Assembly (NCBI RefSeq): GCF_004010195.1
Contig: NC_057719.1
Location: 11,972,002 to 12,036,001, forward strand
DNA length: 64,000 bases
Direction: 5' to 3'
DNA from: Chiloscyllium plagiosum
Lineage: Eukaryota
Shown here: positions 1-64,000 of the stretch, piece after piece
How the letters are laid out: the number at the start of each line of letters is the position of its first letter
Position numbering within the stretch: the first letter of the stretch is position 1
Position numbers and translations under genes: made by a program
Notes under the pieces: model-generated
The model's database searches: none
What the model saw: only the letters and a program-made list of their open reading frames with translations
What the model was told of the DNA's origin: nothing

Positions 1-59
1 ATTTTAAATCTACGGTAAGTTACAATATTTGAACATTAAATTATTAAAGTTAATCTGTA

Positions 60-700
60 GAGTCCTCACCAATCACCCCACCAGCATCCACTTGCAGAGG
101 ATCATTAGCTACCATTTCTGCCATCACCAGACATATTCCCCTCCCTCCACCTTGTCAGCCTTACACAAGGACCATTCCCTCCAGTACACCCTCGTCCACT
201 CCCCCTTTCACTCCCAACAAACCATAACTCACCCCCCCGCCCCTCAAGATGCAACAACTGCCCGCTTACTTCCTCCCTCCCTCCTCAGTATCCAAAGGCC
301 CAAATACACCTTCCAGGTGAAGCAGCACTACCTGCACTTCACTCAATTTGTTGCTCAATATTTTCTCCTCTACCCTGTGTAAAACTAAGCATAGACTGGA
401 TGACTACTTCACCTAACATATACATTGAGCTTCCAGTTGCCTGTCATTTGAACACACTACCTCGTTTTCCGACCAACATCTGTATCTCAGGCTTGCTGCA
501 GTGCTGTAGCAGAGTTTGGCACAAGCAGGAAGAAGAGCACCTTATTTTCTGCTTGGGAACTCCATAGCCTTCTGGACTCAATTTAAACTTTGAGGTACCT
601 TCTCCCAAGTCTTTACCCCTACACCGGCTGTCATCACATGGACTGCTATCACACACAACCCATCGTTAGCCACTAATAGTCCCCATTAGTAGCTATTCCT
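60..700 (+). mobile_element. Degraded Penelope-like element fragment (GIY-YIG region and 3' part)
   Basis: Similar to 5900-6450 and to the reverse complement of about 60455-60790; frameshifted. Confidence 0.65.
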
Positions 701-785
701 AAAGGCTGGCGTTACGTCTGTCCAACCAAACTGGCAAGTAAACTTCAATATAAAATAACACTTTACACCGTTTAACATAAAACAG

Positions 786-1096
786 GGGCAGCACAGTGGC
801 TCAGAGGTTCGCAATGTTGCCTCAGTGCCATAGACCTGGGTTTGATTACAGCCTCTGGTGACTGTGTGGAGTTTGCACATTCTTCCAGTGTCTGCATGGG
901 TTTCCTCTAGGTTCTCTGGTTTCCTGCCACAGTCCAAACATGTACTGGTTAGGTGAATTTGCCATGCTAAATTGCCCATAGTGACCAGGGACGTGTAGGT
1001 GAGATGCATTAGTCAGGGGAAATATAAAGTAATAAGGTAAGAGAATGGGAATGGGATACTCTATGGAGGGTCAGTGTGGACTTGTTGGGCCAAATG
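786..1096 (+). mobile_element. HE1-like tRNA-derived V-SINE
   Basis: tRNA-like head (ggcagcacagtggctcag...), central gtgtggagtttgcacattct...gggtttcct V-domain and a CR1-like tail; eight copies in the window. Confidence 0.85.
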
Positions 1097-1801
1097 GATA
1101 AATTGGTTAGAAAAACAGGAGGAATGCAGGTGTAAGAGTGGAGTACGTTTCTGAGGAGTAACAAAAGCAGATAAAACTTGTATAGACTACACTTGGAAAT
1201 GACTGCCTTTGTAATACTAAAAAGGATATGGAAGTAATGGAAAAGGTACAAACAAAAATGTTTGCTACCATTATGCCAGAATAAAGAAATCAGTAACCAG
1301 GAAAAATCTGAAAAGCCCAGAATCCTTTATTCTTAGAAAGGCTTTCGCTAGCCTGTTTCTCAACTTTACCAGTCTTAGTTTTGCATGCCAACTTACCTGT
1401 ACACAAAAATGTACCAATTGACCAGTATCTACAGTCATTTTCAGGACAATTTATGGGAAGATTTTGGGACATGAGGGACAGAAGATGGCGGAAGACTTTA
1501 TACTTTGAGATAAAAGGTTTGATTTCACACCTGAACTTCATAGCTCTAAAATTTGATGAAGTCCCTTTGTCTGGATTCCCTACTAGAGAAAATAATTGCC
1601 TTGTGGCAACTCTAATGGAATTTTAAAAATAATTTTTAACTACTGCTTTGATCACTCCTCAATTTAAAAATGATGAGTACACAACATGGAGACTATTACC
1701 TGTAGACAACCATACAAATCTGAGCAGAAATCAAATGTGACAGGCATTATTTTATATTGCTAAATCACATTATAAATAAGATCCACAGAAAGCAATACTC
1801 A

Positions 1802-1945
<144 letters not shown>

Positions 1946-2105
1946 TTAAAAACATACAGAATCCTTTTTAGCATAGAGTGCAAGGGTAAAGTATGTCAGT
2001 CACCTTTTTAAATTTACAATTGAACTTGATAAATTCTCAGCCATCACTCCAACTGAGTTCAGTTGCATTGGTGACTCAGTATAAGCTAAATCCTCCCATC
2101 CAACA

Positions 2106-2436
2106 GGCAGCACAGTGGCTCAGTGATTAGCACTGTTGCCTCACAGCACGAGGGGCCCGGCTTTGATTCCCACCTCGGGCAACTGTCTGTGTGGAGTTTG
2201 CACATTCTCCCTGTGTCTGCGTGGGTTTCCTCCGGGTGCTCTGGTTTCCTCCCACAGTCCAAAAATGTGCAGGTCAGGTGAATTGGCCATGCTAAATTGC
2301 ATAAGTCAGGGGTAAATGTATAGAGTAGGGGAATGGGTCTGGGTGGGTTACTCTTTGGAGGGTCAGTGTGGACCTGTTGGGCTAAAGGGCCCATTTCCAT
2401 ACTGTAGGGAATCTAATCTAAAAAATCTAATCTAAA
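2106..2436 (+). mobile_element. HE1-like V-SINE, full length with (aatct)n tail
   Basis: Same head, V-domain and tail as the other copies. Confidence 0.9.
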
Positions 2437-3489
2437 TAGCATGCATGCTCTCTGGTAAGATACAGATCAGAGCCTGACTTGCAAACAGGCTATACATGAC
2501 ATAAACAGTGGAAAACTGAGGAAATGTGGGAAAGACTGGAGAGGTGAATAGAAAGGAAGATAAGTAAGTAAAAACCAGAACGCATGCTGGCTGTAAAATA
2601 CAATGGCATTGTTACTCTCAAAAGGGCAAAGCAAAGTTGAGCATGACCAAGTATCATACTCTCCAATTAACATATGAAGGCATATATTACACTTTCACTA
2701 AATTGGCTTAAGATGGATAATGATTCAAGCATTTTAGTCTCAAATTGGTTTTCACTTAACCCTTCACAGAAAAACTTTACATCGCAAAATATTGACTACA
2801 CCATGGGGGTTAAACCTTTTCCAGTTCTGAAATTTGCTATTTTATATATATTTTACGTGGATATAATAAATACAAATTTTTTTACTGCCATCATACTCTA
2901 GCTCCACAGTTTGTTCTTTTATAGACATCAGGGAGACCATTGTTTAGGGCTCAAAGTGCAGTGTTACTATGCCCACCTTTGAACCAGGAGGCCAGGGTTC
3001 ATATACCACCTGGTCCAGAAGTGTATAATAATATCTCTGAACAGGCTGATTAGAAAACACTTGGATGGCACCTTTGTTGGCCACCTCCCAGTTAACTTAA
3101 AAGGAAGTTTTCACTCGAGACTCCAGATAGTCATGGGCTCATCACTCCTGTTTTGTCAGTATCCAGGTAAAACAGGCCATGTAAAACAAGCATACTGCAC
3201 AAGCCTCAGGAACAACAAAATCAGGGTTAAAAATCTTTTATCAGGAGTGGATGCTATTGCTTCTGTTGTTTTGTAAGCTACAATAGATGCACAACCTAAA
3301 AGTTAATGTAATTTAATACTAGTTTTAGAGAAATTTACCTAAACACTGCAAGTTATAAAATCTCAAAATTAATTCAATGCTTGGCTGAATCCTGCACACT
3401 GCAACGTGGTTTTGCATAAGCTGCCTCCAGCAACATAAAACCAACTGCAGAACAGAGGTTTAAATAAAAGTTCTTCACAACACAACAGC

Positions 3490-4985
3490 ATGTTACGTAG
3501 GTGGTCATTTGGCCCAGAGTCCTCTCTGCATTACATCACAACTGATCGGATAACCCACAACTCCACTTTCCTATCTTGTCCCCAAGCCCCTCAAATCCCT
3601 TAGCTAATTAGAAATCTCAGCTTCAATATAGTTAAATAACCGTGACAGCTCTGTGGTAAAGAATGCCACAAATTCACTATCAGCCCTAAATTGACAGCCC
3701 ATTCTTGAGACTGTGTTCTCTGGTCCAAGCTTCCCCTCAAATGGAAAACAATACCTCTGCACCTACCCTGTCAAGCCCCCTAAGAAATCTGATGTTTCAG
3801 TAACGCTATCCTTTATTCTTCTGAATTTCAATCAATCAGTATTACTCAACATGCCAGCAAAAATAACCAGTCCTTCCGCACCCAAGATCAATCCCCTGAA
3901 TCTTCTGACTCCCTCTAATGTCAGTACATCTTTCCTTAGATAAGGGGTCCAAAAACTGTAAAAAGACCATTGCAGGTGTGGTATGATAAGAGCCTTGCAT
4001 AGCAGGACCTCCCTACTTTTTATAATCGATTCCCTTTGCTTTTTGTTACCTGAACTTGTAAGCTAGCATCAAATTTATGCACAATTTTCAAAAACCCTCT
4101 GCTGCAGCTTTCTCCATTTTTAGGATATTAAGCTTCTCTATTCAAACTCCCACTATATCACTCACTTTCCTCCAGCAAAATGCAGTAGCCAAGGTTCTAT
4201 TCACTCACTTATCCTGTCTCTGTCTGCAGATCCATTATCTTCCCACCATTTTGTCACCTGAAAACTTGCCAATTGCATTTTTGTTTCTGCTGTCCAAAAT
4301 ATGTATTGTAAAGGGACCCTGATCCTATCAGACTATTACAGGGAGACAACTAGTGGTGATCTAACCAGAGGGTCACCATGTCTCAGGGAATGGGAAGAGA
4401 TTGAGGTAACCTCACCCCAAGCCACTAGTCACATCACAGTCTGAATCAGAGACCAGCCCTGTGGTCCTCTGGAGCTACAGCTACTTTATTATGTATGGTC
4501 ATGAACTTGTGCCCCAGAACTAATCCCTGTGGCACACCACTAATTACACACTGCCATTCTCAAAACTCACCCATTCTCTGGTCTTCAATTGGTCAGCAAA
4601 TCCTCTTCCCATGCTTATATACTTCCACAAGACCAAGGGTTCTTATCATAAAGCCTGATGAGCAATATCTTTTCAAAAGCATTTTGGAAATCTATTACTC
4701 CTATTTTGAATAAGGGTGTTACACTGGCAGCTTTTCAATCCTGTGGGACTGGCCCAGATTTTCATAAGATTACTGCCAATGCACTGTCTATTTTCTGCAG
4801 CTACTTCTATTAATATCCCAATCAGGTCCAGGGGAATTATCAGCCTTTAGATCCATTAGTTTCCCTAGTACCATTATTCTTGCGATAGTTATCACATTTA
4901 TTTCCTCCATAAATTTTGCCCAAATAAAAACTTTTGGAATGCTATCCCTACCCCTTTTGGTGCAAATTATTTATTCATAATCCTC
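3490..4985 (-). mobile_element. Old degraded CR1-type LINE fragments
   Basis: The reverse complement resembles the CR1 RT and 3' segments seen in younger copies; heavily mutated. Confidence 0.55.
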
Positions 4986-5439
4986 CTAACACTACTTTCA
5001 TACAGAATATTGCAACTGGGAGGCTTGGACAAACAAACTCAGAACTTGCTTTGCACCCAAACACATTTCAGTGATCAGAGGAAAGAACTGGTTTTATGTG
5101 AACAAAGAGCTGCACCAATCTTACCACCGTCCAAATGAACCAAGGTAAATCACTACAAATTATGAATTTAGCCTAATTAATTGCGTAGTTCCATATGCAG
5201 CAGTTCGTCTACAAACTGAACAAGACCAGTGCATTAGTAAAATGACTCATTTCTGCTTAATGTGTGAACTGAGTCAGTACAGAGGATGGATTTTTTGTGC
5301 TCATAAGTCCTTACCTGCCAATAGCACATTATCCAACATGAGATTAAGCTTAACACCATGAAGACATGGCAGAAACAAATCTTAGAATCAACCAGGGTCA
5401 AGTTGGGGGGGGGGGGGTGGAAATGCAGATACATTCATC

Positions 5440-6735
5440 CCCATGTTTTGCTCTGCTACATTGATGACTGCATCAGTGCCACCTCGTGCTCCCAGGAGGT
5501 TGAGCAGTTTGTCAAATTCACCAACACATTCTACACCGACCTTAAATTCACCTGGACCATCTCCGACACCTCTCCACGAACTCTCAAATCTCTATCAATG
5601 GTGACTGACTCACTGGTGATTTCTACAAACCTGACTCCCATAGCTACCTGGATTATACCACCTCCCATCCTGCCTCCTGTAAAAATGCTATCCCGTATTC
5701 AGAATTCCTCCACCTCCGCCGCATCTGCTCCCAAGAGGACCAGTTCCACCACAGAACACACCAGATGGCCTCCTTCTTGAAAGGCTGCAATTCCCCACTG
5801 TAATCCCCCCCCCACCCCAAAAGTGGTTGATGCCCTCCAGCACATCTCATCCACTCCCACACCTCCACCCTCAAATACCACACCTCCAACAGCAACAAGG
5901 AGACAACCCGCTAGTCCTCACTTTCCACTCCACCAACCTCCACACACATCGCATCATCTTCAATCATTTCTGCCACCTACAAACGGACCCCAGAGATATA
6001 TTTCTCTCCTCATCCCATCCGCTTTTCATAAAGATTACCTGGTCAGGTCCACGCCCCCAACAACCCACCCTCCCCTGCCACTGCAGGAATTGCAAAACCT
6101 GTGTCCACACCTCTCTCCTCGCCTCCGTCCAAGGCCCCAAAGGAGCCTTCCACATCGATCAAAAATTCACCTGCACTTTCACACTTCATTTACTGTATCC
6201 GTTGCTGCCAATGGGGTCTCCTCTACATTGGGGAGACAGGACACCTGCACCAATCAACGCCATCGTCCCCTGGCCAAACACTTCAACTTCCCCTCCAAGG
6301 ACATGCAGGTCCTGGGCCTCCTCCATCACCACTCCCTTACCACCCAATGCCTGGAGGAAGAATGCCTCATCTTCTGACTGGGACCCTCCAACCCCATGGC
6401 ATCAATGTAGATTTCACCGGTTTCCTCATTTTCCCTCCCCCCACCTTGTCCCAGTTCCAAACTTCTAGCTCAGCACCATCCTCATGACCTGTCCCAACTG
6501 TTCATCTTCCTTCCCACCTATCTGCTCCACCCTCCCCTCCAACCTATCACCTTTACCCCCACCTCCATGTACCTATTGCACTCTCAGCTACCTTCCTCCC
6601 AGCCCCACCTCCCTCCCATTTACCTCTCCACCCCTGAGGCTCCCAGCCTCATTGCCGAAGGGCTTTTGCCAGAAATGTAGATTTTCCTGCTCCTTGGATG
6701 CTGCCTGACCTGCTATGCTTTTCCAGCACCAGACT
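5440..6735 (+). mobile_element. Penelope-like element, family A (Neptune-like), 5'-truncated
   Basis: YIDD RT motif (CYIDDCI), CxxC (CRNCKTC) and GIY-YIG remnant (IYCIRCCQWGLLYIGETG), ending in the family-A terminus with a decayed hammerhead motif. Confidence 0.85.
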
Positions 6736-6770
6736 CTTGCCACTCAATAATTAGCAAGGCAGCCTGTGTG

Positions 6771-6993
6771 AGGAGAAAGTGAGGTCTGCAGATGCTGGAG
6801 ATCAGAGCTGAAAATGTGTTGCTGGAAAAGCGCAGGTCAGGCAGCATCCAGGGAACAGGAGAATCGACGTTTCGGGCATAAGCCCTTCTTCAGGAAACCT
6901 GGATTCCTGAAGGGCTTATGCCCGAAACGTCGGTTCTCCTGTTCCCTGGATGCTGCCTGACCTGCTGCGCTTTTCCAGCAACACATTTTCAGC
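6771..6993. mobile_element. Fold-back PLE family A mini-element inserted at the start of a CR1 fragment
   Basis: About 90-bp inverted arms (6806-6897 vs 6904-6993) plus an extra tail on the left arm; imperfect flanking duplication agcct(at)gtgtg. Confidence 0.85.
6866..6893 (-). ncRNA. Minimal hammerhead ribozyme core (PLE family A)
   Basis: CUGAAGA-A-GGGC uuau GCCC-GAAACGUC: both conserved boxes, stem II, palindromic ACGU in place of helix III, and a GUC cleavage triplet. Confidence 0.75.
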
Positions 6994-7985
6994 CTATGTG
7001 TGAAGCCACAGGAGATGGGGGAAATACTAAACAAGTATTTTACATCAGTGTTTACTGTGGAGAAGGGCTTGGAAGATATCAAATGTGGGGAAATAGATGG
7101 TGATTTTTTAAAAATGTCTGTATTACAGAGGAGGAAGTACTATAGGCCTTAAAACGCATAGAAGTGGATAAATCCTCAGGACCTGATCCTAGAACTCCGT
7201 GGGAAGCTGAGGAAGTGATTGCTGGGCCCCTTGCTGAGGTATTTTTATGATCAATAGTCACAGATGAGGTGCCAGAAGACTGGAGACTGGCTAACATGGT
7301 GCCAATATACAAGAATGGTGGTAAGGAAAAGCCAGGCAACTATAGATCAATGAGCCTGACATCGGTGGTGGGCAAGTTGTTGGAGGGAACCCGGAGAGAC
7401 AGGACGTACATGTATTTGGAAAGGGAAGAATTGATTAGGGATAGTCAACATTGTTTTGTGAGAGGTAATCATATCTCACTAACTTGATTGAGTTTTTTTT
7501 TGAAGAAGTAAAAAAGGATTGAGGTGGTCAGAGTGGTGATCTAGATGGACTTCAGTCAGGCGATTGACAAGATTCCTTATGGTAGACTGGTTGGCAAAGT
7601 TTAATCACGTGGAATACAGGGAGAACCAGCCATTTGGATACAGAACTGGCTCGAAGGTAGAAGACAGAGGGTGATGTTCGAGGATTGCTTTTCAGACTGG
7701 AGGCCGGTGACCAATGGTGTGCCACAAGGATCGGTGCTGGATCCACTGCTGTTCGTCATTTATATAAATGATATGACTGAACATAGGGGGTATAGTTACT
7801 AAGTTTGCAGATGACATCAAAATTGGAGATATAGTGGACAGCGAAGAGGGTTACCTCAGATTACAACAGGATCTGGATCAGATGGGTCAGTGCATTGCGA
7901 AGTGGCAGATGGAGTTTAATTTAGATAAATGTGAGGTGCTGCATTTTGGGAAAGTACATCTTAGCAGGACTTACACACTTAATAT
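6994..7985 (+). mobile_element. CR1/HER1-like LINE ORF2 (RT) fragment
   Basis: PEDWRLANMVPIYKNG...NYRSMSLTSVVGK, VPQGSVL and FADD motifs, with frameshifts. Confidence 0.92.
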
Positions 7986-8269
7986 ATTTAATCCTCTTTT
8001 TAAACAAAAACAAATATCAAAGTAAAATATACAACAGAAAATCAGAAACTAATAGCTAAGGAAAGTTAAAAGTATTAGATCAAAGGAAGAGGCTTACAAA
8101 AACCTCAAGGCTGGAAGGAATTTAAAATTTGGCAAAAGATAAAAACTTTCTAAAGGCAGCATATTTAAGAATTTTATAAAGACAAAGGTGAACTAGACAG
8201 CAATGTAAGAGTTTTTTTCAATTTGTAAAATGGAAGAGATTAGCAGAGACAAAACATGGGTCCAATAGA

Positions 8270-8945
8270 AGCATAGAATCATACAGGACAGAGGCCATTT
8301 GGCCTATCAAATAAGCACTGACAGAAACCACTCACTCAATCTCCTACAGCTCCACTTTCTAGAATTTAAATGTTATTATATTTCAAGTGCCAAAATGCTT
8401 CTTTGGTTGAGGTTTCCTGCCTCAGCTCCCTCCCAGGCAGTGCATCCCAAATTCCCACCACCCTCTGACCAGAAGGCAGAAGTTTAAACCAAGCAGTAAG
8501 TGCCTTAGGTGGTCTGGGAAAATAATTTTTCTACCAGAGCGTGGTAGAAACATGGAACATGCTACGTGAGGGGGTGCGGAAAGCAGGTATTCTAGCAACA
8601 TTTAAAAAGCATCTGGATGAGCACTTAAAATGCCAGGGTATGATAGGTTATGAACCAAGTACAGGTAAACATAATTCGTGGAGGTTGGTACCTGTTGGTC
8701 AACATAGACGTTGCAGGCCAAATGGCCTGTTTGTATACCATATGACTGACTGAATGAAACAAATTTTCCTCAAATCCCTAAATCTGTTGCTGTTCATCTT
8801 AAAAGCCTATCTCTTATCAATGAACATTTAACTAAGGTGAACAGTTGCTGTCCATTTGCTCTGTCCATGCCATTCAATTTTATACACCTCAATCAGGTCC
8901 CTGTTTGATCTTCACTGCTCTAAAGAAAACAGCCCAAGTTTAACC
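8270..8945. mobile_element. Interleaved degraded CR1 3' ends (minus piece interrupted by a plus piece at about 8480-8750)
   Basis: WNML...AGILATFKKHLD is the CR1 ORF2 C-terminus; the flanks match its reverse complement. Confidence 0.6.
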
Positions 8946-9714
8946 AATAGAGACAGAAGAGTTTACAAAGGGGAAATAGTGAAATAACAAAAAAAAGTAC
9001 TTTTTTTCTGTTGTGACGCAAGGCGTTTTAAATCAAAACGATGTATTTTACTAAATCCTGAAAAGGCATTATTTTTAAAAAGGTCAACATCATTTGAACA
9101 GAGACCCAAATATGTTATTCCTAAGTAATGTGATTTCATTCAACTGAGAGGACGCCTGCAGGGTGAATGGATAGTTTTTAAACTTTAACTGCTTGTAATA
9201 AACAGAGCAAACAAATTAAGGCAATTTGTTTAGCTTTAACTTCAGAACCGACGGTTCAAGTTCAGTTCAGATTTTTCTTCCCTTGCAAAAGAACATTTTC
9301 CATTTCAATGCAAGGGAAGAAGTCACCTTAGCAGAAACAGTTGCTAATCTTCCCAACTGGCAGAAATGAGAAAGATTAGGTCTTCACAACGGTCAGAGAT
9401 TCATGCCATCAGCCTCGAAGCAGAGTAGAAAAAATGTCTCAGCAATTCACAGCGAAGAAACTGGAAAGCATCATTTAAGATGGTAAAGCTGAGAGAAGAG
9501 TGGGACTGGTCTGGAACTGGGCATGGGTAAACAGGTTGAAACTTTGTTTCAATGCTTACATGATCTTAATATTAAACATATGACATATCAAGCTACATTT
9601 CGTTCAGAGTTATCAGCTGGGATCATAACAGAAGGAAAATAATTTGCTCGGTAATAAGAGATCCAAAGTTGGACTCAGTCAGAAAGTGGAATAAAATAAT
9701 ATTAGAAAAGACCT

Positions 9715-10880
9715 AAGAAATAGGAGTAGGACATTCATCCCTTCAAGCCTATCCCAACATTTTAAAACGTCATGGCTAAGCTGCACCTGGTGTCAACTCC
9801 ATTAGTGCCAACTCCTCATAACCTTCAACTCCAACACTTCAAAAGTCTTAACCACCTCTTAATACTTCCAATGACCTAATCTGCATTACTCTGGTGGAAA
9901 CTTCCAGACATTCACTACCCTCTGAGTATGCTTTGAGTAAACACCACCTTATTCTGCAACAGTGTCCCTTAGTTTGAGAATCCCCTACTAGCGAAAAAAA
10001 TCAACAGCTACCCTATCAAACCCCCTCAAAAATCTTCTAGGCTTCAAAAGATCCTCTTTGTTTTTCTAATTGCTAGTGAATAAAGGCTTAATTTGTTCAG
10101 CTATTCTTGTTAAGTCACCCCAGAAATCAACTTAGAGAATCCCTTTTGGATGGTCTCTGATGTCAGCACACTTTCTCTCAAATACAGGGGCCAAAAGTAT
10201 ATAAAATTTTCCAGGTGTGGCCTCACCAATACCCTGCACGATCCTAACAAGACTTAGCTATTTTTAACCCCCATACCCCTCACAAGGCCAAGATTCTATT
10301 TGCTTTCTTAATGACTTGCATTTGCATGCTGTGCTCCATTCACAAGAACACCCAGATTCTCTCTGTGCTACACCAACTGACGTCTCTATTTAAATAACAA
10401 TCTTTTTGACCCTTCCAACCAAATTGACGTTACACTTTCCTATATTAAACTCTACTCACCAAGACTTTGCCAAATCACTCAATCTGGAGAACATATTGAA
10501 CAAACTCAGGTGTGACATAATTCGAAGAGAAACTGAGTTAGTGTTGGTATGACCATTCTTCTGAACTGAAGCAGATTCCTGTTGTGAGGCAGTCTAGGAC
10601 CAGACAGCATAATCTCAGAGCAAGAGCTGGCCCATCAAGACTGAGATGGGGAGGATTCTTTTCTCAGTCAGTCATGAATCTGTGGAAATCTTTCCACGTA
10701 GGGCAGTTGAGGTTTGGTCATCAAGTATATTCAAGGTTGAATTGACAGATTTTCAAATCAGTAACGGAATCAAGGGTTATGGAGCAAAGTGCAACTGAGG
10801 ATTATCAGATCCACTACAATCTCACTGAATGGTGAAGCAGAGTCAACACAATGTTCTACTGCTCTGACATTTTACAGTCT
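9715..10880. mobile_element. Old CR1-type 3' fragments (minus about 9715-10480, plus about 10570-10880)
   Basis: Degenerate similarity to CR1 3' segments. Confidence 0.55.
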
Positions 10881-11339
10881 GATGGTTTCCTTAATGCCAC
10901 AGTGTCCAGAGTTGAGACTCCATTTTATCAACTCTCCAGTGAAAATCCCTTAGCAGCTAATATGCAGCAAACATGTTCACTTTGGTTTGAGTATACCTGC
11001 TGTACTACAGCTGTAGCACACTGTGCCCAGTTATCTCTATTCTACTTAATTTGGATATTTTAGAATAAATTTTATAACTGTGCTCTTTGGCCATAACAAC
11101 GTTACATGATTTAAACCACTTGGCCAAGAAACACACGAAAGAACACCAACCAGCTGTTTGCAGTGATATAACACCTGCTCTGACAGGTAGAAACAGGTCA
11201 AAAGGGACTTGTTGTCACTTTTCAAAAACAATTTGCCACCGCTGCTGCTCTTCTCAAACTGGTCCACCCTCCCAATCTGCTTCACAAGGGATACTGGCCT
11301 GCAGCACATAATTCCCAGTCAAAGTAATATTGGTAAAGT

Positions 11340-12590
11340 CAAAGGGGTTGAATTTTGACAAATCCCCAGGTCTTAACGGTCATCCCAGAGCACTTAAAAG
11401 ATGACTACAGACATTGAAATATGAGCAACAATGTAGTAACAAAATTTGACTAATTCTGCAAAGATTGGAAGGTTTTAAGTACGTCACCACTGTTTAAAAG
11501 AAATAGAGGTCGAGAGAGACAGAGAACTCCAGATCTGTTCGCTTTTTCCCTACTGACATCAGCTTATTGCAAGATGTGATTACTGGACAACTAGAAAATA
11601 ATTGAATGGACTGAGTCACTGATTTATGAAGGGGAAACCATGACTGACAAACCTGCTTGAGGATGTTACTAGCAGAGTCAATTAGGAGGAACCAGTAGAA
11701 GTGGTGAATTTGGATTTACTTTTGATGAAGTCCCATACAAGAGAGTAGACTATTCTTATGAAATTAACCCACATGGAATGGAGAATATATATTAGCATGG
11801 ATTGAGGATTTGTTACCTCAAGAAAGCAGTGCAAGAATGAATGGTCCATTCTCAGGTTGGTAGGCTGTGACCAATGGGGTAGTGCAAGGATTAGTAATTA
11901 GATCCCAGTTGTTCTGAACTTTCAATGATTCAGATGTGGAGAAAATTTATATAACAAGTTTGTAGATGACAACTTGGCAGGAATGAGAGTTTTGAGAGGA
12001 AAGCAAAGAGGTTTCAGTGATTTAGACAGCCTGAGTGATTTAGACAAGTTGAGTGGATAACATTTCACTTAACCACATTATATTTGATTTGCCATTTTTT
12101 GCTTAAGTGTGAGGATATCCACCTCGGCAGAAAGGAGTGCTAAATATTTCTTAAATGGAGAGAGATTGGAAAATGTTGATGTCCGAGAGGACCGAGATGT
12201 TCTTCACAATGTGCTGAAAGCCAGCAAGTGCAGCAAGGAATGAAGATAAATGGTATGCTTGCCATTACATCAAAACAGATTCCAGTGCAGGAACAAAGTC
12301 ATGCTTTATTCATTTGAGATTGGTGAGACAACACCTGGAGTATTGTGCGTAGCTCTAGTCCCCTCGGCCAATCAAAAATATATTTGTCAATGGGAGTGCA
12401 GCAAAAGTGCAGACTGAGATACCAGGATAATCCTACAATGAAACTGAGTAGAGGGAGAGAGAAAAAATTGGGGGCCAATGTTCTCTAGAGTTCAGAAGAA
12501 TGAATGATCATCTCAAAATTATACAAAGTTGAAGGGCAATACAGGTTACATACAGAAAGGATGTCTTCCCCAGCTGTAGTGTCTAGAACT
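11340..12590 (+). mobile_element. Old degraded CR1 RT fragment
   Basis: Recognisable remnants of DKSPG, CLTNL, GVxQG, FVDD and HLEYCA motifs. Confidence 0.7.
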
Positions 12591-12735
12591 CTGAAGATTT
12601 TGAAAGATTGTAAATAGGTAAACTAGCAGTACACAAAACCTTGATTAAAGACTTCAGCACAACTTCAAAAGCCCAGCTGCAGACAGAGCTGAGACAAAAC
12701 AGCCAGGGACTAGGACAGGATGTCAGAAATTTAAG

Positions 12736-12962
12736 ACAAAAAAAAAAACAAATTGCAAGGAAAATTCAGATCCGGCAATATCTCTAGACAGAAAGTGGAG
12801 TTAACACCTCAAGCCCAGTGACCCAGAACCCGTTCTGAAGGAGGGTCACTGGGCCTGAAGTGTCAATTCTGCTTTCTCCCCACAGATGCTGCCAGACCTG
12901 CTGAGTTTCCTCAATAATTTCTGTCTTTCTGATTTCTAACATCTGCAGTTCTTTGCCATTAT
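12736..12962. mobile_element. Fold-back PLE family D mini-element
   Basis: Diverged inverted arms around about 12825-12835, a decayed hammerhead-like ctgaaggagggtcactgggcctgaagtgtc, and a flanking 16-bp duplication with 2 mismatches (12720-12735 / 12963-12978). Confidence 0.65.
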
Positions 12963-13316
12963 ATGTTAGATATTTAAGTTACCTTAGACAGGGAGATGGT
13001 TAGAAGTAATTTTTTTTAAAAATTGGGTCATTCAAGTAATAGCAAGGTAACAACAGGGTTAAATTGGTCTTGGTAGAATGTATTATATGAACAAAGTGTA
13101 AAAATGGATTTCCTGTGCAGAGATGGTTGAGATGTTACATGTTGCACGGATAGATGCAATATCTGGAGCATGACCTGCAACGAGCTATTCCCAGGAAATA
13201 ACGGCAATGTTCCTGCACTTTGATGCCACTGTCAAGTCCTTGCGTGTCAAGTCCTAACACTGCTGAACAAAACTATAGCAACTGTCACTATAACAGATAT
13301 CACTTGAAATAGTTTA

Positions 13317-13490
<174 letters not shown>

Positions 13491-13574
13491 TTAGTCTATC
13501 CATCCTGAAGTGAGATTTAGAAAAGACTTAGGCTTGGAACATTTTATTGCTCTATTAATGTCCTAAAAAAGTTT

Positions 13575-13770
13575 AGGGGGATTAAATGGCTTGGCCATGG
13601 TGAAATTCTTAGTATTTGGGGATGTGCAGTCTAGATGGATTAGACAAGATAAATATGGTGTTATTGGCATAGAGTGGTGGGCTGGGCCTGGGTGGGATGC
13701 TCTTCGGAGGGTCGATACAGACTTCATCTGCCAAATTGGCTCTTTCCGCATTGTAAAGGCTCTATGATTA
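13575..13770 (+). mobile_element. HE1-like SINE, 3' half
   Basis: ttggccatggtgaaatt...gggtgggatgctcttcggagggtc tail. Confidence 0.65.
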
Positions 13771-14231
13771 TTGACTGTATCAACTCAATTACAAACAAGA
13801 CATGAACGCATTCAACTTTTTGAACCACTGGTCAGCTAAATGCAGCTGTTAGCCAACTTTCTGCAAAACCCTAAAGCCTTTTCACCACCTTAAGTTTTTC
13901 TGCAGAACAAGGAAAGAAAGTGATAAAGACTTGAACTTTTACATAAGTTTGTTTTTGTTACATTGGGAGAGGCTGAGAGATGGATTCTTGATCAGTAGGG
14001 GATTTGAGGTTTATGGCGAATAAGCGCAGGAATGTGGATGTGAAGAGTGTCCAATCAACCATAATCCTATTGAATGGCAGGGCAGGCTTGAGGGGCTAAC
14101 CAGACTCCTCTTGTTCCTATTTGTTATGGTCCCTCAACAAAATATCATGATAACCAGATAACACACTTAATTCCATTCATCATACACAACGTGGGCATTT
14201 ACTCTCAATAAGCAATACTTATTTTCCATCG

Positions 14232-14542
14232 GATCCCATTCAGTGCAGAAACAGGGCATTTGGCCCAACAAATCCACACCAGCACTTCACTCATATCCAT
14301 CCCCTGACCTTTAACCTGTAACCCTACATGTCTCATGGAGAATGCACCTAACCTACACATGCTTGAAATTATGGGCAATTTTGCATGGCAAATCCAACTA
14401 ACTTGCACATCTTTGGACTGTGGAAGGAAACCAATGCAGATGCAGGGAGAACATGCAAACTCCACACAGACAGAAGCCTAAGGGTGGAAATTAAACCCGG
14501 GTCCCTGGTAACATGAGGTAGCAATGCTAACTACTGAGCCAT
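14232..14542 (-). mobile_element. HE1-like V-SINE
   Basis: Reverse complement of head, V-domain and tail. Confidence 0.85.
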
Positions 14543-14614
14543 CCCTGATATTTCTGAATGGCAAAGTAATTTTTCACACCTAAATTACCAAATACACAAT
14601 TACATTGAAAGTTA

Positions 14615-14731
<117 letters not shown>

Positions 14732-15726
14732 CTAAAACAGAAGAGTTCACATTTTGAACCAATTACAAAGTTAAGAAAGTAAAGCAATTCAAATATCAGT
14801 TTCCAACACAGTTTACTTTTACAGTATGATTAGTTTATTTTAAGTTTGACTTAACTGCCTAAATTTCTGAATTTGACATGGAGCATTTATTTTAGCTGAA
14901 TGCACCTTCCATCTTGCGAGGTTTTGATAACGTACAGAGTTTAGTGATACCAAGTTTCATTAACACTGATTATACAGAATTGATTTACAGAACTGAAATA
15001 GACATTGGCTTGATCTTCCAAACTGATTCGACTGAAAACAAATGCATTGTCAAGTATAAGCATCAGGACCCCTCAGAAGTTCAACCTATAACTCCAACAG
15101 TTGTCATCCAGTGAGTTTAAACTTCCTATGGTTTATTCTCCAACTCACTGGCACCCCGTGTAAATGCCTCCAACACTGATTTAGTTCGAAACTTGGGAGA
15201 GATCTAACATATTAACCAGATAATTACCTATGAACGTCACAGTAAAACCACGACAACCTCCCAGGCAAGTTTACAGCTAATCAGCCACCTTTACCTAAGC
15301 CAAAGAACTGAACTCACCATCCTAGCCAATGACCACCCTACCCACTAGCCCATACATTAATATTCTTACTAACAAAGTTGCAACATGTAAATCGTTACTT
15401 ACCACTTCACTGCAACTAATGTGTTTTTTTAAAAAGTAAAAAAGGCACAGCTTTTTTGGGCTGAAGGAATTAGGAAGAATCCTCCATTGGAAGGCTGGCC
15501 AGAAAAAAAGCGGAAGGCAGCAAGTGGGTAATGTTTTGCCTGGTCAGCATCAGAAAGAAGGCTCTAATGCTGACTAGAAGATTTGAGTCACTGCAGAATC
15601 ACATTAACCAATGACGATTTGATAAATTTCACCATGCAAGAATTATACTAAAATATTGTCTTATGCAAGTAGTCATAAACTTAATTGAAAAATAGTGTGA
15701 ATCAGTTAGCACTCAAGAAAAAATAC

Positions 15727-16012
<286 letters not shown>

Positions 16013-17221
16013 TTAACATGCTCCTTCTCCAATATCTATCTCAAATTAAGACATTTTCTGATCACAGATCCTTTACTTAAAGATTTACCCTTTCTGAAGG
16101 ATTTACCACATCTCTGAAGGTCTATATAAGGTCTACATGGGGCACCAGAACATGAAGCCCTCCAGCGAGTGTTCAACAAGTCCAAGAGGCAGCACATTGT
16201 ATTCAGCATTAGTGGCAAACTTCTAGTACAAGCCAAATAGTCAGATTCACATATTAGGTCCAATTGCCTTCTCCATAAAGCGGAGTCAATTTTATTATGA
16301 CACTCCAACAGCCTAGCTTAGCTAACTCAATGAGACATGGTTTTAGTATCCCAGCAGCAACGAAATACTAAAATTATTAACAAAGTACTTCCAAACAGGT
16401 TGGGACAAAAATCTTGATGTATCAAGGCAGTTTAATATTGAAACAGGATTCTTCTTCTTAGCTAGTCCCTCGGATAGCAATGATGATAGAAGAATTGGCC
16501 AGTCAGTCCAGAGTCTGCTTCACCATTCACTATAATCATGGCTGATCCTCAAGCTAAACCCCCATTCCCTGCAGAACCCCATTATGCTTTTGGTGCCAAG
16601 AAGTAGATTTCTTTCTTAAATACATTCAATAACTTGATCTTCACCACATGTTCACCTTAAGTGGACAGATTCACGTATCAGTTCTGAATGATCTACACAA
16701 CAGCCAAAGATTATTCCCAACCAGATGGAGCATTTCCCCTACATTGTCTATCCAGCCTTGTCAGAATTTTCTGTTTCGATAAAATCCCCCACATTCTACT
16801 AAACTCTTATTGAATAAAGGTCTAATTGATTCAGTCTCTCAAATGACAGTCAGTCAGTCAAAGAATCATCTAAACCTTTGCTGCACTCTCTCTCTGGCAA
16901 GCATATCATTTTAGCTAAGCAACCAAAACCACATAATAATTGTGGCCTCACCAAGGTCTGTTGCAGCTGCAACAAGATGTCCTGTGCTCAGATACTCTTA
17001 ACAAAAGTAAGCACTACAATTTCCTTCCTAACTGCTTGATGAACCTGCATGCCTGCTTTCAGTGTCTGGTGCTCAAAGACACCAGAGTCCCTTTGTACAC
17101 CAACATTTGCAGTCAAATAAAATAGTCATTCTTTTTCCCTTCTAAATCAGAACTTCACATTTATCTATGTTATAGTGCATTGATCATTTACCCACCCATT
17201 CAAGATGTTTTCCCCATGCTA

Positions 17222-17510
17222 GAAGTGGGCATCTCTGGCTAGGTCAGCAGTTATTGCCCATTTGTAACTGACCAGTGAGTAGTTAGAGTCAACCACACTG
17301 CTGTGGATCTGGAGTCACATGTAGGCTAGATCAGGTAGGCATGACATATTTCATTTCCTGAAAGGACATTAGTGAACCAGATGGCTCATTAGACCCTTAA
17401 TTTAAGATTCTTTATTGAATTCAAATTTCACCACCTGCCATGGGTCCCTAGAACATTAGCAGAGTTCCGGGATTAGTCTTGTGATAATATCTCTAGGCCA
17501 CTGCCTCCCC
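17222..17510 (-). mobile_element. Second tRNA-derived SINE family
   Basis: Reverse complement of ggggaggcagtggcctagag...gaatttgaattcaataaa...ccatctggttcactaatgtcc...caataactgctg; related copies at 33898-35485 (split) and 47832. Confidence 0.7.
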
Positions 17511-17537
17511 ATGTCTGAATTTCCTTGAAACGTCTAG

Positions 17538-18700
17538 AGAGTCAGAGTCTAACAGCACGGAGACAGGCCCTTTGCCTCAAAGTGGTCCATGCTGACCAAA
17601 GATGTCCGTCCGCGCTCACCCCTTTTCCCTGCACTTGGCCCATATCCTTTTAATCCTCTCATCCATGTATTGGCCCAAATGCCTCTTAAATGTTATTACA
17701 GTAGCCACCTCAACCACTTCCACTGGCAGATCATTCCATATGTTTACCACCCTGTGTAAAGAAAAAGGTGCCCCTCGGGTTCCCTTTTATTCTTCCCCCT
17801 CTAACCTTAAACTGATGTCTTCTAGCCCTCATTCTCCAACCCTGGGAAAAAGACAGTGCATTGTTTAGCATGGACGAAGGGCCTGTTTCCATACTTTATA
17901 ACTATGATTCACCCCATCCATGTCTCTCATGGCCTCTAAAAGGTCTCCCTTAAGAGTCAAGAGTCAGTCATCGAGATGTACAGCATGGAAACAGACCTTT
18001 CGGTCCAACCCGCCCATGCCGACCAGATATCCCAATCCAATCTCGTCCCACTTGCCAGCATCTAGCCCATATCCCTCCAAACCCTTCCTATTCATATACC
18101 CATCCAAATGCCTCTTTAATGTTGCAATTGTGCCAGACTCCACTCATTCCATACCCGTACTTTTTCTTAGCTGAACCCTCAAATTTCTTTAGTTATCCAG
18201 CATTCCCTACACCTACCAGCCTTTCCTTTCATCCTGACAGGAACATACTGTCTATGGACTCTCGTTATCTTATGCTGTAAATAAAGTCAGTGTGTCCAAC
18301 CTCTCCTGATAATTCACTATTGAGTCCTGGCAACACCCCTGTGCATTTCTTTTGCATTCTTTCCAGTTTAGTAACATCCTTCCTACAGCAAGGTGACCAA
18401 AAACTGAATGCAATACTCCAAAAGCAGCCCAATGTCCTGTATAACTTCCCAACTTCTAAAACTCAGTGCCCTGACTCATGAAGGCCAGTATGCCAAAAGC
18501 CTTCTTCACTGCCCTGTCTACCTGTGACTCCACTTTCAGAGAACTGTGAACCTGAACTCCAAGATCCTGCTGTTCCACTACACTCCTTAATGCCCTACCA
18601 TTAACCATGAAACCCCTATTTTGATTTGACTTTCCAAAATGTAAGACCTCACACTTACCTATATCTACGGCCTTGCCATTCAATTCGTCCTAGCTGTCAA
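17538..18700 (-). mobile_element. Cluster of CR1 3' ends and RT fragments
   Basis: Reverse-strand KCEVLHFGKSN...DLGVQVHSSLKV and two gagtca-tagag type tails. Confidence 0.85.
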
Positions 18701-19099
18701 ATAGATAGGGACCAAACACCAATGGCTCTGGTATCCCACTTGTCACTGCCTCCCACTCCAAAGGAGATCAATTTATTCCTACTGTTTCTTAGCTGCTGCT
18801 AACCAGTTCTCTATTCATGCGATATTACTCTAACACCATGATTTTAAATTGTGAACACAAGCCTATGTGAGACTCAAGCTTTCTCAAAATCCAAATATCA
18901 CAATTAATGGCTCTCTTCTCTGTTCTACCAGGTACATGCTGAAAAATCTCATGGGCTGTCAAATGTGATATTCTTTTCACAAATCCACATCAACTTTCGT
19001 TGATCATTGGTAGTTTCTAAGTGTTTTGTTATTGGATCTTTGTAAACGTTGATGCCTTCTTCACTTTGTGGGTCCTGAGTTGACTGTAAAGAGTTCAAT

Positions 19100-20560
19100 G
19101 CAGGATCAGCCCTCACTGCCACAGGTAAAGTTTGAGGTGGTGCGTGGTACAATCACATTTTCTTTTGCATTTATATTTAGCTTCCACCTGAATACTTGAA
19201 ATACTCAATGCCTAGCAACTTCACAGTTGTTTCCACTCCAGTTGGGATAGTCTCGGGCAAGAGATTTACATGGCTTGTTGGGATGCTGCCAGGAAGGCTT
19301 TCAGGACATCAGAGAACTATTTTCTTTGCATTCTTGATAACCAGATCCTGCCAAAGCACAGAATTATGTTTTATGTGGATGATGCAGCCTGTAACTCAAC
19401 ATTACAGGATCTCATGCTTGTGTTGCTGGGCCTGAGAGCACACACTGATAGGATAGGTGCTCTGCCACTGTATTTGCAGGATTCTAGAGATATTGCTGGT
19501 GATATTTCTCTACGGTGTCTTGAAACAATCTGATTCACTCCATGTGACATCAGGGAATGGTCAAAAGGTTAATAGGTACAACAGAGGCTAGGGGGGTCTA
19601 TAACATCCCATTTGTCATACTGAAGATATGCTAAAGATTGAGATTACGGTTTGCAAAACTGCTCCAGTACAGAATATTTGTATCCTCTGCCAAAAGTGAT
19701 TAAGAGCCCTGGTATTCTCAGTTAACTGAAGTACAAGGCAAATCCAATTGGACCACTTGCTGTCCAAAAATTTACACAAATCATGTGCAAAATGTAGAAA
19801 AATATTAATAGAGACATCAAATGACAAGAATCCACTGTGATGTTCAGTGTGGACTTGTTCACCAGTATTTAGGTCTCATTACAACCTTGATCCAATCAGG
19901 TTATCAAGGGAATTCAGTTGTTGCCAAAGGTGGTATTTGACAGCATATGGCATCAAGGAGTCCTAACAAAATTCAAGTCAATGAGAATCAAGAGGAAAAC
20001 TATACACTGGATAGAGTCAAACCTAGCATAAAAAAGGATGCTGGTTTTGAAAAAAGGGCTTTGCAAGGTAGTTTTGCCCTAGGGTCAACCACATTTAATT
20101 AGTTCATCAATGACCTTAATGAACCCATCCTAAGTTCAGAGTGACATGATGTCAGATATTTGCACCATTCAGGAATATTGGCAACATCTCAAATAATGAA
20201 GTAGTAATTCATGCCTGCATTCTGCAAAACTCTGGTCAACATGCAGGCTGGACTGAAACTACCAAGAAATATTCATGTCACAGATACTAGCCAACACCCA
20301 TCTAACCATCTTCCTTGGCACTGCCATCACAGAATCTCTCACCAACATCCTAATGGTTACCATTGACAGGAAATATATAGCTGGGCCAGTCTTACAAATA
20401 TCATTGCTACAAAAACAGACCAGAATCCTACAGTGAGCAATTTAAACCTAGACTCCTCAAAAGGCACAAGTGTGATATAACACACACTTCTTGCCTGGAT
20501 GAGTGCAGCTCCAATTATGCTCAGAAGTCAACCTACTGATATGCTCCCAATATACCAATT
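19100..20560 (+). mobile_element. Degraded LINE of a second family (RT remnant FDxxWHQG.L.K.KSM.I..KT.HW)
   Basis: Motif remnants at about 19930-20030; the family's 3' part reappears at about 22630-22930. Confidence 0.55.
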
Positions 20561-21444
20561 AACCCCACAATTGTAACAGTGCTTAAGTTTAGAATATTTT
20601 GGACCTGCTGGTTTAAATATTGAGTAAAAGATGGTGGTTCTACAACCAGCTCTCAGACTCATAGTATGCCTGGACATTATGTTTGGCGAAGACTAACAAG
20701 GTGGTGCAAGTAGTTTATACTTTGAGATAAGGGCTGCAGTCTGAGTACATAAGTCTCCCAAAGACCCAAAAAGGTAAAGGTTGTCAACAGTCATGCCGTA
20801 AGCTGTCCACTTACTTCTAATGGCTAGAGAGACCTTGGTTCAAGCATGGCTACCTGGATATGATGAACACGGCAGAGGTAACTATTTTTGAGATTAGGTG
20901 ACAGATTGATTTGTAGGCAATTGACGGATTGATTTGTAGGCAATAGATCATAGATGGCAAAGGTTCTGTGCGGTCAGTGAATAAAAGGTTGCTTGACGTT
21001 ACAAGTTACCATCAGATGTGGAAAAGGACATCTCGTTGAAAGACATGCACTCTGTAGTCACCCAACGATTGAGATTTATCTTATGGCCAGGGAAAGAATA
21101 ATCTGAAAAGAAATCCATTGCTTGTAGTCAAGTAAAAAAAGCTTTCCAAAAAAGTGGGGATAAAGCGAGTGGAAACTTTTAATCAAGAAATAACTTTGAT
21201 CAGATGAGAATACAAGGGAAACTGGGAACCATGAACTGCCTCCAAAAATGACATTTCCATGAGAAATGCAATATGCACAAAACTTACTATAAGACAAATT
21301 TCCCTAATTATGCTTTAGAGCAAACAGGTGTCTAGAAGAACAAAGCAGCATGTAGCCAGTGCTTTTAGTTATTCGATACAGTAAAAATTTGAAGTTTCAG
21401 TGTGAAACCTTACTGTGTCATGCTTTCAATTAGTAACTGAAAGT

Positions 21445-22590
21445 TAGAAAGTTTTGGAGAAGATTTGTAGCTCAGACTGAGGTTTTGGATGTAGGTTTAC
21501 TCGCTGAGCTGGAAGGTTCATTGCCAGAGGTTTCGTCACCCTACTAGGTAACATCTTCAGCAAGCCTCCAAACTAAGCACTGTTGGTTTTTCCTGCTAGG
21601 TTTGGGTTTCCTTGGGTTGGTGATGTCATTTCCTGTTCTTTTTTCCTTAGAGGCTGGTAAATGGGATCCAAGTCAATGTGTTTGTTGGAATGCCAAATTT
21701 CTAGGAGTTCTCATGCACGTCTGTTTGGCTTGTCCTAGGACGGATATGTTGTCCCACTCAAAGTGGTGCCTTTCCTCATCCATATTTAAGGATACTAGTG
21801 AAAGTGGGTCATGTCTTGTTGTGGCTATGTTCATGTATCCTGGTGGCTAGTTTTCGGTTTGTCCAATGTAGTGTTTCTTAGAGTTCTTGCAAGGTATTTT
21901 GTAAATGACATTAGTTTTGCTCGTTATCTGTATAGGGTCTTTCAAGTTCATTAAGCTACTGTTTTGGTGTGTTGATGAGTTTGTGGGCTACCATGATGCC
22001 AAGGGGTCTGAATAGTCTAGCAGTCATTTCTGTGATGTCTTTCATGTAGGGGAGTGGCTAGGGTTTCTGGATGTGTTTTGTCTGCTTGTTTGGGTTTGTT
22101 GCTGAGAAATCAGCAGACTGTGTTCATTGGGTAGCCATTCTTTTTGAATAGACTGATTTTCCTCTGCTCTGCGTAGTTCCTGTGCGCTGCAGTGTGGTGG
22201 CTTGTTGAAATAACATTCTGATACAGGTTCGTTTGTGGGTGTTGGGATGATTGCTTCTATAGTTCAATATTTGGTTTGTATGTGTTGTTTGCCTGTAGAT
22301 GCTGGTTTGAAGATCCCCTTTGACTGTTCGCTCTACAGTGACATCTAGGAATGGTTGTTTTCCTCCTCTTTAGTGAATTTTATGCCAGTAAGGGTATTAT
22401 TGATGGTCTTGAAAGTTCCCTCTAACTTGTTTAGTTTAGTGATGACATCCATTTAGCAGACCCAGATTTTGGGCTGGATGGTTGGCAGAACTGTTTGTTC
22501 GAGTCTCTGCATTATTGCCTCCGCTAAGATTCCTGATATCAGAGATCCCATGGGTGTTCCTTTGGTTTGTCTGTAGGTTTTGTTGTTGCA
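21445..22590 (-). mobile_element. Penelope-like element, family C (Poseidon-like), 5'-truncated
   Basis: The reverse strand encodes GTPMGSLISG, RT C-terminal and GIY-YIG remnants (NVIYKIPCK...YIGQT); the terminus carries a hammerhead-like motif at about 21527-21560. Confidence 0.85.
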
Positions 22591-24198
22591 AATCTGGATT
22601 TTAAATGTTATTTTTCTTTACAGAGCTCGTAACACACTACCTCTGCCACTAGACAAAGTGGCAGCAATGCATGCCATCTACAAACAACATGCCATGATTC
22701 CTTTAACAGTACCTTTCAAATCCACATAGGAGAGGAAGGGTAATGTTTGGGGAAACAGCACCACCTGGAGGTGGTCCTCTACATTATACACTACACTGGC
22801 TTGTAATATACCATTACTTCGTTGTCACAGGATCAAAAACATGAAGCCTCCATCAAAATACCTACACTAACTCAATTCCTACATTTTCAGAAGGCAGCTC
22901 ACCATCTCAAAGCAATCACCTGTTTTGTAGAATGAAAAAAGCCTGAAGCAAATTATTAAAATCACATTTAATAATTTAATTCAGGAAAACAAATAAATTC
23001 CAGCCTATGTATGCAAAGATCACCTGGAGCTCCCCGATCACACTAAAAATAAAATCACTTTACATGGAAACAAAAACCTTAAGCAGTTTAAAAAGCTTAA
23101 CCCTTCTCATTTATTACTTGTCAACAATTTTAAAACTCTGCATTTCATTTTTTTGCTCCATGGACTGTTATGTCACATGCATTCTACAGAGGGTACCCAT
23201 TGCCAATCATACTTTCCACAGTACAATGAATTTCCCTTTTTTCCCCCTCACTCACCCTCTGCCCTCATTTACAACCAGTTACATTAACTTCCGCTAGCTC
23301 TTATCAAAAAGGTCTAGAATCTGAAACATTTAGTTTTGTTTAATTCTTTCCAGAGATGCTGCCTCAGCTGAGTACATCCAGTATTTTAATATTCTAGTAA
23401 GTTGGTCCACTTACTACTATTTTTGCTGCCCCATGACTTAAAAAAGTGAAATCTAAGTTTTCAAAATTTACCAGGACAAAAAGTTCTTTTACAATTCATT
23501 CAAAATCCTGGTTCTTCATTGGTCTAAAATGAACCTAATGGAATTAAATCTTTCCATCTTTCAGACAGGAGTAGTTTCAATGCTCAAAGGACAAAGAGCT
23601 GAGAACCAGACTGAAGGAATTTGCATGAAGAGCCTGATCAGCTAGACTTTAAACACTATTCGTTAAATATCCCACTTAATCCAAAACTGGATTCTTGTTC
23701 CCTCTGCTGTACTTCCTACTGCTGCATTAAAAATTGCATTAATGAACAATGATACCCAAAGACAAGTCATTAAAGGCTTGAGTTTTAGCCAGTATTGGTG
23801 GATCAACAGTAGCTTTGTCCAAAGGGTTCGAGATAGTGCCAACACCAGACAACTCCTTGTGAGCTCCATCCAGCAGACATAAAACATTTCTTATCACTGT
23901 TCTACACTTTCCTAGATCTGTAAAAATTACTAATAATGTTCTTTTCTTGTTAATGTTGATCTTGCCTAACTCATCCTTTGCAGTGTAACCTTTATGCCTT
24001 ACTCGATGATCTGTACGTCCTTGCTTACTATGACCTGCCTGCAAACAAAACTCTTTGCACTTTGGTAGATGTGACAAATAGAGAAAAAAAATCAGTTTCC
24101 TTTTGTACATTCATGCCACTGTGGTAATAGGAATCTGCAGCTGCAGAAATTCCATTTTCTAAAATTATACACCTGCAGGTGTGCAATGACGACATTCA

Positions 24199-24372
<174 letters not shown>

Positions 24373-24480
24373 TCATTAGGTCCTTCATGATGTCACAAAA
24401 TACTTCAATATCTGAAGCAAGCTAACTGCTGCTATACAGGTAGTCAAGGAGCTCCCACAAATAAGAACTCTGAACGAATC

Positions 24481-25177
24481 TTTTGGATGTAGATTTGCTC
24501 ACTGAGCTGAAAGGTTCACTTCCAGACATTTCATTATCCTACGAGGGAGCATCTTCAATGGGCCTCAGGCGAAGCAATACCGAAAATTCCTGCTTTCTAT
24601 TTATATCTTTGGGTTGGTGATGTCATTCCTGTGGTGAAGTCACTTCCTGTTCCTTTTCTCAGAGGGTAGTAAATGGGGTCTAACTGTGTGTTTGTTGGTA
24701 GAGTTCCGGTCGGAATGCCATGCTTCTAGGAATTCACGTGCGTGTCTTTGTTTGGCTTGCCCTAGGATGGATGTGTTGTCACAGTCGAAGTGGTGTCCTT
24801 CCTCATCCGTTCGTGAGGATACTAGTGAGAGAGGGTCATGTCTTTTTGTGGCTAGTTGGTGTTCATGTATCCTGGTGGCTAGTTTCATTTTTAAATTCGA
24901 CCGGAACTCTACCAACAAACAGAGTTAGACTCCATCTACCACCCCCTGAGAAAAGAGACAGGAAGTGACTTCACCACAGGAAATAACATCACCAACCCAA
25001 AGAAATCCAAACATTTTAAATAGAAAGCAGGAATTTTCAGCATTGCTTCGCCTGAGGCCCACCGAAGATATTACCTAGTAGGATAACAAAACGTCCAGAA
25101 ATGAACCTTGCAGCTCATCTAGCAAACCATATCCAAAACCTCAACCTGAGTTACAAATCTTCTCTAAACTCGTTAAG
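24481..25177. mobile_element. Fold-back PLE family C
   Basis: Minus arm 24481-24885 and plus arm about 24900-25175; TSD tgaacgaatc (24471-80) / tgaatgaatc (25178-87). Confidence 0.85.
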
Positions 25178-25385
25178 TGAATGAATCAGCCAATTCAAGG
25201 AAATGCAAGCTTAAGGATACAGATGAGCTCATAGCTTTGCTTCAATTATTGCTATGGGCATGTTAAGTCCATTTGAGCAAGAAGACTGGGTGTTAAGTTA
25301 CTAGCAAATTATTAGAATGTCAGCAAAATTATGTTAAAAATCACAACACCTGGTTATAGCCCAACAGGTTTAATTGGAAGCACAC

Positions 25386-25414
25386 TAGCTTTCGGAGCGA
25401 CGCTCCTTCATCAG
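25386..25414 (-). ncRNA. Minimal hammerhead ribozyme core (family B), PAPOLA-sense strand
   Basis: cac-CUGAUGA-A-GGAGC guc GCUCC-GAAAGCUA-gug: 3-bp helix I, stem II, palindromic AGCU and a CUA triplet. Confidence 0.8.
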
Positions 25415-25500
25415 GTGATTGTGAAGGGATCAATTGTAACAGAATTTGTAGCAAAAATATGCTATAAATTTTGTGTTACAATCGATCCCTCCACAATCAT

Positions 25501-25529
25501 CTGATGAAGGAGCGTCGCTCCGAAAGCTA
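25501..25529 (+). ncRNA. Minimal hammerhead ribozyme core (family B), plus-strand copy
   Basis: ctgatgaaggagcgtcgctccgaaagcta. Confidence 0.8.
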
Positions 25530-26091
25530 GTGTGCTTCCAATTAAACCTGTTGGACTATAACCTGGTGTTGTGTGATTTTTAACTTTGTACACCCCAGTC
25601 CAACACCGGCATCTCCAAATCATGAGCAAAATTATGGTACTCAAATCCTGAAGTGGTGCTGGAATTCTCATCCACAAATTGTTGGGTGGGGGGGCGGGCA
25701 TCAAGTTTGTTACTAATTGAGAAAATATAACATTCAACATATGTAAATATTTTCCTAAAATCAACAGCAAAGCTAGATTTATTCAGTATACCAAATTTGA
25801 GCTCACAGGTCAATGCCACCTCAGGAGAGGTTTGAGAGCATTTACACTTCTTGGCATATCTATTGCTCAATCTGTAGTACTTTCCAGAGGTATAGTCTTA
25901 ATTTAGTTTCCTTACCTGTGAATGCCCAAACCTACTGCATGTATTTAACACAACATACTTTAAATATCTGGCAGTTACATAATTTTAAACATCCTGTCAT
26001 TTGATTAATTCTCCGGTATGATTTCCAATTTCTTGGGAAGGATTACAAACTTTTTCCACTTGATTTACACAAGCAGCTTATTTACTAAATG

Positions 26092-27170
26092 GACAAAAAT
26101 CACAACACCAGATTACAGTCCAATGGGTTTATTTTAAAATAATAGATTTCGGAGCATTGCTCCTTCATCAGATGTTAGAGAAAGAGGCAGACCTTTGACA
26201 CAATTTATCAGGAAAAGATCAAACGGTCATGAAACTCATGTCAATGAATTGAACACACAAGATGACTCTTAAATCTTCAGTGAGAATGGAGGTGCAAGTT
26301 TTGATTCATTATATGCAAACCCCAGACTTTTTATTCCAAGTCACTGTCCTGAGCCAACTTCAGGTCTTAGCAATATAATGGTGGTGACACCACTGCTCAG
26401 ACAATGTATTTTAGGCATGAGGTTTTCATTCCTGAAGGGCTTATGCCAGAAACGTCGATTCTCCTGTACCCTGGATGCTGCCTGACCTGCTGCGCTTTTC
26501 CAGCAACACATTTTCAGCTCTGATCTCCAGCATCTGCAGACCTCACTTTCTCCTCAAAGATGTTTACACATTGTGTGTTGTTTGAACAAGACAATGTATC
26601 TACAAACAAAAATTCATTCTACAGCTGAGTGTGTGCACGTGCATGCATGAGAGCATGGGAAAATGTGCACACGCATGCGTATGCGAGAGAGAGGGTGAGA
26701 GCGAGTGTGCATGCGCACATAGTGGTAGTGGTGGGCCAGGGTGAGTGTGCGTGTGTGTTTGAGATGCACTGCAGGAAATAAAAGACAGATGCCAAACAAG
26801 ACCTCATGCCTGAAATACACTGTCTGACCAGAGGAGTCACCTTTATATTGATTACACCTTAAGTTGGCTCAAGGCAGTGACTTGAAAGAAATTCTGGGAT
26901 TTGCATATTAATCAATCAAAACCTGCACCTTCATTCTAAAGTTTTAAGAGCCATCTTATGTGCGTTCAATTCATTCGCATGAGTTGTATGACCCTTTGAT
27001 CATTTACTTATAAATTCTGTTTCTAAGGTTTTCCTTTCGCATGAACACCCTGATGAATAAGCAGCACACTAAAAGCTAGTGTTTTCAAATAAACCTGATG
27101 GACTATAATCTGGTGTTGTAAGATTTTTGATCTTGTCTAACCCAGTCCAACACCGGCTCCGCCGCATCAT
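26092..27170. mobile_element. Older, larger fold-back PLE family B with central GT/CA-rich simple sequence and a nested family A tail (about 26428-26555)
   Basis: Arms about 26092-26427 and 26800-27135 are diverged reverse complements sharing termini with 25334-25624; hammerhead-like core at 26143-26171 (-). Confidence 0.8.
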
Positions 27171-27288
27171 TTCCGAAACATGGTTACGGCCTTCACGGCG
27201 AAATCTCATCTATACTGTTTATTCCAAGTGGTAGTTGATATGATGTCGTACTGAACAAAACAAACCCCACTTAAATCACTGCCCTTAC

Positions 27289-27355
27289 CTTAATTTCACT
27301 GGTATCCCGGATCCACTCTTTAACTAAGCTATTAAGTTTTCCCAGAATTGCAATT
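27289..27355 (-). CDS. PAPOLA: PAPOLA exon 3 (67 nt): (R)IAILGKLNSLVKEWIRDTSEIK
   Basis: ttgcag acceptor and AAG|gtaagg donor; phase compatible with exons 2 and 4. Confidence 0.96.
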
Positions 27356-28254
27356 CTGCAAGATAAGGAGGCAATTAAACCTTCAATAAAATGTATCTCA
27401 AGTTTTCTTTTCAAAAAGAAAGATTGCTTCTCCTTTCATCATTTTACTTTATAATATTAAATACCTATAACAAGTGAAACTATTGTGGTCAATCCACATT
27501 TAATGAAAAATAAGTAGTGCTGTAAATGCTGAAGGGTTACAAACCATCACAGTCAACTTTCACGCAGACCTGATCTCATCAGTATTTGCAACAAGGCTTC
27601 CTTTAGTCACAACCTTGTGATATCATTTGGAAATAAGGCTTTGAGAAAGCCAATGCTCCAAATTAATTTTAAATCAAAAACTAATAGGGTCAGTCCATCC
27701 TGGATGGAGTCTGAAAGGATATCTACAGATTATAGAGCACAGATCATAACATATAGCAGCAGAATTAAGTCATTCAGCCCACCAAGTCTGCTCTGCCATC
27801 TGATCATGTTTCTCAACTCCATTCTACTGCCAGTGCTGGAACTTTTGATCCCCTTACCACTACAACTTGAGGTATAAAGCTTCCTAGAACATGCAGATTC
27901 TTCCCAAATTATAGCAATTTGGGCCAACATCCTCTCATTGCTACAATATGTACAAATTAAATTGCACAGCTTTCACAAAGCAGAACACATTACATTAAGA
28001 ATTTAAGAAAAGATCGAGTCAGTCAAACACACAATCTTTCAAAAAATAACCAACACCACAATCCACTTCTGGTTTGAAATCAATCTAACAGACTGATCTA
28101 AAGAAAGTTTTGGCATTGGCATGTTAGAGGGGAAAGTCAGATTAAAAGTCAAAGCAATTATTCACCTGGACATTTATTTTTAATTCCCTCAAAATACAGA
28201 TATCAGTAGTAAGCTGAAACTTGCCTGGGCCTTGTTGCCAAAAAGAAAGGTGTT

Positions 28255-28572
28255 CATTGAAGCCCTACAGTGAGGAAGGAGGCCCAACAAGTCTGCACTG
28301 ATCCTCCAAAGAGCATCCCCATCTAGACTTAGCCCCCCACCATATCCCGTAACCTCAGACTTAAACCACTTAACTTGCGCATTCCTGAACACTATGGAGA
28401 AATGTCAGCATAGTCAATCCACCTAACCTGCACATCTTTGGACTGTGGGAGAAAACCCATTCAAACAAAGGAACACTATCCAAAGATGTGCACACAGACT
28501 CTATGATCCAAGGCCGGAATCTAACCTGCATCCCTGATGTTGAGAGACAGCAGTGCTAACCATTGAGCCATC
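28255..28572 (-). mobile_element. HE1-like V-SINE (diverged)
   Basis: Reverse complement of the SINE head and tail. Confidence 0.75.
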
Positions 28573-28609
28573 AAGTGTTGGTAAACCATTATCTTAGTAA
28601 AAAATGTCA

Positions 28610-28772
28610 TCCCATTTCTCCCCACGCCTAACCCCCTCTCATTTATCTCTCCACTCTGCAGGCACCCTGCCTCTATTTCTGATGAAAGGCTTTTGCCCGA
28701 AACGCCGATTTTCCTGCACTTTGGATGCTGCCTTATCTGCTGTGCTTTTCCAGCACCACTCTAATCTAGACT
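28610..28772 (+). mobile_element. PLE family A terminal fragment
   Basis: ctgatgaaaggcttttgcccgaaacgcc...ctgtgcttttccagcacc. Confidence 0.75.
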
Positions 28773-29237
28773 TTTAATCCCATTGTCTAGTCCAGTATTT
28801 TGACCCAGCGACAGAATGTTGTGAATGTCCAAGTCAGGACATTGCGTGACTTGAAGGCAGTGTTCCTATGCACCCGCTACTTGGGAATTTATTGTTTTCA
28901 AGACATGGCAAGCTGCTTCAGGGCTCAGGTGGAAAAGACAGTATAAATAATAGATTAAAAGCATGGTAAAATGGCAAAACAAAGCACCCTCTAAAATGTT
29001 AAAAACCTAAGAGCATTAACTAAAACAGGAATAACAACACTTTTTATCTGGTGGAATATTATTCTAGACCCGAGGGGACTAGAAAAGGTCAAGCTACAGC
29101 AATATAAAATCAGAGTAAAACCACACTTGGAGTGTCAGCAGTTCTAAGCATTATACTTCAGCAGAGGTATACTTGCCTTGGATAAGGTGCAGTGAATAAT
29201 CAACAGAACGTTGTTTTTTATTCTTTAGTTTGATATC

Positions 29238-30472
29238 ACATCTGTCGTCTGCAAGGTGTTAGAAAGGATTCTGAGGGATAGGATTTATGACCATCTAGAA
29301 GAGCATGGTTTGATTAAATGCAGTCAACACGGCTTTGAGAGGGGCAGGTCATGCCTCACAAACCTTATCGAGTTCTTTGAGGATGTGACTAGAAAAATTA
29401 ATGAGGGTCGAGCTGTGGATGTGATGTATATGGACTTCAGCAAGGNNNNNNNNNNNNNNNNNNNNNNNNNNNNNNNNNNNNNNNNNNNNNNNNNNNNNNN
29501 NNNNNNNNNNNNNNNNNNNNNNNNNNNNNNNNNNNNNNNNNNNNNNNNNNNNNNNNNNNNNNNNNNNNNNNNNNNNNNNNNNNNNNNNNNNNNNNNNNNN
29601 NNNNNNNNNNNNNNNNNNNNNNNNNNNNNNNNNNNNNNNNNNNNNNNNNNNNNNNNNNNNNNNNNNNNNNNNNNNNNNNNNNNNNNNNNNNNNNNNNNNN
29701 NNNNNNNNNNNNNNNNNNNNNNNNNNNNNNNNAATTTGAAAGCTGGGTACAGGATTAAGGATAGGATTCTTGGCAGTGTGGAGGAACAGAGGGATCTTGG
29801 TGTGCAGGTACATAGATCCCTTAAAATGGCCATCCAAGTGGACAGGGTTGTTAAGAAAACATGTGGTGTTTTGGCTTTCATTAACAGGGGGAATGAGTTT
29901 AAGAATCTTGAGATCTTGTTGCAGCTCTATAAAACTTTGGTTAGACCGCACTTGGAATACTGCGTCCAATTCTGGTCACCCTAATATAAGAAAGATGTGG
30001 ATGCTTTGAAGCGGGTTTACCAGGATGCTGCCTGGACTGGAGAGCTTATCTTATGAAGAGAGGTTGACTGAGCTCGGACTTTTTTCATTGGAGAAAAGGA
30101 GGAGAAGTGGGGACCTAATTGAGGTATACAAGGTAATGAGAGGCATACAAGGTAATGAGAGGCATAGATAGTGTCGATAGCCAGAGACTATTTCCCAGGG
30201 CAGAAATGACTAACACGAGGGGTCATAGTTTTAAGCTGGTTGGAGGAAAGTATAGAGGGGATGTCAGAGGCGGGTTCTTTACACAGAGTTGAGAAAGCAT
30301 GGAATGCGTTGCCAGCAGCAGTTGTGGAGGCAGGGTCATTGGGGTCATTTAAGAGACTCTCGACATACATATGGTCACAGAAATTTGAGGGTGCATACAC
30401 AAGGATCAGTGGTCGGCACAACATCGTGGGCTGAAGGGCCTGTTCTGTGCTGTACTGTTCTATGTTCTATGA
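29238..30472 (+). mobile_element. CR1 LINE 3' portion (spans N-gap 29446-29732) with (gttctat)n-type tail
   Basis: QHGFERGRSCLTNLIEFFE and RPHLEYCVQFWSP motifs. Confidence 0.92.
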
Positions 30473-31629
30473 TTGTTGCAAGGCCAGCAATAGTTGTCCA
30501 TTTCCAATCGCTCTCGCAAAGGTTAAAATTATATCTGAACTTTAAAAGTTAAATTATGAGATTACACTAACTGATTTTATACCCTGGAATTTAGAAGAAT
30601 CAATATTTGTTTCTTCTATGTTTCTGTTGATGACATTTAAGAATTTGTGCATCTGGATTTCCACTGTTCTAACATTTCACCATGTACAAAATACTTTGTT
30701 CTGCCCTTTTAGGTAGAAAGTAAATGACATCATGCATATGCTGACTGAAAATCATGTATTGACTACTTGCATAGTCTTCGAAATGACTTTTTGAATTTTA
30801 CATTTCTATTCACCCAAATCTTTATAATTGGCAAATTCTGTCGACATGCCTTTTGGTTTGACATATTGAAGATATTAAAGAGAAAAGGCTCAGCAGACAG
30901 CAAAAAACACTAGTCAGAATATCTGGAACTCTAGAACCATAGAACAGAAAAGAGTCAGATCTTTCAGAGAAAAAGTCGCCAATGGCAACTCACACTAGAT
31001 CAATTGGTACTTTTAAAACTGAGTGTGATGGCTTTGATCACCAAAAGTAGTGGGGATAATAATTAGCTAACAAAGGAGTCACAATCTCATTAAAAAAGGT
31101 ACAAAAGAGGAGGGGCTAAATGCGTACTTCTATCTCATGTATCTAAACATCATATGCTGCAGTTACAGAATGCTGATACTGGAAGTAGATACCTCAAGCA
31201 TTCTCATTTAAATCTGGAAAAGTCTACTTGGGAGCAGGTACAAAATACATGAATTAATCATTCTGATCAGATGCGCTCTGAAACTTTTAGTTAGTGTGGT
31301 GCTACAGGAAATGGAAGACTTAAGCACAATAAGTTTAACAAACAGCAACTTTAAAATGTGAGCCAAGAACTCCCACAATCTTCAAACTAGACAAGGCATC
31401 GCATTTCATGTGGGAATGAAAAACTTACAATTAACAGACTCGCCTGTTCCTGGGAGGAGGGACTCATGTCCTTTCCCAAACCAGAATGCAAGAACTAAAT
31501 TTGACTGGCTAAAGCAGCCGGTCAAGTAAACAGAACCTTAACTCAAAGTCAGGATAGCTGGGAAACCAAACTATTTCAAACTCTAAGACTGAAAGCTTCC
31601 CTATCACAGCTGATTCTTGGAAAAATTTA

Positions 31630-31845
<216 letters not shown>

Positions 31846-33897
31846 TTACTATCTATAACAAGATTTCATGTTGGAGATTCATATTTATTAAAAGATTTCA
31901 AATACTTCACTCATTTGAGTTTAAATGTATGTTTATTCAAGCATTAACACCTCAAAATCACAACTGAAAGAAAGACATTGAAGTCGAGTACATGAGACAT
32001 GGGCTTTGCCAGCAATTGTGCATTCCAACTGCCAATGAGCAATGGTGACATGAGTTCTGCTGCCATTTGTGGGGTGATTACTCACATGGCCATTACACGA
32101 GAATTCCAGGAATTTGGCTCAGGTATGCTGAATGGACATGAACAGATTTTCAAGTCAAAATGGTAGGACTTGGAGGGGAACTTCTGGTGATATCCATACA
32201 AGCTTGCTACCCTTAGCCTTCAAAATAGACACCATGCAGAGAAGATGCTGTTGATAAGGCCTGGTGAGCTATTGCAGTGCATCATGTGGATGATGCATAT
32301 TGCTGTCACTTCCTTTGGAAGGAATGCCAATCGAGCAGGCTGTTCTGTCTCAGAGTTGGCTCGTGTTGTAAATGTCCTGACAAGTACATAATCTATGTCA
32401 CATTTTTAAGTTGTGTCTTGGGGTTGGTAGAAAAGGCTCTGGAAAGTCAGGTGAGCTACTTACTACAGAATACCCAGATCATGATCTATTCATTATAGTG
32501 CAGCTGGTCCAATTACATTTTGGTCAATGGCGAAACATTTGGCAATGTAATTGAACGTCAAGGAGTGGCAGTCAGATTTTAAATGACAGCATAGCATTAC
32601 TGAGAATTCCCTCTTCCAGTTACTACCAGTCAAGTTTTGCAACAGGTTTGAGAGAGATTCAGCATTATGAAAGCTATGAGGTTATCATTTCAAGAATGTT
32701 GTACTATGAAGACATCTCTCAGGCTGGCTTTGTTTCTGTTTATAGTCGCCATGATTGACGCACACAAAGGCAAATAGATTACCCAGAACACCCTTGGAGA
32801 TTCAATTATTTACATTGTTTCCAACATAGAATAGATTCGTATGCAGACAAAAAGCCTATATTTGCTACATATATACTGTAGCTGGCAAACAGAATACAGA
32901 TTGCCCTCAAAAGTCAACTTAACATTTAATTTTTCTTCTTTGCAAAACTGAGTAAATGTCAAGTTCAATGCACATTGGATGTTTCACAAGCATGTAAAAC
33001 AGGAATGGCCAAAGAAAACTGACCATCATTCATGAAATGGTGATCTTTACAAACATTATCTAACTTGCAGGCACCAAGAAATTACATGATCTAATGGTGA
33101 ACTAATTTTCCCATGACACAGAGTCAGTCAACTTGGCACCAGCTGGCAAGATAGAGCAGGATAATAATAGGACTGCAGGTGAGGATGGAAGCACAATGGA
33201 AAACAAAGGGGAGGTGATGCATTACCACAAACGATGTTACCAACAGCTAGCATAGCATATTAGCAAATTAAATGTAATTAATAAAAATTGTTTTGCACAT
33301 GAGCTTTTTAAACCTACATTAAAAAGGTAAACATTTCAGCTGAGCTAAATGCACAACATTGTCTTTTCAGTAGGCTATATAATTTAGCTTAGATCTGAGA
33401 CATTTCAACTCAGGAACAGAATTAATCTGAGCATCCTCAGAGACAGAACAGTAGCATGATGATGATAGCTCTTGCTTAAACTAGGCAAAAGAAATAGCAG
33501 AAATAAGAAAATATTGACCACCTTTTCCATGAATTGTGCAGAGTTATGGAATTTATACTTAGTGTATATGTAGAAGTTGAATTTGATTTCAATTTATTTT
33601 TGGTCATAAGTCAAAGTGGACTTTGGCAGATACTTTGTGATAGTTCAGTAGCTTGAATTGGCCCTCAAATTAATTCTGTTGCAATAGAATAAAGAAAAAA
33701 CTGCTATCACTAAATATTAATTCAAACATTGTTTGTAATGTTAAGGAAACCATACAAACCAAAACTAACTATAGGCTATGTATCAAAAAAAAATAAATTA
33801 TCCCAATAAAAATGGTGTTAAAATTTGAACTAAATGCTCATTGTTACTGTTGGTAGTTTCAGCAGCAGCAGCATCCGACAGCAATCCTCAATACAGT

Positions 33898-35485
33898 GGG
33901 GGATGTAATGACCAAGTGGTATTATCACTCTCGTATTAATTCAGAAAAACAAGCTAATGTTCTGGGGACCCAGGTTGAAATCCAGCTGGTAGAATTTGAA
34001 TTCAACAAATTAAGGAGATGCTGGAAAGCGCTCAACCGGGTTTTTTTTGGGAGGTGGGGTAGCATTTGTTCAGAATAATTGGGGACATCTGTTCTAAGTA
34101 TCAAAGGATCAGTGTAAATAAGGTGACAACATTTGTTCACTTGTGCAATGTGTGCCAGTTCTTCCTTCTCATGCCAGAGGCACACATATTTCACAGTGGG
34201 ATATTGGATAGCTAAATTGCTGGTTTATTTCAAATACTCTTAAAACTCATACTCAATAGGAAAAGAACTTGTAATTTAGTAAGCTGAGTGGTATATGCAC
34301 ATAATAGAACAGTCCTGATACATTTAGATGTCCACCACACTGAGCAGATTTGAATTTATGAAACTCAGCTCCCTCATCTTGACTGTGAATGTCTCATTAC
34401 CCTTACAGCCTAGGAAAACACAAAGGCTGAAACTTGGAAGATGTTCATCTAAGTGAGAGAGAGAAAACATTCTTCTGTAAATTACATTCAATGACAGGAG
34501 GGTTCAAGGGACATAGACAGGTAGACAGGACAGAAGCTGGTCAAAAGTTTAACTCTTCATGGTCTGATTTGAGTGTACACTGGCTTGTCATGGATTGAAT
34601 GTTTGTGTGTTGTTCCTAGGAGTGCAAGACCCAGGAAAGTTATGAATTTAATTTGCATTCTGGGAATCTAAGATGATTTAAAAAGAAACAGCTGCTTCAT
34701 AGGATAATGATACTGGGCATATTAGCTGAGTAAGGGGACCCCATGACCTTTGGCACATAGTATAGACTAGGGTCTCGTTATGATGTATGAGAAAGCATTT
34801 GACCATTTGGCCTGCCTGAATCATGGTTTCCCACTTTGATGTGCATGTAGCTTAATTAGTCAAACATACACAGACCTATCAATGAGTTTCCCTTCCTCTG
34901 CAAACTTTTGCCATTTTATTGCTGTTTATCTGATTAAGGACATCTGGCTTTTTGTAATTTTAATATCAAATTCCCTATAAAGGCAGCTTGTTTGCAGCAA
35001 TAAGGGGAGTAGCCTGAGAGCGCTCTTGGGGGTAAGAGCTGGTACCGCTACTCTGCGAAAGGTTTTAGAACCTTAGTCAAGCCTGGCTTGTAGGTATCTA
35101 TGTTGTAGTGTAACATGGATGCCATTGGTAAATAATTTAAACTAAACTGCCTGTAAATGTTTTATATTCCAGCCTACCACAGAGTACGATCTCCAGGACG
35201 AACCAAGAGAGAGGCTAAAGGTAGAGTCCTTCAGGGATTCCGAGTGGTCTCGAACAGGTACTTTAGCATAACCAAAAAACATTTACTGATTGTCAAAATA
35301 ATCCATCTGGTTCACTAATGTTCTTCACGAAGAAAAGGTCATCCTTACCTGGTCTGATCTACATACGATTCCAGACCCACAGCAGTGTGGTTGACTTTTA
35401 ATAGCCCTCTGGGCAATTAGGGATGGGCAATAAATGCTGGCCTAGCCAGTAACACTGACATCCCATGAGTAAATTAAAAAAAAAA
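33898..35485 (+). mobile_element. tRNA-SINE (second family) split by a ~1.24-kb TG...CA insert (34019-35256), possibly a solo LTR
   Basis: SINE head at 33898-34015 and its continuation at about 35270-35485. The insert begins TG, ends CA and contains TATAAA at about 34976; no clean TSD seen. Confidence 0.5.
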
Positions 35486-35737
35486 GTTAAGCATATTCAA
35501 TATTCCATATTTTAGAATTTATTTTGACAATACTGGGATCAAGTTAACTCCATGCATCTCTGCCCATTAGTACAAAGCTGTTAATGAAAATACTTCAAAT
35601 TTCTATCATCGTGAATGTTTTATTCGCTTACCAATTGTTTGACTTTTTTGAATGATGTCGGAGTATTTATTTTTAAATGCAAAAAGGGTTTTAAAATACT
35701 TGTAAAACTGCCAAGCCAGCACTGGCTGATTTCTATT

Positions 35738-36222
35738 AGAGTCATAGAGATGTACAGCACGGAAATATACCCTTGGGTCCAACCTGTCCATGCCAACCAG
35801 ATATCCCAACCCAATCTAGTCCCACCTGCCAGCACCCGGCCCACATCCCTCTAAACCCTTCCTAATAACATACCCATCCAGATGCCTTTTAAATGCTGCA
35901 ATTGTACCAGTCTCCATTACTTCCTCTGGCAGCTCATTCCATAAACGTACCACCCTCTGCGTGAAAAAGTTGCCCCTTAGATCTCCTTTCTATCTTTTCC
36001 CCCTCTCACCCTCAACCTATGCCCTCTAGTTCTGGACTCCCCCACCTCAGGGAAGAGACTTTGTCTATTTATCCTATCCATGCCCCTAATTTTTATAGAG
36101 CTCTATAAGGTCACCCCTCAGCCTCCTACGCTCCAGGGAAAACAGCCCTAACCTATTCAATCTCTCCAGATAGCTCAAATCCTCCAACCCTGGCAACATC
36201 CTTGCAAATCTTTTCTGAACCC
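35738..36222 (-). mobile_element. Young CR1/HER1 3' end
   Basis: [40 protein letters not shown] plus the 3' UTR tail. Confidence 0.92.
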
Positions 36223-36649
36223 ATATCATACCACACATTGTCAAAAGATGAAATTTGAACACAAGAAATGAACAAACTTCTCTGTACATAGTCCCTTGGT
36301 CTGAAATTGCACACCACTGATTAATTTCTTGCAAATATCAATTGGGTATTCAGCATTTCTAGCTAACATGGGAACTAATGCCTTTATGAAATTTTCCTTT
36401 CAGAAAAGCTCGACACTTTCATCTGCCATGAATGATGAAACTACTAAAAAAAAAACCATATCTTCGAGGCCAGTTGCCAGTCATTCTTGCAAGGAATTTT
36501 CAAATTAAATCAAATCAACCAAAGCCTTGTTGCTGACATGGAGAATGGAGGAGTTAACAGAGTACATTACAACCTTTCAAAAAATGCCAGACCTGCTTAG
36601 ATTTTCCACTTTGTTTTTTTATGCCCCTATTTTTAACCATGGAGTTAAA

Positions 36650-36980
36650 AGCAGCACAGTGGCTCAGTGGTTATCTCTGCTGCCCTCAGCACCAGGGACC
36701 TGAATTCTATTCTGGACATGGGCGACGTGTGTGGCATTTGCAAATTCTCCCGTGTCTGCTTGGGTTTCCTCCGAGTGTTCTAGTTTCCTCCCACAGTCCA
36801 AAGATGAGCAGATTAGGTGAACTGGCGATGCTAAAATGTCCACATAGTGTTCAATCATGTGTAGGTTAGGTGCTTTCATCATGGGAAATGTAGGAGAATG
36901 GACATGGGTGGGATACTATTTGGAAAGTCGGTGTGGACCTGTTGGGCCAAATGGCCTGTTTCCATACTGTAGGGATTTTA
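36650..36980 (+). mobile_element. HE1-like V-SINE
   Basis: Head, V-domain and tail. Confidence 0.85.
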
Positions 36981-37779
36981 TGAAGCTGTTAAAGAGACCC
37001 AACAGAGCATTAGACTCAAGAGTAGAAGTAGGCCATTCAGCACATTGAGTCTGTTCCACCAACGATGATATAGGTGATCTAAAAGACAGTGGAAGGAGAG
37101 TATAGTGGCCCTTAGAACTGCTCAAGTTTGAGGTCTTCCATTGGATTTTCTCTCTTCTAGAGCAGAAAATATTTCATTTAGGATTGCTTTTGTAACTTTT
37201 AGAGTCCAAAAAAAAAATTAACAATTTAAACCAATTTAGGAGGAAGGAGAGCCAGGTAGAGTGTGTTTGGGAGTGAGCCCTGTGACTATCGTTCCACATG
37301 GCTGGCTAGGGCTCTGGAGAGGAAACGTTCAGGAAGCAGTGGAGGAAGTGGAATCACAGAGGGTTCCCAGGACTGTATTTGAAAGGCCAAAACCAGGAGA
37401 CAAAGGGACCAGCATACAGTCGCACACAGCCAGAGAGGGCTAAGTTGCGCAGAGAATCACTGCCTGATACTGGATCTGCAGGGTAGGCTGTTTCAATTTC
37501 AGTCCTGATTAGCAAGAGTTTTCAAAAATACTGGGAGTTAAGCTAAATATTTGAATTTCAGAATGTAAATCTTAAATGTTTTGCAAACTTCAAACCTAAA
37601 GCTGAGGATAAAGTTACGGTAGACTTTTTAAAAAGGTTGTACTTCGAACTTAATAATGTAAAAGATCAGCATTAACTTGTCTCAGCACACTGAGCTGCAA
37701 GTGTGTGCAGATGCAGAGATTGGTTTGAATTGTGGGTGTTTTTGGCAAGTCCTACTTCTCTAATTCTTAAAGGGGCAAA

Positions 37780-38945
37780 ATGGCAATGGAGTGATATGAT
37801 CACCCTGTTAGATGGAGATCAGGGAACAGTTGACTGTCCATGGAGACTAAGTCTACAGGAAATATGTTTGGATGCAGCTCACATCAGACCATTCAGATCA
37901 TTAACCAGCGTATTTGAAGTCACTGAGTGTACAGGAGGTACAGTGTGGATAGTAACTTCAGAGAGGTGGTCACACCACAGGTACAGATAGGTAGATAGGT
38001 GACTATCAGGAGAGGTAGAGCAAGAGTCTCCTGCGTGCTGGCAGGTGGGACTAGATTGGGTTGGGATATCTGGTTGGCATGGACGGGTTGGACCGAAGGG
38101 TCTGTTTCCATGCTGTACATCTCTATGACTATCCTGTTCTCAAACAAATACATTGTTTTGGATACTGTTGCAAGAAATAGCCTCTCAGAAGAATAACAGT
38201 GACAGTCTTGGGCACCACAGCTGGATCTTCGAAGCAGGGTTTGTCAGGGTTCAGATGAGCAATTGTGAAAGGGACTCTCCAGTTAGGAAGACAAACAGGT
38301 GATCCTGCAAATGTAACAAGACTTAAGGATAGTCTGTTGCCTCCCTGGTGCCAGGGTCAAGGATATCTTGCAGCAAATTCTCAAAAGGGGAGCGAGTGCA
38401 GTCATGTTTGGTACACATTAGTACCCGTCATTCTGCTATAACATGCACTTCATCAGCACAAACTCTACTCAACGGGTATAGCAGTTTTCTATTAGCAATC
38501 TTCTACAGTGTGATTTTCTATAGCAGTTTTCCATAACACAATTTTCTGGAGCATGAGGTTGCAGAGGAACGCAATTGTTGCATTGTAGCCAAATGACCTA
38601 TACCAATGAAATAGGTAAAGAGATGAGGTTCTGCAGAATTACTAGAGTAAGCTAAACTGGAGGTTAAAATGTAGGACCTCGATAAGAGAGTCAGGGTGAA
38701 CTTGAATTGGAGGGGGACCAATATCAAAGTGCGAAGATTTGCTGGTGCGACTTGGGAAATTATACACTAATATGGAGGCAGGGTGAGGGGATCCTCAGCA
38801 GTAGCAAGGAAAGAGAGAAGATTGAGGATAATTTGGAAGTTAAGGGAGCAAGTTAAATAGACAAGGCGCACAGTAGAGAATGAAGTAAACTGGAGAATTA
38901 AACTGCACTTATTTCAATGCAAGAGGATTCTGGATAATCCAAGAT
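37780..38945 (+). mobile_element. Degraded CR1 ORF1-region fragments with a short young CR1 tail inserted (38034-38130)
   Basis: VCCLPGARVKDI and VHIST esterase-like ORF1 remnants, and a YFNARG endonuclease start. Confidence 0.6.
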
Positions 38946-39351
38946 GGAGGACAGGAAAACTTTTTGGTTGCAACAGGCAGCTCCTTTGAGGTATTTTAGG
39001 TGTTGGAGGTGATTTCCTTGAATTTCAGGAGCAGCAATTACTGTTTTATATGCTATTGCATTGTTTTGGAACTTGAGAAAAAAAAAGTTGGGAAAATTAA
39101 ACAGTGAAATTCACAACTAATCTTGGAGGAACCTGTTTAGTGAATAGATAAGTGAATATTTTAAGTGTGGTCTTACACTAAACGCTGCAGTAGTGAGTAC
39201 AGTGGGTTCTTTCTTTATTACATGTTATATTGAGATATTTCTCTTGATTAAACTTAAAAATAAGCCCTGAATATTAAGTTAGCCTGGAGCAGTGTTTTGT
39301 AGAGAAATAAGAGGGAAATTTTCTGGGTCTGTAGACTGAAAGAAACAAAAT

Positions 39352-41025
39352 AGGCTTTTAGTAAAGTGATATGCTCTTCTTGGCAGGTGTGAAAGTTTAG
39401 GGAGAATGTGTGTATGTTACTGAGGATTTTATCTGCAATAAATACCATTGGTTGCGAATTCTATCAGATCGAATGGATCGCTTGAAGAGAGAGGCAGTGA
39501 GGAATTTACAAGAGCAAGGGGATGTGATGGATGGTAGTTACAGGAAGGGAGAAAGGTTGCAGATACAGTCACATAGATGGGTCGAGTTCAGGAAAGGTAG
39601 AGGGGTATGCAGGTAGTGCAGGAGTCTTCTGTGGCTAACCCCATTTCAAGCTGTTTTGGAAAATGGAATCTCTTCTAGGATAGACATGACCTGTACAAAA
39701 AAGGACAGATTGCACTTGAATTGGAAGGGGACTAATATAAGGCAGGGCAGGTGACTGAGGTGTCAGTGGGGGAGCACTTTGGGGCCAGCAACCATAAGTC
39801 TATTATTTTTAATATAGTGATGGAAAAGGATAAACTAGATCTAAAAGTTGAAGTTCTAAATTGGAGGAAGGCCAAGTTTGATGGTATTAGGCAAAAATTT
39901 CCAAAAGCTGATTGGGGCAGGTAAAGGGATGGCTGGAAAATGAGAAGCCTTCAGAAATTAGATAGAGATTCCAGTGACAGTATATTCCTGAGAGGGTGAA
40001 ATGAAAGGCTTGTAGGTGTAGGGAATGCTAGATGGACTAAAGACATTGAGGGTTTGGTTAAGAAAAAGAAGGAAGCATATGTCAGGTATAGACAGGATAG
40101 ATCAAGTGAATCCTTAGAGTATAAAGGCAGTAGGAGTATACTTAAGAAGGAAATCAGGAGGGCAAAAAGGGGACATGGGATAGCTTTGGCAAATAGAATT
40201 AAGGAGAATCCAAAAGGTTTTTACAAATACATTAAGGGCAAAAGGGTAACTAGGGAGAGAATAGGGTCCGTCAAAAATCAGCAAGGTGGCCTTTGTGTGG
40301 AGCCGCAGAAAAAGGGGGAGATACTAAATGAGTATTTTGCATCAGTATTTACAGTGGAAAATATAGAATGTAGGGAAACAGATTATTACATTTTAAAATG
40401 TCCATATTACAGAGGAAGAAGTGCTGGATATCTTGAAACACAAAAGTGGATAAATCTCCAGGACCTGATCAGGTGCACCAGAAACTCAATGGGAAGGTAG
40501 GGAAGTGACTGCTGGGCCTCTTGCTGAGATATCTGGATTATCAATAGACACCTGTGCCAAAGACCGGAGGTTGGCTAACACTGTGCCACTGTTTCAGAAG
40601 GGTGATAAGGACGAGCTAGGGAACTATAGACCAGTAAGCCTGACGTTGGTGGTGGGCAAGTTGTTGGAGGGAATCCTCAGGGACAGGATGTACATGTATT
40701 TGGAAAAGCAAGGACTGATTTGTGCGTGGTAAATGTCTCACAAACTTGAGTTTTTTTTAAAAAGTAACAAAGAAAGATGATTGATGAGGGCAGAGCAGTG
40801 GATGCAATCTATATGGACTTCAGTAAGGCATTCGACAAGGTTCCCTATGGGAGACTGGTTAGCAAGGTTAGATCTCATGGTATACAGGAAGAACTAGCCA
40901 TTTGGATACAGAACTGGCTCAAAGGTAGAAGACAGAGGGTCGGATCAGAGGGTTGTTTTTCAGATTGGAGGCCTGTGACCAGTGGAGTGCCACAAGGATC
41001 GGTGCTGGGTTCACGACTTTTCATC

Positions 41026-41061
<36 letters not shown>

Positions 41062-41990
41062 ATATATATATTTGGAGGTATAGTTTGTACATTTGCAGGT
41101 GACACCAAAATTGGAGGTGTAGTAGACAGCGAAGGTTACCTCAGATTACAGCAGGATCTTGATCAGTTGGGCTAATAAGTGACAGATGGAGTTTAATTCA
41201 GATAAATGCGAGGTGCTGCATTTTGGGAAAGCAAGTCTTAGCAGGACTTATACACTTAATGGTAAGGTCCTAGGGAGTGTTGCTGAACAAAGAGATCTTG
41301 GAGTGCAGGTTCATAGCTCCTTGAAAGTGGAGTCGCAGGTAGATAGGATTGTGAAGAAAGCGTTTGGTATGCTTTCCTTTGCTGGTCAGAGAATTGAGTA
41401 CAGGAGTTGGGAGGTCATGCTGCGGCTGTACATGTTAGGCCACTTTTGGGATATTGTATGCAATTCCGGTCTCTTTCCTATCAGAAAGGTGTTGTAAACT
41501 TAAAAGGGTTCAGAAAAGATTTACAAGGATGTTGACAGGGTGGGACGATTTGAGCTATAGGTAGAGGTTGAATAGGCTGGGGCTGTTTTCCCTGGAGCTT
41601 CGGAGGCTAACGTGGCCTTATAGAGGTTTATAAAATCATGAGGGGCATGGATAGAATAAATAGACAAAGTCTCTTCCCTGGAGTGGGAGAGTCCAGAACT
41701 AGAGGGCATAGTTTTAGGGTGAGGGGGGAAAGATATGGGAAAGATCTAAGGGGCAATGTTTTCACGCAGAGGATGATACATGTATGGAATGAGCTGCCAG
41801 AGGAAGTGGTGGAGGCTGGTACAATTGCAACATTTAAAAGGAATCTGGATGGATATGTTATTAAGAAGGATTTGGAGGGATATGGGCTGGGTGTTCTCAG
41901 GTGAGACGAGATTGGGTTCGGTTATCTGGTTGGCATGGACAAGTTGGTCTGAAGGGTCTGTTTCTGTGTTATACACCTCTATGACTCTAT
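39352..41990 (+). mobile_element. Long, internally deleted CR1/HER1 LINE (ORF1 bits, ORF2 RT, 3' UTR)
   Basis: [37 protein letters not shown] and KCEVLHFG motifs; frameshifted. Confidence 0.92.
41029..41070. repeat. (TA)n microsatellite inside CR1 RT
   Basis: tatatata... run visible directly. Confidence 0.95.
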
Positions 41991-42219
41991 GGCTGACAGG
42001 CAAGGCAGTTGAACCCAGGGCACAGATGGGATCATGAGACTGTAATATTATCGCAAGTTCTGCCTTGATTGCCTTGTAATTTCCCTCAAATTTAACTCCA
42101 GTTGTTTCTGACCCAAGTTTCACTCTCAAACAGAATGCTAAACTCTACTGATTATGCTGACTATATCCCCAAAGGATATTTTCTGCTGGGATTATTTAAT
42201 AAACCTGCCTCATTACACA

Positions 42220-42500
42220 TCAGAGCTGAAAATGTGTTGCTGGAAAAGCGCAGCAGGTCAGGCAGCATCCAAGGAGCAGGAGAATCGACGTTTCGGGCAT
42301 GAGCCCATCAGGAATGAGGAAAGTGTGTCCAGCAGGCTAAGATAAAAGGAAGGGAGGAGGGACTTGGGAGAGGGGCACCGTCGTGTTGCTATGGTCTGGC
42401 GATGGAGGAGTCCAAGGACCTGCATGTCCTTGGTGGAGTGGGAAGGGGAGTTGAAGTGTTGAGCCACGGGGTGGTTGGGTTGGTTGATCCGGATCATTAC
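42220..42500 (-). mobile_element. PLE family A fragment
   Basis: QPNHPVAQHFNSPSH GIY-YIG C-terminal remnant plus the family A terminus. Confidence 0.8.
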
Positions 42501-43575
42501 ACATCAGGTCCACATTAGTCAGAGCAGTGATTGAACCCACAACATTCTTCTAGGAAATTGTCCAGTATCCTTCCTCATGACTATCTTTCTGCCAATCTTC
42601 CTATCCCAATTTACATGAAGATTGAAGTCACCTGTGATTAATGTACTGCCTGTGTGACATGGCCTCTACCTCCTACTATACAATTACTTTATGGGCCTGT
42701 AAAACTAGGAGGTTTTTCCCCCCTCTTTCTAGATCTCATTTCCACCTACATGGAATCTACATATTCCAATCAAAAGTAATTTCTTGCTATCTTACTTATT
42801 CAATACTGTACCAATAATGTTACCCTAATCTTTTCCTTCCATCTCCACCTTCTTTCAAAGTAAAAAAAATCCCCATCAATATTTAGTTCGTAACGCTGAC
42901 ATCCTTGTAACTATGTATGTAATGGCTTGAAGAGAATACCCATTAATCTGTATTTGTATCCAGTAATACATTTTGTTCTGAATACTGTGCATATTTAAGA
43001 ATTTCTTTAAAATATTTTGCACTTTTTTCCCTCTGACACTATTTACTGATGTCCCTTCCTGTCACACTTCAGTATTATCCAAACATTTGCTCTTTAAGTC
43101 TACATTTCCCCCCTCAATCTTGTCCTAACCACCCCCCACCCCATTAGTTTAAAGCCCTCGCAAAGACCCTCACTTTAATCATTTCAATACTCTGATGTGC
43201 TAGCCTTAAAATCTGTCAGCAGTTAAAAAGGAGGAAATTTATATTTGCAAAAGGATTTGAACAGAAGCAATGGAGCCTTTTTGAGGCTGAAGAGGGCCTT
43301 GGTGAGATCACATCTATAATTATGCATCGTTGGAGTCTCCTTATCTAAGAAAATAAGGATATAGGAATTTCAGTAAAAGATTCACCAGACTCATTCCCAG
43401 GATGACAGCTTTGTCATAAAAGGGAAGACTGAGATTGATTAAGCCGGTTTTCAAAGTTTAGAAGAATGAGTGAGGATCTGAATAAAACATAAAATTCAGA
43501 CAGAACTGGATGCAGAGATGATGTTCCACCCGAATGATTGTCTAGAATAAGTGGTGAGTCTCAAGACATGAGTGC

Positions 43576-44121
43576 TGTGGACCAGACTAGACGTCACCCT
43601 CAAATATATTCAGGCAGCCTAAATTGTAACTTTTCTTATTTAAAGGCAAACGTCAGGTGCTAAGTTCCAGATGCAACTTGGGTCAAACTACTTAACACTA
43701 AGCAAAACAATTTATATTTAACATACAACATACAAAGAATTTGAACAACTTAACTCTACAGGAAAACTTGATTGATACAGTAATTATTACCAATTTACTG
43801 TTCCAATATACTAAACACCCATATACATACCCTTAGCAAGAAGGCAAATTCAGAAAACAGATTTTGTCTCATGTAATTCTGCAGTCCAGGAAGAGAACCC
43901 CTAGCTTTTGGCTATAATTGAGGGAAGGAAAACTAGCTTCCACTACAAGACTCTAATAGCAACTGCTGCTGAAAACTAAAAGTCAAGCTCAGTGGGCGGG
44001 AGCTTGACCAAATCCAATCAGGCTGCTTCTATTGTTCCAGCTTGTTAAAAATAAATACCCACATCTCTCTCTCACTCTCTCTCTCTCAAGGGAACCAGGA
44101 CAGAACGGTGTTAAAGCCACA
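43576..44121. mobile_element. Possible solo LTR (TGTGG...CCACA) interrupting an old CR1 3' fragment
   Basis: 5-bp terminal inverted repeat with TG...CA ends; CR1-like sequence resumes on both sides; TSD not clean. Confidence 0.4.
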
Positions 44122-44385
44122 GCGTTGGATTAAGCCATTTAGGGCCATGAAGAACTTTTTTTCACTTGGGATGAAACTCTTCACTCTGGAATACTCTACC
44201 ATGGAAAAAGTAACGGAAATAAATTACTGAATGGGTTAAGGAATAAATACATAGCTACATACATAAATACATACATAGGGACAGAGCAAGAATCTAATGT
44301 TGAGGTAGAGAACTAGACATGATTGTATTGAATGCCAGATCAGATAAAATGGGCCAAATGGCCTACTCCTATTACCTATGTTTTT

Positions 44386-45809
44386 GCAAGGTTTGTAGTT
44401 CAGGTTGAGGTTTAGGGTGTAGGTTTGCTCGCTGAACTGTAAGTTTGCTATCCAGACATTTCATTACCTGGCTAGGTAACATCATCAGTGGCGACCTCCA
44501 AGTGAAGCAAAGCGGTTGTCTCCTGCTTTCTATTTTTATCTTTCTCCTGGATGGGGTTCCTGGGGTTTGTGGTGATGTCATTTCCTGGTTGTTTTCTGAG
44601 GGGTTGATAGATGGTATCTAGATCTGTGTGTTTGTTTATGGCATTGTGGTTGGAGTGCCAGGCCTCTAGGAATTCTCTGGCATGTCTTTGCTTAGCCTGT
44701 CCCAGGATAGATGTGTTGTCCCAGTCGAAATAGTGGTTTTCTTCTTCCGGTGTGTAAGGCTACGAGGGAGAGAGGGTCGTGTCTTTTTGTGGCTAGCTGG
44801 TGTTAGTGTATCCTGGTGGCTAACTTTCTTCCTGTTTGTCCTATGTAGTGTTCCTGGCAGTCCTTGCATGGAATTTTGTAGACGACGTTGGTTTTGTCCA
44901 TGGGTTGTACAGGGTCTTTTAAGTTTGTTAGTTTTTGTTTGAGAGTGTTGGTGGGTTTGTGTGCTACTAGGATTCCGAGGGTCTTAGTAGTCTGGCTGTC
45001 ATTTCTGAAACTTCTTTGATGCATAGGTGGTTAGGGTTTCTGGCTGTGTTTGGTCTGCTTGTCGTGGTTTGTTCTTGAGGAACCTGCGGACTGTTTTTTT
45101 TTGAGTATCGGTTCGTCTTGAATACGTTGGAGAGGTGGTTCTCCTCTATTTTCCGACGTTCGTCTATGCTGCAGTGTGATGTGGCTCATCAACAACACCC
45201 TCACAGGTATAAAGTTCACCAAGGAGGAAGAAACCGACAACAAACTTGCATTCCTGGACGTCACAGTCGAAAGAAAGGACAATGGAGAACTACAAACCTG
45301 CGTATACAGAAAACCGACAAACACTGACCAAATACTTAACTACACCAGCAACCATCCCAACACACACAAACAAAGCTGTATCAGAACACTATTCCAAGGA
45401 GCCACATCACACTGCAGCACAGACGAACTTCGGAAAACAGAGGAGAATCACCTATACAACGTATTCAAGAAGAACGGATACTCAAAAAAAAATACAGTCC
45501 GCAGATTCCTCAAGAACAAACCACGACAAGCAGACCAAACACAGCCACAATTCCTAGAGGCCTGGCACTCCAACCACAACACTATAAACAAACACAGATC
45601 TAGATACCATCTATCAACCCCTCAGAAAACAAACAGGAAATGACATCACCACAAACCCCAGGAACCCCATCCAGGCCAGACATATAAATAGAAAGCTGGA
45701 GACAACAGCTTCGCTTCACTTGGAGGTCACCACTGATGATGTTACCTAGCCAGGTAATGAAACGTCTGGATATCAAACCTACAGCTCAGTGAGCAAACCT
45801 ACACCCTAA
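44386..45809. mobile_element. Young fold-back PLE family C with RT C-terminus and GIY-YIG endonuclease
   Basis: Minus arm encodes NVVYKIPCKDCQEHYIGQTGRKLATRIH; plus arm encodes LAFLDVTV...VYRKPT...SNHP; TSD acctatgttttt at 44374-44385 and 45810-45821. Confidence 0.92.
45733..45766 (+). ncRNA. Minimal hammerhead ribozyme core (family C); mirror copy at 44455-44488 (-)
   Basis: cca-CUGAUGA-U-GUUACCU agcc AGGUAAU-GAAACGUC-ugg: 3-bp helix I, 7-bp stem II, ACGU palindrome and GUC triplet. Confidence 0.8.
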
Positions 45810-47015
45810 ACCTATGTTTTTATGAAACAGTAATTTCTCTGGAATAGTCAGCAGTCTGAATTAATCTGTACAAAAGAACTTCATTTAATTTCTGGAGATT
45901 AAACACATTTAACAAAGCACAGCTTTGTCACCATTCACTGAGCATGGCTGACAAACAAAAACTCATGAAATTCTGGTCATGTAGAATGCCTTGCATTAAC
46001 ATGGGCAAATGAACCCAAACATGTTTCTTTTTAAAAAGTACCCAAGAGTATTGCATCAAGTATAATTAAACCTTATGCTGAGGTGAGTCAGAAAATAGAA
46101 ACATGTCACTATTGCAACAAGGGTGCATAAGAACATCACATAAAAAATACTGCCTAGCATTTATCATACCCAATAAGCTCCCAAAAATATGGTGAAATGG
46201 TAGAATTGGACGTTCAAATGAACAGACTATTTATGAGCATGTGCAATCCCAATAATTGAAAGTGTGACCTCCATAATGAACAGAACCCCAAAACGAAATG
46301 TTAATTTCCTGCTAATACCTCAAAGAACTACCTCAGTATTGCATGTTTTAAAGTGCTTATTGCAACAAGTGATTAAAAGCATGTTTTACAAAACTTTCAA
46401 AGCAGGTAGAAGTTATATGAAGTGATCCTCGTGTATCAATGATGACACTATGGAATTACAGCCCTGGTTGCAAACAATGCTGGCAGCTTTCAATAACTTC
46501 CCAAAGATGCTTCACCAAGTAGTAACTTTGACTGCCTACAAGCATTTTCCTGTATTTTTGAAAAGTTCCTTAAATCCACCACAAAGTAAATCTGACTCCC
46601 CAGATAATTCTCTCTGCTCATGCCAGAACACCGCCTAGAATCCATAAAAGACTGCAAGTTGTACCTCTGAAAATAAAGACCTCCTTCCTCTCAGTCGGCT
46701 GTGATAACTGGCAAAGTCAAGCAGCCTTTTCTCTCTCCTGTCCACACAAAAAAAACCTAAAATAGATCTCAGCCAAGTTACAAATCAGGAACGAAGACGC
46801 TGATGTTTTTCTTGACAGAAGCTTTATTCTATTGCATGGTGTTCTCAGTGCTCCAGTTATCCTTTTCTTATACTCTTGAAAAAGAGCAAAATCAGGTCTT
46901 AGTGCTCAAAAATAATTAAACTACCTAACTGACAAGACATTAACTTATTTCAGATATCCAGATTTGTAGGAATCTCTTAAAAAGATCCCTCTTCAGCCTG
47001 GCAACGTGAAATATT

Positions 47016-47236
47016 CGGAGAAAGTGAGGACTGCAGATGCTGAAGATCAGAGTCAAACAGTGTGGCGCTGGAAAAGCACAACAGGTCAGATAACAGCCGA
47101 TGAGCAGGAGAATCGATGTTTCAGACATAAGCCCTTCAGCAGCCCTGATGAAGGGCTTATGTCCACAATGTCAATTTTCCTGCTCCTTTGATGCTGCCTG
47201 ACCAACTGTGCTTTTCCAGCACCACACTTTTCAACA
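47016..47236. mobile_element. Fold-back PLE family A-like mini-element
   Basis: Inverted arms around about 47142; perfect TSD gtgaaatatt at 47006-47015 and 47237-47246. Confidence 0.85.
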
Positions 47237-47281
47237 GTGAAATATTAACCTTGCCTCCTGGTAGAAATACTAACTAGTTAT

Positions 47282-47582
47282 GATTAAATTAGATTCCCTA
47301 CAGTATGGAAACAGGCCCTTCATCCAAGTCCACACTGACCCTATGACGAGTAACCAACAAGACCCATTTCCTACCCTATATTTTACCCCTGAATAAAGCA
47401 CCTAACACGATAGGCAACTTAGCATGGCCAATTCACCTGGCATGCACATCTTTGGATTGTGAGAGGAAACTCATACCGACACAGGGAGAACGTGCAAACT
47501 CCACATAGACAGCTGCCTGAGGTGCGAATCAAACCCTGGTCCCAGGCACTGTGAGGCAGCAGTGCAAGCCACTGAGCCACCT
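47282..47582 (-). mobile_element. HE1-like V-SINE
   Basis: Reverse complement of the full SINE. Confidence 0.88.
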
Positions 47583-47831
47583 TAACCTCAACTCCCTTTC
47601 ATCCTACAGAAGGGAATGGATGGCATATAGTACAATTATTTAGAAGTCAACTAAAAACACACAAACACCATCTATGGGAACTCTAGAGACTCACTAAATC
47701 CAGTTGTTGCCATAGTCTCCTCACAAAATATCTTGTACATTCTTCAGTAAATCAAAGCATTTCGTCAAGGAATCAAACACACGCAGAATATCAGACAGAT
47801 TTTATAGTGGGTCACATCACATTGACCCTCA

Positions 47832-49075
47832 TGGGGAGGCGATGGCCTTGTGCTATTATCACTAGATTATTAATTCAGAAACACAACTGACGGTGTGGGA
47901 ACTTGAGCTTGAATCCTACCATGGCAGATGGCAGAATTTGAGTTGAATAAATGTCTGCAATTAAGAATCTAATGACCATGAAAACATTGCCAAGGGACAG
48001 ACAAATTCACTTTTTCTACTAATTTCCTTCAGGGAAGGAAATCTGCCACCTCGCTTGGTGTGGCTGACATATGACCCCAAACTCTCAGCAATGTGGTCAA
48101 CACAACTACACCCAAATGCCCTAAGGCCACTAAGTTGTATCAATCACTACGAAGTATCCAAGAAATGAAACCAGACAGACCACCTGGCATTAACCTACAA
48201 AACAGCAAAGACAGTTCTATCAACTCTCCTTATGAAGATTTTGAGGCTCGTGCCAATATTGGGAGACCTGTCTCACAGACCAGTCAAGCGACAGCCTGAT
48301 ATTATACTCTCAGAATTACACCTTATAATGTCCCAAATAACATCACTGTGTCCTGTCCCACTGGCACAGACACAATGGATGTGGCGTACAGAAGAAGGGA
48401 GTTGTCTTGGGAGCCCTTAACAGACTCTAGACCTCATGATGACTCATGGCATCTGGTTAAACATGGGTAAGGAAATTTCCTACTGATTACCATATACAAT
48501 CTATCTTCGGCTGGTGAATCAGCTCCAAATTGAACACTTGGAGGAAGCACTAACGGTTGCAAGGGTGCATATTAGACTCTGGGTGGGTAGGGTAGGGATT
48601 TCAACATCCAGATTGGCTCAGCAGCAGCTGGTCAGGTCCTAACACATATAGCTGCTCGACTACCTGCAACAGGTGACGAGGGAAATGAGAAAAACATATT
48701 TGACCTCATCCCCACCAGCCTGTTGCAGAAGCAGTCATCTGTGGTTATCAGTAACACACTGACCACTGCACACAGTCTTCACGGAGATGAATTCCCACTT
48801 TGGTATTCAGAATTACCCATGATATCATATGACAAGGGCAGTATATACATGAGAACACCACCACCTGCAAGCTCCCCTCCAAGCCACTCACCATCCTGAC
48901 TTGGAAATATATTGCCATTCCTTTCACCGTCACTGATTAAAATTTCTGGAATTCTCTCCCTCATGACATTGTATTCTACGTGCAGGACATGGACTAGAGT
49001 GATTTAAGAAGTCAGCTCAAAAGGCAATAAATGCTGGCCAGCCAGCAATGCCATGTCCCACAAGTAAATAAAAGT
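47832..49075 (+). mobile_element. tRNA-headed, internally deleted LINE-like element
   Basis: SINE-type head, endonuclease-like remnant (LVPILGDLSHRPVKRQPDII) and a 3' tail caataaatgctggccagccagc shared with the SINE. Confidence 0.55.
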
Positions 49076-49964
49076 TAAATCGCCTGCCATAAAATTATTT
49101 TACAAATCTCATTTCTACCAAAGGCTCAACTTTTGATTTACTTCTTCAGCTTTATTCAAGATCCTTTCATGCAAAATTCTCAGGTCAAAGGCTTAAGTTT
49201 TTGATCAACAATTGCAGTTTTTTTCTTGCAGTTTCCAAGGCTCTTGTAGGAATAAAAAGGTTCTGGTCCGCACTGCGCAGCACCATAAAAGTCATTATTT
49301 TGTAACTGTAAAACTAACTCTCATCATACCTCATTTGAGTGTAAGGCGGCCAACTTATTGCAGAGGAGAGATTCAAATCAGAAACCTTTACAGTATAGTT
49401 CAGCTGCTCATTCATTTAATCGGAACAGCCATTAGGAAGTATTCACGGATCATACGTAAACCCTATTTTTGGTTTCTTCCTTTTCTACCATTTTAATTTG
49501 CCCCTAACTCAATTGAAGCTGTAAAACCCGAGATCCAAAGAAACAAGGCAGCCCCCAGTACCTTATTCACTTTTTTTATATGCACAAGGAACTCTGGCAG
49601 GTAAGTTGCACATGTCAAGCACCAGAATCAAGTTCAATTATATCCATAGGTTAACCTACTCTTGAAAAGCAGGAATCCAAAGGCAATTTTACTTGGCCAA
49701 GGAATGCACTTGCAGCTTTCCTACCCAACTTAGTTCAGAAACAAATTCAACCTAGGATCACAAAACTGGCATATGCTTAACCCATATGAAATAACGGATC
49801 AATGAATAACATCCTAAAGAAAGCAGCTTTTTCATATTTTCACTTTTTCCACAATTAAGATGGTCTCTCAAGACTATTATAAGCCATGTACAATCCCACT
49901 GGGGTGTTTAAGTCTTTGCATATAAATTTCATTTAAGCACTGTTTGAAGGAGTGAGTAAACAAT

Positions 49965-50800
49965 GCTGTGCTGATAGTCAAAATTTGCATATGACACTAC
50001 AATAGACAAGGTGGTAAGCTGCAATGAACAAATAAACTTACAAATCGAAATGTATAGGTTCAATGAATGGGTCAACATATGGCAGAAGTTGTTTAACACA
50101 AATAAGTGAGAGATTATTCATTTTGATCAAAGGAACAGAAAGACAACGTATCTAAAATGAGGAGAAACTTCAGTGCATATCAATCTGGATGCCGTGGTGC
50201 ACGAATCACAAAACTAGCATGCAGAGGCAGATGGAAATAAAGGAACGTAAATGGAATTTATTGTTAAAGAAATAGTGTATAAAAGTAGTGAAGTGATGCT
50301 GCAACCATATACGGCATTACTGAGACTAGATCTGAGCTACTGCATACAACTTTGGTTCCAGTACCGGGGGAAAGATGTAATTGTATTGGACACGGTTCAG
50401 AGGCAGCTCACTAGATTGATTCCAGAGATGAGAGGCTTTTGTCTTAAGAGAATTGAGCAACTCAGGTCAAACTTCCTCTACTAAACAGAATATTAATTGA
50501 GATATATAAAACACAAAGGAATTGACAAAGTAAATGCAGAAAGGATGTGTCTTCATGTGGGACAGGCTGGAACAAGAGGTCATAGCTTTGGAATAAAAAG
50601 CTAGCAGATTTAAAATGGAGAGGAGGTGAAATTACTACTCAAAGGGTCGTGAATATACGTAATTCACTACCCCAGAATGTGATGCACGTTGGGACATTTG
50701 AGGACAGAAGCAGAGATGACATCATCCAGAATCATATCAAAAAGCGGAGCAGGCTCGATGGGCTGAATTGCTTACATCTGCTCCTAGTCCTTAGGTTCCT
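49965..50800 (+). mobile_element. Old CR1 3' fragment
   Basis: YKSSEVMLQPYTALLRLDLSYCIQLW remnant. Confidence 0.75.
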
Positions 50801-51344
50801 AAGAACTGTACTCTTCTTGAAGGACACACACAGTTAATGCCAATGAACACACAAGCTCTGAGAATTTCAAAATGTTAAAGTCATAAACAGGTAAGGAAAA
50901 AAGTACATGATTCCTTCTTCCTATCCCCACTTTTCAAAGTAACAGATCAATACAAACCCTGACTCAAACCTGAATGCACAGCCATGATGTAATGATTTGC
51001 ACAGAACCATATTCACACAATTCTTCACAGTATAACAATAATGTGGAGAAAATCAGACCTCATTCACACAAATTGCAATATTAAACTGGTGCTTCTGGTT
51101 TTCCATTGAACTGGTGTTTCCTCTCGTTAACAGCACAGAAAATCCATACCACGCACACATGAAAATATTTGCTGGAAAAATTAGAACGATTTAACAATAC
51201 CAGAAAATAACTCTCCTAGTAAATGGGACATGTTTTTAAAATCAAATGGACAGTTCAAGACACCCATATATCAAATTTCACCAAGTGACCTGCAAATATA
51301 GTAAATTCATCATTAAGTCTTTTATTTTCAGGCTACATTAACTT

Positions 51345-51967
51345 GAAGACCATTCACTCCAATTTTCTAGCCTCGAGATTTGATTTTTTTTTATGTCCAT
51401 TTGTGTCCAGTGGATTGACAAGTTTCCATTTACTATTTGCTCATCAGCATATCAGTGATGATTTAGGTGTAAAAATTATTCACATTTTGAAAATCTGTTT
51501 TAGTAAAAAAAAAGACTGATTATGTATTCCACTCTGTGCACTCCATCTGTAATGCCCAAAGTCTGCATTAAACATATCTGGTGCAGAACTAACTTGGTCA
51601 ATATTCTCACATCTGTCTGGATTATAATGAGCACTAGTCCCTGATTAGTCCTCGAAAGCCACCTCCACTACAATCTATTTCCTCAAATACTGTGCTATCC
51701 TTGTCCACCAAGCACAAAGAGCTCATGGACATCTTTATCACTAATCGTGACAGTTTTGGCTCTTGTATCTAAAAGACATGCTGACGTTGGAGGGGATCCA
51801 CAGGAGGTTTCCAAGGAGGATCCAGAGATGAAGGGCTTATCAAGTGAGTAGGTGAGGACTCTGGGAAGACCATTCACTCCAATTTTCTAGCCTCGAGATT
51901 TGATTTTTTTTTTTATGTCCATTTGTGTCCAGTGGATTGACAAGTTTCCATTTACTATTTGCTCATC
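51345..51967 (+). repeat. ~101-bp direct duplication (51345-51445 and 51865-51967)
   Basis: The two copies are identical apart from poly-T length. Confidence 0.95.
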
Positions 51968-52184
51968 TGCTCGACAGGATAGAACGTACTCGGGCAAGAT
52001 GTTTCAGCTCAGAGAGACCACAACCTGAACGCACAGCCTAAGAGTGAAGCGACAACCTTTTAGAACAGAGATGAGGAAGAATTTCTTCAGCCAGAGTGTG
52101 GTAACACCGTGGAACTTATGGCAATGAGTGTATAGAGGACAGGGATAGACAGGTTCTTGACTAATAAGGGAATTAAGTGTTACA

Positions 52185-53405
52185 GGGAAACTTTTTTGAA
52201 GAGGTGACAAAGATAATTGTTGGGAGAGGGGCTGTGAATGTAATTTATATGGACATTAGTAAGGCATTTATTGAAGTCCCAAATGGCAACTTGGTACAAA
52301 AACTAAAATCCCACGGGGTTCGGGATAGACTGGCTAGATGAATACAAAACTAGCTTGATCATAGAAGACAGTAATGGTGGAACAGTCTTGTTTCAGACCA
52401 GAGACTGGCAACTAGTGGTGCTCCACAGGGATCAGTCTTAGATCCTCTGTGGTTTGTAGCATATATAAAAGTGATCTGGAGGAAAATGAGGGTGGTCCGA
52501 TTAGTGAGTTTGCAGATGACACGAAATTTGGAGGAATTACCGACAATGCCAACGATTGTGAAAAGTGACAAGAGGATATACAGATCACCAGCTTGGTCAC
52601 AGAAATGGCAGCTGGAGTTTAATCCAGACATATGTATGGTGATGCATTTTGGAGGATCACATTTAGGTTGAATTATACTGCAAATGACAGAACCCTTAGG
52701 AACATTAACATACACACAGATCTAGGTGTGCAGGTCCACAAATTCTTAAAAGTGGCAACAAAGTGGGCCAAGGAGATTGTGGCGGCATTCAAGGCAAGCA
52801 TGCCGTTCGGCCAGGACGTGGAGTACAAGAGTTGACAAGCCATGTTGAGTTGTACAAACCCCTTGTTCAGCTGCATTTGGAATACGGTGTACAGTTTTGG
52901 TCATCACAATACCAGAAGGATACAGAAACTTTGGAGAGTGTACAGAAAATGTTCACTGGGATGGTGTCTGGTCTCCAGGGCATTGACTAAGAGGAAAGGT
53001 TAAAAAGCTAGGATAGTTTTCATTGGTAAGATTGTGGCTGAGGGGGAGACCTGATAGATGTCTATAAAATTGAGAGGCATAGATAGGGTGGATAGTCAGA
53101 GACTTTTTGCCAGGGTTAAAGTTTCAATTACAAGGGGGCACAGGTTCAAGGTGAGGGGGGCAAGTTTAAGGGAGATCTGAGAGGGATGTTTTTTTAGGAG
53201 CCTGGAAGGAACTGCTAGAAATGGGGGTGGAGGAAGCAGGTACACTGGTGACATTTAAGAGGCATCTGAATGGTTACGTGAACCAGAGGGAATAGAGGGA
53301 CACGGATTGAATAAGGGCAGGTTTGCTTTTCAGTTTAGTTAGGGCATGATGATTGGTACAGGCTCAGAGGGCTGAAGGGCCTGTTGCTGTGCTGTATTTC
53401 TCTTT
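52185..53405 (+). mobile_element. CR1 LINE 3' portion
   Basis: SGAPQGSVL, FADDTK and LHLEYGVQFWS motifs plus tail. Confidence 0.88.
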
Positions 53406-53944
53406 TGATTTTTGTTCTTCAAGCAAAAGTGACATTTGGATCTCACAGACCCCAAGACAATTTTTAAAATCCCCATAAACTTGGGCTCCAAATCTGCAGC
53501 ATCTCCATCCCAACCTTCAGTTCCCAAACCACCATCACCCTTGCTCTCAAAATATTTCAGATTTAAAACTTGAAGATTCCATGATGATTCCACCCTAACT
53601 CCCCACCCTTCCTCCAAACCACAGCCATAAACCGTCCAGGAGGTCTTCTAAATTTGGTCTTTTGTATATTAAGCAATCATGTTGAGCATCTTTTATTTCG
53701 CAGTCATCATATTCAACAGGGGAAGGTGGACACCAAGGTTATACCTATTAAACAAAATAATAGAACATGACAGAACATTTTACCTACACTTACTTGGCCA
53801 TATCTATATAACTCATCTTTCCCCATCAAATAGTTACCCAAATTTCCTTTGGAGGTTATTGCCAAACATGTTTCCACCACTTTTTCAGGCACTGCATTCC
53901 ACATTACAAGTCACCATTTATAATAGTTCTTTTTCATGGTGGGT

Positions 53945-55335
53945 AAGCTCTTTGAGGGGATTCTGACAGATAGGATCTGCATGCACCTAGAAAGGTAAGG
54001 ACTGATCAAGGATAGTCAGCATGGTTTTATGCACAGGAGGTCATGTCTCAATGTGATTGAGTGTTTTTTTTTTAAGATGACCAAGACGACAGATGAAGGC
54101 AGAGCAAATAGAGATTGTCTACATGAACTTTAGCAATGCCTTCGACAAGGCTCCACGTGACAGACTGATTAGTAAGGTTAAATCACATAGAATCTGGGGA
54201 AAGCTAGCCACTTGGAGGATGGAGCTAGAGAGTGTTACTGTTCAGTCTGACGGTCTGTGACCAGTGTAGCTCAAGGCTTGGTTATAAGTCCATTGTTTAT
54301 CTAAATGACAAAAAGCAAATTGGATGAGAACACAGGAGACATGGTTGGTAAGTTTGTGAATGGCACCAAAGGTGGGGACATAGTGGACAGGGAACTAAGT
54401 TGATCTCATGATCAACTGGGCCAGTGAGCCGAGGAATGCCAGATGGAGCTCAAGTTAGACAAATGCGAGGTGTTGCATTTTGTTAAGACAAACCTGGGCA
54501 GTACTTAAACAGTTAATGGTAGAGTCAAGATTAATCAGCCCTCCTTTCCTCATGAAGGACTCCTGCCCGAACCGCTGATTTTCCTGCTCCTCGGATGCTG
54601 TGGCTCTAATCTTGGCTGATCTCCAGCATCTGCAGTCCTTACTTTCGCCTAGTTAATGGTAGAGACATGGGGAATGTGGACAAACAGAAAAACCTAGGAG
54701 GTTCAGGTACATCGTTCGTTCAAAGTGGCACCACAGATAGGGTGGCAAAAGCAACATTCAGCACACTTGCATTCATGGGTCAAAGCACGAGGTACAGGAG
54801 TTTGAACAACATGTTACAACTGCACAAGAGATTAATGAGGCCACATTTGGAGTAGTGTGTACAATTCTAGTCACCTTGCTAGAGGATGGGTGTTATTAAA
54901 TTGGAATAGGTACAGAAAAGATTTACAAACATGTCACAAAGACTAGAAGATTTGAGTTTAAGGAGAGGCTGAATAGGCTGAGGCTTTTTTTCCCCCTTTA
55001 GTCGTGTAGAAGGCTGAGGGGTGATCTTATGAAGGTTTAAATGGTCATGAGGGGCAGAGATAAAGGTGAATAGCTATGGTCTTTTTTCCCAGGTTATGGG
55101 AGTTTAAAACTAGAGGGCACAGGTTTAAGCAAGAGGGGAAAGATTTAAAAGGGACCTGAGGGGCAAATTTTTCAGAGGGTGGCATCAATATGGAACAAGT
55201 TGCTGGAGACAGTAGTAGAGGCAGATACAATTAGAACATTTAAAAAGAAAGATTTAGAGGGATAGAGGCCAAAGGCAGGCAAATGGGACTATTTCAATTT
55301 AGGAAACCTGGTTGGGCTGAAGATACTGTTTCTGT
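53945..55335 (+). mobile_element. CR1 LINE 3' portion with nested PLE family A-like tail (54525-54650)
   Basis: RT motifs; the nested insert is flanked by a perfect 14-bp TSD agttaatggtagag (54511-54524 / 54651-54664). Confidence 0.88.
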
Positions 55336-55633
55336 GACCTCCAGTTCTTTTGCAAATTATCTTAAAATTGTGCTCTCAGGTGACTGTGTACTCTGCCACT
55401 GAAAGGAGTCATTCGATATTATTCTCTGAACACCTCTATCAAATCACTTAACCTCATTCTAAATAAAACATACCCCTGCTCTCCCCATAACAAAAGTCTC
55501 TCATTCCTTATATCATTTTAGTCAATCTCTTCTACATCTTCTTCAAGGCTTTGGCATTCTTCCTAAAGTGTAGTGTTTAAAGTTAAGCAATTCTGCAGTG
55601 AGGCTAAAACACTTTGTTGCTTTGCAGTCTGTG

Positions 55634-56652
55634 ACTTTTCAGACTGGAGGTCTGAGGCCAGTGGTGCGCCACAAGGATCAGTGCTGCGTCCACTGCTTTT
55701 TGTAATTTATGTAAATGATTTGGATATATAGGAAGGTATAGTTAGTAAGCGTGCAGATGACACCAAAATTGGAGGTGTTAGTGGATAATGAAGGTTACCT
55801 CAGAGTACAACGGGATCTTGACCAGATGAGCCAATGGGCTGAGGAGTGGCAGATGGAGTTTAATTCAGATAAATGCGAGGTGCTGCATTTTGGAAAGGCA
55901 AATCTTAGCAGGACTTATACACTTAATGGTAAGGTCCTAGGGAGTGTTGCTGAACAAAGAGACCTTGGAATGCAGGTTCATAGCTCCTTGAAAGTGGAGT
56001 CGTAGGTAGATAGGATAGTGAAGGCTGTGTTTGGTATGCTTTCCTTTGTTGGTCAGAGTATTGAGTATAGGGGTTGAGAGGCCATGTTGCAGCTGTTCAG
56101 GACATTGGTTAGGCCACTTTTGGAATACTGTATACAATTCTGGTCTCCTTCCTATTGGAAGGATGTTATGAAACTTGAAAGGGTTCAGAAAAGATTTACA
56201 AGGATGTTGCCAGGGTTGGAGAATCTGAGCTACAGGGAGAGTCTAAATAGGCTGAGGCTGTTTTCCCTGGAGCGGAGGCTGAGGGATGACCTTATAGAGG
56301 TTTATAAGGTCACAAGGAGCATGGATAGGATAAATAGACAAGGTCTTTTCCCTGGGGTGGGGAGTCCAAGACTAAAGGGCATAGGTTTAGGGTGGGAGGG
56401 GAAAGATATAAAAGGGACCTAAGGGGCAACTTTTTCACACAGAGGGTGGTATGTGTATGGAATCAGAGGAAGTGGTGGAGGCTGGTACAACTGCAGCATT
56501 TAAAAGACATCTGGATGGGTATATGAATACGAAGGTTTTAGAGGGATATGGGCCAAGTGCTGGAAATGGGACTAGATTAGATTAGGATACCTAGTCAGCA
56601 TGGATGAGTTCAACCAAAAGGAATGATTCCATGCTGTACATCTCTATGACTC
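55634..56652 (+). mobile_element. Young CR1/HER1 3' portion
   Basis: WQMEFNSDKCEVLHFG and RPLLEYCIQFWSP motifs; tail ctctatgactc. Confidence 0.93.
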
Positions 56653-57736
56653 AAGGTTTTCAAATACTAGTTTCACAATCTTTTATGCCCACCTGGTTCA
56701 GTTCAGTTGACTGGACAGCTGATTTGTGATGCAATCTGACGCCAATAGCAAGAGTTCAAGTCCTGCACTAACTGACTATGAGGAAGTCTCCTTTTCAATC
56801 TCTCCCCTCACCTGTGGTGGTGACCCTCAGATTAAACCAGACCTGACGTCTCTATCAGAATATACACCTATGGGCTGGTAAGACTAAGGACTCTTCACTT
56901 TTATTGCTTCAAAACCGACTAATACTGGAAAATTAGTTATTTTCAGAATAAAAATAGCTACATGGATTAAAAGGGAGACAAATGTTCTCCTGCTGCATGT
57001 CAAATTTCCTTAAAGGCAGCATGCCCACTTATACAGAGTTTTTGCAGCAAGAGCAGAGCGGCGCACATCACTGCCCGTTCTACTGGTTTCAATTAAGATT
57101 GCTTCCAAAGGTCATCATTTTAAACTTGCCAGGACGTGGACATACCCTTTTGATTATATTATCAATTATACGAAGGGTGTGTGTTTTAGAACAAAGAATG
57201 TGTGTCTGGGAAGGAAACAGCGTTTCAACAAGCAGAATTTTGGCAATTCGGTGTTTTAAAATAACCAACGCGGCGATTTAAAACGGGTTCACTCCGAATA
57301 GAAATCGTGGCCGACAAGATTGTAAATCCGAACCAGTCACAGAAAATGCCGTCTATTACCGAGGGATAAAGCGTTTCAAATACTAAAGGAAACGTACTGA
57401 AAATTGTGCCGATAGAGAAATAAAACCACATCACCCCCTCTCCCCAACAACACACACGAGCGAATAAAACATCCAGTTAGTGACAGATAAGCATTCTGCT
57501 CGTTAAACAACGGCAAATTAAAATCGAAGACCAAGTATCCGGCGTTGCGGCGGGTGAAAGGCCTGATCGCGGGGGCGGGGGGTGGTGAGGGCGAAAGGCC
57601 TGAACTCCGGTGGGTTTTAAAAGGCCTGGACGCGGGGGCGGCCTACCGGCTCCTGGGGGCGGGTGAATGACTGCAGTCGCCTCCAGCAGCGGGCCCTCTC
57701 TCTCCCCGATCCCTGGCTCACCATCACGGTACTCAC

Positions 57737-57744
57737 TATGGCAT
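57737..57744 (-). CDS. PAPOLA: Poly(A) polymerase alpha, coding exon 1 (ATG CCA TA|gtgagt)
   Basis: Minus strand reads gccgagccATGCCATA followed by the strong donor GTGAGT, with good Kozak context, inside a CpG island. It splices in frame to exon 2 to give MPYPAANPGS..., resembling the vertebrate PAPOLA N-terminus MPFPVTT. Confidence 0.9.
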
Positions 57745-57778
57745 GGCTCGGCCCGGCTCCGTTCCACTTCCACTATCC

Positions 57779-57805
57779 CTAACGGTCGCCGAGGTTCACT
57801 TTCAT
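57779..57805 (-). promoter_or_regulatory. Upstream ORF 2 (MKVNLGDR*)
   Basis: caaggATGAAAGTGAACCTCGGCGACCGTTAG, ending 34 nt before the main ATG. Confidence 0.5.
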
Positions 57806-57996
57806 CCTTGCGCCCCCGAGATTGATTCTTTCCTTTCCTTTTCCTGAGCGGGAAAATAAAATCGCTCCTTCGGATGTCGAAGGAATTTCTGCCCCCCCAC
57901 CCCAACTACCGTTATGTCTTTGATTTTAAACTCGCCCCGCCTTTTGTTGTGTCCCCAACGCCGACGGCACCCTCTTCTCCCTCCCTTGCTCCTCCT

Positions 57997-58023
57997 TTAC
58001 AACAAAGCAGCCGGTCCCAACAT
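57997..58023 (-). promoter_or_regulatory. Upstream ORF 1 (MLGPAALL*) in the putative PAPOLA 5' UTR
   Basis: gtcgccATGTTGGGACCGGCTGCTTTGTTGTAA, with a purine at -3, about 280 nt upstream of the main ATG. Confidence 0.6.
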
Positions 58024-58276
58024 GGCGACAGACAGACAAAAACAACAAACCCGCCGCAGCCAGCACCAGCCGGCTCGGCGACCTCGGCGCCGCCTTCCCC
58101 CTTCCGTCAGCGCGCGCACGACGCCATGCGCGCCGCGTCCGTACGTCGCTGGACGCCCCCAGCACGCATGCGCACTTACACGTAAGGCTGTCGGGAAATT
58201 CTGTACATCGCCAACACCAAGGAGCTTGCGCATTTACAGCCCTTTTGCGCAAGCTCCTTAGTGCTTTTCAGCTGCA

Positions 58277-58540
58277 CAATCTCGTTGATAGTGCGCATGC
58301 TCCCTGGTGTCTGAACGAACAGCCTCTTTGATAGTGAGCATGCTCCCTATTGTCCGTCAACGCAGCCTCGTTATTAGTGCGCATGCCCGTGTATCTGGAA
58401 GCACAACCTCATAGCTAAAATATTGTTAAGCGTTGATTTTGCTTTTTCTTCATCGATATCGTTAGATCTGCTGAGTTTCTTCAGCAATTTCTATTTTTGT
58501 TCCAGCCTTGTTCATAATGCACATGCTCTTTGGTGTCAGC
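58277..58540. repeat. Degenerate 43-bp tandem repeat: 3 adjacent copies plus a displaced copy, each with an NRF1-like core
   Basis: Units start at 58277, 58320, 58363 and 58503; consensus approximately cagcctcgttgatagtgcgcatgctccctggtgtc. Confidence 0.8.
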
Positions 58541-58567
58541 AAGAGAGCTGCGAATGCTGGAAATCTG

Positions 58568-58886
58568 AAACAAAAGTCTTTTCCCTGGGGTCGGGGGTCC
58601 AGAACTAGAGGGCATAGGTTTAGGGTTAGAGGGGAAACATATAAAAGAGACCTAAGGGGCAACCTTTTCATGCAGAGGGTGGTACGTGTATGGAATGAGC
58701 TGCCAGAGGGTGTGGTGGAGGCTGATACAATTACAACATTTAAAAGGCATTTGGATGGGTACATGAATAGGAAGGGTTTGGAGGGATATGAGCTGGATGC
58801 TGGCAGGTGGGACTAGATTGGGTTGGGATATCTGGTCAGCATGGACGGATAGGACTGAAGGGTCTGTTTCCATGCTGTATGACTCT
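58568..58886 (+). mobile_element. Young CR1/HER1 3' end
   Basis: SRTRGHRFRV...WNELPE...TFKRHLD. Confidence 0.92.
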
Positions 58887-58889
58887 AAA

Positions 58890-59070
58890 AATAGGAATTG
58901 CTGGAGAAACTCGGCAGGTCTAGCAGCATCTGTGGAGAGAAAACAGAGCTAAGGTTTTGAGTTCAGTGACCCTGATTCAGAACTCTTTACTGACTGAAAA
59001 TTAACTTTGCTTTCTTTCCAGAGATGTTGCCAGACCTGTTGAGTTTCACCAGCAATTTTTGCTTTAGTTT
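58890..59070. mobile_element. Fold-back PLE family D mini-element
   Basis: aattgctggagaaactcggcaggtctagcagcatct... mirrored by ...agatgttgccagacctgttgagtttcaccagcaatt. Confidence 0.7.
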
Positions 59071-59544
59071 CATTCTTTTTTCCTATTATTTCAATAATAA
59101 TTTGAAACTTACTCTTTGACCCTTAGAGTTGAAGAATAGTTTAAGGCTTAAACCTGAAATCGGTTCAACAAGCGCTCTCTCCGAGTTCATTATCCTCTCT
59201 TGAACTAACCTCTAAGTAAATGTCCCACTTTCAGGACCTTTGACATTGCCAGCTAATCAGAAACAAAAACAAATAACTGGAAATGCTCAGCAGCATCTGT
59301 GAGGACAAATCAGAGTTAACATTTGAGTACGGTGACCCTTCCTCAGACTTGATGATAGCTAGGAAAACGCCAATTTTTATGCAAAACACATATCGTGAGG
59401 GGTGGGGGTAAGAAGTAAATGATAGGTGCGGATTGAGCCCAAAAAGAGAGAGAACAGTTGGACAGACACAAGAGTGGATAACGATCTGGCTAGGACGGTG
59501 AATAGCTGTTAATGGACACTGTTACTGGCTTACAATGGGTAATA

Positions 59545-60241
59545 ATCTTCGAGGAGAAAGTGAGGACTGCAGATGCTGGAGATCAGAGCTGAAAATGTGT
59601 TGCTGGAAAAGCACAGCGGGTCAAGCAGCATCCAAGGAACAGGAGAATCGACGTTTCGGGCATAAGCCCTTCTTCAGGAATGAGGAAAGTGTGTCCAGCA
59701 GGCTAAGATAAAACGTAGGGAGGAGGGACTTGGGGGAGGGGCGTTGGAAATGCCATCGGTGGAAGGANNNNNNNNNNNNNNNNNNNNNNNNNNNNNNNNN
59801 NNNNNNNNNNNNNNNNNNNNNNNNNNNNNNNNNNNNNNNNNNNNNNNNNNNNNNNNNNNNNNNNNNNNNNNNNNNNNNNNNNNNNNNNNNNNNNNNNNNN
59901 NNNNNNNNNNNNNNNNNNNNNNNNNNNNNNNNNNNNNNNNNNNNNNNNNNNNNNNNNNNNNNNNNNNNNNNNNNNNNNNNNNNNNNNNNNNNNNNNNNNN
60001 NNNNNNNCTACCTGACCTCTCCGCCCCCACCCCACTCTGGCCTATCACCCTCAACTTGACCTCCTTCCACCGATGGCATTTCCAACGCCCCTCCCCCAAG
60101 TCCCTCCTCCCTACCTTTTATCTTAGCCTGCTGGACACACTTTCCTCATTCTTGAAGAAGGGCTTATGCCCAAAACGTCGATTCTCCTGTTCCTTGGATG
60201 CTGCCTGACCGGCTGCGCTTTTCCAGCAACACATTTTCAGC
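59545..60241. mobile_element. Young fold-back PLE family A (N-gap 59768-60007 in the centre); intact hammerhead core at 59650-59677 (-)
   Basis: Inverted arms; perfect 14-bp TSD tacaatgggtaata (59531-59544 / 60242-60255). Confidence 0.88.
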
Positions 60242-60275
60242 TACAATGGGTAATAGCAGACTATATGATAACAAG

Positions 60276-60445
60276 AAGAAAGTGAGCTTTGCAGATGCTG
60301 GAGACAAAACATATGGTGTTGGAAAAGCACAGCCGGTCAGGCAGCATCTGAGGAACAGGAACGCTCGAAATGTTGACTCTCCTGCTCCTAGGATGCTGCT
60401 TGACCGGCTGTGGTGTTCCAGCACCACACTTTTTGACTCTTTATG
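60276..60445. mobile_element. Short fold-back PLE family A-like element
   Basis: TSD tgataacaag (60266-60275 / 60446-60455); inverted arms. Confidence 0.8.
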
Positions 60446-60794
60446 TGATAACAAGGCATGATGTGTGGTGTCTAGGACATAGAAGAGTTCAAGCTCTAAA
60501 GTTAATGAAGTCGATATTGAGTCCAGAAGGCTGCAGGCCTCCCAAGTGGAAAATGGTGTTGTTCTTTCAGAATATGTTGAGCTTCACTGGAGCACTGCAG
60601 CAAGCCTGAGGCAGAGATATTGGGCGTGGAACAGGCTGAAGTGTTGAAGTGGCAGGCAACTGGAAGTGCAGAGTCATTTTTGCAGGCAGAACGTGAAGTG
60701 GTCACTCAGTCTGTGCTTCATTTCCCCAATGTAGAGAAGATCACATTGTGAGCACCAAATGCAGTACACTAGATTGTGTGAAGTGCAGGTTCGT

Positions 60795-61118
60795 GGGCGG
60801 GACGGTGGCACAGTGGTTAGCACTGCTGCCTCACAGCGCCTGAGACCCGGGTTCAATTCCCGCCTCAGGCGACTGACTGTGTGGAGTTTGCATGTTCTCT
60901 CCGTGTCTGTGTGGGTTTCCTCCGGGTGCTCCGGTTTCCTCCCACAGTACAAAGATGTGCAGGTCAGGTGAATTGGCCATGCTAAATTGCCCGTAGTGTT
61001 AGGTAAGGGGTAAATGTAGGGGCATGGGTGGGTTGCGCTTCGGCGGGTCAGTGTGGACTTGTTGGGCCAAAGGGCCTGTTTCCACGTTGTAATGTAATCT
61101 AAAATCTAATCTAATCTA
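60795..61118 (+). mobile_element. Young HE1-like V-SINE
   Basis: Intact B-box (ggttcaattcc), retained CpGs and an (aatct)n tail. Confidence 0.92.
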
Positions 61119-61799
61119 AAGCACTGATTCACCATGAAAGGTATCTTTGGGCCCTTGGATACTGAGGACAGAGGAGGTAAATGGGCTCAGGTTTGTTGTA
61201 GTGGTCCAATGAAGCTCAGCCTAAACTGGAAGAACAACATCTCATTCTCCACTTGGGGAGCCTGCAACCTTCTAGACTCAATATTGAGTTCAATATCTTT
61301 AAGGTTTTAAAACTCCTATGTCCTAGACTTCACCCCACACATCATGCCTTGTTATCACATTGTCTGCTATTACACACAAGCCATTGTTAGCCAGTAACAG
61401 TCTCCATTAATAACTATTCACCCTCCGAGCCAGACCATTATCCACTCCCTCTTTGGGCTCTATCTCCACCTATCATTTACTCCTTACCTCTTTCCCCCAC
61501 CCCATGTCCTGCATAAAAATTGACATTTTGCTTACTATAATCAGTTCTGGGGAGGGTCATCAGTTTCTGATTTCTCTTCACAGGGGCTGCCAGACCTGCT
61601 GAGCATTTCCAGCAATTTCTCTTTCTAATTTTGTTCCTGATTTACAGCATCTGCAATTCTTTTGGTTTTAATGACCTCAAAATCCTTGTCATGTCAATCA
61701 CAAATAAGGTACTCTGATCACTTATTGTCACTTTTTGCACCTCCTTTGGTACCTACCCTTGAAAAAAAAATTCCCCCATTTCAATTAGAACTACCACAC

Positions 61800-63322
61800 A
61801 TGAAGCCACTATTTGAGAGGAGTGGGAAGGACAAGCCAGGGAACTATAGGCCAGTGAGCCTGATGTCGGTGGTGGGTATGTTGTTGGAGAGAATCCTTAG
61901 GGACTGGATGTACATGTATTTGGAAAGGCAAGGACTGATTAGGGATAGATTAGAGGAGTGCCGGAAAAGCACAGCAAGTCAGGCAGCATCCAAGGAGCAG
62001 GAAAAGGGACGTTTCGGGCAAAAGGCCTTCATCAGGAATGTAGGGTAGTCAACATGGATTTGTGCATATCTGACAAACTTGACAGCATTTTTTGAAGAAG
62101 TAACAAAGAGGATTGATGAGGGCAGAGCTGTGGATGTGATCTATATGGACTTCAGTAAGACATTTGACAAGGTTCCCCATGGGAGACTGGTTAGCAAGGT
62201 TAGATCTCATGGAATACAGGAAGAACTCGCCATTTGGATACGGAAATGGCTCAAAGGTGTAAGACAGAGGGTCGGGGTGGAGGGTTGTTTTTCAGACTGG
62301 AGGCTTGTGACCAGTGAAGTGCCACAAGGATCGGTGCTGGGTCCACTACTTTTCATCATTTATATAAATGATTTGGATGTAAGCATAAGAAATATAGTTA
62401 GTAAGTTTGCAGATGACACCAAAATTGGAAGTGTAGTGGACAGCGAAGAAGGTTACCTCAGATTACAACGGGATCTCGATCAGATGAGCAAGTGGGCTGA
62501 GAAGTGGCAGATGGAGTTTAATTTAGATAAATGAGAGGTGCTGCATTTTGGAAAAGCAAATCTTAACAGGACTTTTACACTTAATGGTAAGATCCGAGGA
62601 GAGGATAGAGACCTTGGAGTGCAGGTTCATAGCTCCTTGAAAGTGGAGTTGCAGGTTTATAGGGTGGTGAAGAAGGCGTTTGGTATGCTTTTCTTTATTG
62701 GTCAGAGTACTGAGTACAGGAGTTGGGAAGTCATGTTGTGGCTGTGCAGGGCATTGGTTAGGCCAATTTTGGAATATTGCATGCAATTCTGGTCTCCTTC
62801 CTATTGGAAGGATGTTATGAAACATGAAAGGGTTCAGAAAATGTTTACAAGGATGTTGACAGGGTTGGACAATTTGAGCTATAGAGAGAGGTTGAATAGG
62901 TGAGGACTGTTTCCCCTGGAGCATCACAGGTTGAGGGGTGACTTTATAGAGGTTTATAAAATCATGAGGGGCATGGATAGGATAAATAGACAAAGTCTCT
63001 TCCCTGGGGTGAAGGAGTCCAGAACTAGAGAGCATAGGTTTAGGGTGGGAGGGGAAAGATACGAGAAAGATCAAAGGTGCAACCTTTTCTCGCAGAGGGT
63101 GGTACATGTACAGAATGAGCTGCCAGAGGAAGTGGTGGAGGTTAGTATGATTCCAACATTTAAAAGGCATCTGGATGGGATTATGAATAGGAAGGGCTTG
63201 GAGGGATTTGGGCCGGGTGCTGGCAGGTGCGACTAGATTGGATTGGGATATCTGGTCGGCGTGGATGAGTTGGACTAAAGGGTCTTTTTCCGTGCTGTAC
63301 ATCTCTCTGAACTCTATGACTC
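61800..63322 (+). mobile_element. CR1/HER1 LINE 3' half with nested PLE family A tail (about 61948-62040, minus)
   Basis: YMDFSKTFDKVPH, PQGSVLGPLLFIIYINDL and KFADDTK motifs. Confidence 0.93.
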
Positions 63323-63577
63323 TACCTTTCAAGCCTCAAGTGATCAGCATTTAGACTCCTTTCACCACAACATTGTTCTCATTACAAATTGCTCAACCGG
63401 TTATGGGTTATGTTTCAGTGTATTGATGAGGCTTTATCGGGAATTCAGTGCACTATATTGGTCCTTATTCAAGAAAGGATATGTATGCATTGAAGTAGTT
63501 CAGACAAGATGTACTAAACTAAACTAGAATGAATGGGTTTTCTTAAGAGGAAATGTTAAATATGCTAGTCTTCTATC

Positions 63578-64000
63578 TAGGAGAAAGTGAGGACTGCAGA
63601 TGCTGGAGATCAGAGCTGAAAATGTGTTGCTGGAAAAGCACAGCAGGTCAGGCAGCATTCAAGGAACAGGAGAATCGACGTTTCGGGCATGAGCCCTTCT
63701 TCAAGAATGAGGAAAGTGTGTCCAGCAGGCTAAGATAAAAGGTAGGGAGGAGGGACTTGGGGGAGGGGCGTTGGAATTGCGATAGGTGGAGGGAGGTCAA
63801 GGTGAGGGTGATAGGCCGGAGTGGGGTGGGGGCGGAGAGGTCAGGNNNNNNNNNNNNNNNNNNNNNNNNNNNNNNNNNNNNNNNNNNNNNNNNNNNNNNN
63901 NNNNNNNNNNNNNNNNNNNNNNNNNNNNNNNNNNNNNNNNNNNNNNNNNNNNNNNTGCAGCGGATGCAGTAAATGATGTGTGTAGAGGTGCAGGTGAACT
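63578..64000 (-). mobile_element. PLE family A 3' end (runs into N-gap 63846-63955 and off the window)
   Basis: Near-identical to 59550-59767. Confidence 0.88.

Follow-up and report, generated by a model that had tools for sequence, protein, structure and literature searches.

Known Minimal Hammerheads and the Window

Cervera and de la Peña described in 2014 (PMC4209133) a minimal hammerhead that lies in the pseudo-LTRs of metazoan Penelope-like elements, among them Poseidon and Neptune of fish. In the parts cited here, that report already gives several families per genome and pairs on opposite strands, and it remarks that evidence in vivo is lacking. Craig et al. 2021 (PMC8557442) call the function of the hammerhead unclear where they treat it, and Frangieh et al. 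2024 (PMC11167929) found that insertion in vitro did not require the ribozyme. Li et al. 2026 (10.64898/2026.07.22.740005) describe non-LTR retrozymes whose type I hammerheads have the same repeats as their source, and the one chondrichthyan genome in the portion cited was positive.

The motif that recurs in the window, by which we mean the whole 64-kb stretch of DNA analyzed, matches this minimal hammerhead and is of a known kind. It shares the type I core without a helix III loop, the palindromic 15.1–16.1 segment, the unpaired base between A9 and 10.1 and the short helix I. The arrangement is also the same, being mostly single truncated copies and opposite-strand pairs 100–700 bp apart. The parts of PMC4209133 cited name no cartilaginous fish, whereas the host here is Chiloscyllium plagiosum.

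Hammerhead Cores

A motif scan of the window found the family A, B and C cores exactly where the earlier note had put them. Five are perfect: 6866–6893(−) and 59650–59677(−) in A, 25386–25414(−) and 25501–25529(+) in B, and 45733–45766(+) in C. The variants at 26143–26171 (B) and 44455–44488 (C) have a single change each, and stem II of the one at 62008–62035 (A) holds a C.C mismatch. A homology census, intact and decayed cores together, comes to 26. The recurrence is real, and the earlier figure of roughly 20 was somewhat low. It includes the decayed D copies at 12835, 58951 and 59317, previously placed at about 12836, 58970 and 59330.

Could these be chance matches to a short motif? At the level of two core mismatches they partly are, because shuffled sequence also yields about five per window (5.2, vs. 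18 in the window). At one mismatch or fewer, the window has nine and the shuffles a mean of 0.24, and none of 25 dinucleotide shuffles contains a perfect core. A random 760 kb of the genome gives 39 strict motifs vs. 0–1 in 10 shuffles. Exact cores number 56,022 for A, 14,834 for B, 3,671 for C and 232 for D genome-wide, and reversed-pattern controls give 0. Chance is thus refuted for intact cores and as a general account deserves practically no credence.

The minimal type I anatomy proposed earlier is supported. The core boxes stand as described, but the palindrome takes in the last A of GAAA (GAA-ACGU-C). The loopless helix III reads ACGU in A, C and D; B has AGCU instead, and the swap is compensatory. 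The motif scans demanded a palindrome here, whereas a tail-seeded profile did not. An unpaired base between A9 and 10.1 is found in 39/39 strict motifs, with 0 or 1 extra base permitted. Stem II of A has only 4 bp. The 10.1/11.1 closing pair is G-C in A, B and D; in the Poseidon-type set (n = 25), it is G-U in 16, G-C in eight and unpaired in one, and the pair that closes C1 stem II is G-U. The outer pair of helix I (n = 25) is C-G 14 times, U-A four, G-C two, U-G two and other three times. Helix I cells are paired in 92.7% vs. 23–43% in slid controls, a comparison among related sequences that carries no probability. These pair counts leave out the A/B/D core alignment, in which B was shifted. 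Compensatory change in helix I is therefore seen, although the helix is smaller than first drawn in family A, with just 2 bp, a U.U and one more pair.

The core is conserved beyond its flanks and invariant across families with unrelated stems and tails. Eleven catalytic-core positions are identical among lineages whose tails compare at shuffle level, and CUGANGA ... GAAA ... UH is kept in the majority letters of tail-seeded A1, A2, B and D copies. The invariant core and the helix I changes bear out selection on RNA structure, but only for the source elements, since single copies decay neutrally. A core shorter by three nt occurs in 343 exact copies. We rejected a ribozyme-dead subfamily as its source; it is spread over both loop variants and over long and short copies, which recurrent slippage fits better. 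An Rfam scan of the window gave no hammerhead match up to E = 10. All 11 matches were to other families, and the best, mir-680 at 6842–6954, reflects the hairpin folding of an inverted unit.

Elements and Lineages

The Penelope-like origin proposed earlier holds. Reverse transcriptase (RT) and GIY-YIG-type endonuclease motifs lie upstream of the hammerhead in A, B and C, where the endonuclease is C-terminal to the RT and has two internal cysteines, while in D only the endonuclease C-terminus is seen there. The hammerhead sits 3′ of these motifs, at 40–100 nt from the 3′ end of a copy. Pfam matched GIY-YIG (E 0.002–0.007) and RVT_1 (E 0.004) in 4/8 proteins, all below curated cut-offs; in 73 of the 126 window ORFs, it gave only two RVT_1 matches, both in another repeat family. 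The four distinct families of the earlier note reduce to three lineages, with D an older sister of A: D and A tails have 70–72% identity over 60 nt vs. about 56% when shuffled. In the RT region, A and B are 27–28% identical, and either is 22–27% identical to C. A zinc-finger-like linker, CxxxxCxxC, reads PCHRRNCKTC in A and is of the PCHGRRCKTC type in 9/11 B loci. Such a linker also lies upstream of the D motif in one locus (L089), where it may belong to a neighboring copy, and none was seen in family C translations. By this linker motif, which also occurs in Nematis, and not by a tree, A (with D) and B are taken to be Neptune-type and C Poseidon-type.

In family A, subfamily A1 forms a head-to-head unit at 6771–6993, with the intact core 6866–6893 on its long (−) arm and a short (+) arm from 6903 that begins G-ATTC and has a core without 3 nt. 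A second head-to-head unit spans an assembly gap at 59552–60242 (intact core 59650–59677(−), variant 60152–60179(+)). Terminal A1 copies lie at 42214–42376(−), with a core without 3 nt, and at 63579–63845(−), with core 63677–63704 and C3 changed to U. Subfamily A2 is represented by a 3′ remnant at 5683–6731(+), in which a broken RT end, the linker PCHCRNCKTC and a YIGET endonuclease precede a decayed hammerhead (6652–6679) and a short tail. A terminal A2 copy at 28615–28770(+) has core 28679–28706 with U16.1 changed to C, and a leader-sized one at 61946–62039(−) starts at −4 (core 62008–62035). Further family A sequence includes an older head-to-head unit at 47017–47228 (decayed cores 47115–47142(−) and 47145–47172(+)), a decayed core with a short tail piece at 54539–54600(+) (core 54549–54576) and a decayed inverted unit at 60270–60440.

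Family B has a head-to-head unit at 25333–25622, with intact cores 25386–25414(−) and 25501–25529(+), one short and one long tail, and a 12-bp flanking duplication, AGCAAAATTATG. An older inverted unit at 26094–27170 (cores 26143–26171(−) and 27050–27078(+)) has an A1 copy nested in it at 26426–26554(+). The C1 head-to-head unit at 44383–45813 retains RT-thumb and endonuclease remnants and has cores 44455–44488(−) and 45733–45766(+, intact); an ATG opens stem II, and the 12-bp flanking duplication is ACCTATGTTTTT. C2 is present as a remnant at 21453–22405(−), with endonuclease motifs and a core (21527–21560) whose helix III palindrome is broken, and as a head-to-head remnant at 24481–25168 (decayed cores 24525–24558(−) and 25062–25095(+)). 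Family D comprises a decayed inverted unit at 12767–12952 (core 12835–12864(+)), decayed copies at 58893–59515 (cores 58951–58980(−) and 59317–59346(−)) and a remnant at 61174–61670(+), where the D terminal repeat and its tail come after the endonuclease C-terminus. All told, the window motifs are very likely dead pseudo-LTR remnants of endonuclease-bearing Penelope-like elements of three lineages.

Extrapolated genome-wide, there are ~180,000 intact cores and ~1.1 million copies. Distinct tail copies number 28 in 63 kb of the window and 251 in the 760 kb random sample. The multi-family burst suggested earlier is not borne out: the window has a density usual for this genome, and the families are of unequal age, which points to successive waves.

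Architecture of the Copies

Tail-seeded copies of A, B and D (n = 235) have their 5′ end at −10 to 0 in 86 cases (7.8 per nt), at −60 to −11 in 11 and no more than 3 nt from the cut in nine (1.3 per nt), so there is no enrichment of copies starting at the cut. Most short copies begin 4–8 nt upstream of the core, at an initiator-like A. Family C has no such pile-up near the core (0/16). RT stalling at stem II was rejected as the source, the peak being upstream of the hairpin. A splice acceptor at helix I was rejected in A1 because ATTC is not preceded by AG there. Family D has CAG-TT after a pyrimidine run, which is compatible with a splice acceptor in that family.

The base preceding the start is often an untemplated G. 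Among A1 matches that do not have the template C, the base before ATTC is G in 61, A in 26 and T in 13 of the first 100 of 6,419, counted by hand, with ~27 G expected. As a control, G precedes 11/20 A1 starts at −4 vs. 9/38 internal starts (8.6 expected), and in B, 11/11 starts at −8 to −4 have it. No excess was seen in A2 (11/44 at −4, where A1 copies contaminate the bin) or in D (1/13 non-templated starts). From these starts, the short copies probably derive from a capped leader that had not been cut.

Pairs among the 251 copies are head-to-head in 65 cases, tail-to-tail in nine and tandem in eight. The head-to-head pairs join a long and a short end in 53/65 (50% expected), and inverted units often have a 9–17 bp flanking duplication. 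They cannot be natural dimers of the ribozyme, because the two motifs are on opposite strands. The very high number of 90–130 bp copies, and the derivation of retrozymes from these repeats (10.64898/2026.07.22.740005, in the part cited), would suit a non-autonomous family in its own right, like a retrozyme or a SINE, with independent transcription and spread. Retrozymes are head-to-tail arrays of units each with a hammerhead, whereas the copies here are solo or head-to-head. Tandem same-strand pairs are rare in the sample, and the 14 tandem-repeat rows of the window include no hammerhead array. Subfamily variants are common to short and long ORF-linked copies, and each unit has its own junction. 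We therefore regard an independent family as very improbable.

U6 Junctions

At eight loci, all outside the window, U6 is joined to the first base past the predicted cut. These are 8/10 of the U6–Penelope junctions found, all on one predicted ribozyme bond. Two gapped U6-to-tail patterns gave five matches, all joined at the cut and none elsewhere in the 30-nt gap. In L242 and L293, a single inverted insertion has the identical, exact U6 junction on both of its arms, the pattern that two rounds of copying from one pre-ligated chimeric RNA would give. In L299, one of two arms is inexact. A pattern for U6 joined to a second Poseidon-type family matched nothing, so L299 stands alone; one for U6 joined to family C likewise had no match. 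As indirect evidence, the U6 fusions suggest that these weak ribozymes likely cut in living cells. The genome would then record both RNA states, the uncut capped leader in hundreds of thousands of copies and germ-line cleavage with RNA-level ligation in rare U6 fusions, which we consider probable. Single-cell polyA data of a related organism (one run, 1,975 reads) showed no pile-up of molecule ends, and a second raw run gave no reads. Loose read ends at 59681 were rejected as RNA ends; they are genomic copy boundaries.

The motif might instead be kept as a folding or promoter signal, an initiator or protein-binding leader that hardly cuts, with the U6 junctions marking an RT pause or a nuclease-sensitive bond. 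The start site does overlap helix I, and the majority of copies derive from uncut RNA. By nearest-neighbor energies, the dimer model (−13.3 to −15.7 kcal/mol) is unfavorable relative to two monomers folded separately (−16.4 to −25.4), and cofolding has its optimum at a structure other than the active fold. Such motifs show low activity in vitro in the data cited from PMC4209133, and 8/9 Xenopus dimers were uncut in those from 10.64898/2026.07.22.740005. A signal of this kind has to contend with the identity of all 11 catalytic-core positions, with U6 falling on the same bond in three families of dissimilar sequence and no microhomology, and with the anole motif, which cuts when protein is present (PMC11167929, in the assays cited). 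We judge it unlikely.

Proposed Mechanism

Our preferred reading, held with good confidence, is that these are dead terminal copies of three Penelope-like lineages whose predicted hammerhead would cut only as a protein-assisted RNA pair. A polymerase II promoter would start a capped RNA at helix I. The element RT would prime on two nicked target strands, at two internal sites about 55–65 and 93–100 nt past the cut, and would mostly copy uncut RNA back to the cap, which would give the insertions of 90–130 bp, whether solo or head-to-head, and their extra G. Only a minority of the RNA would be cut, leaving a 5′-OH end that a ligase such as RtcB may join, rarely to U6.

The least certain step is the purpose of the cut. 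Locus L181, of family B, has a repeat–ORF–repeat arrangement with repeat sequence of >200 nt lying upstream of the inferred start, which requires a circular, read-through or jumped template. Unit-length RNA might be re-ligated into circles that give more-than-unit, promoter-carrying copies, to which we assign not quite an even chance. Alternatively, the ribozyme might limit the element by removing the cap and parting the priming sites from the ORF-bearing RNA, circles having no part in it. The distance from the inferred cap to the cut is ~32–37 nt, both priming sites lie downstream of the cut, in C the cut is within the first codons, and Naiads proliferate well with no hammerhead (PMC8557442, as far as cited). 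Against a limiting role stand the template that L181 needs and the cut end, which is evidently joinable to another RNA; we hold this role possible but the less likely of the two.

Comparison with Known Systems

A search of the published literature, apart from Repbase, Dfam and subscription papers, found no report of U6–Penelope junctions or of the cap signature. The families themselves may already be listed in the supplements of PMC4209133 or 10.64898/2026.07.22.740005. The added interest lies in the junctions, which bear on whether minimal hammerheads cut in animals, and why. If the reading is true, they are the first in vivo evidence of cleavage, and the RNA-circle model of Penelope replication becomes testable. 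About a million copies in the genome provide the statistics to locate the transcription start, two priming sites and the cut. For abundance, PMC4209133 gives ~4,000 for coelacanth and 9,000 for Xenopus vs. the ~180,000 here, under different search rules.

The Neptune and Penelope/Poseidon clades, as described in the parts of Craig et al. 2021 (PMC8557442) cited, share with the elements here a C-terminal GIY-YIG endonuclease, 5′ truncation, an inverted 5′ copy and a 30–40 bp tail at one end only, and their linker zinc finger is as in A and B. PAc, a Poseidon of Anolis carolinensis (Frangieh et al. 2024, PMC11167929), is cut 26 nt past the stem II ATG; the family C ORF also starts in stem II, and its predicted cut is at 28 nt. 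Two 3′ end classes likewise agree with the two internal sites of RT initiation and the optional tail. PAc was assayed with its protein, whereas the present families are known from sequence alone; in the sections cited, that study found no RNA reads that ended at the cut, and it does not describe U6 junctions or an extra G. The U6/LINE-1 chimeras that RtcB forms by ligating RNAs (Moldovan et al. 2019, PMC6789731, in part) likewise have U6 ending in five U joined to 5′-truncated retroelement RNA. They need a 5′-OH, which hammerhead cleavage leaves, and their L1 junctions are variable, whereas the U6–Penelope junctions fall mainly on one bond.

Hammerhead cores in the window and the genome

The strict motif used for scanning was CUGANGA, an optional extra base, a stem II with 4 bp or more, GAA, a 4-nt palindrome and H. 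The window holds five perfect cores, against none in 25 shuffles, and these lie at coordinates given in the earlier note. Allowing one mismatch gives nine against 0.24 for shuffles, and in a census by similarity to the family references the total, intact and decayed cores together, is 26. There are 28 distinct copies of the tail, the terminal sequence after the core, a density typical of the genome. A genome-wide search found many exact cores in this 3.56 Gb genome (A 56,022; B 14,834; C 3,671; D 232), with reversed controls at 0. A sample of 80 stretches with 759,770 called bases, drawn from the 18 largest contigs at round-number positions, holds 39 strict motifs, versus 0–1 in 10 shuffles, and 251 copies detected via the tail alone. 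By extrapolation the whole genome would hold ~180,000 intact cores, and copies would number ~1.1 million. Three family A cores (window 6907, 26432, 42284) are missing 3 nt of a GAAGAA or GAUGAA run; the commonest form of this shorter core has 343 exact copies genome-wide.

Elements carrying the cores

In family A, an RT, then a CxxxxCxxC linker and finally a YIGET endonuclease (window 5683-6470) precede the motif. A genome-wide first look gave 71,527 candidates for this RT, 150 of which were scored. Family B is an element separate from A. Its locus L181 has a repeat-ORF-repeat order with an ATG at the long-tail end, and further loci have the linker in 9/11 and the YIGET motif in 11/11. Family C shows the motifs YVDD and YIGQT and lacks a linker finger; its ATG lies inside stem II. 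By the linker rule for clade assignment, as stated in passages of Craig 2021 (PMC8557442), A and B would be of Neptune type and C of Poseidon type. RT-region identity among the three is 22–28%, and Pfam matches to the element proteins are weak and under cut-offs. Families D and A have a tail in common, D being the older of the two. A further Poseidon-type family, absent from the window, occurs at L138, L184:236-279(-), L204:834-877(+) and L299; its core is CUGAGGA-U- with a GUCACCU/GGGGGAC-type stem II, and it has a tail of its own.

Conservation and folding of the core

All 11 core positions are identical across the six family references, whereas tail identity between lineages is at shuffle level (0.47–0.58 vs 0.46–0.53). 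The references were chosen by their cores, but the majority letters of tail-seeded copies of A1, A2, B and D reproduce the core. Among Poseidon-type motifs, 25 distinct ones were compared: 92.7% of cells are paired, and helix I has C-G, U-A or G-C as its outer pair. Within families, decay is greatest at CpG positions, as in dead DNA. Helix III is a loopless ACGU or AGCU, so pairing is possible only between two molecules; computed energies give the dimer model a lower stability than a pair of folded monomers. The tails of A2, B and C (L025, L181, L069, L051) have a predicted long-range stem, whose 3' strand falls between the short and long 3' ends.

Copy ends and insertion

The 5' ends of 235 copies of A, B and D seeded by their tails, taken from local alignments and blurred for old copies, pile up near C3. 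Counted from C3, they number 86 at -10 to 0, 54 at +1 to +20, 11 at -60 to -11 and 43 further upstream, with 32 in no bin. Nine fall within 3 nt of the cut. Where A1 has no templated C before ATTC, the preceding base is G in 61 among the first 100 of 6,419. An ungapped re-walk of all collected loci, minus 30 picked for the 3-nt deletion, found G at 11/20 A1 starts at -4, 9/38 internal starts and 11/11 B starts at -8 to -4; A2 and D lack this excess of G. The start words (TCATTC, TCAGTT, CCACAA) we take to be initiator-like, and C has a TATAAA ~50 nt upstream. We read the pile-up, extra G and start words together as reverse transcription, which would proceed along the leader as far as a cap.

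The 3' ends are bimodal. Paired copies are head-to-head in 65 cases, versus 9 and 8 for the other arrangements; 53/65 combine a long end with a short one, and 27/65 have a flanking duplication of at least 9 bp. Therefore, each head-to-head pair is a single insertion primed on both strands. Contigs of sequencing runs X1 and X5 matching window 59648-59682 contain tandem repeats of 31–35 nt from inferred start to cut. Because of a shared GATTC, template switching is no less likely than ligation as their origin.

U6 junctions

Our U6 survey comprised 48 matches by Rfam search, of which 30 were obtained as loci and the others added later, with no U6 end recognised in 6/19 of the later-added stretches. 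At six family A loci (L225, L242, L291, L292, L293, L304), U6 with five terminal T runs directly into the base that follows the predicted cut. The same junction occurs in family B (L294) and on one arm of L299, which belongs to the second Poseidon-type family, and all five matches to gapped U6-to-tail patterns join exactly at the predicted cut. A genome search with patterns for C and the second Poseidon-type family gave 0 matches. Two more U6 copies (L237, L241), matched by eye, continue into the A endonuclease region. The junction loci are all outside the window. These junctions at the predicted bond are indirect evidence for ribozyme cutting. In L242 and in L293 the junction is present on each of the two arms, which could also arise if the first cDNA folded back and was copied.

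Other features of the window

A CG-rich promoter-like stretch (57500-58400) contains GCGCATGC repeats (a 43-bp array at 58281-58386) and, near 57715-57722, a possible splice donor on the minus strand; no gene was identified. If this is real, the window would be mostly intronic, and intact sense-strand cores would be tolerated in pre-mRNA. An abundant LINE-like family (39957-41994, 62041-63335, 55635-56652, 35737-36222 and others) has Pfam RVT_1 matches at 62049-62531 and 40768-41172. A ~300-bp SINE-like family (786-1097, 2106-2436, 14233-14543, 36651-36975, 47284-47581, 60795-61120) also has its sequence downstream of many genomic U6 copies. A 106-bp direct duplication (51345-51448, 51865-51970) has 97% identity.

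Comparison with known systems

The earlier naming of these motifs as PLE minimal hammerheads was right, and the kind was already known. Passages of Cervera 2014 (PMC4209133) describe the motif, extra base, palindrome, multiple families and opposite-strand pairs; inverted copies and one-sided tails appear in parts of Craig 2021, and a 2026 preprint (10.64898/2026.07.22.740005), from its partial text, includes one chondrichthyan. A literature search on shark, U6 and start-site links, mostly of titles with PMC6155905 in passages, found nothing relevant. The window motifs are new members of a known ribozyme kind and occur in very many copies; the aspect deserving a bench test is the U6 junctions together with the capped-leader signature.

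The unfavourable dimer energy agrees with passages reporting low activity of minimal hammerheads (Cervera 2014) and a protein needed by the anole Poseidon ribozyme (Frangieh 2024, PMC11167929). Family C, with its ATG in stem II, is like anole Poseidon as portrayed in the latter, and the predicted tail stem of A2, B and C resembles the stem-loop at the priming sites of PAc, the Poseidon of Anolis carolinensis. Finally, U6 is ligated to 5'-OH ends according to passages of Moldovan 2019 (PMC6789731), and this is the end type left by hammerhead cleavage.

Follow-up and report, generated by a model that had tools for sequence, protein, structure and literature searches.

The window, by which we mean the whole 64-kb stretch of DNA analyzed here, carries on its minus strand exons of a poly(A) polymerase alpha-like gene. 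The exons were located by known motifs and then confirmed by means of their splice ends and Pfam; those at 31631-31801, 27289-27355, and 24213-24294 (minus strand) have AG/GT ends and match the Pfam domain PAP_NTPase in order. A candidate first coding exon of 8 nt has its ATG at 57744 (minus strand), inside a CpG island (57000-58250), and would give the host gene a first intron of ca. 26 kb. The preliminary description had placed the element studied here in intron 3 of PAPOLA. Exon order agrees with intron 3, whereas PAPOLA itself is likely rather than certain, given that the best solved-structure match of the product, poly(A) polymerase alpha (73.3 bits), came only narrowly ahead of gamma (70.4 bits). 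This 3-kb intron holds three fold-backs (24481-25165, 25322-25636, and 26094-27170) as well as a fragment from a third family, nested at ca. 26426-26560. The features needed below, with the element parts named according to the interpretation that we favor, are as follows.

24295-27288, minus strand: intron 3 of the poly(A) polymerase alpha-like host gene, placed by exon ends and Pfam order
25322-25333, no strand: left copy of the target-site duplication (TSD) AGCAAAATTATG, an exact repeat
25334-25456, sense on the minus strand, as is the host gene: left arm, the inverted, tail-less PLE 3' end
25369-25374, minus strand, sense to the host gene: ATTAAA polyadenylation-signal hexamer of the left arm; poly(T) loose ends lie before 25354 in family RNA reads
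25383-25417, minus strand: minimal type I hammerhead of the left arm, core starting at 25414, predicted cut after 25386
25450-25461, plus strand: fold-back junction AGCAAAAATATG, identical to the TSD at 11 of 12 positions and at single-copy depth in run X1
25460-25584, plus strand: right arm, the direct PLE 3' end, reaching the first family end site (loose-end piles at 25582-25587)
25498-25532, plus strand: minimal type I hammerhead of the right arm, core starting at 25501, predicted cut after 25529
25541-25546, plus strand: ATTAAA hexamer of the right arm (AATAAA in many family copies), followed by family poly(A) at 25558-25561 and then a GU-rich stretch
25585-25624, plus strand: PLE tail of 40 nt, on the right side only, reaching the second family end site (loose-end piles at 25621-25625)
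25625-25636, no strand: right copy of the TSD AGCAAAATTATG, an exact repeat
26094-27170, no strand: an older insertion from this family, sister to the insert, with arms of ca. 333 bp, a right tail, a different junction, and no significant TSD left

The element is a 291-bp insert (25334-25624) bracketed by a TSD that is exact at 12 of 12 positions, nine of them A/T, i.e., a short duplication of an AT-rich site. None of 150 random position pairs reached its TSD score of 12 (the best was 8). The arms (25334-25453 against 25460-25583) align over 120 columns with seven substitutions and two 2-nt gaps, leaving an unpaired loop of 6 nt (25454-25459). The layout is thus that of a truncated inverted PLE copy and a direct copy joined head to head. 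Its predicted fold (-193.8 kcal/mol, z = -24.7) was not equaled in stability by any of 200 shuffles, and the insert had no entry among the long open reading frames (ORFs) of the window (search floor, 110 amino acids). These measurements bear out a fold-back of about 290 bp with a perfect 12-bp TSD and a short loop, as originally described. The arms do have the length given then, ca. 120 bp, although "near-perfect" applies loosely to sequences ca. 91 to 94% alike, and the unpaired tail is indeed confined to one side but measures 40 nt instead of ca. 38.

In order to examine the insertion beyond the window, contigs or reads from four of 24 listed public runs were aligned to positions 25180-25780 at 88% likeness: X1 (organism A), X5, and X13 (organism B), all used as contigs, and X21, a poly(A)-selected single-cell RNA run. 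An assembly or library artefact was a natural concern, since the window is a draft with three N gaps and assemblers have trouble with inverted repeats. An artefact would nevertheless have to account for the seven substitutions and two gaps between the arms, as well as for the exact TSD. A contig in X1 is identical across 25601-25780, although X1 may be the source of the window itself and is not independent support. In X13, one contig (25180-25356, seven other letters) runs from the left flank through the TSD and 23 nt into the insert, another (25605-25780, two other letters and seven gap letters) runs from the right flank through the TSD and 20 nt in, and a further contig carries a 3-nt deletion inside the junction. 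We consider an artefact extremely improbable, and the possibility raised in the preliminary description, that the inversion is a product of assembly, can be set aside. Because the two X13 contigs reach 23 and 20 nt into the insert, below our 31-letter rule, the insertion is likely, rather than proven, to be shared with organism B. The arms have diverged (7 in 120) about twice as much as organism B has from the window (9 in ca. 346), a ratio that fits insertion before the split, provided that the two arms started out identical.

Two hammerheads arranged back to back had been reported, and their cores were found at 25501 (plus strand) and 25414 (minus strand). Both arms give the same parse, CTGATGA A GGAGC-GTC-GCTCC GAAA GC TA, with the conserved core, one additional A following A9, a 5-bp helix II that opens with G-C (G10.1-C11.1), and GAAA-GC-UA, in which an AGCU palindrome (15.2-16.2) takes the place of helix III; the proximal helix I has 3 bp. 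The accessible text of PMC4209133 describes PLE hammerheads as minimal, thought to act as dimers and weak in vitro, and notes hammerhead pairs ca. 100 to 700 bp apart on opposite strands. As far as that text goes, the motifs of the insert share with those hammerheads the core, the extra base after A9, G10.1-C11.1, the palindromic 15.2-16.2, and the lack of helix III; they differ in the 5-bp helix II, in the 3-bp proximal helix I, and in their burial, in both arms, within a duplex of 120 bp. The statement that either strand yields one intact hammerhead therefore holds at the level of the sequence, and there for the core, given the missing helix III and the short proximal helix I. In a predicted fold, however, the motif is buried by its antisense: within the insert, the active fold could be forced only at a cost of 66.9 (plus strand) and 63.8 (minus strand) kcal/mol, compared with 5.1 and 11.1 kcal/mol for single arms. 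Prefixes ending just past the cut site had similar costs. Since the hammerheads face outward, the antisense arm is transcribed first on either strand and would bury the motif that follows. Self-cleavage at this locus is thus predicted to be off and appears unlikely, and the hammerheads are probably passengers in the insert.

Rfam gave no hits at the gathering score across the 64-kb window, and the 14 subcutoff hits obtained at E values up to 10 included no hammerhead model. We discarded these 14 (11 miRNA hairpin models, one bacterial sRNA, and two of snoRNA type) as generic hairpin matches. The exact hammerhead pattern had no match in metagenome, prokaryote-genome, or viral contigs, a result that is uninformative for an animal repeat. 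A further hammerhead-like core, unlike the families described here and possibly due to chance, lies at 27582 (minus strand), just upstream of host exon 3.

Non-LTR retrozymes are comparable in that they are short, noncoding, hammerhead bearing, and of similar size, but retrozymes are repeated in tandem, head to tail, and carry canonical hammerheads through which circles are released (PMC7229834). The minimal motifs of the insert lie on opposite strands and are unable to excise a monomer, and we rejected a retrozyme identity.

Self-comparison of the window provided 11 fold-backs for examination. A clear TSD of 10 to 14 bp together with a one-sided tail was present in five (the insert itself, 44374-45821, 47006-47246, 59531-60255, and 60262-60455); in two the TSD was borderline, and in four it was not significant. 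The sister insertion at 26094-27170 lies 460 bp from the insert and is 78% alike to it; its translation contained no recognizable ORF, nor was any coding remnant recognized in the insert. The fold-back at 44374-45821, with a 12-bp TSD and a left tail, is a PLE of another family. In its right arm is what remains of a reverse-transcriptase end, containing an internal jump and matching HTH_animal clusters at an Atlas score of 0.97, and its left arm retains a GIY-YIG-like remnant (Atlas, 0.96, with a family share of 10%; Pfam E = 0.1, below the cutoff). Because it belongs to a different family, it ties the anatomy, and not the family of the insert, to PLE proteins. No coding sequence of the insert's own family was found, so that its PLE membership depends on the anatomy, the hammerhead, and these neighbors of other families.

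Several other elements of the window deserve mention. The fold-backs at 6760-7000, 47006-47246, and 60262-60455 are short, near-symmetric hairpins of another hammerhead family (180 to 240 bp, left tails). Two nearly adjacent fold-backs occupy 59531-60455, with TSDs of 14 bp and 10 to 14 bp, the first of them with a central N gap. Those at 12767-12900, 58896-59057, and 60443-61360 are older and have no significant TSD, and a weak GIY-YIG match (E = 0.21) was present at 60677-60820 (minus strand). Decayed LINE-type reverse transcriptase fragments, recognized by eye in translations, are located at 29229-29981, 40000-41172, and 61641-63233.

The anatomy of the insert has close precedents. According to the accessible text of PMC8557442, PLE insertions are often 5' truncated, often carry an inverted truncated 5' copy, and often have a tail of 30 to 40 bp at one end, and PMC3846280 includes a rotifer PLE copy (Pen2a_Av) whose ends are inverted, with a tail of 31 bp and a TSD of 9 bp. 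In common with the EN+ PLE insertions of these two sources, the insert has head-to-head inverted truncated and direct ends, a one-end tail of this size, a hammerhead in the terminal repeat, and a short TSD (8 to 10 bp there and 12 bp here); it differs from the cases in those excerpts in being a hairpin only, with no ORF between the ends, and in its TSD-like loop. In an alga, newly arisen PLE insertions had a median length of 128 bp (PMC9977147, in its accessible part). The insert is, in short, a further copy of a known PLE fold-back pattern with nothing remaining between the ends, and the supplementary figures of PLE papers may already show hairpin-only copies. Within the titles and abstract openings searched, mostly outside subscription papers, we found no description of the insert's PLE family.

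This family is very large. In X1, 89,468 contigs aligned to 25180-25780, and the summed contig depth rose to 8.16 million in the right arm, against 3.7 to 12 in the flank bins that were covered (some left-flank bins had no coverage). These sums are not copy numbers, some records and joints are uncounted, and no listed contig spans the whole insert. In all three contig runs, the ends of family contigs piled up at 25582-25587 and 25621-25625 (2,549 contigs at four such positions in X1), and the sequences beyond them were unlike one another and AT rich (agreement of ca. 0.35). The piles are the tail-less and tailed ends of the family; the two sites are 40 nt apart and match two published reverse-transcription start sites. 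Fold-back joints were also diverse: the 15 listed fell at many different positions, most in one to six contigs per run, and 571 more exist. No empty-site joint was among these 15.

MITEs are short, noncoding elements whose inverted repeats form both termini and abut the TSD, and their copies are uniform in length. The insert is likewise short and noncoding, with inverted arms and a TSD, which would suit a MITE of a DNA transposon in which a hammerhead-like sequence arose by chance. The 40-nt tail between the right arm and the TSD, however, breaks the terminal symmetry, the TSDs of neighboring fold-backs vary from 10 to 14 bp, and the arms derive from a retroelement. Family copies, moreover, end at two sites, are truncated at many points, and are not uniform in length; they show many different joints, and the sister copy has longer arms. 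A MITE is therefore hardly credible here.

A second possibility, put forward in the preliminary description, is a self-propagating nonautonomous hairpin, in which the whole 291-nt unit would be transcribed and then put back into the genome by a PLE enzyme, so that one loop would recur in many copies. Nonautonomous PLE derivatives do exist (PMC8557442, accessible text), and the unit retains the 3' end, the tail, and a poly(A) signal. In organism A, however, the junction had a depth of 3.91 at 25448 and 12.5 at 25453, level with the unique flanks, above which an amplified junction should rise, while the arms reached millions and many other joints were present. The single-copy depth together with these other junctions points to an independent truncation and not to a self-amplifying unit. 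In X5, the depth of 87.6 at 25448 came from a single contig that carries a family letter and ends 11 nt away. In X13, the junction (25448-25453) reached 219 against flanks near 15; the contig with the 3-nt deletion, at 25453, contributes 12.3 of this depth, and the remainder, although unexplained, may be a one-arm family contig. A few other family joints are at high depth as well. The resemblance of the loop to its own target site, the different junction of the same-family neighbor, and the poor template that a 120-bp duplex would presumably make also weigh against this unit copying itself, which we regard as very unlikely. The other reading offered in the preliminary description, an extremely 5'-truncated PLE insertion, is supported by the single-copy junction, the two family ends, and the published PLE anatomy.

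A broader version of the idea applies to the family instead of this insert: some junctions might have been retranscribed and reinserted whole, making a MITE-shaped but retrotransposed class. Behind it stand the X13 junction depth and the joint from 25416 to 25565 (19 letters between), with depths of 319 in X1 and 186 in X5, where single-copy sequence has ca. 4 to 12. We consider it improbable, though less so than self-propagation of the insert. The high-depth joints are possibly amplified junctions, or subfamily structure, or library effects. Three further joints, with depths of 824 to 2,107, were almost exclusive to X5.

Altogether, we interpret the insert as a one-off, dead-on-arrival EN+ PLE insertion of which the last 125 to 165 nt are left on each side, with a probability of roughly 0.88. 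As to how it formed, its polarity is informative. After the left TSD, the top strand is antisense from the tail-less site, and at the right TSD, the bottom strand is antisense from the tail end, an arrangement that fits two-nick priming directly. At an AT-rich site, the PLE enzyme would cut the two strands with a stagger of 12 nt, and either nick would then serve as primer for copying the element RNA into cDNA from one of the two start sites. The top-strand cDNA would start before the tail and the bottom-strand cDNA at the tail end; both would stop after 120 to 165 nt and then be joined head to head. We think that the insertion probably arose in this way. The protein of a lizard PLE (Poseidon of green anole, PAc), which prefers AT-rich DNA, cuts both strands and extends each of them, with reverse transcription from two RNA sites bracketing the tail (PMC11167929). 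The insert resembles that system in its two end sites bracketing the tail, its AT-rich target, its RNA-internal start sites, and a hammerhead upstream of them; the mechanism was followed in vitro there and is inferred here.

The main rival to two-sided priming keeps the same PLE origin but has the cDNA fold back at a short palindrome and prime itself, with the endonuclease trimming at the tail site, which yields an identical final anatomy. Palindromic inverted junctions were so interpreted in the available text of PMC3846280, and the tail was taken to result from endonuclease resolution in that of PMC8557442. The arms of the insert, which stop within ca. 6 nt of one element position, are as expected from such folding, and the neighbors at 6807-6993 and 47056-47231 are also symmetric; these near-symmetric, short-looped junctions fit self-priming at least as well as two-sided priming. 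In the fold-back at 24481-25165, however, it is the tail-less arm that is the longer, reaching ca. 170 bp deeper into the element, which a fold-back copy of the tailed cDNA could not do unless a deletion followed. Extension of both strands in vitro (PMC11167929, accessible part) also favors two priming events, and self-priming seems to us a doubtful origin for the junction step.

The loop offers a further clue, one absent from the preliminary description. With up to one mismatch, the only matches to the TSD across the window were its two copies and the loop 12-mer at 25450-25461. Such a match is rare: 12-mers matching the junction zone equally well numbered 7 of 62,969 in the window and 6 of 12,260 AT-rich ones. 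A preformed, traveling hairpin is not expected to match its latest target, and the TSD-like loop thus favors assembly on site. The first seven bases of the 12-mer are antisense element sequence and its last two are the start of the right arm, so that the junction sits at homology between element and target. Under two-sided priming, the top-strand cDNA could have stopped at the point where its end (AGCAAAA) agreed with the target overhang facing it, been extended there by a small number of target bases, and then joined the second cDNA. We advance this target-templated step tentatively, at somewhat less than even odds. The TSD AGCAAAATTATG is quasi-palindromic by eye, and a decayed palindrome would explain the loop with two changes versus one. 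None of five other TSD-bearing fold-backs tested in the window had a TSD-like junction (best, three to six mismatches), which rules out such a loop as a general rule.

Finally, we looked at family RNA in X21, of which ca. 2 in 100 reads were read. Among the 2,538 reads aligned, 99% continue into unlike sequence, 81 are at least 99% alike, and none lie on the flanks of the insert; these reads are family transcripts from other loci. The poly(A)-selected library is unsuited to a cleavage test, and no pile of read beginnings or ends was seen in it. Nor do the reads give grounds for claiming RNA editing, as A>G and T>C places did not outpace those of C>T and G>A. Poly(A) followed 25558 (281 reads) or 25561 (381 reads), 12 to 15 nt beyond the hexamer at 25541-25546 and before the GU-rich stretch, and 120 reads had the mirror image, before 25354. 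A functional poly(A) site thus seems to be present in the family, and as it lies upstream of both reverse-transcription start sites, presumably read-through RNA alone could serve as the template. At the locus itself, the predicted duplex argues against the left-arm ATTAAA truncating the host transcript.

Taken alone, the locus is of minor importance, an old remnant, probably neutral, of a family with very many copies. It is nevertheless a clean record of PLE integration, a process still called unresolved in the accessible PLE literature. The ends 40 nt apart, the 12-bp stagger, and the TSD-like loop are features on which two-sided priming and self-priming can be tested over thousands of copies. 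Through such inserts, host introns also acquire a duplex of 120 bp and a poly(A) signal pointing in either direction.
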